The notes beneath the pieces were generated by a model that did no database searches, was not told the DNA's origin, and saw nothing but the letters and a program-made list of their open reading frames with translations. Made by a program: the position numbers and the translations under genes. A stretch of 64,000 nt of DNA from Candidatus Deferrimicrobiaceae bacterium (GTDB lineage: Bacteria > Desulfobacterota > Deferrimicrobia > Deferrimicrobiales > Deferrimicrobiaceae). The stretch is taken from positions 13,302-77,301 of the forward strand of contig DASXVV010000013.1 of NCBI GenBank assembly GCA_036504035.1, written 5' to 3'. Shown one piece after another: positions 1 through 64,000 of the stretch; positions within the stretch are counted from its first letter, which is position 1, and each line of letters starts with the position of its first letter.

Positions 1-58
1 GGACGTGACACCGATTCCGCACAATGGCTGCCGCCCTCCCAAGCGGCGCCGGGTGTGA
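1..58 (+). CDS. rpsK: 30S ribosomal protein S11, C-terminal fragment (5' end outside window)
   Basis: Frame 2 reads DVTPIPHNGCRPPKRRRV followed by TGA at 56-58, the conserved S11 C-terminus. It precedes rpsD-rpoA-rplQ in the canonical order. Confidence 0.8.
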   Translation, partial: DVTPIPHNGCRPPKRRRV

Positions 59-93
59 GAATAACGTCACCAAAGTAAACAGGAGGATAGTCT

Positions 94-720
94 TTGGCCA
101 GGTACATAGGACCGGTATGCAGACTCTGCCGCCGCGAAGGAATAGAACTGTTCCTCAAGGGCGATCGTTGTTTCACCGACAAGTGCGCCGTCAAACGACG
201 TGGTTACCCGCCGGGGCAGCACGGACAGCGTCGTCCCAAACACAGCGATTACGGCACCCAGCTTCGCGAGAAACAGAAGGCAAAGCGTCTTTACGGGTTG
301 CTTGAACGGCAGTTCCGAAACTATTTCGAGAAGGCCGAAAAGATGAAGGGGAAGACCGGCGAAAACCTGCTGATCCTCCTCGAGCGTCGGCTGGACAGCG
401 TCGTTTACAAGCTCGGCTTCGCGCAAACCCGCAGGGAAAGCCGTCAGATGGTGCGTCACGGCCATTTCCTTGTTGCCGGGAAGAAGGTGAACATCCCGTC
501 TTTCCTCGTCAAGCCCGGGGATGTGATCGAGCTGAAGGAGAAGAGCCGCAAAGTAGTGGGTATCAACGAAGCGCTCGATGCCGTGGTCCGCAAGGGGATT
601 CCGGCCTGGGTCGAACTCGATCGAACGAATTTTCGGGGTGTCATCAAGACGTTCCCGACGCGCGTCGATGTCCGTGAGCCGATCCAGGAACAGCTGATCG
701 TCGAACTCTACTCCAAGTAA
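94..720 (+). CDS. rpsD: 30S ribosomal protein S4
   Basis: 208 aa. The N-terminus [16 protein letters not shown] matches the conserved S4 start position, so the TTG at 94 is the initiator. AGGAGG lies at 81-86. Confidence 0.97.
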
Positions 721-747
721 TTCTCCGGATCTAAAGAAGGGAGCAGC

Positions 748-1755
748 ATGTTCCAGCGAAATTGGAAGCAACTTATCAAGCCCCGGCGCATCGAGATCCA
801 GGCCGGCAGCGCAACCGCGGATTACGGCAAGTTCGTTGCCGAACCGCTTGAACGCGGGTTCGGCACGACTCTCGGTAATGCGCTTCGTCGGATCCTCCTT
901 TCCTCGCTGCAGGGCGCCGCGATCACTTCGGTCCGCATCGAGGGCGTGCAGCATGAGTTTTCCGCAATCACCGGCGTCGTCGAAGACGTGACCGACATCG
1001 TCCTCAACCTCAAGGAAGTGCGCCTTCGCATGCATTCCCCGGAGCAGCGGACGATCGTCATCGAGGAAAAAGGCCCCAAAAAAATAAAGGCGTCCGACAT
1101 CAAGATGGATGCCATGGTCGAAGTGCTCAACCGGGATCACTACATTGCCGAACTTTCCGACAACGCCAATCTCCGAATGGAGATGACCGTCCGGATGGGC
1201 AAGGGATACGTCTCCGCCGAACGCAACCTCGACGAAGGCGCCCCCATCGGGACGATTCCGATCGACGCGATCTTCTCTCCCATCAAGAAGGTCAATTTCA
1301 CCGTCACCAACGCCCGCGTCGGGCAGCAGACCGACTACGACAAGCTGACGCTGGAAGTCTGGACCGACGGATCGATGCTGCCGGCCGATGCTGTTGCCTA
1401 CGCCGCCAAGATCCTTAAGGAACAGCTTACCGTCTTCATCAATTTCGACGAAGAAGCCGACATGCCCGACGAGCCCGCCATCGCCGCAGAGGCGGACGGC
1501 AACGAAAATCTCTACAAGCCCGTCGAGGAACTCGAGCTGTCCGTCCGTGCCTACAATTGCCTTAAGAATGCCGAGATCAAGTATATCGGCGAGCTCGTCC
1601 AGCGTTCCGAATCCGAGATGCTCAAGACCAAGAATTTCGGGAAGAAGAGCCTGAACGAGATCAAGGACGTGCTGGTCAGCATGGGATTGTCGCTCGGCAT
1701 GAAAGTCGACGGCTTCTCCCCCGACAAGTACAGCCCGCCGCACGAAGAAGAATAA
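748..1755 (+). CDS. rpoA: DNA-directed RNA polymerase subunit alpha
   Basis: 335 aa. N-terminal assembly domain plus C-terminal domain motif ([24 protein letters not shown]). Operon position after rpsD. Confidence 0.97.
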
Positions 1756-1783
1756 ACACACAAAAGACAAAGAGGATAGCATT

Positions 1784-2329
1784 ATGCGTCATGCTGTCGA
1801 CCACCGGAAACTAGGCCGTAACCCGTCCCATCGAAAGGCGCTTCTGAAGAATCTCATGAACGCGCTGGTCTTGTCCGAACGGATCGAGACCACCGTTCCG
1901 AAAGCCAAGGAACTGCGTCGCCTCGCCGATCGCTTGATCACGCTCGGCAAGAAGGACACTCTCCACGCCCGACGCATGGTCTTCACGCTCCTGAGCGACA
2001 AGACCACGACCGACAAGTTGTTTTCCGGTCTTGCCGGGCGCTTCGCTGAACGGGCAGGCGGTTATACCCGTATCATCCGGACCGGTTACCGGGTCGGGGA
2101 CGGCGCCGAGATGGCCATCATCGAATATCTGCCTTCCGAAGAGAAGGAAGCCGCACCTGCGAAGGGCAAGAAGGCGCCCTCGAAGGGCGCCGCGAAGCCG
2201 GCAGTGAAGTCGGCAAAGGCCGCAACCAGGAAGCCGGCTTCCAAAGGGGCCGGCACCGCCAAGGAACCAGGCGCCCAGAAGGTCGCCCGCAAGAAGACCG
2301 TCTCTGCGCCCATCAAACGCGGGAGCTGA
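1784..2329 (+). CDS. rplQ: 50S ribosomal protein L17 with Lys/Ala-rich C-terminal extension
   Basis: 181 aa. MRHAVDHRKLGRNPSHRKALLKNL is the conserved L17 start. The last 60-odd residues are a low-complexity K/A/P/S tail. Confidence 0.95.
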   Translation: MRHAVDHRKLGRNPSHRKALLKNLMNALVLSERIETTVPKAKELRRLADRLITLGKKDTLHARRMVFTLLSDKTTTDKLFSGLAGRFAERAGGYTRIIRTGYRVGDGAEMAIIEYLPSEEKEAAPAKGKKAPSKGAAKPAVKSAKAATRKPASKGAGTAKEPGAQKVARKKTVSAPIKRGS

Positions 2330-2363
2330 ACCGGGATTCGCGAAAGCACAAGAAACTCTCATC

Positions 2364-2393
2364 AAAGGCGGCCCTTCGGGGTCGCCTTTTTTT
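2364..2393 (+). terminator. Rho-independent terminator of the alpha ribosomal operon
   Basis: GGCGGCCC-TTCG-GGGTCGCC hairpin (one G-U pair) followed directly by T7, 35 nt after the rplQ stop. Confidence 0.8.
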
Positions 2394-2415
2394 ATGCCCT
2401 GACGGCGGAAATCGC

Positions 2416-2445
2416 TTGACCGGAAGCGCTTCTCGTCCATATAAT
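2416..2445 (+). promoter_or_regulatory. Sigma70-type promoter for the fur-feoB array
   Basis: TTGACC (2416-2421), 18-nt spacer, TATAAT (2440-2445), about 40 nt upstream of the fur start. Confidence 0.6.
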
Positions 2446-2470
2446 GAAAATGAAATTCATGATCATGTCA
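2440..2470 (+). promoter_or_regulatory. Fur-box-like AT-rich operator overlapping the -10 element
   Basis: TATAATGAAAATGAAATTCATGATCATG. It has GATAAT-like hexamers (cATAAT, GAaAAT), CATgATC versus consensus CATTATC, and the palindromes TGAA-A-TTCA and CATGATCATG. It is the only strongly AT-rich stretch in this region. Confidence 0.55.
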
Positions 2471-2484
2471 GGCGGTGAAGCCCA

Positions 2485-2937
2485 TTGCAAAAGCTCCTGG
2501 AAAAGGTAGAAGAGCGGATACTTGCTTCCGGAGGAAAGCGGAGCAGAAGCCGCTCCGCGGTCATCGAGAGATTTTTTCGCTGCGGGAGGCACGTGTCGGC
2601 AGAGGAGTTGACGCGTCTCGTGAAGGATAGTTTTCCCGCCATAGGGTCCGTGACCGTCTACCGGACACTCAAGCTTCTCCTGAAGCTCGGATACGCCAAC
2701 GAGGTCGGCTTCGGGGAAGGGGTCACGCGATACGAGAGCAACCTGTCTTCGCATCATGACCACTTGGTCTGCCGGGCCTGCGGTGTCGTGACCGAGTTTA
2801 TCGATCCGAGGATCGAGGAATTGCAGACCGAGGTTGCGAAGGCGCATCGATTCAAGCCGACCATGCACCGGCTGGACATCTACGGATATTGCCGAAAATG
2901 CGAGCGCAAGCAGCGGACGGCCGGACCGGTGCTATGA
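2485..2937 (+). CDS. fur: Fur-family metalloregulator
   Basis: 150 aa. Winged-helix region (VTVYRTLKLL), HHDHLVCRACG metal site and a C-terminal CRKC pair. The stop overlaps the feoB ATG (ATGA). Confidence 0.85.
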   Translation: MQKLLEKVEERILASGGKRSRSRSAVIERFFRCGRHVSAEELTRLVKDSFPAIGSVTVYRTLKLLLKLGYANEVGFGEGVTRYESNLSSHHDHLVCRACGVVTEFIDPRIEELQTEVAKAHRFKPTMHRLDIYGYCRKCERKQRTAGPVL

Positions 2938-4907
2938 GCAATACAAGCCTCGCACAGGCCCCCATCGCCGAGAAGGTCATCCTGGTCGGCAATCCGAACG
3001 TGGGGAAGAGCGTCGTTTTCGGTCGTTTGACCGGCAGATATGTGAATGTTTCGAACTATCCTGGTACCACAGTCGAGATTACAAGAGGAGAGATACGCGA
3101 TCGGGGACGAGTCATCGAGATCATCGATACCCCCGGGGTCTACTCCCTCCACCCGATGTCCGAGGATGAACGCGTCACACGCGACATTCTCATGAATGAA
3201 CCCGGGGCGAAGATCCTCCAGGTTTGCGATGCCAAAAATCTGAGACGTTCCCTCATGATCACGGCCCAACTCTCCGAGATGCGCGTGCCCATGGCGGTCG
3301 TGGTCAACATGGTCGACGAAGCGCGGGAGCGGGGTGTCATGCCGCGGATCGACAGCCTGGGAGAGGACGTCGGCGTCCCAGTGCTCGGGATCGTCGCCGT
3401 TAGAGGGAAAGGCACCGACCGGCTGACGGGACTCATAGCGGGGGCCAGCGTCTCACGGGTCCGGATCGATTACGGGGAAATCATCGAGGCCGCCATTTCG
3501 GAGATGGAGCCGTTGATCCCAGAAGATGCGCCGATCGGGCGGCGCGCCCTTTCCCTGATGCTGCTTTCGGGGGACGATTCGCTTGCGGCATGGCTTCGGG
3601 CTTCTGTCACCGAAGACCGGGTCCGCGCGATGAACGAGATCCGGAACCGGCTCGTCGCGCGGGTCGGGGACGACGTGGGCTACATCGTCAACCAGAGGCG
3701 CGCCCAATGGACGGATCGCCTGGTGGAGCGGCTGGGGATCGAGCCGTCCGAACGACCGGCTCACGGTTATGCCCAGCGGCTCGGCCAATGGGCCATGGAT
3801 CCCGTCTACGGCATCCCGGTGCTGCTCGGAGTTCTTCTGGTCGCCTACGGATTCGTGGGGGCCTTCGGCGCCGGCACCTTGGTCGATCTCCTGCAGAACC
3901 GGCTGTTCGGGGAATTGGTGATTCCCGCGGTTACCCGGCTAGCCGATGCGGTCATCCCCTGGGAGATCCTTCGGTCATTCCTGGTCGGCCCATACGGGGT
4001 CATCTCGATGGCGCTATCGTATGCCGTCGCCATCGTGCTGCCGATCGTCGGGACCTTCTTCTTCTTCTTCGGAATCCTCGAGGATTCGGGCTATCTACCC
4101 CGTCTCGCGGTGATGGTCGATCGCTTGTTCAAACGGATCGGCTGCAACGGAAAGGCCGTTCTGCCGCTCGTGCTCGGCCTCGGGTGCGACACCATGGCCA
4201 CGCTGACGGCCCGGATTCTCGAATCCCGGAAAGAGCGGCTGATCGTCACGCTTTTACTCGCGCTCGGCATTCCATGCTCGGCACAGCTCGGGGTGATCCT
4301 AGGGATGCTGGGCGGCGTCGGCCTGCACGCGGCGCTCATCTGGACCGCAATCGTCGTCGGCGTCATCATCCTGGTGGGCTGGCTTGCCGCGAAAGTCATC
4401 CCGGGCCACTCGTCGGATTTCATCATGGAGATTCCGCCGATCCGGATGCCGCAGCTGGGCAACCTGGCAGTCAAGACGATGGCCCGCATCGAGTGGTATT
4501 TGCGGGAGGCGGTCCCGCTATTCGTGGTGGGAACCGTGATCCTTTTCGTTGCGGACAGGACCGGGGCGCTGGCTTTCATCGAACGGGTTTCCCAGCCTCT
4601 GATCGTGCGACTGCTCGATCTGCCTCCCAGCACCGCGGGCGTGTTCCTGATCGGGTTCCTTCGCAGGGACTACGGAGCGGCCGGGCTCTACCGCATGGCG
4701 CAGGCCGGTTTGCTGGACCACGTTCAGGTGCTCGTGAGCCTGGTTACGATGACGCTTTTCATCCCTTGCCTCGCGAATTTCCTGGTCATCATCAAGGAGC
4801 ACGGGATGAAGATCGCCGTAGGCATGGCGGTGTTCATCTTCCCGTTCGCGATCCTGGTCGGGGCCGCACTCAACTATGCGATCCGACATTTGGGAATTGT
4901 CCTGTAG
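2934..4907 (+). CDS. feoB: Ferrous iron transporter FeoB
   Basis: N-terminal G domain (GNPNVGKS, DTPG, NMVD) followed by a long polytopic permease region. I prefer ATG 2934 over the ORF-track start at 2889 because of the ATGA junction with fur. Confidence 0.93.
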   Translation: MSNTSLAQAPIAEKVILVGNPNVGKSVVFGRLTGRYVNVSNYPGTTVEITRGEIRDRGRVIEIIDTPGVYSLHPMSEDERVTRDILMNEPGAKILQVCDAKNLRRSLMITAQLSEMRVPMAVVVNMVDEARERGVMPRIDSLGEDVGVPVLGIVAVRGKGTDRLTGLIAGASVSRVRIDYGEIIEAAISEMEPLIPEDAPIGRRALSLMLLSGDDSLAAWLRASVTEDRVRAMNEIRNRLVARVGDDVGYIVNQRRAQWTDRLVERLGIEPSERPAHGYAQRLGQWAMDPVYGIPVLLGVLLVAYGFVGAFGAGTLVDLLQNRLFGELVIPAVTRLADAVIPWEILRSFLVGPYGVISMALSYAVAIVLPIVGTFFFFFGILEDSGYLPRLAVMVDRLFKRIGCNGKAVLPLVLGLGCDTMATLTARILESRKERLIVTLLLALGIPCSAQLGVILGMLGGVGLHAALIWTAIVVGVIILVGWLAAKVIPGHSSDFIMEIPPIRMPQLGNLAVKTMARIEWYLREAVPLFVVGTVILFVADRTGALAFIERVSQPLIVRLLDLPPSTAGVFLIGFLRRDYGAAGLYRMAQAGLLDHVQVLVSLVTMTLFIPCLANFLVIIKEHGMKIAVGMAVFIFPFAILVGAALNYAIRHLGIVL

Positions 4908-4917
4908 GAGAATCGAC

Positions 4918-5109
4918 GTGGAAAAGTTAAAGTGTCCACTTTGCCAGCATGAGATCGATCCGTCGTCGAGGGCATGCCGGACCGGTTGTCCGATGGGGAA
5001 GGATTGCTCGCTGGTCTGTTGCCCCAATTGCCACTATTCGTTTCCGATTCCTGAATCGCGCGTGATCAATTTCCTGAAGAAAATCTTTTCGAAAGGGAGC
5101 GGTCGATGA
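4918..5109 (+). CDS. Small Cys-rich protein (9 Cys, zinc-ribbon-like), unknown function
   Basis: 63 aa from GTG 4918, with AGGAG 7 nt upstream. Sequence VEKLKCPLCQHE...CRTGCPMGKDCSLVCCPNCH. No signal peptide or TM. Its stop overlaps the next gene's ATG (ATGA). Confidence 0.55.
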   Translation: MEKLKCPLCQHEIDPSSRACRTGCPMGKDCSLVCCPNCHYSFPIPESRVINFLKKIFSKGSGR

Positions 5110-5753
5110 CCGAATACGGACAGGACGAGATCCTTGAACTGATCTGGACGCTGAGGGAAAGCGGCCGACCGACGATGGAGACGCTGCTTCGCCATACGGA
5201 AGAAGAAAGCCCCGAAACGCTCCTCGACGACCTGGCGATGGGAGGATACATCGACGTCTCGCCGGAAGAGATCCGGATGACGAAATCGGGCGAGGAACGG
5301 GCACGCGGGATCATCCGGCGCCACCGGCTGGCCGAGGTCCTGCTCGCCAATCTATTCGACCTCGAGGACTCGCAGATCGAGAACAGTGCCTGCAAGTTCG
5401 AGCACGTCCTTTCCGAGGCCGTGACCGAGAGCGTGTGCACCTTCCTGGGACACCCGCCGGTCTGTCCCCACGGGAAGACGATCCCCCGGGGAGAATGCTG
5501 CGACCGGATCCGGACCGAGATCCTTCCGCTCGTCACGCGCCTGACGGACGCCGGCCTCGGGGATACCGTGCGGATCGTCTTCATCACCCCCAAGTCCCGA
5601 AAAAGGCTCGAAAAGCTCAGCTCCCTCGGCATCGTACCGGGAAGCCGGATCCGGCTCCTTCAGAGAAACCCGTCCTATGTCCTTCAAATCGGGGAAACGA
5701 CCGTGGCGGTCGATCGGGACATCACCGATGAAATATTCGTCAAGCGCGCTTAG
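5106..5753 (+). CDS. DtxR/IdeR-family metal-dependent regulator with C-terminal FeoA/SH3-like domain
   Basis: 215 aa. Contains RRHRLAEVLL and the CPHGKTIP metal-site region typical of DtxR family. The C-terminal GDTVRIV...LGIVPGSRIRLL is FeoA-like. Confidence 0.85.
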   Translation: MTEYGQDEILELIWTLRESGRPTMETLLRHTEEESPETLLDDLAMGGYIDVSPEEIRMTKSGEERARGIIRRHRLAEVLLANLFDLEDSQIENSACKFEHVLSEAVTESVCTFLGHPPVCPHGKTIPRGECCDRIRTEILPLVTRLTDAGLGDTVRIVFITPKSRKRLEKLSSLGIVPGSRIRLLQRNPSYVLQIGETTVAVDRDITDEIFVKRA

Positions 5754-6978
5754 GGCGCTCTGCGCCTCCCTTGCGGCGGTTCTCTTCCTCGAATGGAGCG
5801 GGTTGGCCGTTCCTTGCCGCGCGGAGGGGCGGGAACCGGTGCTCCTGCTGAAATACTCCGCCGCCTCGATTTCCGACGAGGACGCCCGGAAACGCTTTTC
5901 CCCGGTTCTCGCCGAGATCGAGAAAAGGCTCGATGTCCACGCGGCCTTGACAGCCAGGGGACGGGGCGATCTCGGGCCCGTGCTGGCTGAAATCGATGAT
6001 TCCACGCTGAAAGATATTTCGATCCGCGTTTCCGAGGCAAGCCGCAGGATGGATCGTCTCGAGAACAGGGAAGCGGAACGCGCGCTCTCGGGCATAGAGA
6101 AAGAGATGCGGAAGTATCGCTTCGGGGATGCGACCCGACCGATCCTTGCGGATGTTTGCCTGAAGTTGGGCACCTTGTCGATCTGGAACGGGAACAAGGA
6201 AGCGGCGCTCGCAAGTTTCCGGAAAGCCCGGTCCCTTGAGCCAGGCTTCGAACCGGACCCGGCCCTTCACTCCCCCCAGTTCCGCCAGCTTTGGGCCGAG
6301 ACCGGAAAAGGCGCTGCGGCCGAAGCCGAAATCCTGTTCGAATCCGTTCCGCAAGGGGCGCGCGTCTTCATCGATAATGCCGACCAGGGCGTGACGCCAC
6401 GACGCATCCGGGTCCCGGCCTCCCGGCCCGTGCGGGTTCGGCTCGAGCATCCGGGGTACCAGGCCTCCGTCGGGACGCGACAGTGGCTCGTGGGAGACAC
6501 TGAGCGGGTCGAGGTTCTCCTTTCGGGCGATCGCGAATCGAGGCTCGCCGGATTTTTCGAAGCGAACGGTTCCGAAATCCGGGAGGCGGGTCCGATCGTT
6601 TCCGAAATGGCGAAGGAGGCGGGGGTCGAAAAGCTCGCGTTCCTGATGCTCGGCCGTAGAGACGGCGTGCCCGAACTACGAGTTCTTTCAGCCTCGGCAT
6701 CCTCTCCGGAGCCTCGGCTCCTCGGAACGGTCCGCTTCCCGGAGGACGAGAAGGGGTATTCCTCGAATGCCTCCCGCATTACGGCCTTGCTGGCGGAAGC
6801 AGGGTGGCCATCGAAGACCGCCGGGAAGAAAGCCCAGGAAAGGCCATGGTATTATAGTTGGTGGTTGTTGACGGGGGTCGGATTGCTGGCGGCCGGTGCT
6901 GCCGCGGCCTTGAGTGGGGGGGGAGGCGGCGGTGGGGGCGGCGGGACGTCAACCAGCCCGACCAGCGTCAGCTTCTGA
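5728..6978 (+). CDS. Secreted PEGA-domain protein with C-terminal TM helix and poly-Gly tail
   Basis: ATG 5728 gives a signal-peptide-like N-terminus (MKYSSSALRALCASLAAVLFLEW...AEG). PEGA-like segment FESVPQGARVFIDNADQGVTPRRIRV. C-terminus WWLLTGVGLLAAGAAAAL then G10 then TSTSPTSVSF. Confidence 0.7.
   Translation: MKYSSSALRALCASLAAVLFLEWSGLAVPCRAEGREPVLLLKYSAASISDEDARKRFSPVLAEIEKRLDVHAALTARGRGDLGPVLAEIDDSTLKDISIRVSEASRRMDRLENREAERALSGIEKEMRKYRFGDATRPILADVCLKLGTLSIWNGNKEAALASFRKARSLEPGFEPDPALHSPQFRQLWAETGKGAAAEAEILFESVPQGARVFIDNADQGVTPRRIRVPASRPVRVRLEHPGYQASVGTRQWLVGDTERVEVLLSGDRESRLAGFFEANGSEIREAGPIVSEMAKEAGVEKLAFLMLGRRDGVPELRVLSASASSPEPRLLGTVRFPEDEKGYSSNASRITALLAEAGWPSKTAGKKAQERPWYYSWWLLTGVGLLAAGAAAALSGGGGGGGGGGTSTSPTSVSF
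6916..6945 (+). repeat. Poly-glycine coding tract including a G8 homopolymer (6916-6923)
   Basis: ggg ggg gga ggc ggc ggt ggg ggc ggc ggg read directly in the PEGA-protein frame. Confidence 0.9.
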
Positions 6979-7007
6979 TCATCCGCCGAAAGGACGTTCG
7001 AATCCAA

Positions 7008-8366
7008 GTGCATCCCCTCCTACTCGCGTTGCTGATCCTGATCCAGTCTTCCCTGGCCGTCGCTGCCGGTACGCCCGCGGGCGAGACCGTCATCAAGGAT
7101 CTGAAGAACACGAAGATCATCCGTTCCAACGAACAACCGCACCAGATCCTCAACGAAGCGTGCCTCGCGTGCCACCCCAAGGACAAGTTCAATTTCTGGC
7201 TGCTCATCTACAAGGGCAAGCAACCGAGTGTCCTCGTCGAATCACAGGACGGAAAGCCGGGCCTCCAGGCGGACGGCACCGGTTCGAAACAGGCGCCGGT
7301 CAATAAGTACAATTCACATGAAACACTCGCCTGCAGCTTCTGCCATTTCGACAATCCGACCGCAACAACCGCAAAATTCATCATGGAAATCCCGGACCTG
7401 TGCCGGCTTTGCCACCCGGGGATGGAAACTCACAACATGCCCGAAGGAGAGCAGGCGAAGAGCGTCGCCGCGGGAATCGAAGCCGGCAAGCTGCCCGGAC
7501 GCGAAGGGAAGATCCTTTGCACGACCTGCCACAAGCTCCATGATTCGATCTACGGCATGCGTGAGGCCTACGCCAGAATCGTGTATGAGGGGAAGATTCC
7601 GAATCCCCACGGAAATCGCTTCCTCTGTTTCGCCTGTCATCCAGGCAAGATCAAGGAAGGGACCGAAGTTCCGCTTGGCGAGGGGCGCGACATCGAAAAA
7701 CTGTGCAACAGCTGCCACGGGCGCCCGGGCGTGCCCAAGGCCCCCCACGTGGTCGGGGTGACCTCCTCCTCCGAAAGCACATGGCGAATGGATTACCTGG
7801 GCTATCCGCTCGAACAGGGGAAGCTGATCTGCACGACCTGCCATGACGAGGTTTCGCATCGCAAGCCCGATCCGGCGAATCCACGGTTCCTCCGTGGCGG
7901 CCCTTACGCGGAGCAGGACCAGTTCTGCTACCGGTGCCATCTCGAGGACAAGGATCAACTGAGCAATCCCCACCGCCAGATCGATCCTTTCGGCCGGATA
8001 CGCATCGAATCCTGCCGTTTCTGCCACAAGAAGGATCCCGATCTCGCGAAGCCGCGGAATCCCAAAAATCTCGAGATGGTGGGCGAAGAGGTCAGCATCT
8101 GCTCCAATTGCCACCCCGACCGGCCCCATCCCGACAGGGACCACAACGTCGCGATGAGCGGTGAGAAGCTTGCAAGAAAGGTCGCCTACGAACAGAGGCA
8201 CCAGGTCACGTTGCCGCTCGGCGATGGCGACATGGTTCGGTGCAGCACGTGCCACAACCCCCACGCAAAGGGCGTGCTCAAGGGCGAGTCCGGCGTCGGG
8301 GCCGGGTCAAAATGGCGCGTCCCGGATTTCCGGGAAGTTTGTGCTCCCTGTCACGGTCGTTTCTAG
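7008..8366 (+). CDS. Multiheme cytochrome c, 12 CXXCH motifs
   Basis: GTG 7008 gives the signal peptide VHPLLLALLILIQSSLAVAAG. I count 12 CXXCH: CLACH, CSFCH, CRLCH, CTTCH, CFACH, CNSCH, CTTCH, CYRCH, CRFCH, CSNCH, CSTCH, CAPCH. The ORF-track start at 6858 overlaps the upstream gene and encodes R/G-rich junk. Confidence 0.9.
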   Translation: MHPLLLALLILIQSSLAVAAGTPAGETVIKDLKNTKIIRSNEQPHQILNEACLACHPKDKFNFWLLIYKGKQPSVLVESQDGKPGLQADGTGSKQAPVNKYNSHETLACSFCHFDNPTATTAKFIMEIPDLCRLCHPGMETHNMPEGEQAKSVAAGIEAGKLPGREGKILCTTCHKLHDSIYGMREAYARIVYEGKIPNPHGNRFLCFACHPGKIKEGTEVPLGEGRDIEKLCNSCHGRPGVPKAPHVVGVTSSSESTWRMDYLGYPLEQGKLICTTCHDEVSHRKPDPANPRFLRGGPYAEQDQFCYRCHLEDKDQLSNPHRQIDPFGRIRIESCRFCHKKDPDLAKPRNPKNLEMVGEEVSICSNCHPDRPHPDRDHNVAMSGEKLARKVAYEQRHQVTLPLGDGDMVRCSTCHNPHAKGVLKGESGVGAGSKWRVPDFREVCAPCHGRF

Positions 8367-8399
8367 ACGGTCTGGACGTATCATCCCATGGAGGCTTGA

Positions 8400-9068
8400 A
8401 TGATCGAAATATTCAGAGCGGGCGGATTTGTCATGTACCCGATGGTGCTGCTGTCGATTCTCACTGTAGCCATCGGGATCGAACGCGTTATCTACCTTCG
8501 CAGGGCGCGCATGGACGCAGATTCGTTCATGGGGGTGATCAACGGGTTCCTGGAGCGCAATTCGCTCGACGAAGCCAACAAGCATTGCGAGTCGACTTCG
8601 GGGCCAGTAGCCACGATCATCAAGGCGGGACTCAAGAACCAGCGTCGGGGGCGCGCCGAGGTCATCCGGTCGATCGAGGACGCGGGCGCACTGGAAGTCG
8701 CCCAACTCGAAAAGGGCATCCTGATCCTCCAGACCATCTCGAAGATCGCCCCGCTGATCGGCCTGTTCGGCACGGTCACCGGCATGATCGCCTCCTTCCG
8801 GGCGATCGGGGCCACCGCCGGCGGCGGGAATCCCGCCAGCGTCGCGACCGGCATCTCCGAAGCGTTGATCGCCACCGCTTCAGGCCTCGTCGTCGCCATC
8901 CCGGCCTACTTCCTGTCGTTCTATTTCCTCGACCGGGTCAACAGGTTCATGCTCGACATGCAGAAGAGCTCCATCCGCTTCCTGGATGCATTGGGCGACC
9001 TCGAGGAAAACGTCGCGGAGCGCTCGCAGCGCTTCGATACGATCGGGGGGGACTACCTTGAAGTTTAA
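8400..9068 (+). CDS. exbB: MotA/TolQ/ExbB-family proton channel
   Basis: 222 aa, three TM segments, conserved IAPLIGLFGTVTGMI and ALIATASGLVVAIPA helices. GGAGG RBS upstream. Confidence 0.9.
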   Translation: MIEIFRAGGFVMYPMVLLSILTVAIGIERVIYLRRARMDADSFMGVINGFLERNSLDEANKHCESTSGPVATIIKAGLKNQRRGRAEVIRSIEDAGALEVAQLEKGILILQTISKIAPLIGLFGTVTGMIASFRAIGATAGGGNPASVATGISEALIATASGLVVAIPAYFLSFYFLDRVNRFMLDMQKSSIRFLDALGDLEENVAERSQRFDTIGGDYLEV

Positions 9069-9471
9069 GAGGACGGTGCCCAACGACGACGAAGGGATCC
9101 CGATCGTCAACCTGGTCGACGTCCTGTTCCTCCTGATCGTCTTCTTCATGGTGTCCACCGTCCTGAGCTACGACAAGGGGATGGGCGTGAAGCTGCCCGA
9201 GACCGCCGCCGGCGCCGGGCGAATCTCGAACAAGGGGGTTAGCGTGCTTATCGACCGCGATGGGCGCGTCTTCGTCGATGGCGCCAAGGTGACGATCGAT
9301 CAGGTAGGCGCCAAGGTCAAGGAGCGCCAGAAGATCGGGGGGACGAACGTGATCCTCAAGTCCGATCGCGACACCCGCTACCAGTCGATTGCGTCGGTGA
9401 TGGATCGACTCCTCGAAGTCGGTATCAGCGACCTTTCCCTTCCCGTGATCGAGAAGGGGGGAGGTCAGTAA
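9058..9471 (+). CDS. exbD: ExbD/TolR-family protein
   Basis: TTG 9058 overlaps the exbB stop. Single TM IVNLVDVLFLLIVFFMV carries the conserved Asp, followed by a periplasmic domain. The 8986 track start lies inside exbB. Confidence 0.88.
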   Translation: MKFKRTVPNDDEGIPIVNLVDVLFLLIVFFMVSTVLSYDKGMGVKLPETAAGAGRISNKGVSVLIDRDGRVFVDGAKVTIDQVGAKVKERQKIGGTNVILKSDRDTRYQSIASVMDRLLEVGISDLSLPVIEKGGGQ

Positions 9472-9475
9472 TATT

Positions 9476-10423
9476 TTGCCTGGCCGTCGGTTGCGCTCCA
9501 TCCTGGAACCCGTCTTGTACGTCGGGATTGCAGCGCTGCTCCATTCAGCGCTGTTCCTGATCCCGGGCGTGGCGCCCGCCAAGAAAGAGGCAGTGACGAC
9601 GCAGCGGGGAGTGCGCGTGCGCGCTTTCGTCGAGAGGCCTGTGCTTCCTCCGCCTCCCGCCGTCGTTCCGGCGTCGGCGTCGGTTCCAGCCAGGTTTGCG
9701 CCGCCACCCATCGCCACGGCAAACCTGCCTTATTCCATTCCCGGGGCCTCTAAGGCGGGGGTCGTGAACCCCGCCGGCGGGGGAGGGAATCCCGGGGGAG
9801 GCGCCCCGGCGACCGGCGTCACGACTTCCGGACCCGGAGGGCCGGCCCCTGCACCGTCGGTCGCAAGGCCGGGCCCGTCGGAACCATCGAAATTCGCCAA
9901 TTTCCTGGCGGGTCTGCAATCCTCCGGGATTCGAGGCGCGGCCCGGGATGCAGCCGAAAAGAACCAGCGCGCCTACAAGGGGACCGGCAGCGGCACGGGA
10001 AACGAGGGCTGGGGCAGCGGATCAGGGGGGCGGGGCGGGGGGACCGGCGGCGGATCGGGGACGGGGTCGGGGACCGGGAGCGGAAGCGGGAGTGGGAGAG
10101 GCAGCGCCGGCTACATGGACCCTCGGGTCAAGATGGTCGTGACGAGCTACCCGTCGACAGACATCGAGCGGCACTACACCCAGGTTCCATACCCGAACCT
10201 CAAGATCAAGCAGAGCAAGTTTACGGCGGGATGGATGAACGTCTACTTGAAGCTGAGGACAAACTCCGAGGGGGCAATCGTATCGACCGAAGTCCTCAGG
10301 CCCGAAACAGAAGGTGTCCTGGAAAAGCAGTTCCTAGACCAGGTCAAGCGCGAAGTCTCCAAGTGGGACTTCGACCCGAAAGAGGCGGAAATCCACGTCG
10401 ACGTGAGGTTCTATGTTGAGTAG
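9476..10423 (+). CDS. TonB-like energy transducer (TolA-like alternative)
   Basis: 315 aa, TTG start. N-terminal TM, Pro-rich then Gly/Ser/Thr-rich linker. The C-terminal domain has the YP...G.V...KWDFDP pattern of TonB C-terminal domains. Confidence 0.75.
   Translation: MPGRRLRSILEPVLYVGIAALLHSALFLIPGVAPAKKEAVTTQRGVRVRAFVERPVLPPPPAVVPASASVPARFAPPPIATANLPYSIPGASKAGVVNPAGGGGNPGGGAPATGVTTSGPGGPAPAPSVARPGPSEPSKFANFLAGLQSSGIRGAARDAAEKNQRAYKGTGSGTGNEGWGSGSGGRGGGTGGGSGTGSGTGSGSGSGRGSAGYMDPRVKMVVTSYPSTDIERHYTQVPYPNLKIKQSKFTAGWMNVYLKLRTNSEGAIVSTEVLRPETEGVLEKQFLDQVKREVSKWDFDPKEAEIHVDVRFYVE
9980..10111 (+). repeat. Gly/Ser/Thr low-complexity tandem coding repeat in the TonB-like linker
   Basis: Translation GTGSGTGNEGWGSGSGGRGGGTGGGSGTGSGTGSGSGSGRGSAG. 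The nucleotides are reiterated GGN-AGC/ACC units. Confidence 0.85.
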
Positions 10424-11177
10424 GGGAATGGCTTTGGTGCCTATCCTGGCGTTGACGGCCTTGTTGTCTTCCGCCCATGCGGCAGACCAGGAAGGTTGCC
10501 TGTTCTGCCATCGGCTGGAACTTGCGCGCACAGGAGCGAGGGTTTCCGATCTTCGGGTCACCGAACCCCCCGGCAAGTTCCACGACGGGGTTTACTGCTC
10601 CGACTGCCACCCTGACGCGAAAATGGCCCCGCACACCGTCACGCCGGGCGCCGCCCGCTGCATCGACGAGTGTCATGCCAACGGCGCGGGGAACGTCCCT
10701 GAGAGCCACCGTCGTGCCGCATTCGGGGGAACGACCGAATCGCACAGGCACGCGGCGATGCCCTCGTCTCCGTGCCTGTTCTGTCACAGGGCAGATGACC
10801 CCCCTTCGGCCGCGTTTCCCGCCTCCGCCCGTTGCAAGGGGTGTCACGCGGGAGAAGCGCTGTCGGTTGCCGAAGGCGTTCACGGGGGCCTCGCGACCAA
10901 CCGCCCCGGCGGCGCCTGCCCCGCTTGCCACGTCCCGCATCCATCGGGGATGGCCGGCAGTCGCACGGACAATGTTGCGACCTGCCGGGGAGCCGGCTGC
11001 CATGAACAAGTGACCGATCGGATGAAGGCGCTGGGAGGCCACGGGAAGGGGGCGCCCGGCGAACGCCCGAAACGCATCGGGGCGCTCCTGTTGTTCTTGG
11101 TTGCCTGCCTGGCCGGCCTTATCCCCGGTCGATGGCTTTGCGGGAACGGGCCGCTGCCCGAGGGGGATGAACGATGA
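10413..11177 (+). CDS. Multiheme cytochrome c (5 CXXCH + CX3CH + CX4CH) with C-terminal TM anchor
   Basis: Signal peptide MLSRGMALVPILALTALLSSAHA. Motifs CLFCH, CSDCH, CIDECH, CLFCH, CKGCH, CPACH, CRGAGCH. C-terminal helix IGALLLFLVACLAGLI. The start overlaps the tonB-like stop. Confidence 0.88.
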   Translation: MLSRGMALVPILALTALLSSAHAADQEGCLFCHRLELARTGARVSDLRVTEPPGKFHDGVYCSDCHPDAKMAPHTVTPGAARCIDECHANGAGNVPESHRRAAFGGTTESHRHAAMPSSPCLFCHRADDPPSAAFPASARCKGCHAGEALSVAEGVHGGLATNRPGGACPACHVPHPSGMAGSRTDNVATCRGAGCHEQVTDRMKALGGHGKGAPGERPKRIGALLLFLVACLAGLIPGRWLCGNGPLPEGDER

Positions 11178-12100
11178 ACTGGATCAACCCGCCCCAAACC
11201 GTCAAAAGGTATTCGCTGCAGCAAATCCTTCAGCATGTCGCGGCGTTGCTGCTGGCGCTGCTCCTGATCCTTTCCGCACTGGCCCCGGGGTTCTGGCGCG
11301 GAATCCACGGTACCATCGGGCTGGCCTCGACCGTTTTGTTCCTCGCCCACCTCTTTTCGTTGCTCGTGATCGGAGTCCGCCACGACGTGGCGATCGACCA
11401 TATCGCCTTTCTTCCGACCGGGACGCGCGAGACTACACCCGAGGCAAGGGCCGCTGCGGGGAAATTCACGCTTCCCGAAAAGCAAGATTACTGCCTGATC
11501 CTGTGCTGGAGCTTCCTCGCCATCACGAGCGGGATTGTACTCCACTGGCCCGGGCGTTTCGGCGTCCCGGGGCCGACGGAATACGCGTGGCTCCGAATAA
11601 CCCACACAGCCATGGGAGCCGGCTGGGCTCTTCACATTATCGGATGCCATGTTCCATTCCGGTTCATCCACGCCCGGGCCGGATTCCGTTGGTCGATTTT
11701 CACGGGGAAAGTGCCGCTGGAATCGGCCGAATCCCGCGGAGGATGGGTCGCTTCTCTCGTGGAAACAGGGATTCTCGTCCCGGTCCCGACGGTGCAGCAT
11801 GGGGCGGCTGAACGCGAAACCGTCCAGGTCAGGGAAATGCTCGACGAAGGAAACCGTCGGACCCGGGAAGGGCGTTATGAGGAGGCGGCGTCCATCTTCG
11901 AGGAAGCCTTGCGCCTTTACCCGGAATATTCGCAGGCGCGTTTCAACCTCGCCGTGTCCCGGATCCGGCAGGGGCGACCGGACCTGGCTTCCGAACAGCT
12001 AAGGGTCTTTCTTGAATCCGACCCGTTCAACCCGATGGCCGGGAAGGCACGGGAACTCCTCGACGGCATCTCCAGGCCGGATGAAGGAGGCACGCCATGA
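11174..12100 (+). CDS. Four-TM b-type cytochrome (FdnI/HydC-like) fused to a C-terminal TPR domain
   Basis: 308 aa. His residues lie in TM1 (LQHVAA), TM2 (FLAHLF) and TM4 (ITHTAMGAGWALHIIGCH), as in diheme b subunits. The C-terminal EGRYEEAASIFEEALRLYPEYSQARFNLAV... is TPR-like. ATGA junctions on both sides. Confidence 0.7.
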   Translation: MNWINPPQTVKRYSLQQILQHVAALLLALLLILSALAPGFWRGIHGTIGLASTVLFLAHLFSLLVIGVRHDVAIDHIAFLPTGTRETTPEARAAAGKFTLPEKQDYCLILCWSFLAITSGIVLHWPGRFGVPGPTEYAWLRITHTAMGAGWALHIIGCHVPFRFIHARAGFRWSIFTGKVPLESAESRGGWVASLVETGILVPVPTVQHGAAERETVQVREMLDEGNRRTREGRYEEAASIFEEALRLYPEYSQARFNLAVSRIRQGRPDLASEQLRVFLESDPFNPMAGKARELLDGISRPDEGGTP

Positions 12101-12630
12101 GACAGGTGGCCGACCTTCTTGCGGTGATCCTCGCCGTCGCCATCTTCGTCCTGATAGCCCGGGGTGCCGTCCCGGGGATTTCCTCGGCCCCGCTCGTTCC
12201 TGCGACCGACGACGGCTCGTATTACCATCCCGGGAAAAACCGCCGCACCCTCACGGACCAGAAGGCCTGCATCGCCGAAGGCTGCCACGGCGATGCCCCC
12301 CACAAGCGGGATAAGGCGCTGGCCCCGTTCCGGAACCTCCACGCGAACTACGTCGCCTGCCCGGTCTGCCATGCTCCCGACGGTTCGACGCGGTTTACCG
12401 GCAGCCGGGACGGGAACGGACGCGTGCACCTGCGATACACGGGGAGCGTGCCTGCGACCGGTCCCAAGGGCCACCCGCCTCTCGGCAACCCGGGGGGGTG
12501 CAGGCGCTGCCACTCCGAGCCGGGGATGCGCTCCCTGAAGGAGCACGGTCTCTCCACGCTACCGCCCGGATATGCCGATCCGATCGCTTTGCGCATGCAC
12601 GAAGGAGGCGCCAGGCAGTGGAATCCTTGA
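12097..12630 (+). CDS. N-terminally anchored small cytochrome c (CX4CH + 2 CXXCH)
   Basis: 177 aa. TM ADLLAVILAVAIFVLIA. Motifs CIAEGCH, CPVCH, CRRCH. Confidence 0.8.
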   Translation: MRQVADLLAVILAVAIFVLIARGAVPGISSAPLVPATDDGSYYHPGKNRRTLTDQKACIAEGCHGDAPHKRDKALAPFRNLHANYVACPVCHAPDGSTRFTGSRDGNGRVHLRYTGSVPATGPKGHPPLGNPGGCRRCHSEPGMRSLKEHGLSTLPPGYADPIALRMHEGGARQWNP

Positions 12631-13520
12631 CGCTTCGCCGCATCGGCGCTGCGCTCATCGGCGGGCTATTGCTCCTAATCCATGTGGGGTCGGCTCCGGC
12701 CGCGGAGGCCATCCGGAAGCCGCACGCGCTGTCGCTGCGCAAAGCCGGTGGCAGGACGCTTTCCTTTCCATCAGACGTCGCGATCGATCGAAGGGGCGTC
12801 GTATTCCTTCTCGACAGCGGAAACCGGTCGATCGCGATCTACTCCCCCAAAGGCGAATTCATACGCGAGATTCAGGGGCGCGGGATCTGGAAAGACCCGT
12901 TGGGCGTAGGCGTCACTTCGGATGGCAACATCCTGATTGCCGACGGGGAAGGAGGCAGGGTGTTCGAGATCGACCTCGCCGGGCGTCTGAAAAAAGAGTA
13001 TGTCGCTGGGAAAGGCGCGCGCCTGACGGGCGTCTGCGCCTACGGCGATTCGATCTACGTCGTCGATAACCGGAATCACAGGATCGTCATGTTCAAGCGA
13101 AAAGGGGGCGGACAGGAAAGCTGGGGGAGGAAGGGGGATCACGCCGGGGAATTCGACACGCCTTTCCGGATTGCGGCCGATGCGAGCGGGCGCATCTTCG
13201 TGACCGATGTCATGAATGCCAGGATCCAGTGGTTCTCGGCCTTCGGGCAGTACCTCGGAACCCTGAAGCGATTCGGCGCCGGGGCAGGCAGGATCTTCCG
13301 GCCGACCGGGCTGGCAATCGATAATCGCGGCCGGATCTGGGTCGGGGACAGCTATACCGGTCTCGTACAAGCCTTCGACGAAAAAGGCAATTTCGCACAG
13401 GCAGTCTCTGCCGATTCCAGGCCATCGATCTTCGGAGACCCGTCCGGTCTTGCCGATGGGGCCGAAGGGATCTGGATCGCGGACCAGCGTGACGGCGTGC
13501 TCGCATTGTCCAGGCAATAA
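12618..13520 (+). CDS. Secreted NHL-repeat beta-propeller protein
   Basis: GTG 12618 lies 10 nt after GAAGGAGG. Signal peptide ...LLLLIHVGSAPAAEA. Six repeats of the P.G(V/I)A.D..G.I.V.D..N.RI type. Confidence 0.85.
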   Translation: MESLTLRRIGAALIGGLLLLIHVGSAPAAEAIRKPHALSLRKAGGRTLSFPSDVAIDRRGVVFLLDSGNRSIAIYSPKGEFIREIQGRGIWKDPLGVGVTSDGNILIADGEGGRVFEIDLAGRLKKEYVAGKGARLTGVCAYGDSIYVVDNRNHRIVMFKRKGGGQESWGRKGDHAGEFDTPFRIAADASGRIFVTDVMNARIQWFSAFGQYLGTLKRFGAGAGRIFRPTGLAIDNRGRIWVGDSYTGLVQAFDEKGNFAQAVSADSRPSIFGDPSGLADGAEGIWIADQRDGVLALSRQ

Positions 13521-13544
13521 TCACCCATGGAAGAAGAGGTGTCG

Positions 13545-13751
13545 ATGGAACCGAGAAAGTGGGAATACGGGCAGATCTTCGTCAAGCGGCCCGAGATCTT
13601 CGGCGGGCTTCCCAAGACGGGGCTTGAGATGGACAAGCTGAACCGGGCCGGTTCGGAGGGATGGGAGATGGTCGGAACGGTTCCCTTCACCCTCCCCACA
13701 GGCGAGGTCCGCGGGGCTTTCATCCTGTTTAAACGGGAAATCGCAGGGTAG
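13545..13751 (+). CDS. DUF4177-like small protein
   Basis: MEPRKWEYGQIFV...LNRAGSEGWEMVGTVP...AFILFKRE pattern. ATG 13545 has a better RBS than ATG 13527. Confidence 0.65.
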   Translation: MEPRKWEYGQIFVKRPEIFGGLPKTGLEMDKLNRAGSEGWEMVGTVPFTLPTGEVRGAFILFKREIAG

Positions 13752-13760
13752 CCGGACGCC

Positions 13761-16580
13761 GTGCCTGCCGCAAGGACCATCGCTATCCTGCTTCTGATGG
13801 GGGTGTTGGCGACCATGGCGCCAGGCGCCCGGGCCGCAGATGTTTACGACCAGGAAAAGTGCTCGCTTTGCCACATCCGGCAAAGCGTCTTTTTCGACGG
13901 CCGGTTCCTCTCCCCCGGACACGCGAAGGAGTTCGGCGAGGAACGGATCTGCTCCAGCTGCCACAACGGGGTCGTCTCCGACCAGCGGGGCATTCTCTGG
14001 CGGGGAGCCCAGCACCCCGCCCCGGGCGGAGGTGAGCAGAGGCGCTGCTCCCGCTGCCATTCCCCTCACACGAAGGGAGGCGGGTGGGGCGTTCTCGCAG
14101 GGACCTCCGCCTCGATCCGTCGCAATTCAGAAGCCCAGTGCGTCGGGTGCCACCAGGCGTATTCCACCCGGCAGGGCGCCATCCACATGAATCGCTTTCC
14201 CGAGGGTGGTTGCAAGGAATGCCACCGTGCCCATGGGGGAGTGGGGAAATCGCTGCTTCGGGAGGGCAGGGAAACGCTCTGCCTGAGATGCCACCCAACG
14301 AAGGATGCCGGCGGCAAGGGGGGACATCCGACCGCCTTGGCCGGGGAGGAATCCGGGCGAGGGCGCCCGTTTCCGGAATGCATATCCTGTCATCCCGTCC
14401 ACCCCCGCCCCGGCGCCGTCGTGAAGGGGGGAGCGTCCTTGTGCGCTACCTGTCATCCTGCCCTGAAGGAGGGGGATGGCAAGCCGAATCATCCGGGTGT
14501 CGGGGATTGCCTATCGTGCCACGTGTTCCATTCCCGGACGGGGGAAGGCGGGCGCGCGTTCCGCGGACGCGAGATCCGTCCCGAGATCCTTTGCGCGCGA
14601 TGTCACGCATCCTACAAGAGCGACACCCCGAAACAGGCGCGCGAGAAGGGGATGCACGTCACCAAGGTCGGCGAACGACAAGACCTCTGCTTCCGCTGCC
14701 ACACGATCCACAAGGCTGCGGCCGGCACGGCGCTTTTGCTCTCGGCCAAGGGTTATTCCTGCTTCGAGTGCCACGATCAGCAGAACAGCATCAGCGAAAC
14801 CCGCGGGATCGTGTTGTCGCACCCCGTCTTCGAGCGGGTCGAGAAGAACCGGTTCGAATCCGCCTTCGGAAAGGGAAAACGCCTTGTCCTGGGGCCCAAG
14901 GGGGAGATCGTCTGCCGGACCTGCCATTCCGTCCACAAGGCGGCGCCCGGAACGGCGTTGATCGTCGGGGGCGTGGGGGAGAGCGCCATCTGTTTCTCCT
15001 GCCATGAGGGAATGCGGGGGAAGGCGCACGTCGATCCCAAGATCGCCAAGGCCGGTGCGGGAAAGGATTTCGGCTGCGACATCTGCCACCCGGTGCACGG
15101 AAGGAACACGCTCGTGGATCCCGGCAAGGGGGAATCCCCGGATGATCCATGGAAAAAACTCTGCTCCGATTGCCACCCTCGCGTGTCGATGCACCTCGAA
15201 GGTGATGCCGACCGGTCCACGCGCCGCCCTGCCGACCTGCCGGCATTCGATACTCGCGGCCGTGCCGTCCGGATCGGGACGATATCGTGTCCGACCTGCC
15301 ATCAGCCGCACGGGATGCTCGACAGCCCCCGTCGGCTCAGGAAGGACTATCGTCCATCCGGCTTCTTGTGCACATCCTGCCACCCTGACAGGGAAAAACT
15401 CGCGCTGACGCCCCACGACCTGCGAGGGATTGCAGGGGAAGGGTTCTGCGAACCCTGCCATGTCCCGCACGGCGGGACATCGCCCTGGATGCTCGGGATC
15501 ACGCCGGATCCGGCAGCCAGCGGGCCGGGAGAGGCGATATGCAGATCGTGCCACAGGGAAAAAGGGTTGGCTTCGCCGGTGGCCAAGGCGGGGCACCCCA
15601 TGAACATCATGGTTGGGCGACCGATTCCGACGGTCTATCCTCTTTCGAATGTCAAAGACGGGGGCGTGGCCGGGATGCTCGTCTGCTCCTCCTGCCATGA
15701 CGTCCACGGAACGGGATTCGTCCCGGTCGGGACCGGGACAGGGAAGCTTCTCCGGATTCCCGCCGACCGACCCGAGGAGACATTGACGCGGAACGGCGAA
15801 TGCGTCCCCTGCCATGTGAAGATCTCCTCGCATGCGAAAGCCGATTGCATCTCGTGTCATCCTCCGCACCAGGACACGAAACCGGATTCGGGATGCGCCG
15901 GATGCCACGAAAGGAAGGAGGCCGGGACGGCCGCCCGGCACATCGGCAAGGGAACGGGATGTGTCGCCTGCCACCGGGTACACCCAAAGGAAGGGGGAGG
16001 CGAAAAGAAGCCGGAGCGTGTCTGCATCGGATGTCACCCGAAGACCGAACGGATCGTCGGGACCCCGCATGGGGATATCGAAGGGGGGCCGTGCGGAAGC
16101 TGTCATCCCGCCCACAAGGACCTGCCCCCGCCCGAGGTCCGGCGAAAGCCTTCCGATGAACTGTTCCTTCCGAACCTGCCTTGCCTTCGCTGTCACCAGG
16201 AGGGAGGGATTGCGCCGTTGCCGCCTCTGTCCGAGCATCCCAGCCGCAAGAGGAAGGTTCCGACCAATTACGGGGGTTCCGTCATCCTCGAGACGTTAAT
16301 CCCGATGGTCGGTCGTTTCCTGGAAGCGGGAAAACCAATGTTTCCGCTCTACGACGAAGGTCTAACGCCTGGGAACAACGGACGGATCGCTTGTCTGACC
16401 TGCCACGATCCCCACGCCGGCATCGGTATGTCCCCGGACGGCAAGGACCGGGCCGCGGGGGCTTATCTGCGCGACCCGTCCGACAATTTCATCGCTGAAA
16501 TCTGCGAGGGATGCCACCGCGGGGAAGCCTCGGAGCATGTCCGAAAATTCCACACGCTCCCGCGCAAGGAGATCGATTAA
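13761..16580 (+). CDS. Giant multiheme cytochrome c, 30 CXXCH motifs
   Basis: 939 aa. GTG start gives signal peptide MPAARTIAILLLMGVLATMAPGARA. I count 30 CXXCH, many as CXXCHxxH (for example CISCHPVH, CRTCHSVH, CPTCHQPH, CLTCHDPH). Confidence 0.92.
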   Translation: MPAARTIAILLLMGVLATMAPGARAADVYDQEKCSLCHIRQSVFFDGRFLSPGHAKEFGEERICSSCHNGVVSDQRGILWRGAQHPAPGGGEQRRCSRCHSPHTKGGGWGVLAGTSASIRRNSEAQCVGCHQAYSTRQGAIHMNRFPEGGCKECHRAHGGVGKSLLREGRETLCLRCHPTKDAGGKGGHPTALAGEESGRGRPFPECISCHPVHPRPGAVVKGGASLCATCHPALKEGDGKPNHPGVGDCLSCHVFHSRTGEGGRAFRGREIRPEILCARCHASYKSDTPKQAREKGMHVTKVGERQDLCFRCHTIHKAAAGTALLLSAKGYSCFECHDQQNSISETRGIVLSHPVFERVEKNRFESAFGKGKRLVLGPKGEIVCRTCHSVHKAAPGTALIVGGVGESAICFSCHEGMRGKAHVDPKIAKAGAGKDFGCDICHPVHGRNTLVDPGKGESPDDPWKKLCSDCHPRVSMHLEGDADRSTRRPADLPAFDTRGRAVRIGTISCPTCHQPHGMLDSPRRLRKDYRPSGFLCTSCHPDREKLALTPHDLRGIAGEGFCEPCHVPHGGTSPWMLGITPDPAASGPGEAICRSCHREKGLASPVAKAGHPMNIMVGRPIPTVYPLSNVKDGGVAGMLVCSSCHDVHGTGFVPVGTGTGKLLRIPADRPEETLTRNGECVPCHVKISSHAKADCISCHPPHQDTKPDSGCAGCHERKEAGTAARHIGKGTGCVACHRVHPKEGGGEKKPERVCIGCHPKTERIVGTPHGDIEGGPCGSCHPAHKDLPPPEVRRKPSDELFLPNLPCLRCHQEGGIAPLPPLSEHPSRKRKVPTNYGGSVILETLIPMVGRFLEAGKPMFPLYDEGLTPGNNGRIACLTCHDPHAGIGMSPDGKDRAAGAYLRDPSDNFIAEICEGCHRGEASEHVRKFHTLPRKEID

Positions 16581-16590
16581 ACTGGCACCC

Positions 16591-16947
16591 ATGGGAAACA
16601 ACGAGATCAGGCCCCGATCCGGGATGCGCCGCTATTTCCGGATCGCGCTTTATATTGTCGGTATCGCCGTCGTCGTCATTACGCTGGTACGGGACCAGGG
16701 CGTCATCGGCACATGGCGGCTTTCCCGGACAGAGAAGCAGCTCCTGGCCGAAAACGAAAAGCTGCGACAGGAAACGGCGCGCCTGCAGAACGAGGTCCAC
16801 AAACTGCGGACCAGCTGGGACATCATCGAAAAGCGGGCACGCGAGATGGGGCTCATCTATCCCGGTGAAGTCGTGATCGACACGCGCGGCGACAACAATG
16901 CGCTCTCCGGCCAACCCAGGGGCAAGGGAGGGCCGGGCCGTCCCTAG
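16591..16947 (+). CDS. ftsB: Septum formation initiator FtsB/DivIC-like protein
   Basis: Single TM (IALYIVGIAVVVITLV), then the coiled coil EKQLLAENEKLRQETARLQNEVHKLR and a REMGLIYPGE motif. The start is uncertain (16537, 16591 or 16624). Confidence 0.7.
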   Translation: MGNNEIRPRSGMRRYFRIALYIVGIAVVVITLVRDQGVIGTWRLSRTEKQLLAENEKLRQETARLQNEVHKLRTSWDIIEKRAREMGLIYPGEVVIDTRGDNNALSGQPRGKGGPGRP

Positions 16948-19078
16948 ATACCTTCGGCAAGCCGGGGCGCTGGCGCACCTGCTGCTCTCGCTTACGCTCA
17001 TCATCTCAAATCCATGGTCGACTGCTTACCGACACGCCGCTGCCTGGTGGGCACTGCTCGCGCTTGCGGTCGGCGCGATCCTTCTCCTGCATGGCGCCCA
17101 GGCCTCGCGGCGGGCATATTCCCTTCCGGACGTATCGGGGATTCTATGCTGGTTCGCCGCAGGCATCCTCGAATTGCACGGGGTCTTTCCTGTGATCTCG
17201 GGGGCTCGGGTGGTGGCCGCTCCGCTATTCCTCCTTTTCGCATGGTTCGCCCCCTCGACGGAACGGCTGATCGCGCTCGGCGTCATTGCAGCCTGGGGGA
17301 TCGCCTTCAATGCCGGGGATCTATCCAATGCCCTGGTCGGAACCGTCATCGACGCTGCCGTCTTCTTTCCGGCCGGCCGTCTGCTCGGTCGATGGCTCCC
17401 CTGGCCGCAAGGCTTTCTCCAGATCGAGAACCGGCGGCGTTCGGCCGGGGAGACGAAGTTCGATCAGCTTCCCGAACCGATCGGCGGCCGGCCGCCCTCC
17501 CGCGGGAGCGAGGAGCCGTTTCCGACCGATCGCCTCGACCGGTTGCGGAAATTTGCGAATCCCCTGGAGGGAGTCCGGCGCGTGGTCGAGGGCGTCCTCC
17601 CGCTTTGCGGATCCGATGTCGTCTTCTTCGCGCAGGGAAATCCATTGCGCATCGTCTTTTCGCAGCCCCCCGGGCGAGGGTTCGCTCCCGGCGACGCGCT
17701 CCCCGATCCACTGAAGAACCTCGTGGCCGAGGCGCTCGAGACGCGCCGGACGATCCGGTACGACGGGCGGAAGGAGGCCCCGATGCTCCTGTCGCTTGTT
17801 TCTGGAAAAGTCCGGCCGACTGCCCTTGCCCTGGTCCCCGTACAGAACGAGACCGGGGTCGCCGGAATTCTCGGCGCGGTCCGGCTCTCGGACGAAGCAT
17901 GGGAAGAGCCCGTCGTTCCGATGCTGGAACAGGGCGCCTTCTTCATCGGCCGGGAACTCGAGCTGAAGTCCAGGATCGAATCCGTCTATTGGGAGGTTGA
18001 CCGGGCCGACGGCATCTATCACCTGGTGCGGCGGATCGCGGAAGCGGCCGACCTGTCCCGTGAGGGGATTGGCGAAGGGCCGGATCGCCGCACCGCGCTC
18101 TACCGGATCACCTGCGAATGCGTCGGGAACCACCTGGATGCCGGGCGCGTGATGCTGGTCCAGGTCGAAAGAGGTGGGAAGACGGGTTCCATCGCGTGGG
18201 AAACCGGTGACGGGAGTCACGTCGAACCCCGGCGGGAGAACGTCGACCTCGGCACGACTTACATCGAGTGGGTTGCCCGGAAGGGGGAGCGGCGCCTGGT
18301 CAAGTCGTCCACGCCCATCCCGGTTCTTCCCGAAGAATGGCGGGAGGCGGGCGACGGGAGCGCCATACTTCTTCCCGTATCGCTTCCCGACGGTTTTCAA
18401 GGCGTCATGGCCTGTTTTTCACGGGACGGCGAGGATGCCTTCGATTTGCGCGACATTCTCCGGGGGGAGCAGTTCCTGAACGTCATGCGGATGGGCATCT
18501 CCCACACGGAGGAAGTCGAGCGGCTTGCGAACGAAGCCCAGACCGACGGGTTGACCGGCCTTCTCAATCGGAAAACATTTTGCGCCCGGCTTGATAAAGT
18601 TCTTGAGCGACTGGACCGTCGCCGTCCCTGTGCCGTCATCATGCTCGACATCGACCATTTCAAGCGGATCAACGACGGATACGGCCACCCGGCCGGCGAC
18701 GAGGTTATCCGCACGTTTGCCGGCGTCATCGAAAGGACGGTCCGGAAAGGCGATTTCGCCGGTCGCTATGGCGGCGAGGAGTTCGTCCTCTACATGGAGG
18801 ACGTCGATGGGGCGAAGGCGATGCAGGCGGCGGAACGTCTTCGACTGCTGATCCGGAACATCAAATACAACTTTTCAGGCAAGGAGATCATCGTGACCGC
18901 CTCGATGGGACTGGCCTGCTACCCCGATCACGGGATCCTTGGGGAAGAATTGATCAAGAATGCCGACGAGGCGCTTTATCGGTCCAAGGCCGGGGGACGC
19001 GACCGCGTCACGGCTCACGGACCGAGCGAGTCGAACCCGGTCGATTTGGCGTTGACGCCCTCGGGGCACAAGGGATAA
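16898..19078 (+). CDS. Membrane-bound GAF-domain diguanylate cyclase (GGEEF, I-site RKGD)
   Basis: 726 aa. Multi-TM N-terminus and a central GAF-like region. The C-terminal GGDEF domain has RKGDFAGRYGGEEF (GGEEF at 18770-18784). Confidence 0.88.
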   Translation: MRSPANPGAREGRAVPRYLRQAGALAHLLLSLTLIISNPWSTAYRHAAAWWALLALAVGAILLLHGAQASRRAYSLPDVSGILCWFAAGILELHGVFPVISGARVVAAPLFLLFAWFAPSTERLIALGVIAAWGIAFNAGDLSNALVGTVIDAAVFFPAGRLLGRWLPWPQGFLQIENRRRSAGETKFDQLPEPIGGRPPSRGSEEPFPTDRLDRLRKFANPLEGVRRVVEGVLPLCGSDVVFFAQGNPLRIVFSQPPGRGFAPGDALPDPLKNLVAEALETRRTIRYDGRKEAPMLLSLVSGKVRPTALALVPVQNETGVAGILGAVRLSDEAWEEPVVPMLEQGAFFIGRELELKSRIESVYWEVDRADGIYHLVRRIAEAADLSREGIGEGPDRRTALYRITCECVGNHLDAGRVMLVQVERGGKTGSIAWETGDGSHVEPRRENVDLGTTYIEWVARKGERRLVKSSTPIPVLPEEWREAGDGSAILLPVSLPDGFQGVMACFSRDGEDAFDLRDILRGEQFLNVMRMGISHTEEVERLANEAQTDGLTGLLNRKTFCARLDKVLERLDRRRPCAVIMLDIDHFKRINDGYGHPAGDEVIRTFAGVIERTVRKGDFAGRYGGEEFVLYMEDVDGAKAMQAAERLRLLIRNIKYNFSGKEIIVTASMGLACYPDHGILGEELIKNADEALYRSKAGGRDRVTAHGPSESNPVDLALTPSGHKG

Positions 19079-19131
19079 ACTACCCACTTTATTAAATAAA
19101 TTTGTATTCGGGGCCTGAATTGGACGTCCGC

Positions 19132-20784
19132 ATGTTGACCGGGGCGCTTGTGCGCTCTGCGGTCAGGAAGAAGCTCGACGAATGGGGGGTGGAAGACGAT
19201 ATCCCCGTCCTCCTGGAACTCCCACGGCAGGAAGAGCACGGCGACTACGCAATCAATATCGCCATGCAGATTGCCCGCCAACTGAAACGGAATCCGCGCG
19301 AAGTCGCCGCCGACCTGCTTTCCGCCATTCGTGAACAAGATACCGGCGGCTGGATTCGCGACCTTTCCGTCGCGGGGCCCGGCTTCATCAATCTGTTCCT
19401 TTCCGACTCCGCGTGGCGCGCGGTGACGGCCGCCGTACTTGTCGAACGGGAGCACTTCGGTGCATCGAAGGCAGGGCAAGGCAAGAAGGTCCTGCTCGAG
19501 TTCGTCTCCGCGAACCCTACCGGCCCGCTCCACGTGGGGCACGGGCGCGGGGCGGCGGTCGGCGATGCGCTGGGGCGTCTGCTTGCGTTCGCCGGCTATG
19601 AGGTCTACCGGGAATACTACGTCAACGACGTGGGCAACCAGATGGACAACCTGGGGCGGTCGCTTTTCGCGCGCTATCTCCAGGCATCCGGCAAGGCGGC
19701 CGAGCTGCCCGAGGCGGGTTACAAAGGTCAGTACATGATGGAACTCGCCGAGGAATTCCGGGCCGAAGTCGGGGACCGATATGTCGGGGTGCCAGAAGAG
19801 GAGGCTCTTCCTGTTTTCAGGAGGGTCGCCAACGAGCGGATCCTGGCCGGGATCGCGTCCGATCTTGAACGGTTCCGGGTCCACTACGACAACTGGTTCA
19901 GCGAAGCCACGCTGCACGACAGCGGCGTCGTCGAGGATTCGATCCGGGAGCTTCGTCACCGCGGCGAGCTCTACGAGAACGAGGGCGCGCTCTATTTCAA
20001 AAGCCTGGCGCACGGAGACGAAAAAGACCGGGTCCTGGTTCGCGCCGACGGACGAACCACCTACTTCGCCGCCGATGTCGCCTATCACCTCGACAAGTAC
20101 AGGCGCGGATTCGATACGATGCTCGACCTCTGGGGCGCCGATCATCACGGCTATGCTCCCCGGCTGCGCGCCTCGCTAGAAGGGCTCGGAGAAGATCCGT
20201 CCCGACTCGAGATCCTCCTGATCCAGTTCGTATCGTTGCTGCGGGACGGTGTCTCCGTCCAGATGTCGACCCGTTCCGGGGAGTTCACGACGCTTCGGGA
20301 AGTGCTCGACGAGGTCGGCGTCGATGCTGCTCGCTTCTTCTACCTGCTTCGCAGCCACCACACGCACCTCGAATTCGACCTGACGCTCGCGAAGACGCAT
20401 TCGAGCGACAACCCGGTCTACTACATCCAGTACGTCCATGCCCGGATCTGCAGCATCTTCCGCGAGGCCGAAAGCCGGGGTATCCCTAAACCCGACGTGA
20501 CGGCGCTCGACGCCCTGACGCTGCCGGCCGAGCTGGCCGTCATGAAGATGATCGCCCGGTTTCCCGACGTCATCTCCGAAACCATTCGACAGCGGGAGCC
20601 CCACCGGATCCCGTTCTACCTTCTCGATCTTTCGAAGGCGTTCCACGGGTTCTACAACCAGTACCGCTTCCTGGGCGAGGCGGCCGAGCGGACCGCCGGC
20701 CGGTTGGCGCTTGCGGACGCCGTACGCATCATCGTCTCGAACGGCCTTTCGCTGATCGGCGTCACGGCACCGGAGCAGATGTGA
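19132..20784 (+). CDS. argS: Arginine--tRNA ligase
   Basis: HIGH-type motif PTGPLHVGHGR and the QMSTRSG motif. ATG 19132 preferred over TTG 19102. Confidence 0.93.
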   Translation: MLTGALVRSAVRKKLDEWGVEDDIPVLLELPRQEEHGDYAINIAMQIARQLKRNPREVAADLLSAIREQDTGGWIRDLSVAGPGFINLFLSDSAWRAVTAAVLVEREHFGASKAGQGKKVLLEFVSANPTGPLHVGHGRGAAVGDALGRLLAFAGYEVYREYYVNDVGNQMDNLGRSLFARYLQASGKAAELPEAGYKGQYMMELAEEFRAEVGDRYVGVPEEEALPVFRRVANERILAGIASDLERFRVHYDNWFSEATLHDSGVVEDSIRELRHRGELYENEGALYFKSLAHGDEKDRVLVRADGRTTYFAADVAYHLDKYRRGFDTMLDLWGADHHGYAPRLRASLEGLGEDPSRLEILLIQFVSLLRDGVSVQMSTRSGEFTTLREVLDEVGVDAARFFYLLRSHHTHLEFDLTLAKTHSSDNPVYYIQYVHARICSIFREAESRGIPKPDVTALDALTLPAELAVMKMIARFPDVISETIRQREPHRIPFYLLDLSKAFHGFYNQYRFLGEAAERTAGRLALADAVRIIVSNGLSLIGVTAPEQM

Positions 20785-21467
20785 AGGCCCTCTACAACAA
20801 GAAAAGCTTCCGTTCCGAAGGGGGCCGACAATCCTTCGCGTTCTTTATCGTCGGCGCCGTGGTCGTCCTGGTCGCGGTTTTCCTCGTCGGGATCTATTTC
20901 GGCCGGGAGCTCGAAAAGGGGGGTGCTCCCTTCTCGGACAATCACGCATTCAAGACGGCCGGGGAAGGTCCTCGGGCCGAATGGGCGGTGCAGGGAGCGA
21001 ATGGCCCCGTTCGCGCCGGCGACAATATCCAACGCGAGATGGGCAAATTTTCGGAGGAGGCAGTCCGGGTTCCCGTCGTCCCCCCCGGACGGCCGGATTA
21101 CGTGCCGCCCGAACAGGATAACGCGCTGACCTTCCAGGACTCTCTCTCGAAGGAAGACCCCGAGCCAGTTCCCGTCGATAAGCCGCGTGAAAAATCGGGT
21201 CCGGCGAAGGGCGTCCCGCCTCCGGCTAAAAAGAGCACAGGAACGCTGATTCAGGCGGGGGCCTTCAAGGACAAGGAAAAAGCCGACGTTCGGCTCAAGA
21301 AGGTCGAGCAGGCGGGCTGCAAGGCGCACCTGGGCCGAAGCGGCAAGGACGGAAAGAGCGGCCTCTATGTCGTCCTCGCCGGACCCTACGCTGAAAAGGA
21401 TGCCGCGCGCAAGGCCATCTCAAAACTCAAGGCGGAGCAAAAGATCGATGCGATCATCGCCAAGTGA
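20781..21467 (+). CDS. SPOR-domain membrane protein (FtsN/DedD-like)
   Basis: GTG start overlaps the argS stop. N-terminal TM FAFFIVGAVVVLVAVFLVGIYF. C-terminal SPOR-like IQAGAFKDKEKADV...LYVVLAGPYAEKDAARKA. Confidence 0.8.
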   Translation: MKALYNKKSFRSEGGRQSFAFFIVGAVVVLVAVFLVGIYFGRELEKGGAPFSDNHAFKTAGEGPRAEWAVQGANGPVRAGDNIQREMGKFSEEAVRVPVVPPGRPDYVPPEQDNALTFQDSLSKEDPEPVPVDKPREKSGPAKGVPPPAKKSTGTLIQAGAFKDKEKADVRLKKVEQAGCKAHLGRSGKDGKSGLYVVLAGPYAEKDAARKAISKLKAEQKIDAIIAK

Positions 21468-22968
21468 CGAACGTTCCCTGACCGTCACCCCGTCGAGGGC
21501 GCAATTCGCGGCGAACGCGAAGGGCGGAGGCATCATTCCCGTCTGGCACGAGTTCTACGCCGATCTCGAGACTCCGGTATCCGCTTACCTCAAGATTTCC
21601 CGCCGGTTCCCGACCGACCACTTCCTGCTCGAGAGCGTCGAGGGGGGAGAGAAATGGGCGCGATATTCTTTCATCGGATTCGACCCCCTGATTCGCTTCC
21701 GGGCCGAGGCCGATTCCCTGACCATCGAGCGTGGTTCCCGGACCGAACGCCTTCCCGCATCGGACGATCCGCTCGCCTCGCTGCAGCAGCTGCTCGGACG
21801 TCTCAATTACCGGCACGCCGAAGGACTCCCGCGTTTGTCGGGCGGCGCGGTCGGCTTCATCGGGTACGATTACGTACGTCGACTTGAACGGATCCCCGAC
21901 CTGCATCCGGCGGCAGACATGCCCGAGGCCCTTTTCCTCTTCCCCTCGCGTCTGCTGGTGTTCGACAACGTCCGCCACAGCATTCTGATCGTCGTGCACG
22001 GCGAGGTGGCCGAAGGGGAGGATCCCGGCCCGGTCCACGACCGTTGCCTGCAGGGCATCGAGGAGGTCCGCACGCTGTTGCGCGATCCGCTCGTCTGGTC
22101 CGATATCCCGGTCGATTCCAAAGAAGCAGAGTTCCCGTTCGAGACGACGCGGGAGGAATTCGCAGAGTCGATCCGGAAGACCAAGGAATACATTCTCGAG
22201 GGCGACATCATCCAGGCGGTGCTTTCCAACCGGGCCGTCGTCCGGACCGATCGCACCCCCGAGGACGTCTATCGCGTATTGCGGGCGATGAATCCCTCCC
22301 CTTACATGTACCTGCTCAAGATGGGGGAAAACGCCGTGGTCGGATCCTCTCCCGAGGTTCTCGTCCGGCTGGAAGGTGATGTCATCCAGCTTCGCCCGAT
22401 CGCCGGGACCCGTCCGCGAGGGACGACCCCCGACGAGGACCGCCTGCTCGAGACCGAGCTGCTGTCCGACCCGAAGGAGACCGCCGAGCACGTCATGCTG
22501 GTCGACCTGGGCAGGAACGACGTGGGCCGCGTCGCGGCCGCCGGGACAGTCAAGGTCGACGAACTCATGGTGATCGAGCGCTATTCCCACGTCATGCACA
22601 TCGTTTCCAACGTGGTCGGTAAGCTCCGGGAGGGATTGACTGCGTTCGATGTCCTCCGGGCGGCGTTCCCGGCCGGGACCGTCAGCGGCGCCCCGAAAGT
22701 CCGCGCCATGCAGATCATCGAGGAGCTCGAGCCCTCGCGCCGGGGAATCTATGCGGGCGCCGTCGGCTATTTCGATTCCAAGGGAAGCATGGACTTCTGC
22801 ATCGCGATCCGGACCATCGTGATGCGGCCGGGAGAGGCCATTATCCAGGCGGGGGCGGGCATCGTGGCCGATTCCGATCCCGACCGCGAATGGGAAGAGA
22901 TCTGCAACAAGGCAAGCATCCTTTTCCGGGCGGTCGGCGTTCGCCGTCCGGAAGGGAGGCTTTCTTGA
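21448..22968 (+). CDS. trpE: Anthranilate synthase component I
   Basis: Chorismate-binding signature ([19 protein letters not shown]). ATG 21448 chosen. The track start at 21367 overlaps the SPOR gene by 100 nt. Confidence 0.92.
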
Positions 22969-24587
22969 TCGCGCTGATCGACAACTACGATTCCTTCACC
23001 TACAACCTGGTCCAATATTTCCTCGAGCTGGGCGCGGACGTTCGCGTCTTCCGCAACGACGACGTCACGGTCGGGGAGATCGAGGCGATGCGTCCCGATG
23101 GGTTGGTCATTTCGCCGGGGCCCTGCAATCCCGACCGCGCAGGCATCTCTGTTGCCGCGATCCGGGCCTTCGCCGACCGGATACCGATCCTGGGCGTCTG
23201 CCTCGGACACCAGTGCATCGGGCAGGCCTTCGGCGGCAAAATCGTCCACGCCCAGATGCTCATGCACGGGAAGACGTCGCGCATTCGCCACGATGGCAGC
23301 GGTATTTTCTCGATGGTCGAGAATCCCGTCACCGCGACCCGGTACCACTCCCTGGCGATCGAGCGGGCGACGCTTCCGGCAGAGCTCGAAGTCACGGCCC
23401 AATCCGAGGATGGCGAGATCATGGGGATACGCCACGTGTCCCGCCCGATCTACGGCGTCCAGTTTCACCCCGAGTCGGTGCTCACGCAGTTCGGCATGCG
23501 GATGCTCGAGAACTTCCTTGCCATCATCGACCCCCGGCAGCCGGTCCTCCACGTCTTCGGAAACATCCGGGAGGCCATCGCCTCCGTCGCAGCCGGCAAG
23601 AACCTGACCGCCGACGGGATGCGCGATGCGATGCGGATGATCATGGGAGGCGAGGCGACGCCGGCCCAGGTCGCGGCGTTCCTGTCCTGCCTGTCGATGA
23701 AGGGCGAGACGCCGACCGAGATCGCGGCAGCCGCCGAAGTCATGCGCCAGAAGGCGTCACGGATCACGGGCCCTCCCGGGGAGCCGCTTCTTGACACCTG
23801 CGGCACGGGAGGCGATCGGGCGGGTACCTTCAATATATCAACGACGGTCGCTTTCGTGGCGGCGGGCGCCGGCATCCGAGTGGCCAAGCACGGCAACCGG
23901 TCCGTAACCAGCAAGTCGGGAAGCGCCGACGTCCTCGAAGCACTCGGCATGGACCTCGGCTCCCCGATCGCGCAGGTCCAGCGGGCGCTCGACGAGGCGG
24001 GCATCTCGTTTCTCTTTGCCCCCAAGTTCCACTCCGCCATGAAATATTCGATCGGTCCTCGCAGGGAGATCGCCATCAGGACGATCTTCAATATGCTCGG
24101 CCCCCTGAGCAACCCGGCGGGCGCCGATTGCCAGGTGGTCGGGGTCTACAGCGAAGAGCTGGGTGAAACCTATGCGCGCGTCCTGGCCGAGACCGGCGTG
24201 CGGCGGGCGTTCGTCGTCCACGGGACCGACGGCCTCGACGAGGTCAGCCTCACGGGCACGTCGATCGTTTGGGACGTCAAGGGTTCCTCCTTCAAGCGAT
24301 ACCTGTTCGACCCCCGTTCCGTCGGGATCGAGTACGCACCGGCTCATTCGCTCAAGGGCGGGGACGCTCACGAGAACGCCAGAATCCTGCGCGACATACT
24401 CTCGGGAAACAAGGGCGCGGCGCGCGATGCGGTCCTCGTCAACGCCGCCTTCGCAATCGTCGCCGGCGGGAAGGCCGACGACCTCAAGGAAGGGCTGCGG
24501 GTTGCCGAGCGGTCGATCGACTCCGGCGCCGCCCTGGCCCGCCTCGAGGCGTTTCTCTCGATCCTCGGCCGGAAGGATCCGGCTTGA
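22965..24587 (+). CDS. trpGD: Fused anthranilate synthase component II / anthranilate phosphoribosyltransferase
   Basis: N-terminal glutamine amidotransferase ([19 protein letters not shown]). The C-terminal TrpD part has [18 protein letters not shown] 22965 overlaps the trpE stop (TTGA). Confidence 0.92.
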
Positions 24588-25378
24588 ACGTGTCCACGCA
24601 CCTCGACGCCATTGTCGCCGGTGTCCTCGAGGATCTCGAGGGTCGCAAGGCGGCCGTCTCGTTCGAGGCCGTATCGGCCAGGGCGATGGCCAGCACCCGG
24701 CGCAACCGGTTGCGCGAACGGCTTTCGGCCGGGCGCGCCGGAATCATCGCCGAGATCAAGCGCGCGTCGCCTTCCCGGGGCTGGATACGGCCGGATCTCG
24801 ACGCGGTGGCCACCGGTCGCGCCTACGCGGAGGCGGGCGCCAGCGCGATCTCGGTCCTGACCGAGGGGCGGCGGTTCGGCGGCTCCCTTTCCGACCTCGA
24901 GACCGTGAGCGCGGCGGTACCGGATACCCCCGTGCTCCGGAAAGATTTCATGCTCGACGAGTACATGGTCGCCGAGGCGCGTGCCTATGGCGCCGATCTC
25001 GTGTTGCTGATGGTGAGCGTGCTTCGGGAGAGGACCCGCGAGTTGCTGGCGGCGGCATCCCGATACGGCCTCGACGCGCTGGTCGAGGTCCACGACGAGG
25101 ACGAACTCTCGGTCGCCATCGCGGCGGGCGCCGGCATCATCGGGATCAACAACCGGAACCTCAAGACGCTGTCGGTCGATCTCGCGACTTCCGAACGAAT
25201 GCTGCCTCTGATTCCGGAGGGCGTCGTCAAAATCGTCGAGAGCGGCATCGCAACGCCCGAGGAGGTTCGGCGCCTGTCCTCGCTCGGGGCGGATTGCTTC
25301 CTGGTCGGAGAGACGCTGGTGCGATCCGGCGACCCCCGGGAAGGAATCCGGCGGCTGCTGTCGTTGCAGACTCGCTGA
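24584..25378 (+). CDS. trpC: Indole-3-glycerol phosphate synthase
   Basis: [13 protein letters not shown] motif. TTG 24584 overlaps the trpGD stop (TTGA). The upstream part of the 24269 track ORF is alt-frame overlap with trpD. Confidence 0.9.
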
Positions 25379-25419
25379 CCGATCGAAAACCAGCACGCAT
25401 CCCGTCAAGGAGCCGCCCC

Positions 25420-26775
25420 ATGCAGACGAAATTCCTACTGAGCGATTCCCAGATTCCGAAGGCGTGGTACAACGTCGTCGCCGACATGCCCAATCCGCCT
25501 GCGCCCGTCCTCCACCCGGGAACCGGGGCGCCGGTCGGCCCGCAGGACCTGGCCCCCATCTTCCCGATGTCGCTGATCGAGCAGGAAGTGGCCAGGCAAA
25601 GATTCATCCCGATTCCCGATGAAGTTCTGGAACTTTACGCGCTTCACCGTCCATCGCCTCTCTACCGGGCCTATCGTCTCGAAAAGGCGATCGGCACCCG
25701 GTCCCGCATCTTCTACAAGTACGAGGGGAACAACTCTTCCGGCTCCCACAAACTGAACACCGCTATCCCGCAGGCCTATTACAACAAGAAGGCGGGGCGC
25801 ACCCGCATTGCGACCGAGACGGGAGCGGGGCAGTGGGGAAGCGCCATATCGATCGCGGGCGCCTTCTTCGGCCTCGAGGTCAAGGTCTACATGGTCAAGG
25901 TCAGCTACGGCCAGAAGCCCTACCGCCGGATGCTGATGGAAACCTACGGGGCCACCGTCGTTCCTTCTCCCTCCATGGATACGAATACGGGCCGGTCGAT
26001 CCTCGCCGAGGATCCCGACTGCAACGGGTCGCTGGGCATCGCCATCTCCGAGGCGGTCGAGGATGCGGCCATGCGGGAAGATACGAGCTACGCTCTCGGC
26101 TCGGTGCTGAATCACGTCATCCTGCACCAGACCGTCATCGGTCTGGAGGCGAAAGAACAGATGGCGATGACCGGGTACTACCCCGACATTGTCATCGGGT
26201 GCCATGGCGGGGGCAGCAACTTCGGCGGGATCGCGTTCCCGTTCTATGCCGACAAGGCGTCCGGCAAGAATATCCGGCTCGTGGCTGCGGAACCGGCGTC
26301 CTGCCCCACGCTTTCCAAGGGGGTCTACGCGTTCGACTACGGGGATACGGCCAAGCTGACCCCGATCGTCAAGATGTACACCCTGGGCCACAATTTCATG
26401 CCGGCCGGTATCCACGCCGGCGGTCTCCGGTATCACGGCGCCTCCCCGCTGGTCAGCCAGCTTGTCCACGAAGGGGCGATCGAGGCGCAGGCCTACCTTC
26501 AGAATGCCGTCTTCGCAAGCGCGCTCACTTTCGCCCGATCCGAAGGGCTGCTTCCGGCACCCGAATCTTCCCACGCCATCCATGCCGCGGTCGTCGAGGC
26601 CAAACGCGCCGACGAGGAAGGGAAGGAAAAGACGATCCTGTTCAACTTGAGCGGGCACGGCTTTCTCGACCTCTCGGCTTATGACGACTACAACAACGGC
26701 CGACTGGTCGATCACGAGCATTCCGAGGAGAACATTCAGGCCGTGCTCGGGAACCTGCCCGTGGTCAATCTGTAG
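25420..26775 (+). CDS. trpB2: TrpB2-type tryptophan synthase beta-like PLP enzyme
   Basis: 451 aa from ATG 25420, with CAAGGAG RBS. Long N-terminal extension (MQTKFLLSDSQIPKAWYN), PLP Lys in SGSHKLNTA and GCHGGGSNFGG, the hallmarks of the TrpB2 clade. The 24163 track start is a read-through artefact. Confidence 0.85.
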   Translation: MQTKFLLSDSQIPKAWYNVVADMPNPPAPVLHPGTGAPVGPQDLAPIFPMSLIEQEVARQRFIPIPDEVLELYALHRPSPLYRAYRLEKAIGTRSRIFYKYEGNNSSGSHKLNTAIPQAYYNKKAGRTRIATETGAGQWGSAISIAGAFFGLEVKVYMVKVSYGQKPYRRMLMETYGATVVPSPSMDTNTGRSILAEDPDCNGSLGIAISEAVEDAAMREDTSYALGSVLNHVILHQTVIGLEAKEQMAMTGYYPDIVIGCHGGGSNFGGIAFPFYADKASGKNIRLVAAEPASCPTLSKGVYAFDYGDTAKLTPIVKMYTLGHNFMPAGIHAGGLRYHGASPLVSQLVHEGAIEAQAYLQNAVFASALTFARSEGLLPAPESSHAIHAAVVEAKRADEEGKEKTILFNLSGHGFLDLSAYDDYNNGRLVDHEHSEENIQAVLGNLPVVNL

Positions 26776-26804
26776 GCGGAAGCTGCTCATCGGTGGAGGG
26801 TCCC

Positions 26805-27461
26805 ATGTTTCGCGTCAAGATCTGCGGCGTCATGACGCCGGAAGATGCGCGAATGGCCGTCGGTTTCGGGGCTGACGCGATCGGGATCAATTTCTGCCGG
26901 CAATCTCCCCGCTACCTCGATCCCTCCCGGGCCGGAGAGGTCGTCGATACCGTCGGGGACCAGGCGCTCGTGGTCGGGGTCTTCGCCGACGAGAAGCCCG
27001 AAACGGTCGGCAGCATCGCGAAGGCGTTGGGGCTGGGCGCCGTCCAGCTTTGCGGCGACGAGTCGCCCGAGGATGCGGCCCGGGTGCCGGTCCGGGTGCT
27101 GAAAGTCGCGCGCTTCGTGCCCGGGGTCGACCTGGCGGCTGCTTACGGCGGGTACCCGTGCGAGGCGTTGTTGTTCGATGCTCACCGGCCGGGGACCTTC
27201 GGGGGAACCGGGTTGACGCTCGACTGGCCTGCGCTGGGCATGCGTGTCGGGACGTTGCGCCGACCCGACGGAACGCCGATCTGCTGGATGCTGGCCGGTG
27301 GTCTGACGCCCGAGAACGTTCGTGAGGCGATCGTCGCGGCGCGCCCCTTCGGGGTCGACGTGGCCTCCGGCGTCGAGAGTGCCCCGGGGAAGAAAGACCC
27401 AGGCAAAGTCCGGGAATTCATCACGAGAGCCAAGGAAGGATTATTCATTGCCGGGACATGA
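26805..27461 (+). CDS. trpF: Phosphoribosylanthranilate isomerase
   Basis: MFRVKICGV start typical of TrpF. GGTG phosphate-binding segment. GGAGGG RBS before ATG 26805. Confidence 0.88.
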
Positions 27462-28659
27462 CACGAGCAAATGGCCGGACTCCATGGGCCACTTCGGGCC
27501 CTTCGGGGGCCGTTACGTCGCCGAGACGCTGATGACCGCGTTGGTCGAACTCGAAGCCGGTTACCGGAAGGCCATGCGCGACAAGGGGTTCAAGGCCGAA
27601 CTGGCGCAACTCTCGCGCGATTACGCCGGGCGTCCCACGCCGCTCTATTTCGCCGGCCGCCTTTCCGAGAAGGGGAAGGGCGCCCGGATATTCCTCAAGC
27701 GGGAAGATCTCGCCCACACCGGCTCCCACAAGATCAACAACACGCTCGGGCAAGGCCTGCTCGCCGTACGGATGGGCAAGAAGCGCATCATTGCCGAGAC
27801 TGGGGCTGGGCAGCACGGGGTCGCCACCGCCACGATCTGCGCCAAGCTCGGGCTGTCGTGCGTGGTCTACATGGGCGAGGAGGATGTCCGCCGCCAGGCG
27901 CTCAACGTCTTCCGGATGAAGCTCCTCGGGGCCGAGGTGGTTCCTGTATCCTCCGGAAGCCGGACGCTCAAGGATGCGATGAACGAGGCGCTGCGCGACT
28001 GGGTGACCAACGTCCGCAACACCTATTACATGATCGGGACCACGGCAGGGCCTCACCCCTACCCGGTGATGGTCCGGGAGTTCCAGTCGGTCATCGGCAA
28101 GGAGGCGATCGTCCAGTTCCGCAAGGCGTGCGGCGGACTCCCGTCCGCGATCGTGGCCTGCATCGGCGGCGGCAGCAATGCGATGGGCATCTTCCATGCC
28201 TTCGTTCCCTACGAAAAAGTCCGGCTCATCGGGGTCGAGGCGGGCGGGTTCGGACTGTCGACCGGTCGTCACGGCGCATCGCTTTGCAAAGGAAAGGTGG
28301 GCGTGCTCCACGGGACAAAGTCTTACCTCCTGCAGGACGAAGACGGACAGATAGCAGAGGCCCATTCCATCTCGGCCGGGCTCGATTACCCCGGGGTCGG
28401 ACCGGAGCATGCCTTCCTGAAGAGCACGGGGCGCGCGGAATATCATGCGATCACCGACGCACAGGCGCTCGAAGGATTCGACCTGCTCACCCGGTACGAA
28501 GGGATCATCCCTGCGCTCGAATCCTCCCACGCGGTGGCCTACGGCTACGCGCTGGCCCGGAAGATGCGCAAGGACGAGACGGTCATCATCAACGTCTCGG
28601 GCCGCGGCGACAAGGACACCTCCACCATTCTCGAAGACCGGAAGGGGGTGGTCCGTTGA
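27448..28659 (+). CDS. trpB: Tryptophan synthase beta chain (TrpB1 type)
   Basis: [22 protein letters not shown] (PLP Lys), [11 protein letters not shown] 27448 lies 8 nt after AAGGAAGGA. ATG 27484 is the alternative start. Confidence 0.93.
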
Positions 28660-29453
28660 GCAGCCGGATTTCCGAAACGTTTGCTAGGCTCAAGGCGGGC
28701 GGGGAGAAGGGCCTTGTCGTCTACCTGACCGCGGGCGACCCGACGCCGGCGGCTTCCCTCGAATACCTGAAGGCCGCAGCGGACGCCGGCGCCGACATCC
28801 TCGAGGTGGGCGTCCCCTTCTCCGATCCGACCGCGGACGGGCCGACCATCCAGGCCGCCTCCCAGCGCGCTCTCGAGGGGGGAATGACCGTGCACAGGGT
28901 GCTGGATCTCGTCGCCGGCTTCCGGAAGACCCACAAGACGCCCATCGTGCTGTTCGGTTATTACAACCCGCTGTTCAGGTACGGTATCCCGGCCCTCTGC
29001 CGGGATGCACGGAAGGTCGGCGTCGACGGGATTCTGGTGGTCGACCTCCCGGTCGAGGAGTGGGGCGAGATGGCCCCGCAGGTCAGGGAAGCCGGGCTCG
29101 ACTGGATCCCATTGGCGGCCCCGACGAGCGGAGCGGAGCGGATCCGCCGCATCGCGGAGGCCGGAAGCGGGTTCCTCTACCTCATCAGCGTCACCGGAAT
29201 CACGGGAACGCGCACCGCGCTTCCGCCCGAAGTCGCCTCCTGGACCCGCCAGGTGCGCAGGACAATCCGTCTTCCGTTGGCGGTGGGTTTCGGGATATCC
29301 TCTCCCCAGATGGCGAAGGGCGCCGTCGCGCACGCCGACGCAGCCATCGTCGGCAGCGCGTGCGTGAAAATCGTCGAACGACACGGCGCCAAAGCCGAAG
29401 GGCCTCGGGAACTCCACCGCTTCGTCGCATCGATCAAGAAGGCATTGAGGTAA
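28656..29453 (+). CDS. trpA: Tryptophan synthase alpha chain
   Basis: [15 protein letters not shown] motif. TTG 28656 overlaps the trpB stop (TTGA). Confidence 0.92.
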
Positions 29454-29458
29454 CCGCC

Positions 29459-30325
29459 ATGGGATTCCTGTTCGGGAAGAAGAAAGTTCAGAACGAAGAG
29501 ACCACCGAAAAGCAGCGTCCCGGAATCCGGTTTCCCGAGGGAATCTGGATCAAGTGCCAGGCCTGCCTTGAAATCATCTATAAGCCAGAAGTCGAGCGCA
29601 ACCTGAACGTCTGTCCCAAGTGCAATTACCATTTCCGCGTTCCCGTGATGGAGCGGATCAAGTCGGTGGCGGACCCCGGCACGTTTTCCGAGTTCGGGGA
29701 CGATTTCGAGTCGGTCGACATGCTCGGGTTTTCAGACAGCAAGAAATACTCCGACCGGCTGAAAGACGCTCGCAAAAAGACCGGTCGCAAGGACGCCGCG
29801 GTTATCGGCACGGCTACCGTGGGCAGCGTCCCCGTGGTGCTGGCGGTCATGGATTTTGAATTCCTGGGCGGATCGATGGGGTCGGTGGTCGGCGAGAAGA
29901 TCGCGGTGGCGGCCGAGAAGGCGCTCGAGCTCGCATGCCCCCTGATCATCTTCAGCGCATCCGGCGGCGCGCGCATGCAGGAAGGCACCCTGTCTCTCAT
30001 GCAGATGGCCAAGTCCAGCGCCGCCTTGGCGCGTCTGGGTGACGCAGGACATCCCTTCATCAGCGTATTGACCGATCCCACGACCGGTGGCGTGGCCGCC
30101 AGCTTTTCCATGCTGGGCGACATCATTATCGCGGAGCCAGGCGCCCTGATCGGCTTCGCCGGGCCCCGGGTGATCGAGCAGACCATCAAGCAGAAGCTCC
30201 CCGAAGGATTCCAGCGGGCCGAGTTCCTGCTCGAGCACGGCATGGTCGACATGATCGTCGAACGGACGCGGCTCAACGGCGTCCTTGCCCAAATTCTCAA
30301 GACTCTGACGGCGCACGCCGGATAA
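29459..30325 (+). CDS. accD: Acetyl-CoA carboxylase carboxyltransferase subunit beta
   Basis: Zinc ribbon CQACLEIIYKPEVERNLNVCPKCNYH and the carboxyltransferase core (MDFEFLGGSMG). Confidence 0.93.
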   Translation: MGFLFGKKKVQNEETTEKQRPGIRFPEGIWIKCQACLEIIYKPEVERNLNVCPKCNYHFRVPVMERIKSVADPGTFSEFGDDFESVDMLGFSDSKKYSDRLKDARKKTGRKDAAVIGTATVGSVPVVLAVMDFEFLGGSMGSVVGEKIAVAAEKALELACPLIIFSASGGARMQEGTLSLMQMAKSSAALARLGDAGHPFISVLTDPTTGGVAASFSMLGDIIIAEPGALIGFAGPRVIEQTIKQKLPEGFQRAEFLLEHGMVDMIVERTRLNGVLAQILKTLTAHAG

Positions 30326-31623
30326 TGACCCGGCACCGGAGACCTCCGGCGCCCGTCGAACGGATTGTCCCGGGACTCGAACGGATTCGCGCCGCGCTGG
30401 CCGAGGCGGGAAATCCCGAACGGACGTTCCAGGCCATTCACGTGGCGGGTACCAACGGCAAGGGCTCCACATCCGTCGTGGCCGCTTCCATCCTCGGGCA
30501 GCTGCCCGGAGCCAGAGTCGGCCTCTATACATCGCCGCACCTTTTATCTCCTACGGAGCGTATCCGGATCGACGGCCACCCGATTCCCGGCCGTGAGCTT
30601 GATCGCCTGATTCGACGTGCGGGCGCGCTATCCGTCGAAACGGGTCCGGGGACAGGGGAGCCGCTTTCCTGGTTCGAACAGATGACCTACGCCGCATTCT
30701 GCTGGTTCGGAAAGAAAAAGGTCCCCCTGGCCGTCCTCGAGACGGGGCTGGGCGGCCGGTGGGATGCGACAACGGCGTGCCGGCCCGTCGTCACGGTCGT
30801 CACGACGATCGGGATCGACCACGTGGCCTGGCTGGGGCATACGATCAAGGCGATCGCCGCCGAAAAAGCGGGCATCTTCAAGCCGGGAGTCCCGGTCGTT
30901 CTGGGGCGGATCGGAAGAGCGGCCCGCGCGGTCCTTTCGGCCAGGGCGCAAGATACCGGCTCTCCCGTTTGGGAGCTTGGTCGCGATTTCGGCCACGAGC
31001 CCGCCGGGCATCGAAAGATTCGCATCCGTCTTCCCGGCCTGTCGATTCCTCCAATATGGCTCAAGCTCGCCGGCGCGTTCCAGTACGACAACGCCGCCGT
31101 CGGATGTGCGGCCGCATGGTGGTACGCCGTGATCGCCGGAATCTCCCCGGACCGGTTTTCGACAGCCGCAGTCAAGGGGCTATCCGAGGTCTCATGGCCA
31201 GGCCGCCTATCGCCGTTGCCCGGAAAAGGCAACCGCGGGACATGGGTCGACGGCGCGCACAACCCCGATGGCGCACGGATGCTCGCCAACGAAATCGTTT
31301 CGGGCGAGGCATTTGCCGGAAAGCGGCCGGTCGTCGCCCTTTGGAGCATGCTGTCCGACAAGGATATCGCCGGGTTCATCCGGCAGATGTCTCCTGCAGT
31401 CGACCACTGGGTCGCCTACCCGCTTCAGCATGACCGCGCTGCGCCACTGACGACGCTCACGGGCGCATGCAGGAGGGTGAGGGCTTCCTTCGAATCGGCT
31501 GTCGATTTCGGCGAGGCATGGCAACTCGCCCGGGCGCGGGCAGGGTCGGAAGGCGTCGTGATCGTATGCGGCTCGCTGGTCGCCGTCGCCGATGCTTATA
31601 GCGAAAGGGTCGGACACCTCTGA
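30325..31623 (+). CDS. folC: Folylpolyglutamate synthase / dihydrofolate synthase
   Basis: Mur-ligase P-loop HVAGTNGKGST. Classic accD-folC adjacency. Confidence 0.88.
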   Translation: MTRHRRPPAPVERIVPGLERIRAALAEAGNPERTFQAIHVAGTNGKGSTSVVAASILGQLPGARVGLYTSPHLLSPTERIRIDGHPIPGRELDRLIRRAGALSVETGPGTGEPLSWFEQMTYAAFCWFGKKKVPLAVLETGLGGRWDATTACRPVVTVVTTIGIDHVAWLGHTIKAIAAEKAGIFKPGVPVVLGRIGRAARAVLSARAQDTGSPVWELGRDFGHEPAGHRKIRIRLPGLSIPPIWLKLAGAFQYDNAAVGCAAAWWYAVIAGISPDRFSTAAVKGLSEVSWPGRLSPLPGKGNRGTWVDGAHNPDGARMLANEIVSGEAFAGKRPVVALWSMLSDKDIAGFIRQMSPAVDHWVAYPLQHDRAAPLTTLTGACRRVRASFESAVDFGEAWQLARARAGSEGVVIVCGSLVAVADAYSERVGHL

Positions 31624-33812
31624 TGCGTTCCGGATTCATCCTGCGAATCCTCGTTGCCTTCCTTTCCGCCTGGATTGCGATCGGCAGCCCTCTCGCGTTT
31701 GCTGCGGGGGGCGACGGAGCCGCGTCATCCGGGCTCTCCGGCTTGAAAGGGATGCTTCTTCCGGGCGCCTCTGGCACGAAGCTGCCGGTGCTGCTCGATG
31801 CCGACACGATGACGTTCGACGAGGATACGGGCGTCGCGATGGCCGAAGGGCACGTCGTCGTGACGATGGGAGACCGGACGATCCGGGCCGACCGGATCCG
31901 ATACGACTCGCGGACCCAGGAGGCCGAGCTCCAGGGAAACGTCAATTTCAAGAGCGAAGGCGACGAATTCTCTTTCCAGCGAATCGTGATCGGCATCGAT
32001 ACCGAGCAGGGCATCCTGTACAACGGATCGATCCACCTTGCGACCAACAACTATCGCGTTTCGAGCGAACGCATCGAAAAGACGGGGCCGCGCACTTATT
32101 TCGTCCGGAAGGGATCGCTGACGACGTGCGATTGCGACCCGACGCCCGACTGGCGGTTCGAGATCGGGCGCTCGAGCGTGACCATCGACGGGTATGCGGT
32201 CGGGAAGGACGTCACATTCAAGATCCGGGACCTCCCCGTGCTCTGGCTTCCCTGGGCCGCGTTCCCGGTCAAGCTGACGCGCCAGACCGGATTCCTGATG
32301 CCCGGCTACGTCCACAGCCGGAAGATCGGCAACGGGATAACGATCCCCTGGTACCAGGTCATCAACCGGTGGAGTGACGCGACGCTCACGATCGACGCCA
32401 TGGACCGCCGCGGGGTGAAGACCGACGGGGAATATCGCTTCGTCCTGAACAAGGCCTCGGAAGGCAAAATCAGGGGGGCGTTCCTCCACGACCGGGAAAC
32501 GGGCAAGGACCTCACCCGGGCGTACGGCGAAAACATCTTCCGGGAAGGAAAATGGACCGCGAACGGGAAGTGGGACATCGCCTCTGATGCCGTCTACTAT
32601 CGCGATTTCGTCGAGGAAGATCTGTTACGGACCGCGCGCCACGTTCCTTCGCGGGGGTTCGTGGGGCGGGACGGGGAATCCTCGAATATATCCTTGTCGT
32701 CGAGTTGGGGGAAGGATATCCAGGAAGTCCAGGGGATCGACAATACCGTCCAGCGGATCCCCGAGCTGTCGGCCACCCTTCTTCCCGAGCGATGGGGGGG
32801 GGCGCTCGCCCTCGACGGGTGGGGAAAAGGGGAGACCGCCTGGCTGTACCGGGCCGGGGGGGAGCGCGAGGGGCGCTTTCACGGATATGGCGAGATCTCG
32901 CGGACCTTCACGCTGCTCCCGTCCGTCTACCTGACCCCCTTCGCAGGGGTGGATACGCTCGAATCGCTTCGATCCGGAGGCGATCCGGGCCCCTCGGGAG
33001 GAAGCGGCGGTCGCGTGCTGCCCACGGCGGGCGCCCAGTTGTCCGTCACGGGCTGGCGTTATTTCGATCGCCCGTCCGGCGCCGCTTTCGTCCACTCGGT
33101 GAACCCTTCCGTGAGATACCGGTGGGTGCCGGCCATATCGCAGTCGGACATCCCGCTGACCGACCAGTGGTCGCGGATCGATGCTCGAAACCAGGCCACT
33201 TTTTCGATCTCTCAGGGTTTGCACCGTCTCGGGGAAGACGGGTCCCCGGCGGAAATTGCCACGCTCGACCTCGAATGGGCATACGATTTCGACTCGATGA
33301 AGAGTTCACAATCCCCTTATGTCGATCCCCTGGCTCCCTTCGTCCGGACGCTTCGCGACCAGATCGACCTTAATTCCGGTCGTTCGCGGGATACCAGCAA
33401 CGCTTCCGATATCCTCGCGCGGCTTCGCATCACGCCCGACGTGCGCTGGAAGGCCACCGGGGAAGTCCTCTTCGATCCGAAAGACCGCCGCCTGACGTCC
33501 ATGTCGCTGGGCGGCGAATGGCGGGTGGATGCGGCCAACCGGGCTTCTCTCAATTACCGGATCTCACGCGATCTGTCCGAGGATGTGCAGGGAGAATACG
33601 CTTGGCGGATGAGCCGCCTGCTGGGCCTTTCCGGGATGGCGAACTATTCCATCAGGAACAAGGAGATGACCGAGGGGGCAGCGACCATCAACGTGTACCC
33701 CCGCAGCGACTGCTGGAACATCGGACTCAGCGTCCATCGGACAACGCGTCCCGCCGATACCAGCATCCGCTTCGGCTTTGCGCTCAAGGGAATCGGAGGG
33801 ATCGGAAAATGA
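31623..33812 (+). CDS. lptD: LPS-assembly outer-membrane protein LptD
   Basis: 729 aa. Signal peptide, an OstA-like N-terminal domain (LDADTMTFDEDTGVAMAEGHVVVTMGDRTIRADRI) and a long beta-barrel-type C-terminal region. Confidence 0.85.
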   Translation: MRSGFILRILVAFLSAWIAIGSPLAFAAGGDGAASSGLSGLKGMLLPGASGTKLPVLLDADTMTFDEDTGVAMAEGHVVVTMGDRTIRADRIRYDSRTQEAELQGNVNFKSEGDEFSFQRIVIGIDTEQGILYNGSIHLATNNYRVSSERIEKTGPRTYFVRKGSLTTCDCDPTPDWRFEIGRSSVTIDGYAVGKDVTFKIRDLPVLWLPWAAFPVKLTRQTGFLMPGYVHSRKIGNGITIPWYQVINRWSDATLTIDAMDRRGVKTDGEYRFVLNKASEGKIRGAFLHDRETGKDLTRAYGENIFREGKWTANGKWDIASDAVYYRDFVEEDLLRTARHVPSRGFVGRDGESSNISLSSSWGKDIQEVQGIDNTVQRIPELSATLLPERWGGALALDGWGKGETAWLYRAGGEREGRFHGYGEISRTFTLLPSVYLTPFAGVDTLESLRSGGDPGPSGGSGGRVLPTAGAQLSVTGWRYFDRPSGAAFVHSVNPSVRYRWVPAISQSDIPLTDQWSRIDARNQATFSISQGLHRLGEDGSPAEIATLDLEWAYDFDSMKSSQSPYVDPLAPFVRTLRDQIDLNSGRSRDTSNASDILARLRITPDVRWKATGEVLFDPKDRRLTSMSLGGEWRVDAANRASLNYRISRDLSEDVQGEYAWRMSRLLGLSGMANYSIRNKEMTEGAATINVYPRSDCWNIGLSVHRTTRPADTSIRFGFALKGIGGIGK

Positions 33813-34669
33813 AGACTCGCATCCTCGTGACGGGCGCTCACGGGCTTCTCGGTTCGGAGATCGTTCCCGTGTTCGCGAACGAATTCGACGTGGTCCCGAT
33901 CGATCTCGCGCATTGCGACATCACAGTCGCGCCGGAGGTCGAAAAGGTCTTCCGGGATGTCCGGCCGGCCATTGCGATCCATTGCGCGGCCTACACGGCC
34001 GTCGATCGGGCAGAGCACGAACGCGAGAAGGCGTTCCTCGTCAACGAGCACGGCACCCGCAACGTGGCCGATGCGTGCGCACGCGCCGATTGCCTGCTCG
34101 TCACTTACAGCACGGATTACGTGTTCGACGGCCTCGCGGGGCGCGCTTATCGCGAGGACGATGCCACCCGGCCCCTGTCGGCCTACGGCGAGAGCAAGCT
34201 GGCGGCCGAGAAGGCCTGTGTCGAGTCGGGGGCGAATTTTCTCGCGATCCGCACGCAGTGGCTTTATGGCGCCCACGGGAAGAACTTCATCTTTGCCATC
34301 CTTGACCGTGCCGGGAAAGGGGAGCCGCTGCGGGTCGTGAACGACCAGACCGGCTGCCCGACCTGGGCGCGAGACCTGGCCGGGGCGACGCGCCACCTGA
34401 TCGATGCCGGCGCCAGAGGCATCGTCCATTTCTCCAATGCGGGGCAGACCACCTGGTTCGATTTCGCGCGGCTGATCGTCGGGGAGGGGATTCCCGGACC
34501 GGTCGAGATCAGTTCCGTGACGACCGCGAGCCTCTCGCTGGCCGCCTCACGCCCGACATTCTCACCGCTCGACAAGGGCCACTATCACGCCCTGACCGGA
34601 AGAACGCCCCGTCCGTGGGACGTGGCAGCGCGCGAATTCATCCGCGGTTGTCGATCCAACAAATCTTGA
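33809..34669 (+). CDS. rfbD: dTDP-4-dehydrorhamnose reductase
   Basis: MKTRILVTGAHGLLGS Rossmann start and STDYVFDG motif. ATGA overlap with lptD. Confidence 0.85.
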   Translation: MKTRILVTGAHGLLGSEIVPVFANEFDVVPIDLAHCDITVAPEVEKVFRDVRPAIAIHCAAYTAVDRAEHEREKAFLVNEHGTRNVADACARADCLLVTYSTDYVFDGLAGRAYREDDATRPLSAYGESKLAAEKACVESGANFLAIRTQWLYGAHGKNFIFAILDRAGKGEPLRVVNDQTGCPTWARDLAGATRHLIDAGARGIVHFSNAGQTTWFDFARLIVGEGIPGPVEISSVTTASLSLAASRPTFSPLDKGHYHALTGRTPRPWDVAAREFIRGCRSNKS

Positions 34670-34695
34670 GTTCGACCCACCCGAAGGAGGTCGTC

Positions 34696-35634
34696 ATGCG
34701 GATTCTGGTCACCGGCGGCGCCGGATTCATCGGCTCGCACGTCGCGGATGCTTATCTTGCCGAAGGGCACGACGTCATGGTGCTCGACAACCTTTCGACA
34801 GGGAAGCAGGAGAACGTGCCCGCCGGGGCGAAATTCGTCCTCGGCGACATCTGTTCGGATGTCGCCGAGGAGGCGATCCGGACATTCCGCCCCGAGATCC
34901 TCAACCACCACGCCGCACAGATGGACGTCCGTCGTTCCGTCGCCGATCCCATATTCGATGCCCAGGTGAACCTTCTGGGATTGCTCCGCCTCCTCGAGGC
35001 GTCGCGCCGATCCGGGGTGCGGAAGGTCGTCTTCGCTTCCTCGGGAGGGGCGGGGTACGGGGAGCAGGATTATTTCCCGGCGGACGAGAAGCATCCGATC
35101 CGCCCGGTCAGCCCCTACGGCGTCGCCAAGATGGCGACCGAAATGTATTTGCATTATTACCGGGTGCAATACGGGCTCGATTACACGGCGCTCCGGTACG
35201 CAAATGTCTACGGCCCCCGGCAGAATTCCCACGGGGAGGCGGGCGTCGTCGCGATCTTTGCGTTGCGGCTTCTCCAGGGGCAGCTCGCCGTCATCAACGG
35301 CGATGGCACGCAGACGCGCGATTTCGTCTACGTGAGAGACATCGTCCGCGCAAACCTGATCGCGCTCGAGAAAGGCAGCGGGCTCGGGATCAACATCGGG
35401 ACGGGGATCGAAACCGACATCAACGGGATCTTCCGGCAGCTTCGGGAACTGACCGGAAGCCGCCAGAAGGAGATCCACGGCGACGGCGCGGCTGGTGAGC
35501 AGCGGCGCTCGGTTCTCGAAAACAGGTTGGCGTTCGATGAGCTCGGATGGTATCCTGAAAAATCACTCGAAGAAGGGCTTGCAGAGACAGTGGCCTTCTT
35601 CCGCGACAAAAATCAAAACCCCGATCAGTGGTAG
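34696..35634 (+). CDS. NAD-dependent sugar-nucleotide epimerase/dehydratase (GalE-like)
   Basis: [15 protein letters not shown] and the YGVAK catalytic motif (SPYGVAK). GAAGGAGG RBS. Confidence 0.85.
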
Positions 35635-35636
35635 GC

Positions 35637-37436
35637 ATGCGCATAGAGAACATCCGCAATTTTTCCATCATCGCCCATATCGACCACGGGAAATCCACGC
35701 TCGCCGACAGGCTGCTCGAGATCACGGGTACGCTGACCGATCGCGAAAAGGTCGACCAGTTCCTCGACAAAATGGACATCGAGCGCGAGCGGGGCATCAC
35801 GATCAAGGCGCAGACCGTCCGCATGTCCTACAAGGCGAAGGACGGGAAGAGCTACATCCTCAACCTGATCGATACTCCCGGACACGTCGACTTCTCCTAC
35901 GAAGTATCCCGCAGCCTTTCCGCGTGCGAAGGGGCGGTGCTCGTCGTCGACGCATCCCAGGGGGTCGAAGCGCAGACGCTGGCCAACGTCTACATGGCTC
36001 TCGATCTCAACCTCGAGATCATCCCGGTCCTCAACAAGATCGATCTGCCAAATGCCGAACCCGACCGCGTCAAGAAAGAGGTCGAGGATGTGATCGGCCT
36101 CGACACCAGCGAGATGATTGCGGCCAGCGCCAAGAAGGGCACGGGCGTTCCCGAGATTCTCGAGGAAATCGTCAAGAAGATCCCTCCGCCGATCGGTGAT
36201 CCCGCGGCTCCCACGAAAGCGCTGATCATCGACTCGTGGTTCGATAACTACGCCGGCGTCGTCATCCTCGTCCGGATGATCGACGGCTCGCTGACGCCGG
36301 GTCAAAAAATCCTCTCGATGCAGACCGGCAACATCAACGAGGTCCAGAAAGTGGGCGTCTTCTGCCCGCATCCGGCCGAAGTCGCCTCGCTGGGCCCCGG
36401 CGAGGTCGGCTTCCTGATCGCCAACATCAAGGAACTTCGCGAGACGAAGGTCGGCGACACCATCACCGATGCCCGGCGTCCCGCGACTGTTGCCATGCAC
36501 GGATTCAAGGAAGTCCGCCCGATGGTGTTCGCGGGCGTTTACCCCATCTCCTCCGAGAATTATCCGCAGCTCCGCACCGCGATCGAAAAGCTTCAGCTCA
36601 ACGACGCATCGCTTACTGCCGAGCCCGAGACCTCGGTCGCGCTGGGCTTCGGCTTCCGCTGCGGTTTTCTCGGTCTGCTCCACATGGAGATCGTGCAGGA
36701 ACGGCTCGAGCGCGAATATGGCGTCGAACTCATCACGACGGCGCCGACCGTCGGGTATCACGCAATCCTGCGGGACGGCTCGGTCCAGGAAGTCGACAGC
36801 CCGGCCCGGCTCCCCGACCCGATCGCCCTCGATCACATCGAAGAGCCGTTCATCCTCGCCACCATCCACATGCCCTCCGAATATCTCGGGAGCGTGCTCA
36901 AGCTTTGCGAAGATCGGCGCGGCATCCAGCGGCAGCTCAAGTTCGCTTCCCCGACGCGCGTCATCCTCGAGTACGAGCTGCCGCTCAACGAAGTCGTCCT
37001 CGATTTCTACGACCGCCTCAAGACCGCTTCGCGCGGCTATGCCTCGATGGACTACGAGCTGATCGATTTTCGCCGGTCCGATCTCGTCAGGCTCGACCTG
37101 CTCCTCAATAACGAGCAGGTCGACGCATTGTCGCTGATCGTCCATCGCGACGCGGCCTACGTCAAGGGGCGCGACGTCGCCGAGCGACTGCGCGCACTTA
37201 TCCCGCGGCAGATGTTCGAGGTCATCATCCAGGCGACCATCGGTTCCAAGGTTATCGCCCGCGAGACCGTCAAGGCCATCCGGAAAAATGTCCTCGCCAA
37301 GTGCTACGGCGGCGACATCACGCGAAAGCGCAAGCTGCTCGAGAAGCAGAAAGAGGGGAAGAAGCGGATGAAGCAGGTCGGGTCCGTCGAAATACCGCAG
37401 GAAGCCTTCCTCTCCATCCTAAAGGTCAAGGACTGA
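35637..37436 (+). CDS. lepA: Elongation factor 4
   Basis: [30 protein letters not shown]. The C-terminal LepA-specific domain ends in ...[10 protein letters not shown]. Confidence 0.96.
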
Positions 37437-37443
37437 TAAGCCG

Positions 37444-38133
37444 ATGAAAACGAGCTCCCCCGATAGCATCTTCCCCGGAACGATCCGCACGGGCTCCCCA
37501 AAAGGCAAGGTCCGCGAATACGTCGAAGCCTTTGCCGTCGCGCTCGTCATCGCGCTGATCGTCCGGACGCTCCTGTTGCAGGCGTTCCGGATCCCTTCGA
37601 GCTCGATGGAGAACACGCTCCTCATCGGCGACCACATCTTCGTCAACAAATTCCTCTACGGCTATCACATCCCCTTTACCAAGGGGCGCGTGATGGAGTT
37701 CAGCCATCCAAAGCGGGGAGACATCGTCGTGTTCGTCTTCCCCGAGGACAAGAGCAAGGACTTCATCAAGCGCGTCGTCGGGACGCCGGGCGACACGGTC
37801 GAAGTGCGAGACAAGAACGTCTACGTCAACGGGCAGGCGCAGGTCGAGCCCTACACCTGTTATGCCGACGGGAAATCGATCGACACCATCGCGCCCCAAC
37901 GCGACAACATGGCTCTGATCACCGTTCCGCCGGGAAAATATTTCATGATGGGCGACAACCGCGATCGTTCTTACGACTCGCGCTTCTGGGGATTCGTCGA
38001 GGAGGACGCGCTCATCGGGAAGGCGCTTTTCATTTATTTCTCGATCGACCTGTCGGCACTGCCGCACTGGTACGAGGTGTGGAACTACCCTTCGGTCATC
38101 CGCTGGAACCGGATCGGACACCTTCTGCATTGA
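37444..38133 (+). CDS. lepB: Signal peptidase I
   Basis: Catalytic Ser in PSSSMENTL, Lys in IKRVVG, plus GDNRDRSYDSR. lepA-lepB order. Confidence 0.93.
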   Translation: MKTSSPDSIFPGTIRTGSPKGKVREYVEAFAVALVIALIVRTLLLQAFRIPSSSMENTLLIGDHIFVNKFLYGYHIPFTKGRVMEFSHPKRGDIVVFVFPEDKSKDFIKRVVGTPGDTVEVRDKNVYVNGQAQVEPYTCYADGKSIDTIAPQRDNMALITVPPGKYFMMGDNRDRSYDSRFWGFVEEDALIGKALFIYFSIDLSALPHWYEVWNYPSVIRWNRIGHLLH

Positions 38134-38141
38134 CGATTTGA

Positions 38142-38891
<750 letters not shown>

Positions 38892-38896
38892 TCGCG

Positions 38897-39829
38897 ATGG
38901 AATGGAAACGGAAGCACGTACTGGGGCTTTCCGATTTCAGCCCCGAAGAGATGGAATTCGTCGTCGACACCGCGAGATCCATGGAAGAGGTGCTGACCCG
39001 CGACATCAAGAAGGTACCCGCGCTTCGCGGCAAGACCGTGGTCAATCTGTTCTTCGAGGCAAGCACCCGCACCCGCACCTCTTTCGAGATCGCCGGAAAG
39101 CGTCTTTCCGCCGACGTGGTCAATTTTACCTCGTCGTCGTCCAGCACGACCAAAGGGGAGACGCTGCTCGATACTGCGCGGAACATCGAGGCGATGAAGC
39201 CCAGCGTTTTGGTCGTCCGCCACTCGGCCTCGGGCGCGGCGCAGTTCCTTTCGAGGAACGTCTCATGCTCGGTCGTCAACGCGGGGGACGGCGCCAACGA
39301 ACATCCCTCACAAGGGCTGCTCGACCTCTACACGATCCTCAAGGCCAAGGGGAAGATCGCAGGGCTCAAGATCGCGATCGTGGGCGACATCCTCCACAGC
39401 CGCGTGGTGGGATCCGACCTCCACTCACTCGGGCGGATGGGAGCCGACCTGTGGCTCTGCGGTCCCGCGACCATGGTCCCCCGATCGCTCGAGAAAACGG
39501 GGGCGCACGTCACCTGGAACATGCGCGAGGCGGTCAAGGATGCCGACGTCGTCATCATGTTGCGCATCCAGCTCGAACGCCAGAAAAGTCCCTGGTTCCC
39601 GTCGTTGAGAGAATATTCCCGCAACTTCGGGCTCAACCGGGCCATCTTTTCCCTGGCGAAGGACGACGCGATCATCATGCATCCGGGGCCCATTAACCGC
39701 GGGGTCGAGTTGACCGATGAGCTGGCCGACTGCCCGCAGTCCTCGGTACTCGACCAGGTGGCTTCCGGCGTGGCCGTCCGGATGGCGCTTCTTTATCTTC
39801 TGGCCGGAGGAAGCCATGCTGCTCATTAA
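38897..39829 (+). CDS. pyrB: Aspartate carbamoyltransferase catalytic subunit
   Basis: ASTRTR, HPSQ (NEHPSQGLLD), HPGP motifs. Confidence 0.94.
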   Translation: MEWKRKHVLGLSDFSPEEMEFVVDTARSMEEVLTRDIKKVPALRGKTVVNLFFEASTRTRTSFEIAGKRLSADVVNFTSSSSSTTKGETLLDTARNIEAMKPSVLVVRHSASGAAQFLSRNVSCSVVNAGDGANEHPSQGLLDLYTILKAKGKIAGLKIAIVGDILHSRVVGSDLHSLGRMGADLWLCGPATMVPRSLEKTGAHVTWNMREAVKDADVVIMLRIQLERQKSPWFPSLREYSRNFGLNRAIFSLAKDDAIIMHPGPINRGVELTDELADCPQSSVLDQVASGVAVRMALLYLLAGGSHAAH

Positions 39830-41120
39830 AGGGGGGCGGGTCATCGATCCCGCGAACGGCCGCGACGAGATCGGCAGCATCCTGGTCGACGGCGGATCCG
39901 TTTCCGCCTTCTATCCCGCGGGCACCGAGCCGTCGAAATTTGACGGGCGGGTTGTCGACGCCGCGGGGAAATGGATCGTCCCCGGCCTCGTCGACATGCA
40001 CGTCCACCTGCGCGACCCGGGATTCGAGTGGAAAGAGGACATCCGCACCGGTACAGCCGCCGCGATCGCCGGAGGCTTCACTTCGGTCGCCTGCATGGCC
40101 AACACCAGCCCGGTCAACGACCACCCCGAGGTGACCCGGAGCATCCTCGATCGGGCGTGCGAAAGCGGGTCGGCCGATGTTTTCCCCGTTGCGGCGGTCA
40201 CGCACGGCCTCGAAGGCAAGGAGATGGTCAATTTCTCCGAGCTGGCCGAGGCGGGTGCCGTGGCCTTTTCCGACGACGGCAGGCCGGTCGAGAATGCGCT
40301 CATGATGCGCCGCGCGCTCGAATACGCCAAGGGATTCGACTACCTGATCCTGTCCCACAGCGAAGACAAGTCGCTCTGCGAGAACGGCGCCGCCAACGAG
40401 GGCGACATGGCGCTGCGGCTCGGGCTGCCCGGCATTCCGGCCGAGGCCGAGGAGGTCGCCATCGCGCGCGACATCCTGCTGTCCAAGCTTACCGGGGCTC
40501 GGCTGCACATCCAGCACATCAGCACCAAGACCGGCGTCTGGCTCCTCCGGATGGCCAAGAATCAGGGGCTGCGCGTGACGGGTGAGAGCGCGCCGCACTA
40601 CTTCACGTTGACCGACGCGGCCATCGACGGCTACAACACCGATGCCAAGATGAATCCCCCCCTTCGGGGCGAAGAAGACCGCCTGGCCATCGTCGAGGGG
40701 CTCGCCGACGGCACGATCGACGCCATCGCGACCGACCATGCCCCGCACGACGCATACGTCAAGCGGTGCCAGTTCATCGAAGCCGCCAACGGCATCATCG
40801 GGCTCCAGACGGCGCTCCCGCTCTCGCTGGCGCTGGTGCGCGACGGGAAGCTGTCGCCGTCGCAGCTTGTGGGGCTCCTGAGCGCCAATCCCGCCGCTAT
40901 TCTTCGTCTCGACGGGAAGGGCACGCTTTCCGAGGGGGCCGACGCCGACGTGACGCTGGTCGATCCGGAGGCCGAGTGGGAATTTACGGCGGAAGAGATT
41001 CTTTCGAAGTCGAAGAACAGCCCGTTCCTGGGCTGGAGGCTCAAGGGGCGCGCGGCGCTGGTGGTCAGGGCCGGGCGCGTCGCATATTCGAACATGACGG
41101 GGGTTTCGGTTGATGTCTGA
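39816..41120 (+). CDS. pyrC: Dihydroorotase
   Basis: [12 protein letters not shown] start, [10 protein letters not shown] and ATDHAPH metal ligands. Confidence 0.92.
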
Positions 41121-42261
41121 ACGCAAGGCGATTCTGGCTCTGGCCGACGGCACGGTGTTCCGCGGCACGGGCTTCGGATATGAAGGCATGGCCGGGGGCG
41201 AGGTGGTCTTCAACACCGCGATGTCGGGCTACCAGGAAGTGCTGACCGATCCGTCCTATAAAGGGCAGATGGTCACGATGACCTATCCCGAGATCGGCAA
41301 CACGGGGATCAATCCCGATGACGTCGAATCCACGCGGCCCTGGATCGAGGGATTCATCGTCCGGGAAGCGTGGGGGACTCCCTCCAGCTGGCGGCACGTC
41401 GAATCACTCGACGGCTACCTGCGCCGTTACCATGTCTGCGGGATCTCTGGGATCGACACGCGCATGCTGACGCGTTTGCTCCGCGACAAGGGATCGCAGA
41501 TGGCGGTCATCTCGATGACCGATCTCGACGAGGCCCGGATGGTCGCGAAGGCGCAGTCGCTGCCCTCCATCGTGGGGCGCGACCTGGTGAGCGAAGTGTC
41601 CACCGATGTCGAGCACCACTGGCAGATCGGCGACTGGGAGCTCGACAAGGGATACCTGCCGGCCTCGGTCTATCACGCCCGATTCGGCCGCGTGCCCAAG
41701 ATCGTCGCGATCGACTGCGGCATCAAGCAGAACATCCTCCGGATGCTCGTGACGCACGGGTTCGACGTCACCGTGGTTCCCGCCTCGACCTCCGCCGAAT
41801 CGATCCTTTCCCGCAATTTCGATGGCGTTTTCCTGTCCAACGGGCCCGGCGATCCCGAAGGGGTGCCGGCCACGGTCGAGACCGTCCGCAGGCTGGTGGG
41901 CAAGCTGCCGATGTTCGGAATCTGCCTCGGCCACCAGATCATGGGACTCGCGCTCGGCGCCCGCACCTACAAACTCAAGTTCGGCCATCACGGCAGCAAC
42001 CAGCCGGTCAAGGACCTGGCCACGGGCAAGGTCGAGATCACGAGCCAGAACCACAACTTCGCGGTAGACGCGGCCTCGCTGGGCGATCGCGCCAAGGTCA
42101 CGCACCTCAACCTCAACGACCAGACGGTCGAAGGGTTCTCGGTCCCTTCGATGCGCTGCTTCTCGGTGCAGTATCATCCGGAAGCGTCTCCCGGGCCGCA
42201 CGATTCGCGCTACCTGTTCGACCGCTTCTACCGGTTCCTGCTGGGCGAGGGAACGATCTGA
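41113..42261 (+). CDS. carA: Carbamoyl-phosphate synthase small subunit
   Basis: The N-terminus aligns with the CarA start ([13 protein letters not shown]). Amidotransferase GICLGHQ. Confidence 0.94.
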
Positions 42262-42289
42262 CGGAGCAGTGCTGCAAGTGTTGACGGCG

Positions 42290-43168
42290 ATGGAACTTTG
42301 GGAACGGCACCGCCGCGCAAGGTTGTCGTATTCGGCGTGCGACCTTTGTCCCCGCGAATGCGGGGTCGACCGCACCCAAGGCGCGGAAGGTTTCTGCCGG
42401 CAGGGCGCGCTGGCGAAGGTCGCCGCGGTTTCGATCCATCACGGCGAGGAGCCTCCGATCTCCGGACGCGGCGGGTCGGGAACGGTCTTTTACAGCGGCT
42501 GCAACATGGGCTGCCTCTTTTGCCAGAACTTTCCGATCAGCCAACTCGGCGCCGGGCGGGAGACGACGGTGGGAGAGCTCGGCGACCGTCTTTTGGGACT
42601 TCAGCGGAAAGGGGCGCACAACGTCAACTTCGTGACCCCGACGCCCCATGTGCCGCACCTGATCGGCGCCGTGGCGCATGCGCGCGACAACGGATTCGGG
42701 CTGCCGGTGGTCTACAACACCAACGGCTACGATTCGCTCAGAGGGCTGGCGCTGCTCGACGGGGTAGTCGACATCTACCTGCCCGATGTCAAGTACCGGT
42801 CAGAAGCGCTGGCCGCAGAGGCGTCAGGCACCGGCGATTACGCGGTCCACAACGAGGCGGCCGTCCGTGAGATGGTTCGCCAGGTGGGGATGCTCGAAAC
42901 CGGGCCCGAAGGCATCGCGACCCGCGGGGTGCTCATCCGTCACCTCGTCCTGCCGGGCCGGATCGAGGAAACCGAATCGGTGCTCGCGTTCATTCGCGAG
43001 GCGTTCGGTCCCGATATGCCGCTGTCGCTGATGGGACAATATTTCCCGGCCTGGAAGGCGCACGAGCGCGCCGGCTACAACCGGAAGCTGACCGAAGCGG
43101 AATACGAACAGGCCGTCGGCTTCGCCGAACGGCTCGAAATGATCAACGTCTTCATACAGGAGCTCTAG
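42290..43168 (+). CDS. Radical SAM protein, PflX-like (PFL-activase homolog of unknown function)
   Basis: CX3CX2C cluster motif (CNMGCLFC) plus an N-terminal CDLCPRECGVDR Cys motif. Start uncertain (GTG 42269 or ATG 42290). Confidence 0.75.
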   Translation: MELWERHRRARLSYSACDLCPRECGVDRTQGAEGFCRQGALAKVAAVSIHHGEEPPISGRGGSGTVFYSGCNMGCLFCQNFPISQLGAGRETTVGELGDRLLGLQRKGAHNVNFVTPTPHVPHLIGAVAHARDNGFGLPVVYNTNGYDSLRGLALLDGVVDIYLPDVKYRSEALAAEASGTGDYAVHNEAAVREMVRQVGMLETGPEGIATRGVLIRHLVLPGRIEETESVLAFIREAFGPDMPLSLMGQYFPAWKAHERAGYNRKLTEAEYEQAVGFAERLEMINVFIQEL

Positions 43169-46420
<3,252 letters not shown>

Positions 46421-46428
46421 TCGCGGCC

Positions 46429-48513
46429 ATGGACTCCCCTTCGATACAGTTCATCAAGGGGGTCGGGCCGAAGATCGCCGAGCGCCTGGCGGAACGGGGG
46501 ATCGCCTCCGTCCGCGAGGCGCTCTTCTTTTTTCCGAGATCCTACGAGGATCGTCGCCGTGTCGTGCCCCTCTTTTCCCTGTCGGCCGGCATGTCCGCCT
46601 GTGTGAAGGGCCGCGTCGTCGACGTGCGGGGCGGCAAGGGCGGGTTCGGACGGAACCGTGTGCTCGACGTCATGATCGCCGACGGAACGGGTCGCCTGTC
46701 GCTCAAGTGGTTCCGCTACAATCCCGCGCTCGTCGACCGGTTTCCGATCGGCGCCGAGCTGCTCCTGTGCGGAACCGTTCGTGCATTCGCCGCGCACATC
46801 GAGATGCACCATCCCGAGATCCTGGGGCACGACGTCACGGCCGATCCGTTCGGGTTCGGCCGGATCGTTCCTGTATATCCAGAGATCGACGGGGTTCCCG
46901 TCCGGCTGCTCCGGAAAATCATGTGGGAAATCGTCCAGCATCACGCGAAGGATGTGCGGGAATTCTTCCCCCGGTGGATCCTCGACGAGGCCGGCGTGCC
47001 CTCCATCCAGGAATCGGTCGCCACGCTGCACTTTCCGCCCGCCGAAGCCGATATCGGTCAACTCCTGTCCTTTTCCTCCCCCGCTCAGCAGCGCCTCGTC
47101 TTTGGCGAACTCTTCTTCATCCAGTGGGTCATGGCGCGTCGCCGGTCCGGCCTGGCGCGCGAGAACGCCCCGCCGCTCCCGTGGGATCGCGAGATCGTCT
47201 CCGAGATCAAGCGTCGGCTTCCCTTCGAGCTGACCAACGCCCAGCGCCGCGTGGTCAACGAGATCCTGAAGGACATGACGCAAGCGCACCCGATGCATCG
47301 GCTGCTCCAGGGCGACGTCGGCAGCGGGAAAACGATCGTCGCGTGGATCGCCGCGATGGTCGCCTGGAAGAACGGGGCCCAAGCCGCGCTGATGGCCCCG
47401 ACCGAGATCCTGGCCGAGCAGCATTACCAGCGCTTCGTCCAGCTCTGCGAGGGGCTGCCTCTCGAAATCGTGCTGCTGACCTCCTCGGTCTCGGGAAAGG
47501 CACGCGAACGTGCCAGGGCGGCGATCCGGGAAGGGCGGGCGAACATCGTGGTGGGGACGCACGCCATCATCCAGGAGGGCGTCGACTTCCAGAATCTCGC
47601 GCTGGGGATCATCGACGAGCAGCATCGATTCGGGGTGATGCAGCGGGCGGCGTTGCGCGGGAAGGCCGTCGCGTCCCCCCACCTTCTGGTGATGACGGCG
47701 ACTCCGATTCCGCGAACGCTCGCGATGACGCTGTATGGGGACCTCGACGTTTCCGTCATCGACGAGATGCCGCCGGGACGTACGCCGATCCGGACTCGCG
47801 TGCTCGCCGAGTCCGAGCGGCGGATCGCGTGGGACGCCGTGCGGCGGGAGATCGATGAAGGAGGCCGCATTTACGTCGTCCTTCCGCTGGTGGAGGAATC
47901 CGAAAAAATGGCGTTGCGCGACGCGGTCAAGACCGCCGAGTCGGTTCGCGTCGCTTTTCCCGCGATCGGGGTCGGGCTTCTGCACGGACGAATGAAGCCG
48001 GACGAGAAAGAGGCCGTCATGCGGAGGTTCAAGCAGGGGGACGATCGCATCCTCGTCTCGACCACGGTGGTCGAGGTCGGCGTCGACGTCCCCGAGGCCA
48101 CGATGATGATCGTCGAGCATGCCGACCGGTTCGGGCTGTCGCAGCTTCACCAGTTGCGCGGGCGCGTCGGCCGCGGACAAAAGGCGTCGTCTTGCTACCT
48201 GATGGTTTCCGAAGGAGGCGGTGGCGCCGACACCCGTGCGCGTCTTTCGGTGATGGAAAAGACGCAGGACGGCTTCCGGATCGCCGAGGAAGACCTCAAG
48301 ATCCGAGGCCCCGGCGATTTCTCGGGGATCCGTCAGTCGGGCATCCCCGACCTCGTCTTCTCCGACATCGTGCGTGATGCCAGGATGCTGATCCGCTCCC
48401 GGGAGATCGCAGCGAAGGTCGCCGAACGCGATCCAGGGCTGGACGACCCGTCCCATTCCTCCCTACGGGCCTGGATCGCCGGGAAGGAAGCGGCGCAATC
48501 GCCGACGGATTGA
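46429..48513 (+). CDS. recG: ATP-dependent DNA helicase RecG
   Basis: Wedge domain plus helicase motifs GDVGSGKT, DEQHRFG and QLHQLRGRVGRG. Confidence 0.93.
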   Translation: MDSPSIQFIKGVGPKIAERLAERGIASVREALFFFPRSYEDRRRVVPLFSLSAGMSACVKGRVVDVRGGKGGFGRNRVLDVMIADGTGRLSLKWFRYNPALVDRFPIGAELLLCGTVRAFAAHIEMHHPEILGHDVTADPFGFGRIVPVYPEIDGVPVRLLRKIMWEIVQHHAKDVREFFPRWILDEAGVPSIQESVATLHFPPAEADIGQLLSFSSPAQQRLVFGELFFIQWVMARRRSGLARENAPPLPWDREIVSEIKRRLPFELTNAQRRVVNEILKDMTQAHPMHRLLQGDVGSGKTIVAWIAAMVAWKNGAQAALMAPTEILAEQHYQRFVQLCEGLPLEIVLLTSSVSGKARERARAAIREGRANIVVGTHAIIQEGVDFQNLALGIIDEQHRFGVMQRAALRGKAVASPHLLVMTATPIPRTLAMTLYGDLDVSVIDEMPPGRTPIRTRVLAESERRIAWDAVRREIDEGGRIYVVLPLVEESEKMALRDAVKTAESVRVAFPAIGVGLLHGRMKPDEKEAVMRRFKQGDDRILVSTTVVEVGVDVPEATMMIVEHADRFGLSQLHQLRGRVGRGQKASSCYLMVSEGGGGADTRARLSVMEKTQDGFRIAEEDLKIRGPGDFSGIRQSGIPDLVFSDIVRDARMLIRSREIAAKVAERDPGLDDPSHSSLRAWIAGKEAAQSPTD

Positions 48514-48538
48514 CGGGTCGTCGCATTCCCCTCTGAAA

Positions 48539-48567
48539 TTGACGGATCAGCCGAGAGACATTAGGAT
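48539..48567 (+). promoter_or_regulatory. Candidate promoter for hom-thrC
   Basis: TTGACG (48539-48544), 17-nt spacer, TAGGAT (48562-48567), in the 93-nt gap before hom. Confidence 0.35.
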
Positions 48568-48606
48568 AAATCTCTTACCCAATCGAAAAAACGAGAAGGA
48601 ATCATC

Positions 48607-49950
48607 ATGGCAGAAACTGCGCAGGGAAGCAGCACGCGCACAAGCGAAATAGGGGTCGGAATCGTCGGCTGCGGAACCGTCGGAACCGGGACGGCCAAGC
48701 TCCTGCTCGACAATGCCGAGCTCATCCGCCGGCGAATCGGCCTCCCTGTCCGCATCGTCCGGATCGCAGACGTCGACCTCGACCGGGACCGTGGGCTCGA
48801 CCTTCCACCCGGCGTGTTCACCCGAGATGCGATGTCCGTCGTGCGCGACCCCGCCATCCAGATCGTCGTTGAGCTGATCGGCGGAACCGGCATCGCGAAG
48901 GAAGTCATCCTCGAAGCGGTTCGCAACGGTAAATCGGTCGTGACGGCCAACAAGGCGCTGCTTGCCCAGCACGGGCCCGAGATTTGCGCCGCCGTTTCAG
49001 CCGCCGGCGTCGACCTTGGTTTCGAGGCCAGCGTCGGAGGCGGAATCCCGATCATCCGCGCCATGCGCGAAGGGCTGGCCGCCAACAACATCCAGGGCAT
49101 CTTCGGCATCATCAACGGCACCTGCAACTACATCCTCACGAGGATGAGCGAAGAGGGCAAGGAATTCGCCGATGTCCTCGCCGACGCACAGAAGATCGGG
49201 CTCGCAGAGGCGGACCCGTCCTTCGACGTCGACGGGATCGATTCCGCCCACAAGCTGGCCATCCTGGTCTGGCTCGCCACCGGGCGCACGGTTCCGCTCA
49301 AGGAGATCTATGTCGAAGGCATCCGCGACATCTCGGCGGTCGACATCGCGTTCGCAAAGGAATTCGGGTACACGATCAAGCTGCTCGCGATCGCCAAGGA
49401 GAACGGGAGCGGCATCGAGGTGCGCGTCCATCCGACGATGATCCCGTCGCACTATCTGCTGGCCACCGTCGGGGGCGCCAACAACGCCATCTACGTCAAG
49501 GGAGACTTCGTCGGGTCGTCCATGTTCTACGGGCAGGGCGCCGGCATGCTCCCCACGGCGTCGGCCGTGGTCAGCGACATCCTCGACATCGGCCGAAACC
49601 TGTGCAACGGCACGCTCGGCCGTATTCCCCCGAGCGGATTCCGGGAGCCAGACCCCTCCGCAGCGGTCGGGCTTGCGCCGTTTTCCGAGGTGAAGTCCGA
49701 GTACTATCTTCGGTTCCAGGTGGTCGACAAGCCCGGTGTCCTGTCCCGGATCGCCGGCATCCTCGGGGACCACGCGATCAGCATCTCCACCGTTCTCCAG
49801 AAGGGCCGCGAGGAAGAGAATTCGGTCCCGATCTTCATCGTGACGCATCACGCGAAAGAGAGCGATATGCGCGCCGCGCTCGACGAGACCGACCGCCTGC
49901 CGTTCGTACTCGATCGCACCCGCATGATCCGGATCGAAAACAACCTTTAA
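48607..49950 (+). CDS. hom: Homoserine dehydrogenase
   Basis: NAD-binding GIVGCGTVGTG, the catalytic domain, and a C-terminal ACT-like domain (YYLRFQVVDKPGVLSRIAGILG). Confidence 0.92.
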   Translation: MAETAQGSSTRTSEIGVGIVGCGTVGTGTAKLLLDNAELIRRRIGLPVRIVRIADVDLDRDRGLDLPPGVFTRDAMSVVRDPAIQIVVELIGGTGIAKEVILEAVRNGKSVVTANKALLAQHGPEICAAVSAAGVDLGFEASVGGGIPIIRAMREGLAANNIQGIFGIINGTCNYILTRMSEEGKEFADVLADAQKIGLAEADPSFDVDGIDSAHKLAILVWLATGRTVPLKEIYVEGIRDISAVDIAFAKEFGYTIKLLAIAKENGSGIEVRVHPTMIPSHYLLATVGGANNAIYVKGDFVGSSMFYGQGAGMLPTASAVVSDILDIGRNLCNGTLGRIPPSGFREPDPSAAVGLAPFSEVKSEYYLRFQVVDKPGVLSRIAGILGDHAISISTVLQKGREEENSVPIFIVTHHAKESDMRAALDETDRLPFVLDRTRMIRIENNL

Positions 49951-49971
49951 TCCGAAAGAGGTAGCCATACG

Positions 49972-51027
49972 ATGCATTGGGAAGGGGTCATCCGCCATTA
50001 CCAGGAATTCCTGTCGCCGGTTCCCGACGACTGCGTGGTCACACTGCTCGAGGGCAACACGCCGCTCGTCCCCGCGCCTTCGCTGGCCAAGGCGATCGCA
50101 CCCGGCACCGCGATCTTCCTGAAGTACGAGGGGCTCAACCCCACGGGGTCGTTCAAGGACCGCGGCATGACGATGGCCGTCTCGATGGCCAAGGCGTCCG
50201 GTTCCAACTCGGTCATCTGCGCTTCAACCGGCAACACGTCGGCCGCCGCCTCGGCCTACGCGGCGCGCGCCGGCATGAAGGCATTCGTGCTGATTCCCGA
50301 AGGCAAGATCGCGCTAGGGAAGCTCTCACAGGCGATGATCCACGGCGCCCAGGTGCTCCAGATCCTCGGCAACTTCGACGATGCGCTGACGTTGGTGCGG
50401 GAAGTCTCAGAGAAATATCCGGTCACGCTGGTCAACTCGGTCAACCCGTACAGGATCGAAGGACAGAAGAGCGGCGCCTTCGAAGTCTGCGACGCGCTGG
50501 GCGACGCCCCCACTTTCCATGTGTTGCCGGTCGGGAACGCCGGGAACATCACCGCCTACTGGGCCGGCTACAAGGCCTACCATGCCGCCGGGAAATCGGC
50601 GCATCTGCCGCGCATGCTCGGATGGCAGGCCGAGGGTTCCGCCCCGATCGTCCGCGGTCATGCGATCGCCAAGCCCGAGACCGTGGCCACCGCCATCCGG
50701 ATCGGGAATCCGGCCTCCTGGAAGAGCGCCGAAGCCGCGCGCGACGAATCGGGCGGCTCGATCGGCATGGTCAGCGACGCCGAGATCCTCGAAGCCTACA
50801 AGATGGTGGCAGAGACCGAAGGCGTCTTCTGCGAGCCCGCTTCCGCCGCCTCGATCGCCGGCGTGATAAAATCGTCTAAACAGGGTGTTTTTTCGAAAGG
50901 CGACGTGATCGTCTGCACCCTGACCGGCCACGGCCTCAAGGATCCCGACAACGCGATCGCGCAGTCCGTTCCCCCGGTGACGCTGCCGCCCAACATGGCC
51001 GACGTCGTCCGCGTGCTCGGTTTCTAA
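49972..51027 (+). CDS. thrC: Threonine synthase
   Basis: PLP Lys motif NPTGSFKDRG. 351 aa short-type ThrC. Confidence 0.92.
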   Translation: MHWEGVIRHYQEFLSPVPDDCVVTLLEGNTPLVPAPSLAKAIAPGTAIFLKYEGLNPTGSFKDRGMTMAVSMAKASGSNSVICASTGNTSAAASAYAARAGMKAFVLIPEGKIALGKLSQAMIHGAQVLQILGNFDDALTLVREVSEKYPVTLVNSVNPYRIEGQKSGAFEVCDALGDAPTFHVLPVGNAGNITAYWAGYKAYHAAGKSAHLPRMLGWQAEGSAPIVRGHAIAKPETVATAIRIGNPASWKSAEAARDESGGSIGMVSDAEILEAYKMVAETEGVFCEPASAASIAGVIKSSKQGVFSKGDVIVCTLTGHGLKDPDNAIAQSVPPVTLPPNMADVVRVLGF

Positions 51028-51045
51028 ACAGAGGAGAGGCCCATA

Positions 51046-52254
51046 TTGACGCGAAAATATCTCATCCTGATCGGCGACGGCATGGCCGACTGGCCCATCG
51101 AGTCGCTCGGGGGCAAGACCCCGCTCGAGGCGGCCAGCAAGCCGAACATGGACTTCATGGCGCAGCAGGGAGCGCTCGGCATGGTCCAGGTGGTTCCGGT
51201 CGACATGTACCCGGGGAGCGACGTCTCCAACCTCAGCATCATCGGGTACGACCCTCGCGAGGTCTACACGGGCCGGTCGCCGCTCGAGGCCGCCTCCATC
51301 GGCGTCAAGCTGGCAGCCGACGACGTGGCGGTCCGTTGCAACATCGTCACGATCGAGGGCGAGGGGGCCGACTCCGAGATGTACGATTTCTCGGGGGGGC
51401 ACATCAGCACGTCCGACGCCGCCGAGCTGCTGCTTGCGCTCAAGGAAGCCGCCAGGGAGAAGGGCGTTTCCTTTTACACGGGCGTCAGTTACCGACACCT
51501 GATGGTCTGGCCCGGCGGAAGCGATGCCATGACCACCACGCCGCCGCACGACATCCACGGGAAGAAGATCACCGAGTATCTTCCCACGGGGGAAGGCGCT
51601 GATCTTTTTCTCGAGCTGATGGCCATCTCGCGGGAAATCTTCCCGTCCCACCCGATCAATGTCCGGCGGCGCGCCGAAGGGAAAAAGGAAGCCAACGCCA
51701 TCTGGCTCTGGGGGCAGGGCAAGGCGCCCCGCATGCCGACCTTCCAGGAAAAATTCGGGTTGACGGGCGCGGTGGTCGCGGCGGTCGACCTCATCAAGGG
51801 CATCGGCATCTACGCCGGTCTCGATGTCATCGAGGTCCCCGGCGCCACCGGCTATATAGACACGAATTTCCGCGGCAAGGCCGAATACGCCCTCAAGGCA
51901 CTCGAGACGAAGGACTTCGTGCTGATCCACGTCGAGGCGCCCGACGAGGCCGGCCACAACGGAAGCGCTCCCGATAAGGTGCGTTCCATCGAGCGGATCG
52001 ACGCCGAGATGCTCACGCCCATCCTCGAACGCGCCAAGGTGGGCGACCTTTGCGTGCTCGTCCTGCCCGATCACCCCACACCCGTCAAGATCCGCACGCA
52101 CGCCCAGGAGCCCGTTCCCTTCGTGTATTACCCGGCGCCGCCGTCGATGCAGGAAGCCAGGGGCGCGCGTTACACCGAGGCCGAGGCGAAGGCGACCGGC
52201 TTGTTTGTCGAGACCGGCACGGGGCTGATCGGCCACCTGCTCTCGTCTCTCTAG
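51046..52254 (+). CDS. Cofactor-independent phosphoglycerate mutase family protein (ApgM-like), possible homoserine kinase analog
   Basis: TTG start. LILIGDGMAD and HVEAPDEAGHNG metal-site motifs of the alkaline-phosphatase-superfamily iPGM/ApgM group. Lies immediately after hom-thrC. Confidence 0.8.
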   Translation: MTRKYLILIGDGMADWPIESLGGKTPLEAASKPNMDFMAQQGALGMVQVVPVDMYPGSDVSNLSIIGYDPREVYTGRSPLEAASIGVKLAADDVAVRCNIVTIEGEGADSEMYDFSGGHISTSDAAELLLALKEAAREKGVSFYTGVSYRHLMVWPGGSDAMTTTPPHDIHGKKITEYLPTGEGADLFLELMAISREIFPSHPINVRRRAEGKKEANAIWLWGQGKAPRMPTFQEKFGLTGAVVAAVDLIKGIGIYAGLDVIEVPGATGYIDTNFRGKAEYALKALETKDFVLIHVEAPDEAGHNGSAPDKVRSIERIDAEMLTPILERAKVGDLCVLVLPDHPTPVKIRTHAQEPVPFVYYPAPPSMQEARGARYTEAEAKATGLFVETGTGLIGHLLSSL

Positions 52255-52267
52255 GATCCTTGCGGCC

Positions 52268-52717
52268 ATGGAAAAAGTCGCCACGGTCCGGGTCATCTTC
52301 GGAGATACCGATGCGATGGGAATCGTGTATTACGGTCATTATCTGCGCTGGTTCGAGGTCGGCCGCGCGGAGCTGATGCGCCGCAAAGGGTTCGCCTACC
52401 GGGAGATGACCGAAGCCGACGTGCATCTGCCCGTGATCGAATCCCATGCCGTCTATCGGTCTCCTGCCCGCTACGACGACATCCTCGACATTTATGCCGA
52501 GGTTCGGGAAGTGCGAGGGGTCCGTCTTTGTTTCGGCTACCGTATCGCCCGTGGCGATGACGGGAAGACGATGGTCGAAGGGTACACCGTCCACGCCTTC
52601 ACGGATTCGAGTGGGAGGGTCGTGCGACCCTCCGAACGGTACCGATCGATGTTCATCGAAAACGATGTGACCCGTCATGGGGGAGGGGATACGCTTGGAT
52701 CGCAATCTGGCGCTTGA
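52268..52717 (+). CDS. YbgC/FadM-type acyl-CoA thioesterase (hotdog fold)
   Basis: VIFGDTDAMGIVYYGHYLRWFE signature with the catalytic Asp. Confidence 0.85.
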   Translation: MEKVATVRVIFGDTDAMGIVYYGHYLRWFEVGRAELMRRKGFAYREMTEADVHLPVIESHAVYRSPARYDDILDIYAEVREVRGVRLCFGYRIARGDDGKTMVEGYTVHAFTDSSGRVVRPSERYRSMFIENDVTRHGGGDTLGSQSGA

Positions 52718-53651
52718 GGTTGTCCGAGTGACCGAGGCTGCGGCACTTGCCGCGGCCCGCTGCATGGGGCGCGGCGACAACGTCGCGGCAGACCAGGCCG
52801 CCGTGACCGCGATGCGCAAGGCGCTGGGGGACGTCCAGTTCAAGGGGCGCGTCGTCATCGGGGAGGGCGAGCGCGACGAGGCGCCGATGCTCTACATCGG
52901 CGAAGAGGTTGGGGCCGCCGAGAACCCGCGCGTCGACATCGCCGTCGATCCGCTCGAAGGTACCTCAATCGTCGCGACCGGCGGAAACAACGCGCTGGCC
53001 GTCATCGCCATCGCCGAGGAGGGCGGGTTCCTGCACGCGCCCGACACCTACATGCAGAAGATCGCGGTGGGGCCCGATGCCAAGGGCGTGATCGACATCA
53101 CGGCAACCCCCACCGAGAATCTTCGCCGGATCGCGAAGGCCAAGAACAAGTACGTCGAGGACCTTTGCGTCGTCATTCTCGATCGTCCCCGCCACAAGGA
53201 TCTGATCGAGGAGGTTCGCGCGGCCGGCGCCCGCATCAAGCTGATCGGCGACGGGGATGTCGCCGGCGCCATCGCCACGTCGACGCCCGACACCGGCGTC
53301 GACGTCCTCATGGGACTCGGCGGGGCGCCCGAAGGCGTGCTCGCCGCGGCAGCCCTCAAGTGCCTGGGCGGCGACTTCCAGGGCATCCTCAAGTTCCGCA
53401 ACCGGGAAGAGGCCGAGCGGGCCAAGGCGATGGGGATCGACGATCCCTCGAAGATCTACGCGCTCGACGACCTGGCCCGCAGCCACGTGATGTTTGCGGC
53501 GACCGGCGTCACCTTCGGCGACTTTCTGCGCGGGGTCCGATTTTCGAGCGGCGGCGCCAAGACGGAATCGATCGTCATGCGCTCCCGGTCCCGGACGGTC
53601 CGTTTCATCGAAACGGCCCACCATTTCGAATTCAAGCCTAATTACGACTAA
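52677..53651 (+). CDS. glpX: Class II fructose-1,6-bisphosphatase
   Basis: 324 aa. LALEVVRVTEAAALAAARCMGRGD and DPLEGT motifs typical of GlpX. Confidence 0.92.
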   Translation: MGEGIRLDRNLALEVVRVTEAAALAAARCMGRGDNVAADQAAVTAMRKALGDVQFKGRVVIGEGERDEAPMLYIGEEVGAAENPRVDIAVDPLEGTSIVATGGNNALAVIAIAEEGGFLHAPDTYMQKIAVGPDAKGVIDITATPTENLRRIAKAKNKYVEDLCVVILDRPRHKDLIEEVRAAGARIKLIGDGDVAGAIATSTPDTGVDVLMGLGGAPEGVLAAAALKCLGGDFQGILKFRNREEAERAKAMGIDDPSKIYALDDLARSHVMFAATGVTFGDFLRGVRFSSGGAKTESIVMRSRSRTVRFIETAHHFEFKPNYD

Positions 53652-53664
53652 GGGGGGTCGCGTC

Positions 53665-53874
53665 ATCGCTACCGGCAGGATCGAGATCGACTTCGAGCGG
53701 TGCAAGGCGTGCGAACTTTGCGTTCCCGCCTGCCCGAAAAATTGCATCGAGACAGGCAAGTCATTCAACAAGCAGGGTTATCAGGTCGTCGTGTTCGCCC
53801 GTCCCGACGACTGCACGGGGTGCGCCGTCTGCGCCGAGACCTGCCCCGATGTCGCCATCCGGGTGTGGCGATGA
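53665..53874 (+). CDS. 2-oxoacid:ferredoxin oxidoreductase delta subunit (2x[4Fe-4S] ferredoxin)
   Basis: CKACELCVPACP and CTGCAVCAETCP motifs. There is no in-frame ATG/GTG/TTG between ATG 53494 (deep inside glpX) and the first cluster. ATC 53665, 7 nt after AAGGGGGG, is my best guess for the start. Confidence 0.7.
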   Translation: MATGRIEIDFERCKACELCVPACPKNCIETGKSFNKQGYQVVVFARPDDCTGCAVCAETCPDVAIRVWR

Positions 53875-54950
53875 GCGACATGGCCAACGTCGACGTCCAA
53901 CGCGAATTCGTCAAGGGGAACGAGGCGATCTGTCACGGCGCGATTGCCGCGGGTTGCCGCCACTACTTCGGCTACCCGATCACCCCCCAGAACGACATCC
54001 CCGAATACATGGCCGCCCATATGGGCCCGCTCGGGGGCGTCTTCCTGCAGGCCGAGAGCGAAGTCGCGACCATCAACATGCTGCTCGGAACCGCGGCAAC
54101 CGGCAAGCGTGTGATGACCTCCTCCTCCGGCCCGGGAATATCGCTGATGCAGGAAGGAATTTCCTACATGGCGGGCTCCGAGCTCCCCGCAGTCATCGTC
54201 AATATCTCTCGCTCCGGGCCCGGTCTCGGCGGGATCGCACCTTCCCAGGGAGACTATTTTCAGGCGGTCAAGGGGGGCGGACACGGCGGCTGTCGCATCC
54301 CGGTCCTCGCGCCCCATTCCGTCCAGGAGATGTATGAGCTGACGATGCTGGCCTTCGACATTGCAGACCGGTACCGGACGCCGGTCATGATCCTGGGCGA
54401 TGCGATCATCGGTCAGATGAAGGAGCCCTACACACCCGCCCCGTCCAAATACCCGCCTCCGGCCCCAAAGAGCTGGGCTACCGTCGGGTGCGCGGGCCGT
54501 TCCCGGCAGCACGTCAAGTCGCTTTTCCTGAAGGACGACGACATCGAGCGCCACAATTGGAAACTCGACGAAAAGATCCATGCGATCGAGGCCGCCGAGA
54601 CCCGCGCCGAATCTTATCGGCTCGACGATGCCCGGATCGTGCTCGTCGCGTTCGGCACCGCCGCCCGCGTCTGCAAGACTGTGATCCAGTGGGCCCGGAA
54701 GGAGGGGATTCCCGTCGGGATGATCCGTCCGATCACGCTGTTTCCCTTCCCGAAGCAGCTGGTCCACGAGGCGGCCGGAAAGGCCGATGTCGTCGTCGTC
54801 ATCGAGATGAACACGGGGCAGATGGTCGAGGATGTGCGGATCGCCACCAGCCACCACGAAAAGATCCGGTTCATCGGGAAGCCGTGCGCCATGCCGACGC
54901 CCGACGACCTCCTGGCCGACATCCGCCGGATCGCGGGGGAATTGTCATGA
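53871..54950 (+). CDS. 2-oxoacid:ferredoxin oxidoreductase alpha subunit
   Basis: [32 protein letters not shown]-terminus. ATGA overlap with the delta subunit. Confidence 0.9.
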
Positions 54951-55726
54951 GCGGCAACGAAAAGCGCGCGTTCGACAGGCCGGTGTTCGAGCGCCCCAAG
55001 AGCCTGGTCGACGTCAAGACGCACTTCTGCCCGGGATGTCACCACGGCATCGCGCACCGGATCGTCGCAGAAGCCATCGACCACTTCGACCTGCGGGAAA
55101 AGACCGTCGGAGTCGCCTGCGTCGGTTGCTCGGTGTTCCTCTATGACTATATCGACGTCGACGTCGTCGAGGCGCCGCACGGCCGGGCCCCGGCCGTCGC
55201 CACGGGCGTAAAAAGGGCGCTGCCCGACCGGTTCGTGTTCACCTACCAGGGCGACGGCGACCTTGCGGCCATCGGCACCTCCGAGATCATTCACGCTGCC
55301 AACCGCGGAGAGAACATCACCGTCATCTTCATCAACAACACAACCTACGGCATGACGGGGGGGCAGATGGCCCCGACGACCATGCTGGGCCAGCGGACCT
55401 CGACGACCCCGTACGGCCGGGAATTCAGCACCGCCGGCTACCCGATCAAGATGGCCGAGCTGCTCGCCCAGCTCGAAGGGGTCGCATTCTCCGCACGCGT
55501 TGCGACTTCCAGCCCGGCCCAGATCCGAAAGGCGAAGGAGGCCGTCCGGACCGCATTCGACATGCAGATAAGGCGCATGGGGCTGTCCGTGGTCGAGTTC
55601 CTCTCGACCTGCCCCACCAACTGGGGGATGAAGCCCAACGACGCGCGCAAGCGCGTCCTCGGCGAGATGATCGACTTCTTCCCGCTGGGCACCTTCAAGG
55701 AACGCAAACAGGCGGATTTCGTATGA
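54947..55726 (+). CDS. 2-oxoacid:ferredoxin oxidoreductase beta (TPP-binding) subunit
   Basis: FCPGCHHG and [14 protein letters not shown]-binding motifs. ATGA overlap. Confidence 0.9.
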
Positions 55727-56262
55727 GCCATACCGATGTGATCTTTTCCGGTTTCGGAGGGCAGGGCATCCTGATGGTGGGGAACCTGCTGTCGATCGCC
55801 GCCATGGAAGAGGGGCGGCAGGTCACCTACTTCCCCGCGTACGGCGTCGAGATGCGCGGCGGCACCGCCAACTGTACGGTGGTCATCTCCGATCACGAGA
55901 TCGGCTCGCCCGTGGTCGGGCACCCGGCCTCGTGCGTCGTCATGAACGCGCCGTCGCTCGACAAGTACCAGGGGCTGATGGTCCCTGGGGGCGCGCTCGT
56001 CGTCAACAGTTCCCTCGTCGAAAAGAACGCCGTCACCAGAACCGACCTGTCGGTCCTGTTCGTCGACGCTAACGAGGTCGCACGCCAGGCGGGCAGTCTT
56101 CAGCTCGCCTCGATGGTCGCGCTGGGGGCCTACGCCGCGAAGACCGGCGTGGTCAAGATCGAGACGCTATGCGAATGCCTGCCGAAGGTCGTCTCCCGGA
56201 AATACGAGAAGTTCATTCCCCTCAACATCAAAGCGCTGAAAGAGGGTGCCTCCTTTGCGTGA
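55723..56262 (+). CDS. 2-oxoacid:ferredoxin oxidoreductase gamma subunit
   Basis: 179 aa. [18 protein letters not shown]-terminus typical of gamma subunits. ATGA overlap. Confidence 0.88.
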
Positions 56263-56911
56263 CATCACCGACGACGAATCGATCGACAGCGTTCTCGAAC
56301 GGGTCGCAGGAGAGGCGGGCGAACCCGAGCCCTCCCCCGATGCGGGAAACCTTCCGGTGGGCGAGCACATCCACGCCCTCCGGGTCTCCCGGGGCGAGAC
56401 GCTTCAGCAAGTCGCCGAAAAGACCGGCTTCTCGGCCGCGCTTCTTTCACAGATCGAAAACCGGATGACCTCGCCGCCGCTGGGCATGCTGGTCAAGATC
56501 GCCAATGCTTTCGATACCACCGTGTCGGCGCTGGTCGGTGGACGGGCAGAGACTGCTTTTTCGATCGTCCGGAAGGAGGATCGTAGCACCGTCTCCCGCG
56601 TCGGGCTCAAGGGGGGCGGCAAGACCGAGTACAATTACGAAGCGCTCGGAGGCGGGAAGGCGGGCCGTCGGATGGAGCCTTTCCTCGTCCGGCTTTCTCC
56701 CGACGCGGATCGTAATGCGCCTCGCAGCGTCCACGAAGGTGAAGAATTCCTTTACGTATTGTCGGGTCGGGTCGAGGTCGTTTTGGGCGCCTTTTCCGAT
56801 GTCCTCGATGAGGGCGACTGCATCTATTACGACTCGACGACGCCGCATCACGTCCGTTCGCACGACGACAGGGAAGCCATCCTCCTTGCCGTGATCCATT
56901 CCGGAAAGTGA
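56246..56911 (+). CDS. XRE-family HTH regulator with C-terminal cupin domain
   Basis: HTH segment LRVSRGETLQQVAEKTGFSAALLSQIENR and cupin HEGEEFLYVLSGRVEV...YYDSTTPHH. Start uncertain. Confidence 0.82.
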   Translation: MPPLRDITDDESIDSVLERVAGEAGEPEPSPDAGNLPVGEHIHALRVSRGETLQQVAEKTGFSAALLSQIENRMTSPPLGMLVKIANAFDTTVSALVGGRAETAFSIVRKEDRSTVSRVGLKGGGKTEYNYEALGGGKAGRRMEPFLVRLSPDADRNAPRSVHEGEEFLYVLSGRVEVVLGAFSDVLDEGDCIYYDSTTPHHVRSHDDREAILLAVIHSGK

Positions 56912-56918
56912 GCTTCAC

Positions 56919-57458
56919 TTGAACGCTCCGGGGATCGGCAAGGGGTACATCCAGCTTTATACCGGGAACGGGAAGGGCAAGACCACGGCAGCCCTCGGGC
57001 TGTCGTTGCGGGCCGCCGGTCATGGACTCAAGGTCCAGATCGTCCAGTTCATGAAAGGCTGGATCGATTACGGAGAGCTCAACGGGGTCCGCATGCTGGG
57101 CGACAACGTCCGGATCTACCAAGCCGGCCGGGACACCTTCGTCAATCGGGAGTCACCCGACCCCGAAGATGTGCGGATGGCTCGGGATGGATGGGAACTG
57201 GCGAAGCGGATCATCCTTGACCGCCAGGCCGACGTCGTCGTGCTCGACGAGATCAATTGCGCAGTCGATTTCGGGTTGCTCCCGGAAAAAGAGGTGCTCG
57301 ACGTGCTTCGCCGGAAGCCTGAAGGGATGGAGCTGATTTTGACGGGGCGGGGGGCGACCGCCGGACTGATCGAAATCGCCGACCTCGTCACCGAGATGCG
57401 CGAGATCAAGCACTACTATTCCAGGGGCGTCGATGCCCGCGTCGGCATCGAGCGATAA
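56919..57458 (+). CDS. cobO: Cob(I)yrinic acid a,c-diamide adenosyltransferase (CobO/BtuR type)
   Basis: [15 protein letters not shown]-loop and DEINCAV motif. TTG start. Confidence 0.88.
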
Positions 57459-57475
57459 AAGAGGGGGGAGAGCAC

Positions 57476-57925
57476 ATGGCGACAGCGACGGCTACACGGA
57501 AAAAGCCCGCAGCTTCGAGGAAGATCGAACGGAAGGTCCGCATCCTGATCGGGAAGCCCGGGCTCGACGGCCACGACCGGGGCGCGAAGATTATCGCGCG
57601 CGCGCTGCGCGACGCCGGCTTCGAGGTGATTTACACAGGATTGCACCAGACGCCAGAGATGATCGTGACGGCTGCGCTCCAGGAAGATGTCGACGGCATC
57701 GGGCTTTCCATTCTTTCCGGGGCGCACAACCATCTGCTGCCCCGCATCGTCGAGCTGCTGAAAGAAAAAAAGCTCGACGATGTCGTCGTCTTCGGCGGAG
57801 GGATCATCCCCGACGACGATATCCCCAAGCTCAAGCGCAAGGGCGTCGATCGTGTTTTCACCCCGGGGACGACGCTCAAGGAAATCGTCGACTACGTTCG
57901 GGAAAACATCCACCCGCGTGCCTGA
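57476..57925 (+). CDS. Stand-alone cobalamin-binding subunit of an acyl-CoA mutase
   Basis: 149 aa. DxHxxG motif in [11 protein letters not shown] and the Rossmann-like B12-binding domain. Confidence 0.88.
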
Positions 57926-58901
57926 AAAGGGACGGTCGACACTGAAATCGGTCGTCGAATCGGTGCGCGCCGGCGATGTCCGCGCGGCCGCCCGGCTGAT
58001 GCGCGACCTGGACGACGGGCTGCCGGCCGCCAAGCGTGTTCTGCGCGGTTTGTACAAGCATACCGGCCGCGCGTTCATCCTTGGGATCACGGGGGCGCCC
58101 GGCGCCGGGAAATCCACGCTCGTCGACGCCGTGACCAGCGAGCTGCGCAAGCAGGGCAAGACCGTCGGTGTTGTCGCGATCGATCCCACCAGCCCCTATT
58201 CCGGCGGCGCCATCCTGGGCGACCGCATCCGGATGCAAAAGCACTGCCTTGACGACGGAGTCTTTATCAAGAGCCTGGCGACGCGGGGGCACCTCGGAGG
58301 ACTCTCGGGATCGACGCTCGATGTCGTCAACGTGATGGATGCGATGGGCAAGGACGTCGTCATCATCGAGACGGTCGGCGTCGGCCAGGACGAGGTCGAG
58401 ATCGTCAAGGTGGCGCACACCAATCTTGTGGTCGTCGTGCCGGGCCTGGGCGACGACATCCAGGCGATCAAGGCCGGCATCCTCGAGATCGCCGATATCT
58501 TCGTCGTCAACAAGGCCGATCGCGAGGGGGCCGACCGCACGCGCCGCGATCTCGAGACGATGGTGTCGCTCAACGATTATGATGAAGGCGAATGGGTACC
58601 CCCGGTGCTTCCGACCCAGGCCAGCACGGGGGAGGGAGTCGTCGATCTTGTCGAATCGATTGCTTGCCATCGTGCCCACATCTTCGACGCAGAGAACATC
58701 GATCGATTCCGACGTGAAAAGGCCACTGTCGAGTTGCACGAGATGCTGAAGGTGCGCCTTCTCGAAAAAGCGATCGGGGACCTCGAACGTCACGGTCTGA
58801 TGGATTCGCTGATCGACGACATCGCCAATCGCCGGAAGGATCCCTACGGGATCGTCGAGAAAATCGTCAATCACCGGTTCGAGACCCACTTGATCAGCTA
58901 G
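57918..58901 (+). CDS. meaB: MeaB/ArgK-type G-protein chaperone of B12 mutases
   Basis: [10 protein letters not shown]-loop, [19 protein letters not shown] 57918 overlaps the stop of the B12-binding subunit gene. Confidence 0.9.
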
Positions 58902-58919
58902 TGATATAATCGTCGGTCT

Positions 58920-60236
58920 ATGGTTCGCCGCGTATTCATCGAGACCTTCGGTTGCCAGATGAACGAAGTCGATTCGGGTCGGATGCTTTCCCTTCTCGGC
59001 GAGCTTTCTTATCAGCCGACCTCTTCACGCGATGAGGCCGATCTTATCCTCCTCAACACCTGCAGCATTCGAGAGAAAGCGGCCCACAAGGTCTACAGCA
59101 CGCTAGGCGCCTTGCGAGGCTGGAAATATGGCCGGAAGGGGCGTCTCCTGGCGGTCGGTGGCTGCCTCGCGCAACAGGCGGGGGAAGAAATCCGGAAACG
59201 CGCCCCGCACGTCGACATCGTCTTCGGAACCCACAACATCGCATCGCTACCCGAGATGGTCCGGAACGCCGAACTGCGTCGGAAAAAGACGGTGTCCGTC
59301 GAGATGACGGGAGAAACGGGGCACTGGGATATCTTGCCCTACGTCCCCGAAGGCGCCGTCAGCGCGATGGTCACGATCATGCAGGGGTGTGACAACTATT
59401 GCGCCTATTGCGTCGTCCCGTACGTTCGCGGACCCGAGATCAGCCGGCCGGCCGAAGAGATCGTCACCGAAATTCGCGGACTGGCCGAGCGGGGCGTCCA
59501 CGAAGTGGTGCTGCTGGGCCAGAACGTCAACTCCTACGGCAAGAAAGAAGGGGAGATCGCATTTCCCCAGTTGCTTCTCCGGATCGCGGCGATCGACGGC
59601 ATCGACCGGATCCGCTTCATCACCTCCCACCCGCGTGACCTGGATTCCCGCACCATCGGGATGTTCAACGAGATCGAGAAGCTTTGCCCGCACATTCACC
59701 TCCCCATGCAGTCCGGGTCCGACCGGATCCTCGAATCGATGGGGCGCGGGTACACGCGTGCCGACTATCTGTCGAAGGTCGATGCCTTGAAGCGGGCCCG
59801 CCCCGGGATCGCATTCTCGACGGATTTCATCGTCGGATTCCCTGGGGAAACGGAAGACGATTTCCTGCGGACCCTTGAGGTCATGGATGTGGTTCGATAC
59901 GACTATTGCTTCTCCTTCAAATATTCTCCGAGGGCCGGGACCGCTGCCGCGTCGATGACCGGCATGGTGCCGACACCGGTAGCCGACGATCGCCTGCAAC
60001 GCCTTCTGACGCTGCAGGCCACGCACACCGCCGCGCGCCTTCAGGATATGGTCGGGAAAACCGTCGACCTGCTCATCGAAAAGAGAAGCTCACGCGACGC
60101 CTCCCGCTTTTTCGGTCGAACCGGCTGCTACAAGGCGGTCAACTTTTCCTCGATCGACGGAAAGGGCGAAAGCCTTTTCGGGAGAATCCGGATCGAGAAG
60201 GCCGGCACCCATTCCCTTTCGGGCGTTGAGGTCTAG
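58920..60236 (+). CDS. miaB: tRNA-2-methylthio-N6-dimethylallyladenosine synthase
   Basis: UPF0004 N-terminal domain (FIETFGCQMNEVDS), radical SAM CDNYCAYC and a TRAM C-terminus. Confidence 0.93.
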   Translation: MVRRVFIETFGCQMNEVDSGRMLSLLGELSYQPTSSRDEADLILLNTCSIREKAAHKVYSTLGALRGWKYGRKGRLLAVGGCLAQQAGEEIRKRAPHVDIVFGTHNIASLPEMVRNAELRRKKTVSVEMTGETGHWDILPYVPEGAVSAMVTIMQGCDNYCAYCVVPYVRGPEISRPAEEIVTEIRGLAERGVHEVVLLGQNVNSYGKKEGEIAFPQLLLRIAAIDGIDRIRFITSHPRDLDSRTIGMFNEIEKLCPHIHLPMQSGSDRILESMGRGYTRADYLSKVDALKRARPGIAFSTDFIVGFPGETEDDFLRTLEVMDVVRYDYCFSFKYSPRAGTAAASMTGMVPTPVADDRLQRLLTLQATHTAARLQDMVGKTVDLLIEKRSSRDASRFFGRTGCYKAVNFSSIDGKGESLFGRIRIEKAGTHSLSGVEV

Positions 60237-60243
60237 ACCCGCC

Positions 60244-62073
60244 ATGGTCAATATCGCCAGAATCCTCGTTCTCCAGGAAGAGGACGAGTCGTCGCGCGAA
60301 TTCCAGATGATGGTCTACGATCGGCCGATAGAATTCGAATTTCGCCCGACGGGCCAGATGGGGCGTGGCGAGGGAATCGACATCTCCCGTTATTGCGCCG
60401 TGATCGCGCCCGTCGAATGCGCCGAAAGAAAAATTCTCGATGCCCTCGGAACCGATCCCAAGAACGGGCCGATGATCTTTCTCTATCGCGGCGAACCCCC
60501 CTTGCGCGAGGCGGCACGCTGGGTAGCCTGGACCAACCCGGCCGGCGAAGGGGAAAACCCGGCGCTGACCGATCGCCTGCTTTCGGAGAGCCTCGAGTAC
60601 TATTCGCTGGCCTCGCTATACCAACAATGCCTCAAGATCATGACGTCGCAGGACGACGACAAGGTGCTGGCCCAGATCACCGATACGTTCGTCCACGAGC
60701 TCGGGGCGGAAAGCTGCGTCATCTGGATGGTCTCCCCGGCCGATCCCGACGAGATGATGATCGCCTCGGTACGCGGCGCCATCAATATCGACAAGGAAGG
60801 GTCGCGCTTTTTCCTGTCGCAGTCCGACATTTCCGACCCGGTCTTGAGCGGGAAGCCTTTCCTCCACGCGTCGTCCGTTTACGTCCCGCTGATCCACCAG
60901 GAAAAGCCGATCGGCCTCGTCAAGCTCGGAGAGCGCCTCGACCGGAAGCCTTTCGAGGATCGGGATCTCTACGTGGCCCGCATCATCTCCGACTACGCCG
61001 CCTCCGCGCTCAAGATGGTCGAACGGCTTTTCCGGATGGAAAAGATCTCCCTGCGCGATCCCGAAACCCGCGCTTATTCCGCCGCATTCCTCGAGGATTA
61101 CCTGGAGAAGGAACGGTACAAGGCCGGCCGCTTCAGACGGCCGCTGTCCGTGATCTTCCTGGTGATCGACAATTTCCACTTCCTGATGGAAAAGACCCGC
61201 GAGAGTCTTCTGGTCGGGGCGCTGGGCGCCATCGTCGAGTCCATCCGAAAGGCGTTGCGCGATTCCGACCTGATCGCCCGCATCGAGCCCAACCGCTTCT
61301 GCATCGTGCTGCCGGAAACCGACGCCTTCGGGGCCGTCCTGACCGTTCGACGTCTTCGGAAAGCCGTTCGGGAACAAAGCCGGATCCAGTACCTGGGGAC
61401 CGAATTCAGGCTCCAGACGCTATTCCTCTCGGCCACCTATCCCCAGGAAGGCCGGGATTTCCCGGAGCTTCTCCAGGTCGTCGATGAGAAATACGGCCGC
61501 CTCCAGAAAAGCCCCCTCCATCGCCTTCACCTCAGCGACAAATCTTTCTGGGACGCGTTCGACGTTCTTGTCGGAAAGCCCGAGTACTACGATCAGCTTC
61601 GCAGGGGGGAGGAAGTCCCCTACTTCTCGCGGATCCGCAAGGACCTTGGGCGAAGCAGCCATTTTTGCATGCCGAGGGAATCTTTCTTGCGGATGGTCGA
61701 AGCGGTCGCGCAGGATGTCGTTTCCGCCCCCGCCGAGCGCGGCCTCGTGATCGCCGCCGGTCCGACGCCCGAGATCTACAAGCAGATATTCCTTTCGTTC
61801 GGCCCCGATGCGCCTTCGGGACGCAATATCTACCTCGTCGGCCAGTCGGGGTCCACCCGGTTCGATGCCCGCAATCTTCTTTATGTCACCACCGATGACG
61901 ACCACCTGCGCGACCGGGAGTTCCTGTTCTATCTCAAGGAAAACGGGGCGTATGGCTTGTTTGCATCGAATCGGAAAGACGAGGTTTGCGGTTTCAACAC
62001 CGCCGACGAGTGGCTGGTCGAGGCCATGATGGAAAAGGTCCAGGACATGTATCTGTTGCAGGGGAATTTCTAG
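60244..62073 (+). CDS. GAF + degenerate GGDEF (EPNRF, intact RxxD I-site) + C-terminal DICT-like domain protein
   Basis: RDSDLIARIEPNRFCIVLPETD aligns residue-for-residue with R-x-x-D-x5-GGDEF-xxxLPETD. The RxxD is at 61258-61269 and EPNRF at 61285-61299. A GAF-like region lies upstream. ATG 60244 preferred over TTG 60226. Confidence 0.75.
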   Translation: MVNIARILVLQEEDESSREFQMMVYDRPIEFEFRPTGQMGRGEGIDISRYCAVIAPVECAERKILDALGTDPKNGPMIFLYRGEPPLREAARWVAWTNPAGEGENPALTDRLLSESLEYYSLASLYQQCLKIMTSQDDDKVLAQITDTFVHELGAESCVIWMVSPADPDEMMIASVRGAINIDKEGSRFFLSQSDISDPVLSGKPFLHASSVYVPLIHQEKPIGLVKLGERLDRKPFEDRDLYVARIISDYAASALKMVERLFRMEKISLRDPETRAYSAAFLEDYLEKERYKAGRFRRPLSVIFLVIDNFHFLMEKTRESLLVGALGAIVESIRKALRDSDLIARIEPNRFCIVLPETDAFGAVLTVRRLRKAVREQSRIQYLGTEFRLQTLFLSATYPQEGRDFPELLQVVDEKYGRLQKSPLHRLHLSDKSFWDAFDVLVGKPEYYDQLRRGEEVPYFSRIRKDLGRSSHFCMPRESFLRMVEAVAQDVVSAPAERGLVIAAGPTPEIYKQIFLSFGPDAPSGRNIYLVGQSGSTRFDARNLLYVTTDDDHLRDREFLFYLKENGAYGLFASNRKDEVCGFNTADEWLVEAMMEKVQDMYLLQGNF

Positions 62074-62075
62074 AG

Positions 62076-63629
62076 ATGACCGGCCCGCAGGCATCCAAGC
62101 GTGTGTTGATTGCCGATCCCGTCGATGCGACCAGGCAGTCGCTGGCGCATTTCATGCGCGAGAAGGGTCTCGAAGTCTTCGAGTCGGCGGACGGCAGCAA
62201 GGCGCTGGCCGATACGTTGTTGCACCATCCCGACATCCTGATGCTCGACCTGTCCATCACCATCCTCGGGGCCGACCGCCTGGTCCAGATCCTGCGCAGC
62301 AACCCCAACACGAAGGGGATGCCCATCTTCTTTTTCAGCGACATGGAAAAGAGCGTCTCCGGCTTCCGGCCGGGGATAGACGAATTCATCCGTAAGCCGT
62401 ATCACGAAGACGAGGTGCTGCTGAGGTTGCAGCGATCGCTGTTCCAGGACCCGCTGTCCGAGGCGCTGACAGGCGATTCCGAGATCAGCGGGAATCTTGC
62501 CCAGATATACCTGCCCGATCTATGGCAGATGCTTTCGATGAACGGGAAGAGCGGGGTCATCCAGGTGGAAGGAGACCCCACCTCCGGTTCGATCTACATC
62601 GAGAAGGGCGAGATCGTCTCGGCTTCCACCCAGAATATCGTCGGCGAGAAAGCGCTGTTCCGCCTGGTCCCGTTGCGGGTAGGCAAGTTCCGGTTCATCC
62701 CGGGAAACATCGGTATCCGTCGGACCATATTCACGCCCAGCCAGCATGCGGTCCTCGAGGGGATGCGGCAGTACGACGAGCTCCAGAAGCTCGACCGCCC
62801 GAAGCCCGGAGACACCGTCGTCGTCTCCAAGGAGGCTCGCGAGATAGCTTCCGCCGGGGGCGCGGTCCGGGAAATCCTGCTGTTGGCCGAATTCTGCAAC
62901 CGCGTCGAGGATATCGTCAACAACTGCAACCTTCCCGATCTCGCCGTCTACGAGACGCTGCTCAATCTGAAGGCGCGGGGCGTACTCAAGATCGGTAATT
63001 TCCAGGCCAAGGCCAGCAAGAGCGAGTTCCTTCCCCCCGAAGACATGGCGCGCCTCCGCAACCGGCTCGAAGAGAAAGGGTCTTTCTCCGGTGGGGCCAA
63101 CGGGCGCATCGTCCTGTTTCTCCCCGATCCCCAGATGCTTGAATCGGTCGTCATGGCCTTGGGGAAATACCAGGAATTCGAAATCGACAATGTGTTTTTC
63201 TCCCTTCGGCGCAAGGAAGGCGATCCGATCGGCATGTTCGGGAAGATCCGCCTCAGCGAGGAAAGCGCGATATTCCTTTACGTGTTCCCGTACCTCCGGG
63301 CGACTTCGCCGCTCTGGTATTCCCTGGCGCCCAACCCGATCGGCATCGTCGCCTTCCTCAAGGACGAAGTGAGCAGCTCGCTCGAGGGCCTCATGGCCGT
63401 TTCCGACTACACACGGGGGGCCAAGGCCCGCGTCGTCATGGCGGTGATGGGCAAGACCTTCACGAATTTCGGTCTCGGGGAAAACACCTTGCGCCTGTTC
63501 CAGAACCGGATCGAAAAACTCGGATGCGCGCTCAAGGTCCAGGAGATGAAGCAGCTTTCCTCCGAGGAGATCCGGGAATCGCTCTCCGTCGTCGTGCAGC
63601 AATATCTCGAGCGGGAGGGGAAAAAATGA
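62076..63629 (+). CDS. Response-regulator receiver + DUF4388 (PATAN-like) + C-terminal P-loop-less GTPase-like domain protein
   Basis: Receiver: VLIADP...ILMLDLS...FFFSD...IRKPY. DUF4388: LAQIYLPDLWQMLSMNGKSGVIQVE...GEKALFRLVPLRVGKFRF. The C-terminal 200 aa has an MglA/Ras-like strand pattern but no GxxxxGK(S/T). Confidence 0.7.
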   Translation: MTGPQASKRVLIADPVDATRQSLAHFMREKGLEVFESADGSKALADTLLHHPDILMLDLSITILGADRLVQILRSNPNTKGMPIFFFSDMEKSVSGFRPGIDEFIRKPYHEDEVLLRLQRSLFQDPLSEALTGDSEISGNLAQIYLPDLWQMLSMNGKSGVIQVEGDPTSGSIYIEKGEIVSASTQNIVGEKALFRLVPLRVGKFRFIPGNIGIRRTIFTPSQHAVLEGMRQYDELQKLDRPKPGDTVVVSKEAREIASAGGAVREILLLAEFCNRVEDIVNNCNLPDLAVYETLLNLKARGVLKIGNFQAKASKSEFLPPEDMARLRNRLEEKGSFSGGANGRIVLFLPDPQMLESVVMALGKYQEFEIDNVFFSLRRKEGDPIGMFGKIRLSEESAIFLYVFPYLRATSPLWYSLAPNPIGIVAFLKDEVSSSLEGLMAVSDYTRGAKARVVMAVMGKTFTNFGLGENTLRLFQNRIEKLGCALKVQEMKQLSSEEIRESLSVVVQQYLEREGKK

Positions 63630-64000
63630 TCGATCTGCATATGCATTCCACGTTCAGCGATGGCGTGTTGATCCCGTCCGAGGTCGTTTCGCGGGCTCTT
63701 GCCGCCGGATATACGCATTTGGCGATCACCGACCATGCCGATCCGTCGAATATCGAGTTCCTGCTCGAGAGGATGTGCGATTTCTGCGCGCAGATCCGGG
63801 GAAAGGTGCGCGCCGAGGTCTATCCCGGCGTCGAAATTACCCATGTCCCGCCCGAGCAGATCGCCCCCCTGACCCTTCTCGCCCGACGAAAGGGAGCCCG
63901 CGTCGTCATCGTCCACGGCGAGACGATCGTCGAGCCGGTTCCGCCGGGGACCAACCTTGCGGCGATCAAGGCCGGTGTCGACATCCTGGCGCATCCGGGC
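63626..64000 (+). CDS. PHP-domain metal-dependent phosphoesterase (3' end outside window)
   Basis: My own translation reads MIDLHMHSTFSDGVLIPSEVV...AITDHAD...VVIVHGE...ILAHPG. DLHMHS..SDG is the PHP signature. ATGA overlap with the upstream gene. It is absent from the ORF track because no stop is reached. Confidence 0.8.
   Translation, partial: MIDLHMHSTFSDGVLIPSEVVSRALAAGYTHLAITDHADPSNIEFLLERMCDFCAQIRGKVRAEVYPGVEITHVPPEQIAPLTLLARRKGARVVIVHGETIVEPVPPGTNLAAIKAGVDILAHPG

Follow-up and report, generated by a model that had tools for sequence, protein, structure and literature searches.

The locus lies in a 64,000-nucleotide stretch of genomic DNA from a Candidatus Deferrimicrobiaceae bacterium (hereafter the window), in which a near-consensus promoter and a Fur box are followed by 15 ORFs, all on the forward strand and spanning positions 2485-16580. 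The 5' boundary of this array is marked by an intrinsic terminator after rplQ (2364..2389; an 11-bp stem with seven GC pairs, then a T run). Downstream of it lies a sigma-70-type promoter, TTGACC-18-TATAAT (2416..2445), which matches the consensus at 11 of 12 positions and is the best such match within 1500-19500, followed by the Fur box GAAAATGAAATTCATGATC (2446..2464), which agrees with the 19-bp consensus at 15 positions and is accompanied by a second, overlapping site from 2440. The Fur box is the single best match in the 64 kb (the second best, at 13/19, overlaps it, and the rest score 12 or less). A box of 13-16/19 is found upstream of fur in every orthologous locus reaching that far, and sites of this quality occupy the same position in L003-L007, L011 and L012. 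Inside the array no further Fur box, no IdeR box, no sigma-54 promoter, no consensus promoter and no recognizable terminator was found. The 3' end of the array also has no terminator; a hairpin followed by nine T residues is present at about 38271-38305.

The first five genes form an iron-homeostasis cassette (2416-6978, promoter included): fur (2485..2937; 150 aa; PF01475, E=1e-30), feoB, encoding an Fe(II) transporter of 657 aa (2934..4907; TIGR00437, 394 bits against a cutoff of 316), a gene for a Cys-rich, zinc-ribbon-like protein of 77 aa (4876..5109), a DtxR-family gene (5106..5753), and a gene whose PEGA-domain product carries a signal peptide as well as a transmembrane (TM) helix at its C-terminus (5728..6978; PF08308, E=5e-5). 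The Cys-rich protein has weak zinc-ribbon matches only, and is kept between feoB and dtxR in orthologous loci at 67-83% identity. The DtxR-family protein carries the metal-binding and dimerization domain (PF02742, E=6e-24) and a C-terminal FeoA/SH3 domain (PF04023, E=1e-13), which is the sole FeoA domain in the locus, there being no separate FeoA for FeoB; its N-terminus is divergent, and the DtxR helix-turn-helix (HTH) domain (PF01325) is not detectable in it. An earlier, sequence-only reading of the array had counted two metalloregulators: Fur and the DtxR-family domains are indeed present, but with no PF01325 HTH the second protein is uncertain as a regulator.

The remaining ten genes (7008-16580) constitute a cytochrome module, whose heme motifs (12+7+3+30) add up to 52. 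Gene 1 (7008..8366) encodes a cytochrome c with a signal peptide and 12 CxxCH motifs, all 12 of which are invariant in 18 homologues. The 7-heme cytochrome c encoded by gene 5 (10413..11177) starts with a signal peptide and is anchored in the membrane by a C-terminal TM helix, and its motifs (five CxxCH, one Cx3CH and one Cx4CH) form a conserved 5+1+1 pattern. Gene 7 (12097..12630) encodes a cytochrome c with three heme motifs and an N-terminal TM helix as anchor, and gene 10 (13761..16580) a secreted cytochrome c of 939 aa with 30 CxxCH motifs, the homologues of which have 27-30 motifs in 935-1082 aa. Between them, gene 6 (11174..12100) encodes an FdnI-type diheme cytochrome b with a C-terminal TPR domain. 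The window protein itself has no significant Pfam support for the cytochrome b call; PF01292 is detected in homologues, the profile matches full-length E. coli FdnI (1kqf_C) at E=1.1e-8, and H21, H45, H59, H144 and H159 are invariant, with invariant His in TM1, TM2 and twice in TM4. The heme numbers 12/7/3/30 are nearly constant at protein identities of 25-37%. All module cytochromes have a Sec signal peptide or an inner-membrane anchor and none has a lipobox, and their similarity to the MtrC, DmsE and OmcA models does not extend beyond heme motifs, with scores far under the cutoffs. The module encodes no outer-membrane porin, lipoprotein cytochrome or TonB-dependent receptor, and none was seen elsewhere in the 64-kb window.

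Genes 2 to 4 encode what appears to be a TonB-type motor. The first is an ExbB/TolQ-family proton channel (8400..9068; PF01618, E=3e-31), matched by both the TolQ and the ExbB models, in each case below the equivalog cutoff; the second is ExbD/TolR (9058..9471; PF02472, E=2e-24), whose TM helix (IPIVNLVDVLF) contains an Asp. The third (9476..10423; 315 aa) has an N-terminal TM helix in which H23 is invariant; a linker rich in Pro and Gly leads on to a C-terminal domain of about 95 aa. This protein has no Pfam match, no match to PF03544 even at E<=1 and no PDB sequence match, and a profile of its C-terminal domain finds only its own family (59 clusters of 1.84 billion, 54 of them at E<=1e-10). 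The AF2 model of the domain (pLDDT 77) has TonB C-terminal domains as its ten best Foldseek matches, at probabilities of 0.93-0.99, E values of 0.07-0.17 and TM-scores of 0.42-0.58 (a moderate match). Its putative TonB-like identity is hence recognizable only through the predicted fold, the invariant TM His and the gene position. Two further proteins complete the module: a secreted NHL-repeat beta-propeller (gene 8, 12618..13520; PF01436, E=2e-25) and a 74-aa DUF4177 protein without a signal peptide (gene 9, 13527..13751; PF13783, E=7e-5, just below the cutoff), which is the most conserved module protein, at 56-67% identity across lineages.

Internal gaps in the array are at most 33 nt, the largest being that between the 12-heme cytochrome and exbB genes, and four ATGA overlaps were checked base by base. 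Packing is equally tight beyond the array, where a same-strand run (gaps of -50 to +53 nt) continues into ftsB, GGDEF, argS, SPOR and trpE, so that close spacing belongs to the region at large and does not single out the array. Most of what the sequence-only reading had described is borne out by these results: the 15 ORFs on one strand, the largest gap, the 52 heme motifs, the promoter with its Fur-box-like operator, the two terminators outside the array, and the domains found by Pfam and NCBIfam searches, with the "TonB" and "cyt b" calls requiring further tests. The FdnI-type cytochrome b withstood these, as did a motor with no receptor gene nearby, while "TonB" holds for fold, TM His and gene position and has no sequence-level TonB_C match. 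The eight overlapping junctions it had counted include the four ATGA overlaps and become nine in total, the start ATG at 4876 making feoB and the Cys-rich gene overlap too.

What gained no support is the reading of the cytochromes, together with Feo, Fur and DtxR, as one iron-responsive functional system. Ten loci from other lineages (L013, L014, L016 from Deferrisoma palaeochoriense, L017-L020 and L053-L055) carry the module alone, with no fur, feoB, dtxR or PEGA gene within about 5-10 kb upstream and with the same order: 12-heme cytochrome, ExbB, ExbD, TonB-like protein, 7-heme cytochrome, cytochrome b-TPR, 3-heme cytochrome, NHL, DUF4177 and ~30-heme cytochrome (L013 is without DUF4177 and the giant cytochrome, and in L055 the small ORF is not separately called). 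The module is present in at least two phyla. Adjacency of cassette and cytochrome block is found only in loci of the Deferrimicrobiota (MBNT15) type, and so is the PEGA protein, which has no match in the module-only loci. As the housekeeping flanks (rpoA-rplQ and ftsB-GGDEF-argS) are equally syntenic there, this adjacency carries little functional information. At least 14 Deferrimicrobiota-type loci nevertheless retain the fusion and its short gaps, at protein identities as low as about 45-50%, which makes co-transcription plausible in this lineage. The array is best explained as a tandem, particular to this lineage, of two units that are separable in evolution: the iron cassette and an autonomous ten-gene module.

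These observations bear on an alternative that we consider unlikely, namely that all 15 genes belong to one Fur-repressed operon serving reductive iron assimilation, in which the heme chain would reduce extracellular or periplasmic Fe(III) and FeoB would import the Fe(II) under iron limitation. In its favor, a single strong Fur-box promoter stands at the 5' end, with neither terminator nor consensus promoter recognizable inside. Small gaps and overlaps conserved to ~45% identity are also what a true single operon would show, so that a real functional link to Feo may exist in this lineage. TonB-type motors classically serve uptake, and the only FeoA domain lies on the DtxR-like protein, FeoB having no separate FeoA. 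Against this, besides the ten loci with the module alone, no Fur box precedes the 12-heme cytochrome gene in the high-GC loci L016-L018 and only chance-level matches occur in the AT-rich L013 (L019, L020 and L053-L055 lie outside the scan), the unrelated housekeeping neighbors are just as syntenic and as tightly spaced, and a 52-heme apparatus would be costly for iron scavenging under starvation.

Several known systems resemble parts of the array. The Geobacter CbcBA, CbcL and other Cbc complexes, which feed quinol electrons into periplasmic heme chains, likewise place an FdnI/PhsC-type diheme cytochrome b beside a membrane-anchored multiheme cytochrome c (CbcA has seven hemes and a C-terminal anchor), a likeness in architecture; they differ from the module in that its b subunit has a C-terminal TPR domain, whose cytoplasmic location is a prediction from the topology, that it has a second, 3-heme anchored subunit, and that its genes sit in a fixed ten-gene set with a TonB-like motor. 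Canonical ExbB-ExbD-TonB and TolQ-TolR-TolA motors share the ExbB and ExbD Pfam domains and the Asp in the ExbD TM helix, and TonB itself shares with the third motor gene a TM helix with invariant His, a Pro-rich spacer and a TonB-like C-terminal fold. The module's C-terminal domain, by contrast, is missed by the TonB_C model and belongs to a family private to the module, and the operon partners are cytochromes, with no linked TonB-dependent receptor. The cassette recalls GSU1379-1382 of Geobacter sulfurreducens, which we take to be a Fur-autoregulated fur-feoB operon with a DtxR/IdeR gene and in which a Fur box is likewise followed by fur, feoB, a small ORF and a DtxR-family gene; unlike it, the present cassette has a DtxR-like protein without a recognizable HTH and is fused to the cytochrome module. 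The porin-cytochrome conduits MtrCAB and Geobacter Pcc/Ext have in common with the module multiheme chains presumed to carry respiratory electrons to extracellular Fe(III), but the module encodes no beta-barrel porin and no lipoprotein cytochrome. Finally, NHL genes lie among large secreted multiheme cytochromes, with no porin, in Desulfovibrio ferrophilus (DFE_0448-0451 and DFE_0461-0465), Dethiobacter and the "occ" cluster of Ca. Dechloromonas occultata, all proposed for extracellular electron transfer (PMC9769857, PMC10376724, 10.1101/695007). Their descriptions contain no ExbB/ExbD/TonB, cytochrome b-TPR fusion or DUF4177.

On balance we favor, with slightly better than even confidence, a reading of the module as a quinol-to-periplasm or extracellular electron conduit that is equipped with a dedicated proton-driven motor and lies, in this lineage, behind a Fur-controlled cassette. 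In the cassette, the promoter overlapped by the Fur box would drive fur, feoB, the zinc-ribbon gene and the DtxR/FeoA-domain gene, with the PEGA envelope protein following in this lineage. The cytochrome b and its flanking membrane-anchored 7- and 3-heme subunits would form an inner-membrane quinol:cytochrome c oxidoreductase, passing quinol electrons to the soluble 12-heme cytochrome and to the 30-heme cytochrome (in principle long enough to bridge the periplasm), with the NHL propeller as a putative scaffold and, as presumed end-point, either Fe(III) or some other acceptor in the periplasm or outside the cell. The motor, driven by the proton gradient, may couple this system to an outer-membrane partner encoded elsewhere. 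Two findings tell against this reading: the module has no porin, lipoprotein cytochrome or TonB-dependent receptor of its own, and the TonB-like protein shows no likeness to TonB in sequence. Deferrisoma, the one cultured carrier identified, is an Fe(III) reducer. MBNT15 organisms have been predicted to be iron reducers (PMC9386147), and cytochrome clusters with a suggested role in extracellular electron transfer repeatedly include NHL proteins (PMC9769857, PMC10376724).

Quite unlikely, in our judgment, is a purely periplasmic reduction in which the motor energizes an unlinked outer-membrane transporter for an oxidant in chelated or colloidal form (Fe(III) complexes, for example), and the 12- and 30-heme cytochromes act in the periplasm with no need for a trans-outer-membrane conduit: the Sec signals and inner-membrane anchors, the missing lipobox and porin, and the TonB-like fold with its ExbBD pair point that way, but no TonB-dependent receptor gene adjoins the module in the 20-plus loci examined, and a C-terminal domain so far from canonical TonB argues for a non-canonical partner. 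Highly doubtful is a reverse flow from Fe(II), minerals or partner cells into the quinone pool, to which multiheme chains and FdnI-type cytochromes b, being reversible in principle, would lend themselves, but against which speak the physiology of Deferrisoma and the naming of no iron-oxidation protein such as Cyc2 or MtoA in the Pfam, NCBIfam and neighborhood results. MBNT15 genomes do encode aerobic respiration too (PMC9386147), in keeping with such a flow.

Returning to the conduit-and-motor reading, no recognizable terminator separates cassette and module in Deferrimicrobiota, so that iron-responsive read-through may occur there, as an add-on that would not define the system. We found no published description of the ten-gene module in the literature, in agreement with the sequence-only reading, which knew of no described system with this gene combination. 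Carrying 52 hemes and a TonB-like motor of its own, the module is apparently a conserved, hitherto undescribed system.

The array consists of 15 plus-strand ORFs that fill positions 2485-16580 of the window. In order, they encode Fur (PF01475, E=1e-30), FeoB (TIGR00437, scoring 394 bits where 316 is required, with the Pfam set of G-domain, Gate and FeoB_C complete), a Cys-rich zinc-ribbon-like protein of 77 aa, a DtxR-family protein (PF02742 plus a FeoA/SH3 domain), a PEGA-domain protein, a cytochrome with 12 CxxCH motifs (cyt12), ExbB (PF01618), ExbD (PF02472), a 315-aa TonB-like protein without a Pfam match, a seven-motif cytochrome (cyt7), a TPR protein whose N-terminal half is hydrophobic (cyt b-TPR), a three-motif cytochrome (cyt3) and, in the 3' part, an NHL propeller, a DUF4177 protein and a 30-CxxCH cytochrome. 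Pfam/NCBIfam searches and motif counts confirmed this gene content and the sum of 52 haem motifs given by an earlier sequence-only reading, whose four ATGA overlaps and maximum internal gap of 33 nt are likewise correct. The promoter and Fur box that it had placed at the 5' end are the top matches by sequence scan: the sigma-70 promoter (TTGACC-18-TATAAT, 2416-2445) is the best match within 1500-19500, with weak sigma-70 matches alone inside the array and one strong promoter in all, and the overlapping Fur box (2446-2464, 15/19) is the unique top consensus match across the 64-kb window. The predicted box upstream of fur is kept in seven orthologous loci, and on these sequence grounds the assignment of Fur and its operator is solid. 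Scans found no second Fur box elsewhere in the array, no strict sigma-54 -24/-12 element, and no IdeR/DtxR box above background in the window.

Upstream, rpoA and rplQ are closed by a clean terminator (2364-2389); downstream of the 30-haem gene (after 16580) a terminator was looked for and none was found. Instead the same-strand run goes on past the array through unrelated genes, namely ftsB, GGDEF, argS, SPOR and trpE, whose junctions range from -50 to +53 nt: an ftsB-like gene (16624-16947, + strand) follows the 30-haem gene, then come a GAF-GGDEF gene (16898-19078, + strand), argS and the SPOR gene, and in this stretch (16581-21400), ahead of the trp genes, all junctions are overlaps or gaps of at most 53 nt. 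Close packing is shared by the whole region and makes a weak case for a functional unit. Recent horizontal acquisition of the array can be rejected, its GC content being uniform with that of the flanks. Among the trp genes, the ORFs for tryptophan synthase beta (PALP)/alpha (24163-26775 and 27471-29453) carry N-terminal extensions of about 400-490 aa, which are probably over-long calls in GC-rich DNA and not real fusions. At 60226-63629 a GAF-GGDEF protein and, after it, a DUF4388-containing response regulator form a second c-di-GMP-related locus of the window, besides the GGDEF gene at 16898.

Homologous loci were collected by scanning a cyt b-TPR profile against the JGI metagenomes and a genome set with a single representative of each GTDB species, followed by tblastn with all window proteins; distant loci were found through the 12-haem cytochrome and read with gene calls, and two further loci (L013 and L014) were added. 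The window lies on a metagenomic contig of 743 kb (JGI 3300035523). Homologues of the window's cyt b are named as Candidatus Deferrimicrobiaceae, a lineage of the MBNT15/Deferrimicrobiota phylum, or as 'Deltaproteobacteria' MAGs. At least 14 loci of the Deferrimicrobiota type retain the complete order of rpoA-rplQ, fur through the 30-haem cytochrome, and ftsB-GGDEF-argS, and this order is kept down to about 45-50% cyt b identity, with equally short junction gaps and with a Fur box (13-16/19) before fur in each locus that extends that far. Because the housekeeping flanks are equally syntenic, adjacency cannot tell functional linkage from lineage-wide colinearity.

The sequence-only reading had proposed that everything from fur to the cytochromes looks like a single iron-responsive unit for reductive iron acquisition or extracellular electron transfer, and had itself named a cytochrome block found elsewhere without feo/fur as refuting this. 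Ten loci show just such a block: in all of them the order is cyt12, exbB, exbD, tonB-like, cyt7, cyt b-TPR, cyt3, NHL, DUF4177 and giant cytochrome (except that L013 lacks the last two), and in none of the ten are fur, feoB, dtxR or PEGA found upstream. One carrier is Deferrisoma palaeochoriense (phylum Thermodesulfobacteriota, class Deferrisomatia). The neighbours of these module-only loci vary by lineage, and include a pyridine-nucleotide disulphide oxidoreductase with a metallophosphoesterase, HEAT-repeat proteins, thioredoxin-like proteins, and a two-component system. Of the module-only loci scanned, the high-GC L016-L018 lack a Fur box ahead of cyt12, and the AT-rich L013 has matches at chance level only. 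Thus fur, feoB and dtxR are joined to the module in Deferrimicrobiota-type loci alone, and the array is best read as two units: Unit A (2416-6978), from the promoter and Fur box to the PEGA gene, and Unit B (7008-16580), the module from cyt12 to the 30-haem cytochrome.

The surroundings of the module offer several observations of their own. L013 (459-12480) is a low-GC variant in which cyt b and TPR are separate ORFs, with a divergent upstream pair whose members, judged from sequence, resemble an NtrC-type response regulator and a histidine kinase. In L020 (1-9819) and L053 (1-9830) a thioredoxin-like (AhpC-TSA/Redoxin) gene lies immediately 5' of cyt12, with more NHL and multihaem cytochrome genes further 5', a layout that hints at larger cytochrome islands with the module at their core. 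In several non-Deferrimicrobiota lineages the module has as its neighbour a HEAT-repeat (PBS-lyase-like) protein 348-429 aa long (L016, 19955-21244; L019, 19505-20788; L054, 19667-20941; L018, 8440-9486). The PEGA protein was considered as a module member and rejected, a homologue being absent from the module-only loci; in Deferrimicrobiota it is a separate protein directly ahead of the module. The TonB-like protein of L018 (12612-13988, 458 aa) is enlarged by an insert of about 170 aa. This insert holds two beta-rich repeats that on visual inspection recall PEGA or carboxypeptidase-regulatory domains and that have no Pfam match.

Unit A is best read as a fur-feoB cassette of the usual kind, under Fur control and with accessory genes; a fur-feoB-ideR cassette also occurs elsewhere, as in Geobacter. 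The earlier description of two metalloregulators holds for Fur, by PF01475 and its operator, but is uncertain for the DtxR-like protein. The latter retains the metal-binding/dimerisation domain (PF02742, E=6e-24), with counterparts of Cys102, Glu105 and His106 visible, and a C-terminal SH3-like domain (PF04023, E=1e-13); its residues 1-75 give no match to the winged-helix domain PF01325 even at E<=5, and its NCBIfam alignments start at residue 39 or 55. With no detectable HTH, its role as a DNA-binding regulator is uncertain. The sole FeoA domain adjoining feoB sits on this protein (5106-5753), which might be a FeoA-type partner of FeoB, instead of or besides a repressor.

The cytochromes of Unit B are fixed in haem-motif number across lineages, at 12, 7 (5+1+1), 3 and 27-30, with giant cytochromes only about 27% identical between those lineages and all 12 motifs of cyt12 invariant among 18 homologues. 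For the 12-haem cytochrome, AlphaFold gave a model of insufficient quality for a fold search (pLDDT 54, pTM 0.27), and PDB sequence searches with the 12- and 30-haem proteins returned haem-motif-level matches only. The window's cyt b-TPR protein alone matches PF01292 at E=0.05, and the domain is recorded in several homologues; a profile of 25 cyt b sequences matches E. coli FdnI (1kqf_C) over its full length at E=1.1e-8. Five histidines are invariant: H45, and the four residues H21, H59, H144 and H159, of which one lies in TM1, one in TM2 and two in TM4, the arrangement seen in FdnI. The four-TM/four-His pattern and the profile match agree with the earlier assignment to a b-type cytochrome of the FdnI type, and an FdnI-like topology, combined with the positive-inside rule, would place the TPR domain on the cytoplasmic side. 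Cyt7, which carries a signal peptide, is anchored at its C-terminus and cyt3 at its N-terminus, and cyt7, cyt b and cyt3 together have the look of an inner-membrane quinol:cytochrome c oxidoreductase, similar in architecture to Geobacter CbcBA. The best-conserved module member is the DUF4177 protein (68-81 aa, 56-67% identity; window 13527-13751, L016 16931-17140, L018 17398-17610), which has no signal peptide and may pair with the predicted cytoplasmic TPR domain of cyt b.

The adjacent exbB and exbD genes are well supported (PF01618, E=3e-31; PF02472, E=2e-24), with the Asp kept in the TM helix of ExbD; the window ExbB reaches neither the specific ExbB nor the TolQ equivalog cutoff and is thus placed in the ExbB/TolQ family at large. 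For the 315-aa protein, the name TonB given by the sequence-only reading survives on architecture and predicted fold but not on TonB_C sequence models. Attempts at sequence-level proof of its identity failed, with no Pfam match to TonB_C at E<=1 and low-complexity matches only in a PDB profile search; the sole sequence-level signal is the weak NCBIfam LIC_10042 TonB-like match (E=0.006). An invariant H23 (in eight orthologues) lies in its N-terminal TM helix, where a His is a signature of TonB/TolA, a Pro/Gly-rich spacer is visible, and its gene comes after exbB-exbD in all loci. With an AlphaFold model of the last 111 residues (pLDDT 77), all ten best PDB matches in Foldseek are TonB C-terminal domains (probability 0.93-0.99, E 0.07-0.17, TM-score 0.42-0.58), and a profile of this C-terminal region against 1.84 billion representative proteins picks up no more than 59 clusters, of which 54 reach E<=1e-10. 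Position, His helix, spacer, modelled fold and this 59-cluster family together point to a TonB-like protein of a private, divergent family tied to the module. The mature N-terminus of the 12-haem cytochrome (7008-7100) contains 'GETVIKDL', which resembles a TonB box; the ETVIK motif is kept in cyt12 of the Deferrimicrobiota type and deleted in the Deferrisoma type, and to see it as a TonB-box-like strand is a weak idea drawn from the motif.

LptD is encoded in the window, so the organism has an outer membrane. A Plug/TonB_dep_Rec gene was found neither in the array, nor in ten large window ORFs scanned, nor in more than 20 related loci; a porin domain was equally absent from all 15 array ORFs, the ten large window ORFs scanned and the related loci. 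The array's secreted proteins show no lipobox, and a lipoprotein cytochrome was not found there, in the ten large window ORFs or in related loci. The extracellular electron-transfer systems known so far get across the outer membrane passively, via porin-cytochrome complexes or filaments; the Mtr/Pcc conduit is built of an outer-membrane beta-barrel porin with periplasmic and surface lipoprotein cytochromes, and the array shows neither a porin nor a lipoprotein cytochrome.

In the scheme that we favour, quinol electrons would pass through the anchored and soluble multihaem cytochromes of Unit B and on towards an acceptor outside, be it Fe(III) or another; the unit would also include a TonB-like motor of its own, driven by protons. 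That Unit B moves quinol electrons to an external acceptor, Fe(III) included, is, as judged from its genes, the most probable function. In Deferrimicrobiota, Units A and B are joined head to tail with no visible terminator between them, which would allow iron-responsive read-through into the module in that phylum, though not in general; reductive iron assimilation accordingly persists as a lineage-specific possibility only, and we consider the module itself the more interesting result. A bolder and rather doubtful proposal is that the ExbB-ExbD-TonB-like trio is an integral mechanical part of the conduit, in which proton-motive force would be spent on positioning or gating a multihaem cytochrome, or on pulling it, against or through the outer membrane; the candidate for such a motor-driven cytochrome is the 12-haem protein, whose gene is always immediately 5' of the motor genes.

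NHL propellers have been noted beside multihaem cytochromes in Desulfovibrio ferrophilus, Dethiobacter and Ca. Dechloromonas occultata (PMC9769857, PMC10376724, 10.1101/695007). The cytochrome clusters in the MBNT15 genome paper are different ones, and that paper is silent on TonB, ExbB, NHL and FeoB (PMC9386147). In the open-access literature we found no description of a cluster that, like the module, combines ExbB/ExbD/TonB with multihaem cytochromes; one match from the anammox literature was set aside, as it concerns ordinary siderophore uptake. Compared with known systems, the module stands out by its fixed ten-gene order and near-constant 12/7/3/30 haems, is common to Deferrimicrobiota and Deferrisomatia, and in the loci examined always comes with its own divergent TonB-like motor and never with a porin. 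Deferrisoma is a cultured Fe(III) reducer, and with D. palaeochoriense as a cultured carrier the module is directly testable. Were the motor involved, metal respiration would be tied to proton-motive force, and a motor-driven cytochrome, if true, would be an energised step of extracellular electron transfer with no described precedent. If the module reduces iron, its fusion to Fur/Feo would be a lineage-specific tie of the iron-reducing apparatus to iron status. For the widespread, uncultured MBNT15/Deferrimicrobiota, whose mechanism of iron reduction published genome analyses left open, the module is a concrete candidate.

Follow-up and report, generated by a model that had tools for sequence, protein, structure and literature searches.

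The window analysed here, a stretch of 64,000 nucleotides from a Candidatus Deferrimicrobiaceae genome, carries on its forward strand a ten-gene cassette in which three genes for a proton-driven motor are placed among those for multihaem c-type cytochromes. The features discussed below are the following.

2416-6978, forward strand: lineage-specific upstream context outside the core cassette, with a Fur-box-like promoter site, iron genes and a PEGA gene
7008-8366, forward strand: 12-haem periplasmic c-type cytochrome, gene 1 of the cassette, 12 CXXCH motifs, Sec signal peptide
8400-9068, forward strand: ExbB/TolQ-family proton-channel subunit, 222 aa, three membrane helices
9058-9471, forward strand: ExbD/TolR-family subunit, 137 aa, likely TTG start, 11-nt overlap with exbB
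9476-10423, forward strand: TonB-like adaptor, 315 aa, comprising a membrane helix, a low-complexity linker and a C-terminal domain (218-315)
10413-11177, forward strand: CbcA-like 7-haem c-type cytochrome, signal peptide and C-terminal membrane anchor
11174-12100, forward strand: CbcB-like four-helix cytochrome b with a C-terminal TPR domain (Pfam TPR families)
12097-12630, forward strand: small membrane-anchored 3-haem cytochrome, two CXXCH and one CX4CH motif, N-terminal membrane helix
12618-13520, forward strand: secreted NHL-repeat β-propeller (PF01436, 88 bits), conserved in its cassette position
13527-13751, forward strand: DUF4177-like protein, 74 aa, without signal peptide (PF13783, E 7e-5, just below the cut-off)
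13761-16580, forward strand: 30-haem secreted c-type cytochrome, last gene of the cassette, 939 aa, 30 CXXCH motifs

The open reading frames and coordinates of the three motor genes hold as given in a preliminary description of this DNA, and so does their placement between the 12-haem gene, with its 12 CXXCH motifs, and the 7-haem gene, which has five CXXCH, one CX3CH and one CX4CH motif and whose start at 10413 overlaps the stop of the tonB-like gene by 11 nt. The channel subunit matches PF01618 (E 2.6e-31, 108 bits against a cut-off of 22.9) and its partner PF02472 (86 bits), the membrane helix of the latter, IPIVNLVDVLFLLIVFFMV, bearing the conserved Asp. This part of the earlier assignment stands while the start codon is to be moved, TTG at 9058 being the likely one rather than ATG at 8986 because it gives 137 aa, the length of all orthologues. 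Against NCBIfam the pair stays far below the equivalog level: the ExbB-like protein reaches 108 bits with TolQ and 83 with the exbB model TIGR02797, for which 206 are demanded, and ExbD models give 40-46 bits on the second subunit versus cut-offs of 123-216; TolQ and TolR models outscore those for ExbB and ExbD on the two proteins, yet they too fall under their cut-offs. Identity of the ExbB-like protein to the TolQ of the same genome amounts to 37% over 139 aa. Its cytoplasmic C-terminal tail, IGG[DEQ]Y[LI]E[VIF], is invariant in 33 distinct orthologues of 46-96% identity and is missing from that TolQ; such a cassette-specific sequence points to a specialised partner.

In the membrane helix of the adaptor His23 is invariant in both alignments inspected (A1 and A2, of 39 and 25 sequences, respectively), and in the SHLS-type motif Ser is replaced by a near-invariant Ala19. 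The linker is Pro-rich and then Gly/Ser-rich, with a conserved helical hairpin at 139-167, and its periplasmic length over the family is 180-330 residues. Long-form adaptors contain two confidently modelled CnaB-like β-sandwich stalk domains, which would fit a force-bearing arm. The central domain of this long subfamily was also considered as a fused PEGA copy, a candidate rejected on non-significant BLAST and hhalign results and on the CnaB-like β-sandwich fold. The C-terminal domain ends in the invariant strand HVDVRFYVE. Whether the 315-residue protein belongs with TonB or with TolA, a question put by the preliminary description, was answered in favour of TonB by structure prediction and fold search. 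AlphaFold2 modelled residues 218-315 with pLDDT of 76-97, mostly 85-97, and in the Foldseek comparison of this domain with the PDB ranks 1-16 were all taken by C-terminal domains of TonB, FusB or HasB (probability 0.85-0.99; TM-score on target 0.26-0.68, or 0.41-0.68 for isolated domains), with TolA domain III at ranks 26 and 50 of the same list (probability 0.28 and 0.14). Sequence searches had much less to offer: no TonB-like variant matched any Pfam family, TonB_C included; NCBIfam returned for the adaptor LIC10042_TonB alone (E 0.006); the profile of the C-terminal domain met TonB chains among PDB sequences at a non-significant E of 0.6-1; and BLAST revealed no similarity between this domain and the genome's own TonB. 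Matches of the whole-adaptor profile in PDB sequences were discarded as artefacts of the Gly-Ser linker. The family of this domain counts 64 representatives in 1.84 billion proteins, none of them an ordinary TonB. As modelled, the domain has the TonB fold and not that of TolA, and the three genes together encode a genuine, very divergent pmf motor of the Ton type, made of an ExbB-like channel, an ExbD-like protein and the adaptor.

Start/stop overlaps chain the exbB, exbD, tonB-like, 7-haem, cytochrome b and 3-haem genes, and exbB always lies immediately 3′ of the 12-haem gene. The product of the latter contains Paired_CXXCH_1, Cytochrome_C7 and MtrC/MtrF domains by Pfam. A TonB-box-like strand, sought in the mature 12-, 7-, 3- and 30-haem and NHL proteins, recurs in the 12-haem one only, as the β-prone N-terminal TKIIRSNEQPH, the motif of which aligns across 24 orthologues (h-h-x-[SP]-x-[DE]-x-x-H, moderately conserved); in the long subfamily an extra haem site is inserted just upstream of this candidate strand. 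The 7-haem protein matches Cytochrom_c3_2. In the cytochrome b, orthologues of which match PF01292 (Ni_hydr_CYTB), TM1 and TM2 each contain a His and TM4 contains two, the last of these helices being read by eye; with topology deduced from membrane helices, partly by eye, and charge distribution, the TPR domain is predicted to be cytoplasmic because it is fused behind an even number (four) of such helices. The gene of the 3-haem cytochrome, for which an orthologue gave a weak NapC/NirT match, is kept in the cassette, and the DUF4177-like protein, probably cytoplasmic, takes the position that in every long locus belongs to an orthologue of 66-68 aa. The 30-haem cytochrome scores 174 bits with Paired_CXXCH_1, and its orthologues are 920-1124 aa long and, where haem motifs were counted, have 29-30 of them; phmmer comparison of the 12-haem and 30-haem cytochromes with the PDB returned nothing informative.

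The order 12-haem cytochrome, ExbB, ExbD, TonB-like protein, anchored 7-haem cytochrome, cytochrome b-TPR, 3-haem cytochrome, NHL propeller, DUF4177-like protein and 30-haem cytochrome is fixed around the TonB-like gene in every locus examined except two. It is the same in six related genomes, one of them from another family, and turns up in no fewer than five distinct chromosomal settings, that of Deferrisoma camini (WP_025321258.1, WP_025321260.1) among them; NCBI and JGI contigs agree in gene order at 41-45% identity. All metagenome loci (42/42) are compatible with it, ExbD being upstream in each of the 20 having room, and the 7-haem gene follows directly 3′ of the TonB-like gene wherever a downstream flank exists. 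In genomes with the TonB-like gene the cassette ExbB is exactly the additional MotA/ExbB paralogue. A TonB-dependent receptor adjoins the cassette in no locus examined, homologues of Pal, TolB or CpoB are absent within the cassette, and neither a barrel-sized nor an unassigned reading frame interrupts it in the window, L030, L046, L055, L056, L069 or D. camini. The word "orphan", initially applied to the motor, is therefore wrong, since the motor is an integral component of the cassette; the accompanying supposition that its client is encoded in the same cluster is strongly backed by synteny over several unrelated neighbourhoods, with gating, export or positioning of a cytochrome, or uptake of iron, as candidate tasks. 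The motor, with parts of established identity and fold, translationally coupled and kept in strict synteny independently of receptors and of Tol-Pal, is best regarded as a set of subunits devoted to a conserved electron-transfer cassette of ten genes, neither housekeeping nor stray.

The explanation preferred here, to which a probability of about 0.6 may be given, is that a Ton-type motor, dedicated to a CbcBA-like conduit from quinol to cytochromes, performs mechanical work on a partner from its own cassette, where we infer both client and mechanism. That a motor of such type serves an electron-transfer machine and not nutrient import is suggested because it is fixed in a many-haem cassette, also in D. 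camini. Judging from architecture, menaquinol would be oxidised in the inner membrane by the CbcBA-like pair of cytochrome b and membrane-anchored 7-haem protein, and electrons would then pass to the 3-haem, 12-haem and 30-haem cytochromes. The motor would be docked to this quinol module, possibly via the invariant cytoplasmic ExbB tail on the TPR domain of cytochrome b, and the TonB-like arm, which spans the periplasm, would convert proton flow through ExbB-ExbD into mechanical work. The invariant last strand of the arm may bind a cassette partner by β-strand augmentation, and this partner may be the 30-haem cytochrome, the NHL propeller or the 12-haem protein with its N-terminal strand; the moderate conservation of that strand counts against the explanation. 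The work might power an outer-membrane step, in which a haem wire is threaded, positioned or gated via a channel encoded outside the cassette, a step that is conjecture because every copy of the cassette lacks a gene for an outer-membrane protein. A further-reaching version, which we regard as tentative and rather doubtful, makes the motor obligate for an extracellular or trans-periplasmic conduit: the stator would sit on cytochrome b through the contact of ExbB tail and TPR, the arm would grip a cytochrome or the NHL protein, and pmf would move the 30-haem wire without a porin, so as to insert, extend, retract or gate it.

Ton motors are engaged in receptor-mediated import and Tol motors in envelope integrity, and both occupations have to be weighed against the dedicated role. 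The preliminary description had allowed for a re-wired Tol-like system, i.e., a TolQRA analogue in which the NHL propeller would stand in for TolB and the TPR domain for CpoB, and for this being the organism's only tolQRA set. The best NCBIfam matches of the stator are TolQ and TolR, propeller and TPR are encoded downstream, and TolA is known to engage the TolB propeller through strand augmentation with the N-terminus of the latter. Nevertheless, this version is largely refuted and highly improbable. A complete canonical tolQRAB-pal-cpoB (ybgF) locus, arranged as tolQ-tolR-tolA-tolB-pal-ybgF, is present on another contig, C8, with scores at or near the equivalog level (bits against cut-off: TolQ 232/221, TolR 134/127, TolB 330/343, Pal 126/125, YbgF 106/90), which makes the notion of an only set false; the fold search ranks TolA domain III far below TonB; the predicted cytoplasmic position of the TPR differs from that of periplasmic CpoB; and the cassette has no Pal-like gene and NHL proteins with poorly conserved mature N-termini. 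The genome has motAB elsewhere, too. The earlier statement that the 64 kb encode no TonB-dependent barrel, TolB or Pal agrees with the genome searches: on the entire contig of the window neither a receptor barrel nor a Plug domain was found, the only matches in the genome being two receptors on C4 (BtuB-like, with a TonB) and C2 (Plug domain), and TolB and Pal lie on C8. Four ordinary TonB_C proteins are encoded elsewhere in the genome, exbBD adjoins neither receptor, and apart from TolQR the cassette ExbBD is the only set, its ExbD being one of two family members in the genome. Since the receptors and TonB_C proteins are without exbBD of their own, the cassette stator could also serve them, which counts against the dedicated role; taken to its end, this would make it a housekeeping stator for two receptors and four TonB proteins with the adaptor as another TonB paralogue, and the fur and feoB genes and Fur-box-like promoter upstream would suit such a general energiser. 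We consider it unlikely. Among relatives the receptor is found in 41 of 41, the TonB-like gene in 8, and ten genomes of the same family (several 97-100% complete) have receptors and a single TolQ-type MotA/ExbB gene without the cassette, therefore receptors work without it; receptors elsewhere, as the preliminary description had envisaged for a refutation, do exist, two in number, and may share the stator. Moreover, the cassette also occurs away from fur and feoB, its C-terminal domain has no BLAST similarity to the genome's own TonB, and its specific ExbB tail suggests a specialised partner.

The upstream block bears on reductive iron acquisition, by which the cytochromes would reduce Fe(III) outside the cell or in the periplasm, the motor energise outer-membrane entry of an iron species and FeoB import Fe(II). 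In the lineage of the window every copy of the cassette is preceded by fur, feoB, dtxR/feoA and the PEGA gene, behind one strong promoter-like site and with no internal terminator that would be convincing; here the block comprises a promoter-like site (2416-2445, 11/12 matches), fur, feoB, a small Cys-rich reading frame, a dtxR/feoA-fusion regulator and the PEGA protein, and Pfam matches to FUR, FeoB, PEGA and Fe_dep_repr_C together with FeoA support it. A search with the Fur-box consensus allowing up to three mismatches yielded nothing, and the best Fur-box-like site, picked by eye, agrees at 15 of 19 positions. This promoter and feoB are also compatible with iron acquisition in the given lineage and to that extent count against the explanation preferred here. 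However, neither feo nor fur accompanies the core cassette in four or more further neighbourhoods, D. camini among them (the entire block is missing at L030, L077, L079 and D. camini, and fur or feoB is not nearby in these and in L080, G092 and G053), and 52 haems would be a costly answer to iron starvation, which leaves such a role very unlikely. Unlikely, too, is a role confined to the inner membrane, either as a scaffold for assembly or stabilisation or as a regulated proton path tuning CbcBA-like energy conservation. A scaffold might, for example, be anchored to peptidoglycan or to periplasmic cytochromes. Translational coupling of the motor genes to those of the 7-haem cytochrome and cytochrome b speaks for it, as do the cytoplasmic location expected for the conserved ExbB tail, the predicted TPR and the DUF4177-like protein alike, and the lack of an outer-membrane component in every cassette. 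Against it stand a linker of 180-330 residues, the stalks of the long forms and a head of TonB fold whose edge strand is invariant, all looking like a reach-and-pull arm; for ExbBD as a redox-coupled proton path we know of no precedent.

Whatever the client, a third, very divergent motor lineage is fixed in a respiratory multihaem operon without receptor or porin. If the dedicated motor does act on cytochromes, a mechanical, proton-driven step would be added to models of extracellular electron transfer, a porin-less cassette would have a way to reach the cell surface, and TonB-fold domains would gain a new class of clients; were the motor obligate, electrons would cross the Gram-negative envelope by a new route, and a TonB-like protein would for the first time have a client in respiration and not in transport. 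The cassette also matters for the part taken in iron cycling by MBNT15/Deferrimicrobia, a group that is widespread and uncultured, and since it is present in D. camini, a cultured Fe(III) reducer (PMC10052568), the idea is directly testable.

In comparison with known systems, the motor shares with TonB-ExbB-ExbD of the E. coli type the gene order, protein families, ExbD Asp, adaptor His, long spacer and TonB fold. It differs in ExbB and ExbD far below equivalog cut-offs, in an adaptor failing TonB_C and forming its own small family, in Gly/Ser linkers, hairpin or CnaB-like stalks, invariant C-terminal strand and ExbB tail, and in never being beside a receptor and always amid multihaem cytochromes. 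The stator superfamily, the best NCBIfam matches and a propeller gene downstream are common with Tol-Pal, from which the cassette departs by the TonB-like fold of the adaptor and the lack of TolB, Pal and CpoB in a genome that has its own Tol-Pal. Motors of 5:2 composition are engaged in tasks other than import, such as GldLM in type IX secretion and gliding, AglRQS in Myxococcus and PocAB-TonB3 in Pseudomonas, and like these the cassette combines a proton-driven stator with a periplasm-spanning arm apart from receptor-mediated uptake; to our knowledge, none of them is tied to respiratory cytochromes. A literature search that covered MBNT15, Deferrisoma and any link of ExbB/ExbD/TonB to multihaem cytochromes brought up no description of this cassette, and the genome paper on MBNT15/Deferrimicrobia lists cytochrome clusters without mention of a motor (PMC9386147). 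The inner-membrane module resembles CbcBA of Geobacter sulfurreducens (GSU0593-0594), a bc-type quinone oxidoreductase of the inner membrane composed of a four-helix dihaem cytochrome b and a separate C-terminally anchored seven-haem cytochrome c (10.1101/2021.04.15.440034). The same pair, by a likeness judged on architecture alone, lies at 10413-12100, where unlike CbcBA the b subunit has a C-terminal TPR and the two genes are linked to those of a Ton-type motor by translational coupling. The porin-cytochrome outer-membrane conduits MtrCAB, Geobacter Pcc/Ext, PCC3 and Uet (PMC10734462, 10.1101/2022.05.06.490989) likewise combine periplasmic multihaem cytochromes with others of very large size, in many cases next to NHL propellers (UetH, UetI), and for them as for the cassette electron transfer across the envelope is assumed; those clusters, however, encode a β-barrel porin, whereas the cassette never does so and has a proton-driven motor instead.

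With fair confidence (about 0.85), the ExbB-ExbD-TonB-like motor can be regarded as dedicated to the cytochrome cassette in which it lies. The ORF table reproduced the three genes at 8400-10423 claimed by the preliminary description, and the cassette cytochromes were assigned by their haem motifs, which amount to 52 in the four proteins together.

Motor genes and multihaem cytochromes of the cassette
8400-9068, ExbB-like protein, 222 aa, MotA/TolQ/ExbB family (PF01618 at 108 bits, cut-off 22.9)
Start at 9058 (TTG), ExbD/TolR-like protein, 137 aa (PF02472, 86 bits)
9476-10423, TonB-like adaptor, 315 aa, no Pfam match
12-haem cytochrome, 12 CXXCH
7-haem cytochrome, 5 CXXCH, 1 CX3CH and 1 CX4CH, C-terminal membrane anchor
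3-haem cytochrome, 2 CXXCH and 1 CX4CH
30-haem cytochrome, 30 CXXCH

The exbD start previously set at 8986 is likely to be the TTG codon listed here, since the length of the product then fits that of the orthologues (134-141 aa) and the gene overlaps exbB by 11 nt. Start/stop overlaps run from exbB through the 3-haem gene, and within 2300-19200 the sole strong promoter-like site is found at 2416-2445, past the rplQ terminator, with no convincing internal terminator detected in the same interval. This near-consensus promoter (TTGACC, 18 nt, TATAAT; region 2364-2470) continues from its -10 element into GAAAATGAAATTCATGATC, a 15/19 match to the 19-bp Fur box, ahead of fur and feoB. The 12-haem gene and exbB share a reading frame, being separated by a stop codon and 33 nt (8367-8399). 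A PEGA-domain protein (5728-6978), overlapping the end of the dtxR-like gene and terminating in a hydrophobic helix, ten glycines and TSTSPTSVSF, is limited to lineages having the cassette behind fur and feoB. The ftsB/DivIC-like gene and the gene for a GAF-GGDEF diguanylate cyclase rich in membrane helices (16591-19078) always follow the 30-haem gene in this lineage and lie outside the core cassette elsewhere.

Gene order (FeoB, DtxR-like, PEGA, 12-haem, ExbB, ExbD, TonB-like, 7-haem, cytochrome b-TPR, 3-haem, NHL, 30-haem) is fully kept in six related genomes, one of them from another family; "Candidatus Deferrimicrobiaceae" as organism name of close homologues is a database label. Two NCBI assemblies (41-45% identity) possess this block at an unchanged chromosomal position, bordered upstream by rpsM-rpsK-rpsD-rpoA-rplQ and downstream by ftsB, a GGDEF gene and argS. 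The locus encoding a longer adaptor subfamily has other surroundings, in which fur, feoB, dtxR and PEGA are missing, and retains the core composed of a 12/13-haem cytochrome, ExbB, ExbD, TonB-like protein, 5+2-haem anchored cytochrome, cytochrome b (PF01292)-TPR, 3-haem cytochrome, NHL, a 66-aa protein and 30-haem cytochrome; more distant members repeat this core in further neighbourhoods. Scanning of metagenome contigs gave 42 loci, with ExbD upstream wherever there was room (20/20) and the 7-haem gene downstream at all loci with flank, counting two frameshifted or truncated copies. Across the phylum, 13 of 401 genomes are carriers, and these 13 are spread over six families. Among them is the complete genome of Deferrisoma camini, which is in culture and reduces Fe(III) (PMC10052568); here WP_025321258.1 is annotated as MotA/TolQ/ExbB family protein and WP_025321260.1 as hypothetical protein. 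The D. camini cassette is followed by a 427-aa protein, HEAT-repeat-like by eye.

Three MotA/ExbB-family and two ExbD-family genes are present in the source assembly (3.17 Mb, 100% complete). Apart from the one in the window, the MotA/ExbB gene of contig C8 heads a canonical tolQ-tolR-tolA-tolB-pal-ybgF locus scoring at or near equivalog level, and that of contig C9 belongs to motA-motB. The motor under study is thus not the organism's Tol system, nor its only tolQRA set as had been considered. Both stator proteins obtain their best scores among NCBI curated models from TolQ and TolR, staying far under all equivalog cut-offs (e.g., TolQ 108 vs 221, ExbB 83 vs 206), and judged by sequence they are superfamily members outside both named branches, Tol and Exb. 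The genome's own TolQ shares 37% identity with the cassette ExbB across 139 residues and its TolR 25% with the cassette ExbD, in which the conserved Asp sits in the membrane helix IPIVNLVDVLFLLIVFFMV. All of 33 distinct ExbB proteins from cassettes, with identity down to 46%, share the invariant C-terminal tail IGG[DEQ]Y[LI]E[VIF] (9030-9068), which is absent in the genome's TolQ.

The cassette stator may alternatively be shared with ordinary TonB proteins. Four proteins of the genome match Pfam TonB_C, and the TonB-dependent receptors are two:

C4:42027-43979 (within C4:42027-44999), BtuB-like receptor, adjoining ABC-transport genes and a normal TonB
C2:182938-184818, Plug-domain receptor

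Neither the receptors nor the TonB_C proteins have their own exbBD beside them. Sharing of the stator is opposed, however, by the presence of a receptor in all 41 relatives while only 8 of the 41 have the TonB-like gene, and by ten same-family genomes, several 97-100% complete, with exactly one MotA/ExbB gene each, of TolQ type. Since receptors occur in all relatives, including these with the TolQ-type gene alone, the receptors of this clade are independent of the cassette motor, and TolQR may be the routine energiser of TonB here. The ten genomes whose receptors are accompanied by only the TolQ-type stator are G003-G008, G016, G019, G023 and G024. Genomes carrying the TonB-like gene have one additional paralogue, which is exactly the ExbB of the cassette.

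The adaptor has only a weak match in NCBIfam, to a leptospiral TonB-like model (E 0.006), none of its approximately 70 homologues has a precomputed Pfam domain, and BLAST similarity to the ordinary TonB of the genome was not found; it falls outside the TonB family as defined by sequence. The homologue alignment reveals a single N-terminal membrane helix with invariant His23, low-complexity segments rich in Pro and in Gly/Ser, a helical hairpin (about 139-167) that is likewise conserved, and a well-conserved C-terminal domain with invariant HVDVRFYVE at its end. Modelled by AlphaFold2 with this alignment (as in all our AlphaFold models, protein only, without haems or membranes), residues 218-315 have pLDDT 76-97, mostly 85-97. 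Foldseek ranks 1-16 against PDB are all TonB-type C-terminal domains with probability 0.85-0.99 (FusB, TonB bound to BtuB, FhuA, FoxA and TbpA, Helicobacter and Pseudomonas TonB, HasB), while TolA domain III comes no higher than rank 26, with a second match at rank 50 (0.28 and 0.14). Disorder in two thirds of the query keeps the E-values modest, and the ranking is still unambiguous. Structure prediction thus settled the distinction between TonB and TolA in favour of the former, and the preliminary alternative of a re-wired Tol-like system is essentially excluded by this fold together with the canonical tol locus. The adaptor is built like TonB, combining membrane His, spacer and TonB-fold head, and would work like it. 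In TonB, the TonB box pairs with the last strand. Since the last strand is also the most conserved part of the adaptor, a conserved partner strand is to be expected. A beta-prone motif a few residues past the 12-haem signal peptide (TKIIRSNEQPH in the window, YRLVEPSDPAH in D. camini, TSIFPSTEEPH in the long subfamily) is a candidate for this partner, nothing more.

The long subfamily (442-457 aa) has the C-terminal domain alone in common with the window adaptor (44% identity). Its linker is predicted to form two highly conserved tandem beta-sandwich domains with pLDDT 80-94 (P0065 at L030:10001-11371; also loci L055, L056 and L069), which in the PDB most resemble the CnaB-type stalk domains found in pilins and adhesins of Gram-positive bacteria; such domains would suit a rigid, force-bearing arm. 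Similarity between them and the separate PEGA protein of short-form lineages was not significant. The C-terminal-domain profile retrieved 64 representatives among 1.84 billion proteins, with the domain always C-terminal and no ordinary TonB, the outlier being a 2076-aa HEAT-repeat protein. A HEAT-repeat protein of about 2080 aa with this domain at its end is encoded outside cytochrome cassettes at L078:6393-12623 (P0123, GCA_024276115.1; compare G093:C59:12327-12620).

The product of the gene after the 7-haem cytochrome has four helices, of which TM1 and TM2 contain His and TM4 contains two; Ni_hydr_CYTB is present in its orthologues. Geobacter CbcBA combines a four-helix dihaem b subunit with a seven-haem c subunit having a C-terminal anchor (10.1101/2021.04.15.440034), and by analogy with this same architecture the pair may be read as a quinol:cytochrome oxidoreductase. 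The TPR domain of cytochrome b (11810-12100) is predicted to be cytoplasmic, as the even number of helices and the charges put both ends inside. Known structures place the C-terminus of ExbB in the cytoplasm, and TPR domains often clamp C-terminal peptides. Taking into account the invariant cytoplasmic ExbB tail, the predicted cytoplasmic TPR and this clamping ability, we hypothesize that the tail would lie in the TPR groove, docking the stator on the quinol-oxidizing cytochrome b.

The most economical role for the motor appears to be mechanical: proton flow through ExbB-ExbD would enable the TonB-like arm to act with force on one of the cassette components, at the outer membrane or close to it. 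Its weak point is that no cassette copy encodes an outer-membrane protein, neither a receptor nor a barrel-sized unassigned ORF having been found in the cassette loci. An inner-membrane-only role of the motor and reductive iron uptake are further rivals to such mechanical work.

In the literature searched (ExbB/ExbD/TonB with multihaem cytochromes; MBNT15; Deferrisoma) no description of the cassette was found, and the MBNT15 genome paper (PMC9386147) mentions neither TonB nor ExbB. Clusters for extracellular electron transfer, e.g., Uet, are known to be accompanied by NHL propellers (PMC10734462; 10.1101/2022.05.06.490989). Whereas Uet-type clusters include a porin, the cassette comes without one. 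In comparison with known systems the motor is of a familiar kind and its client is possibly of a new one.
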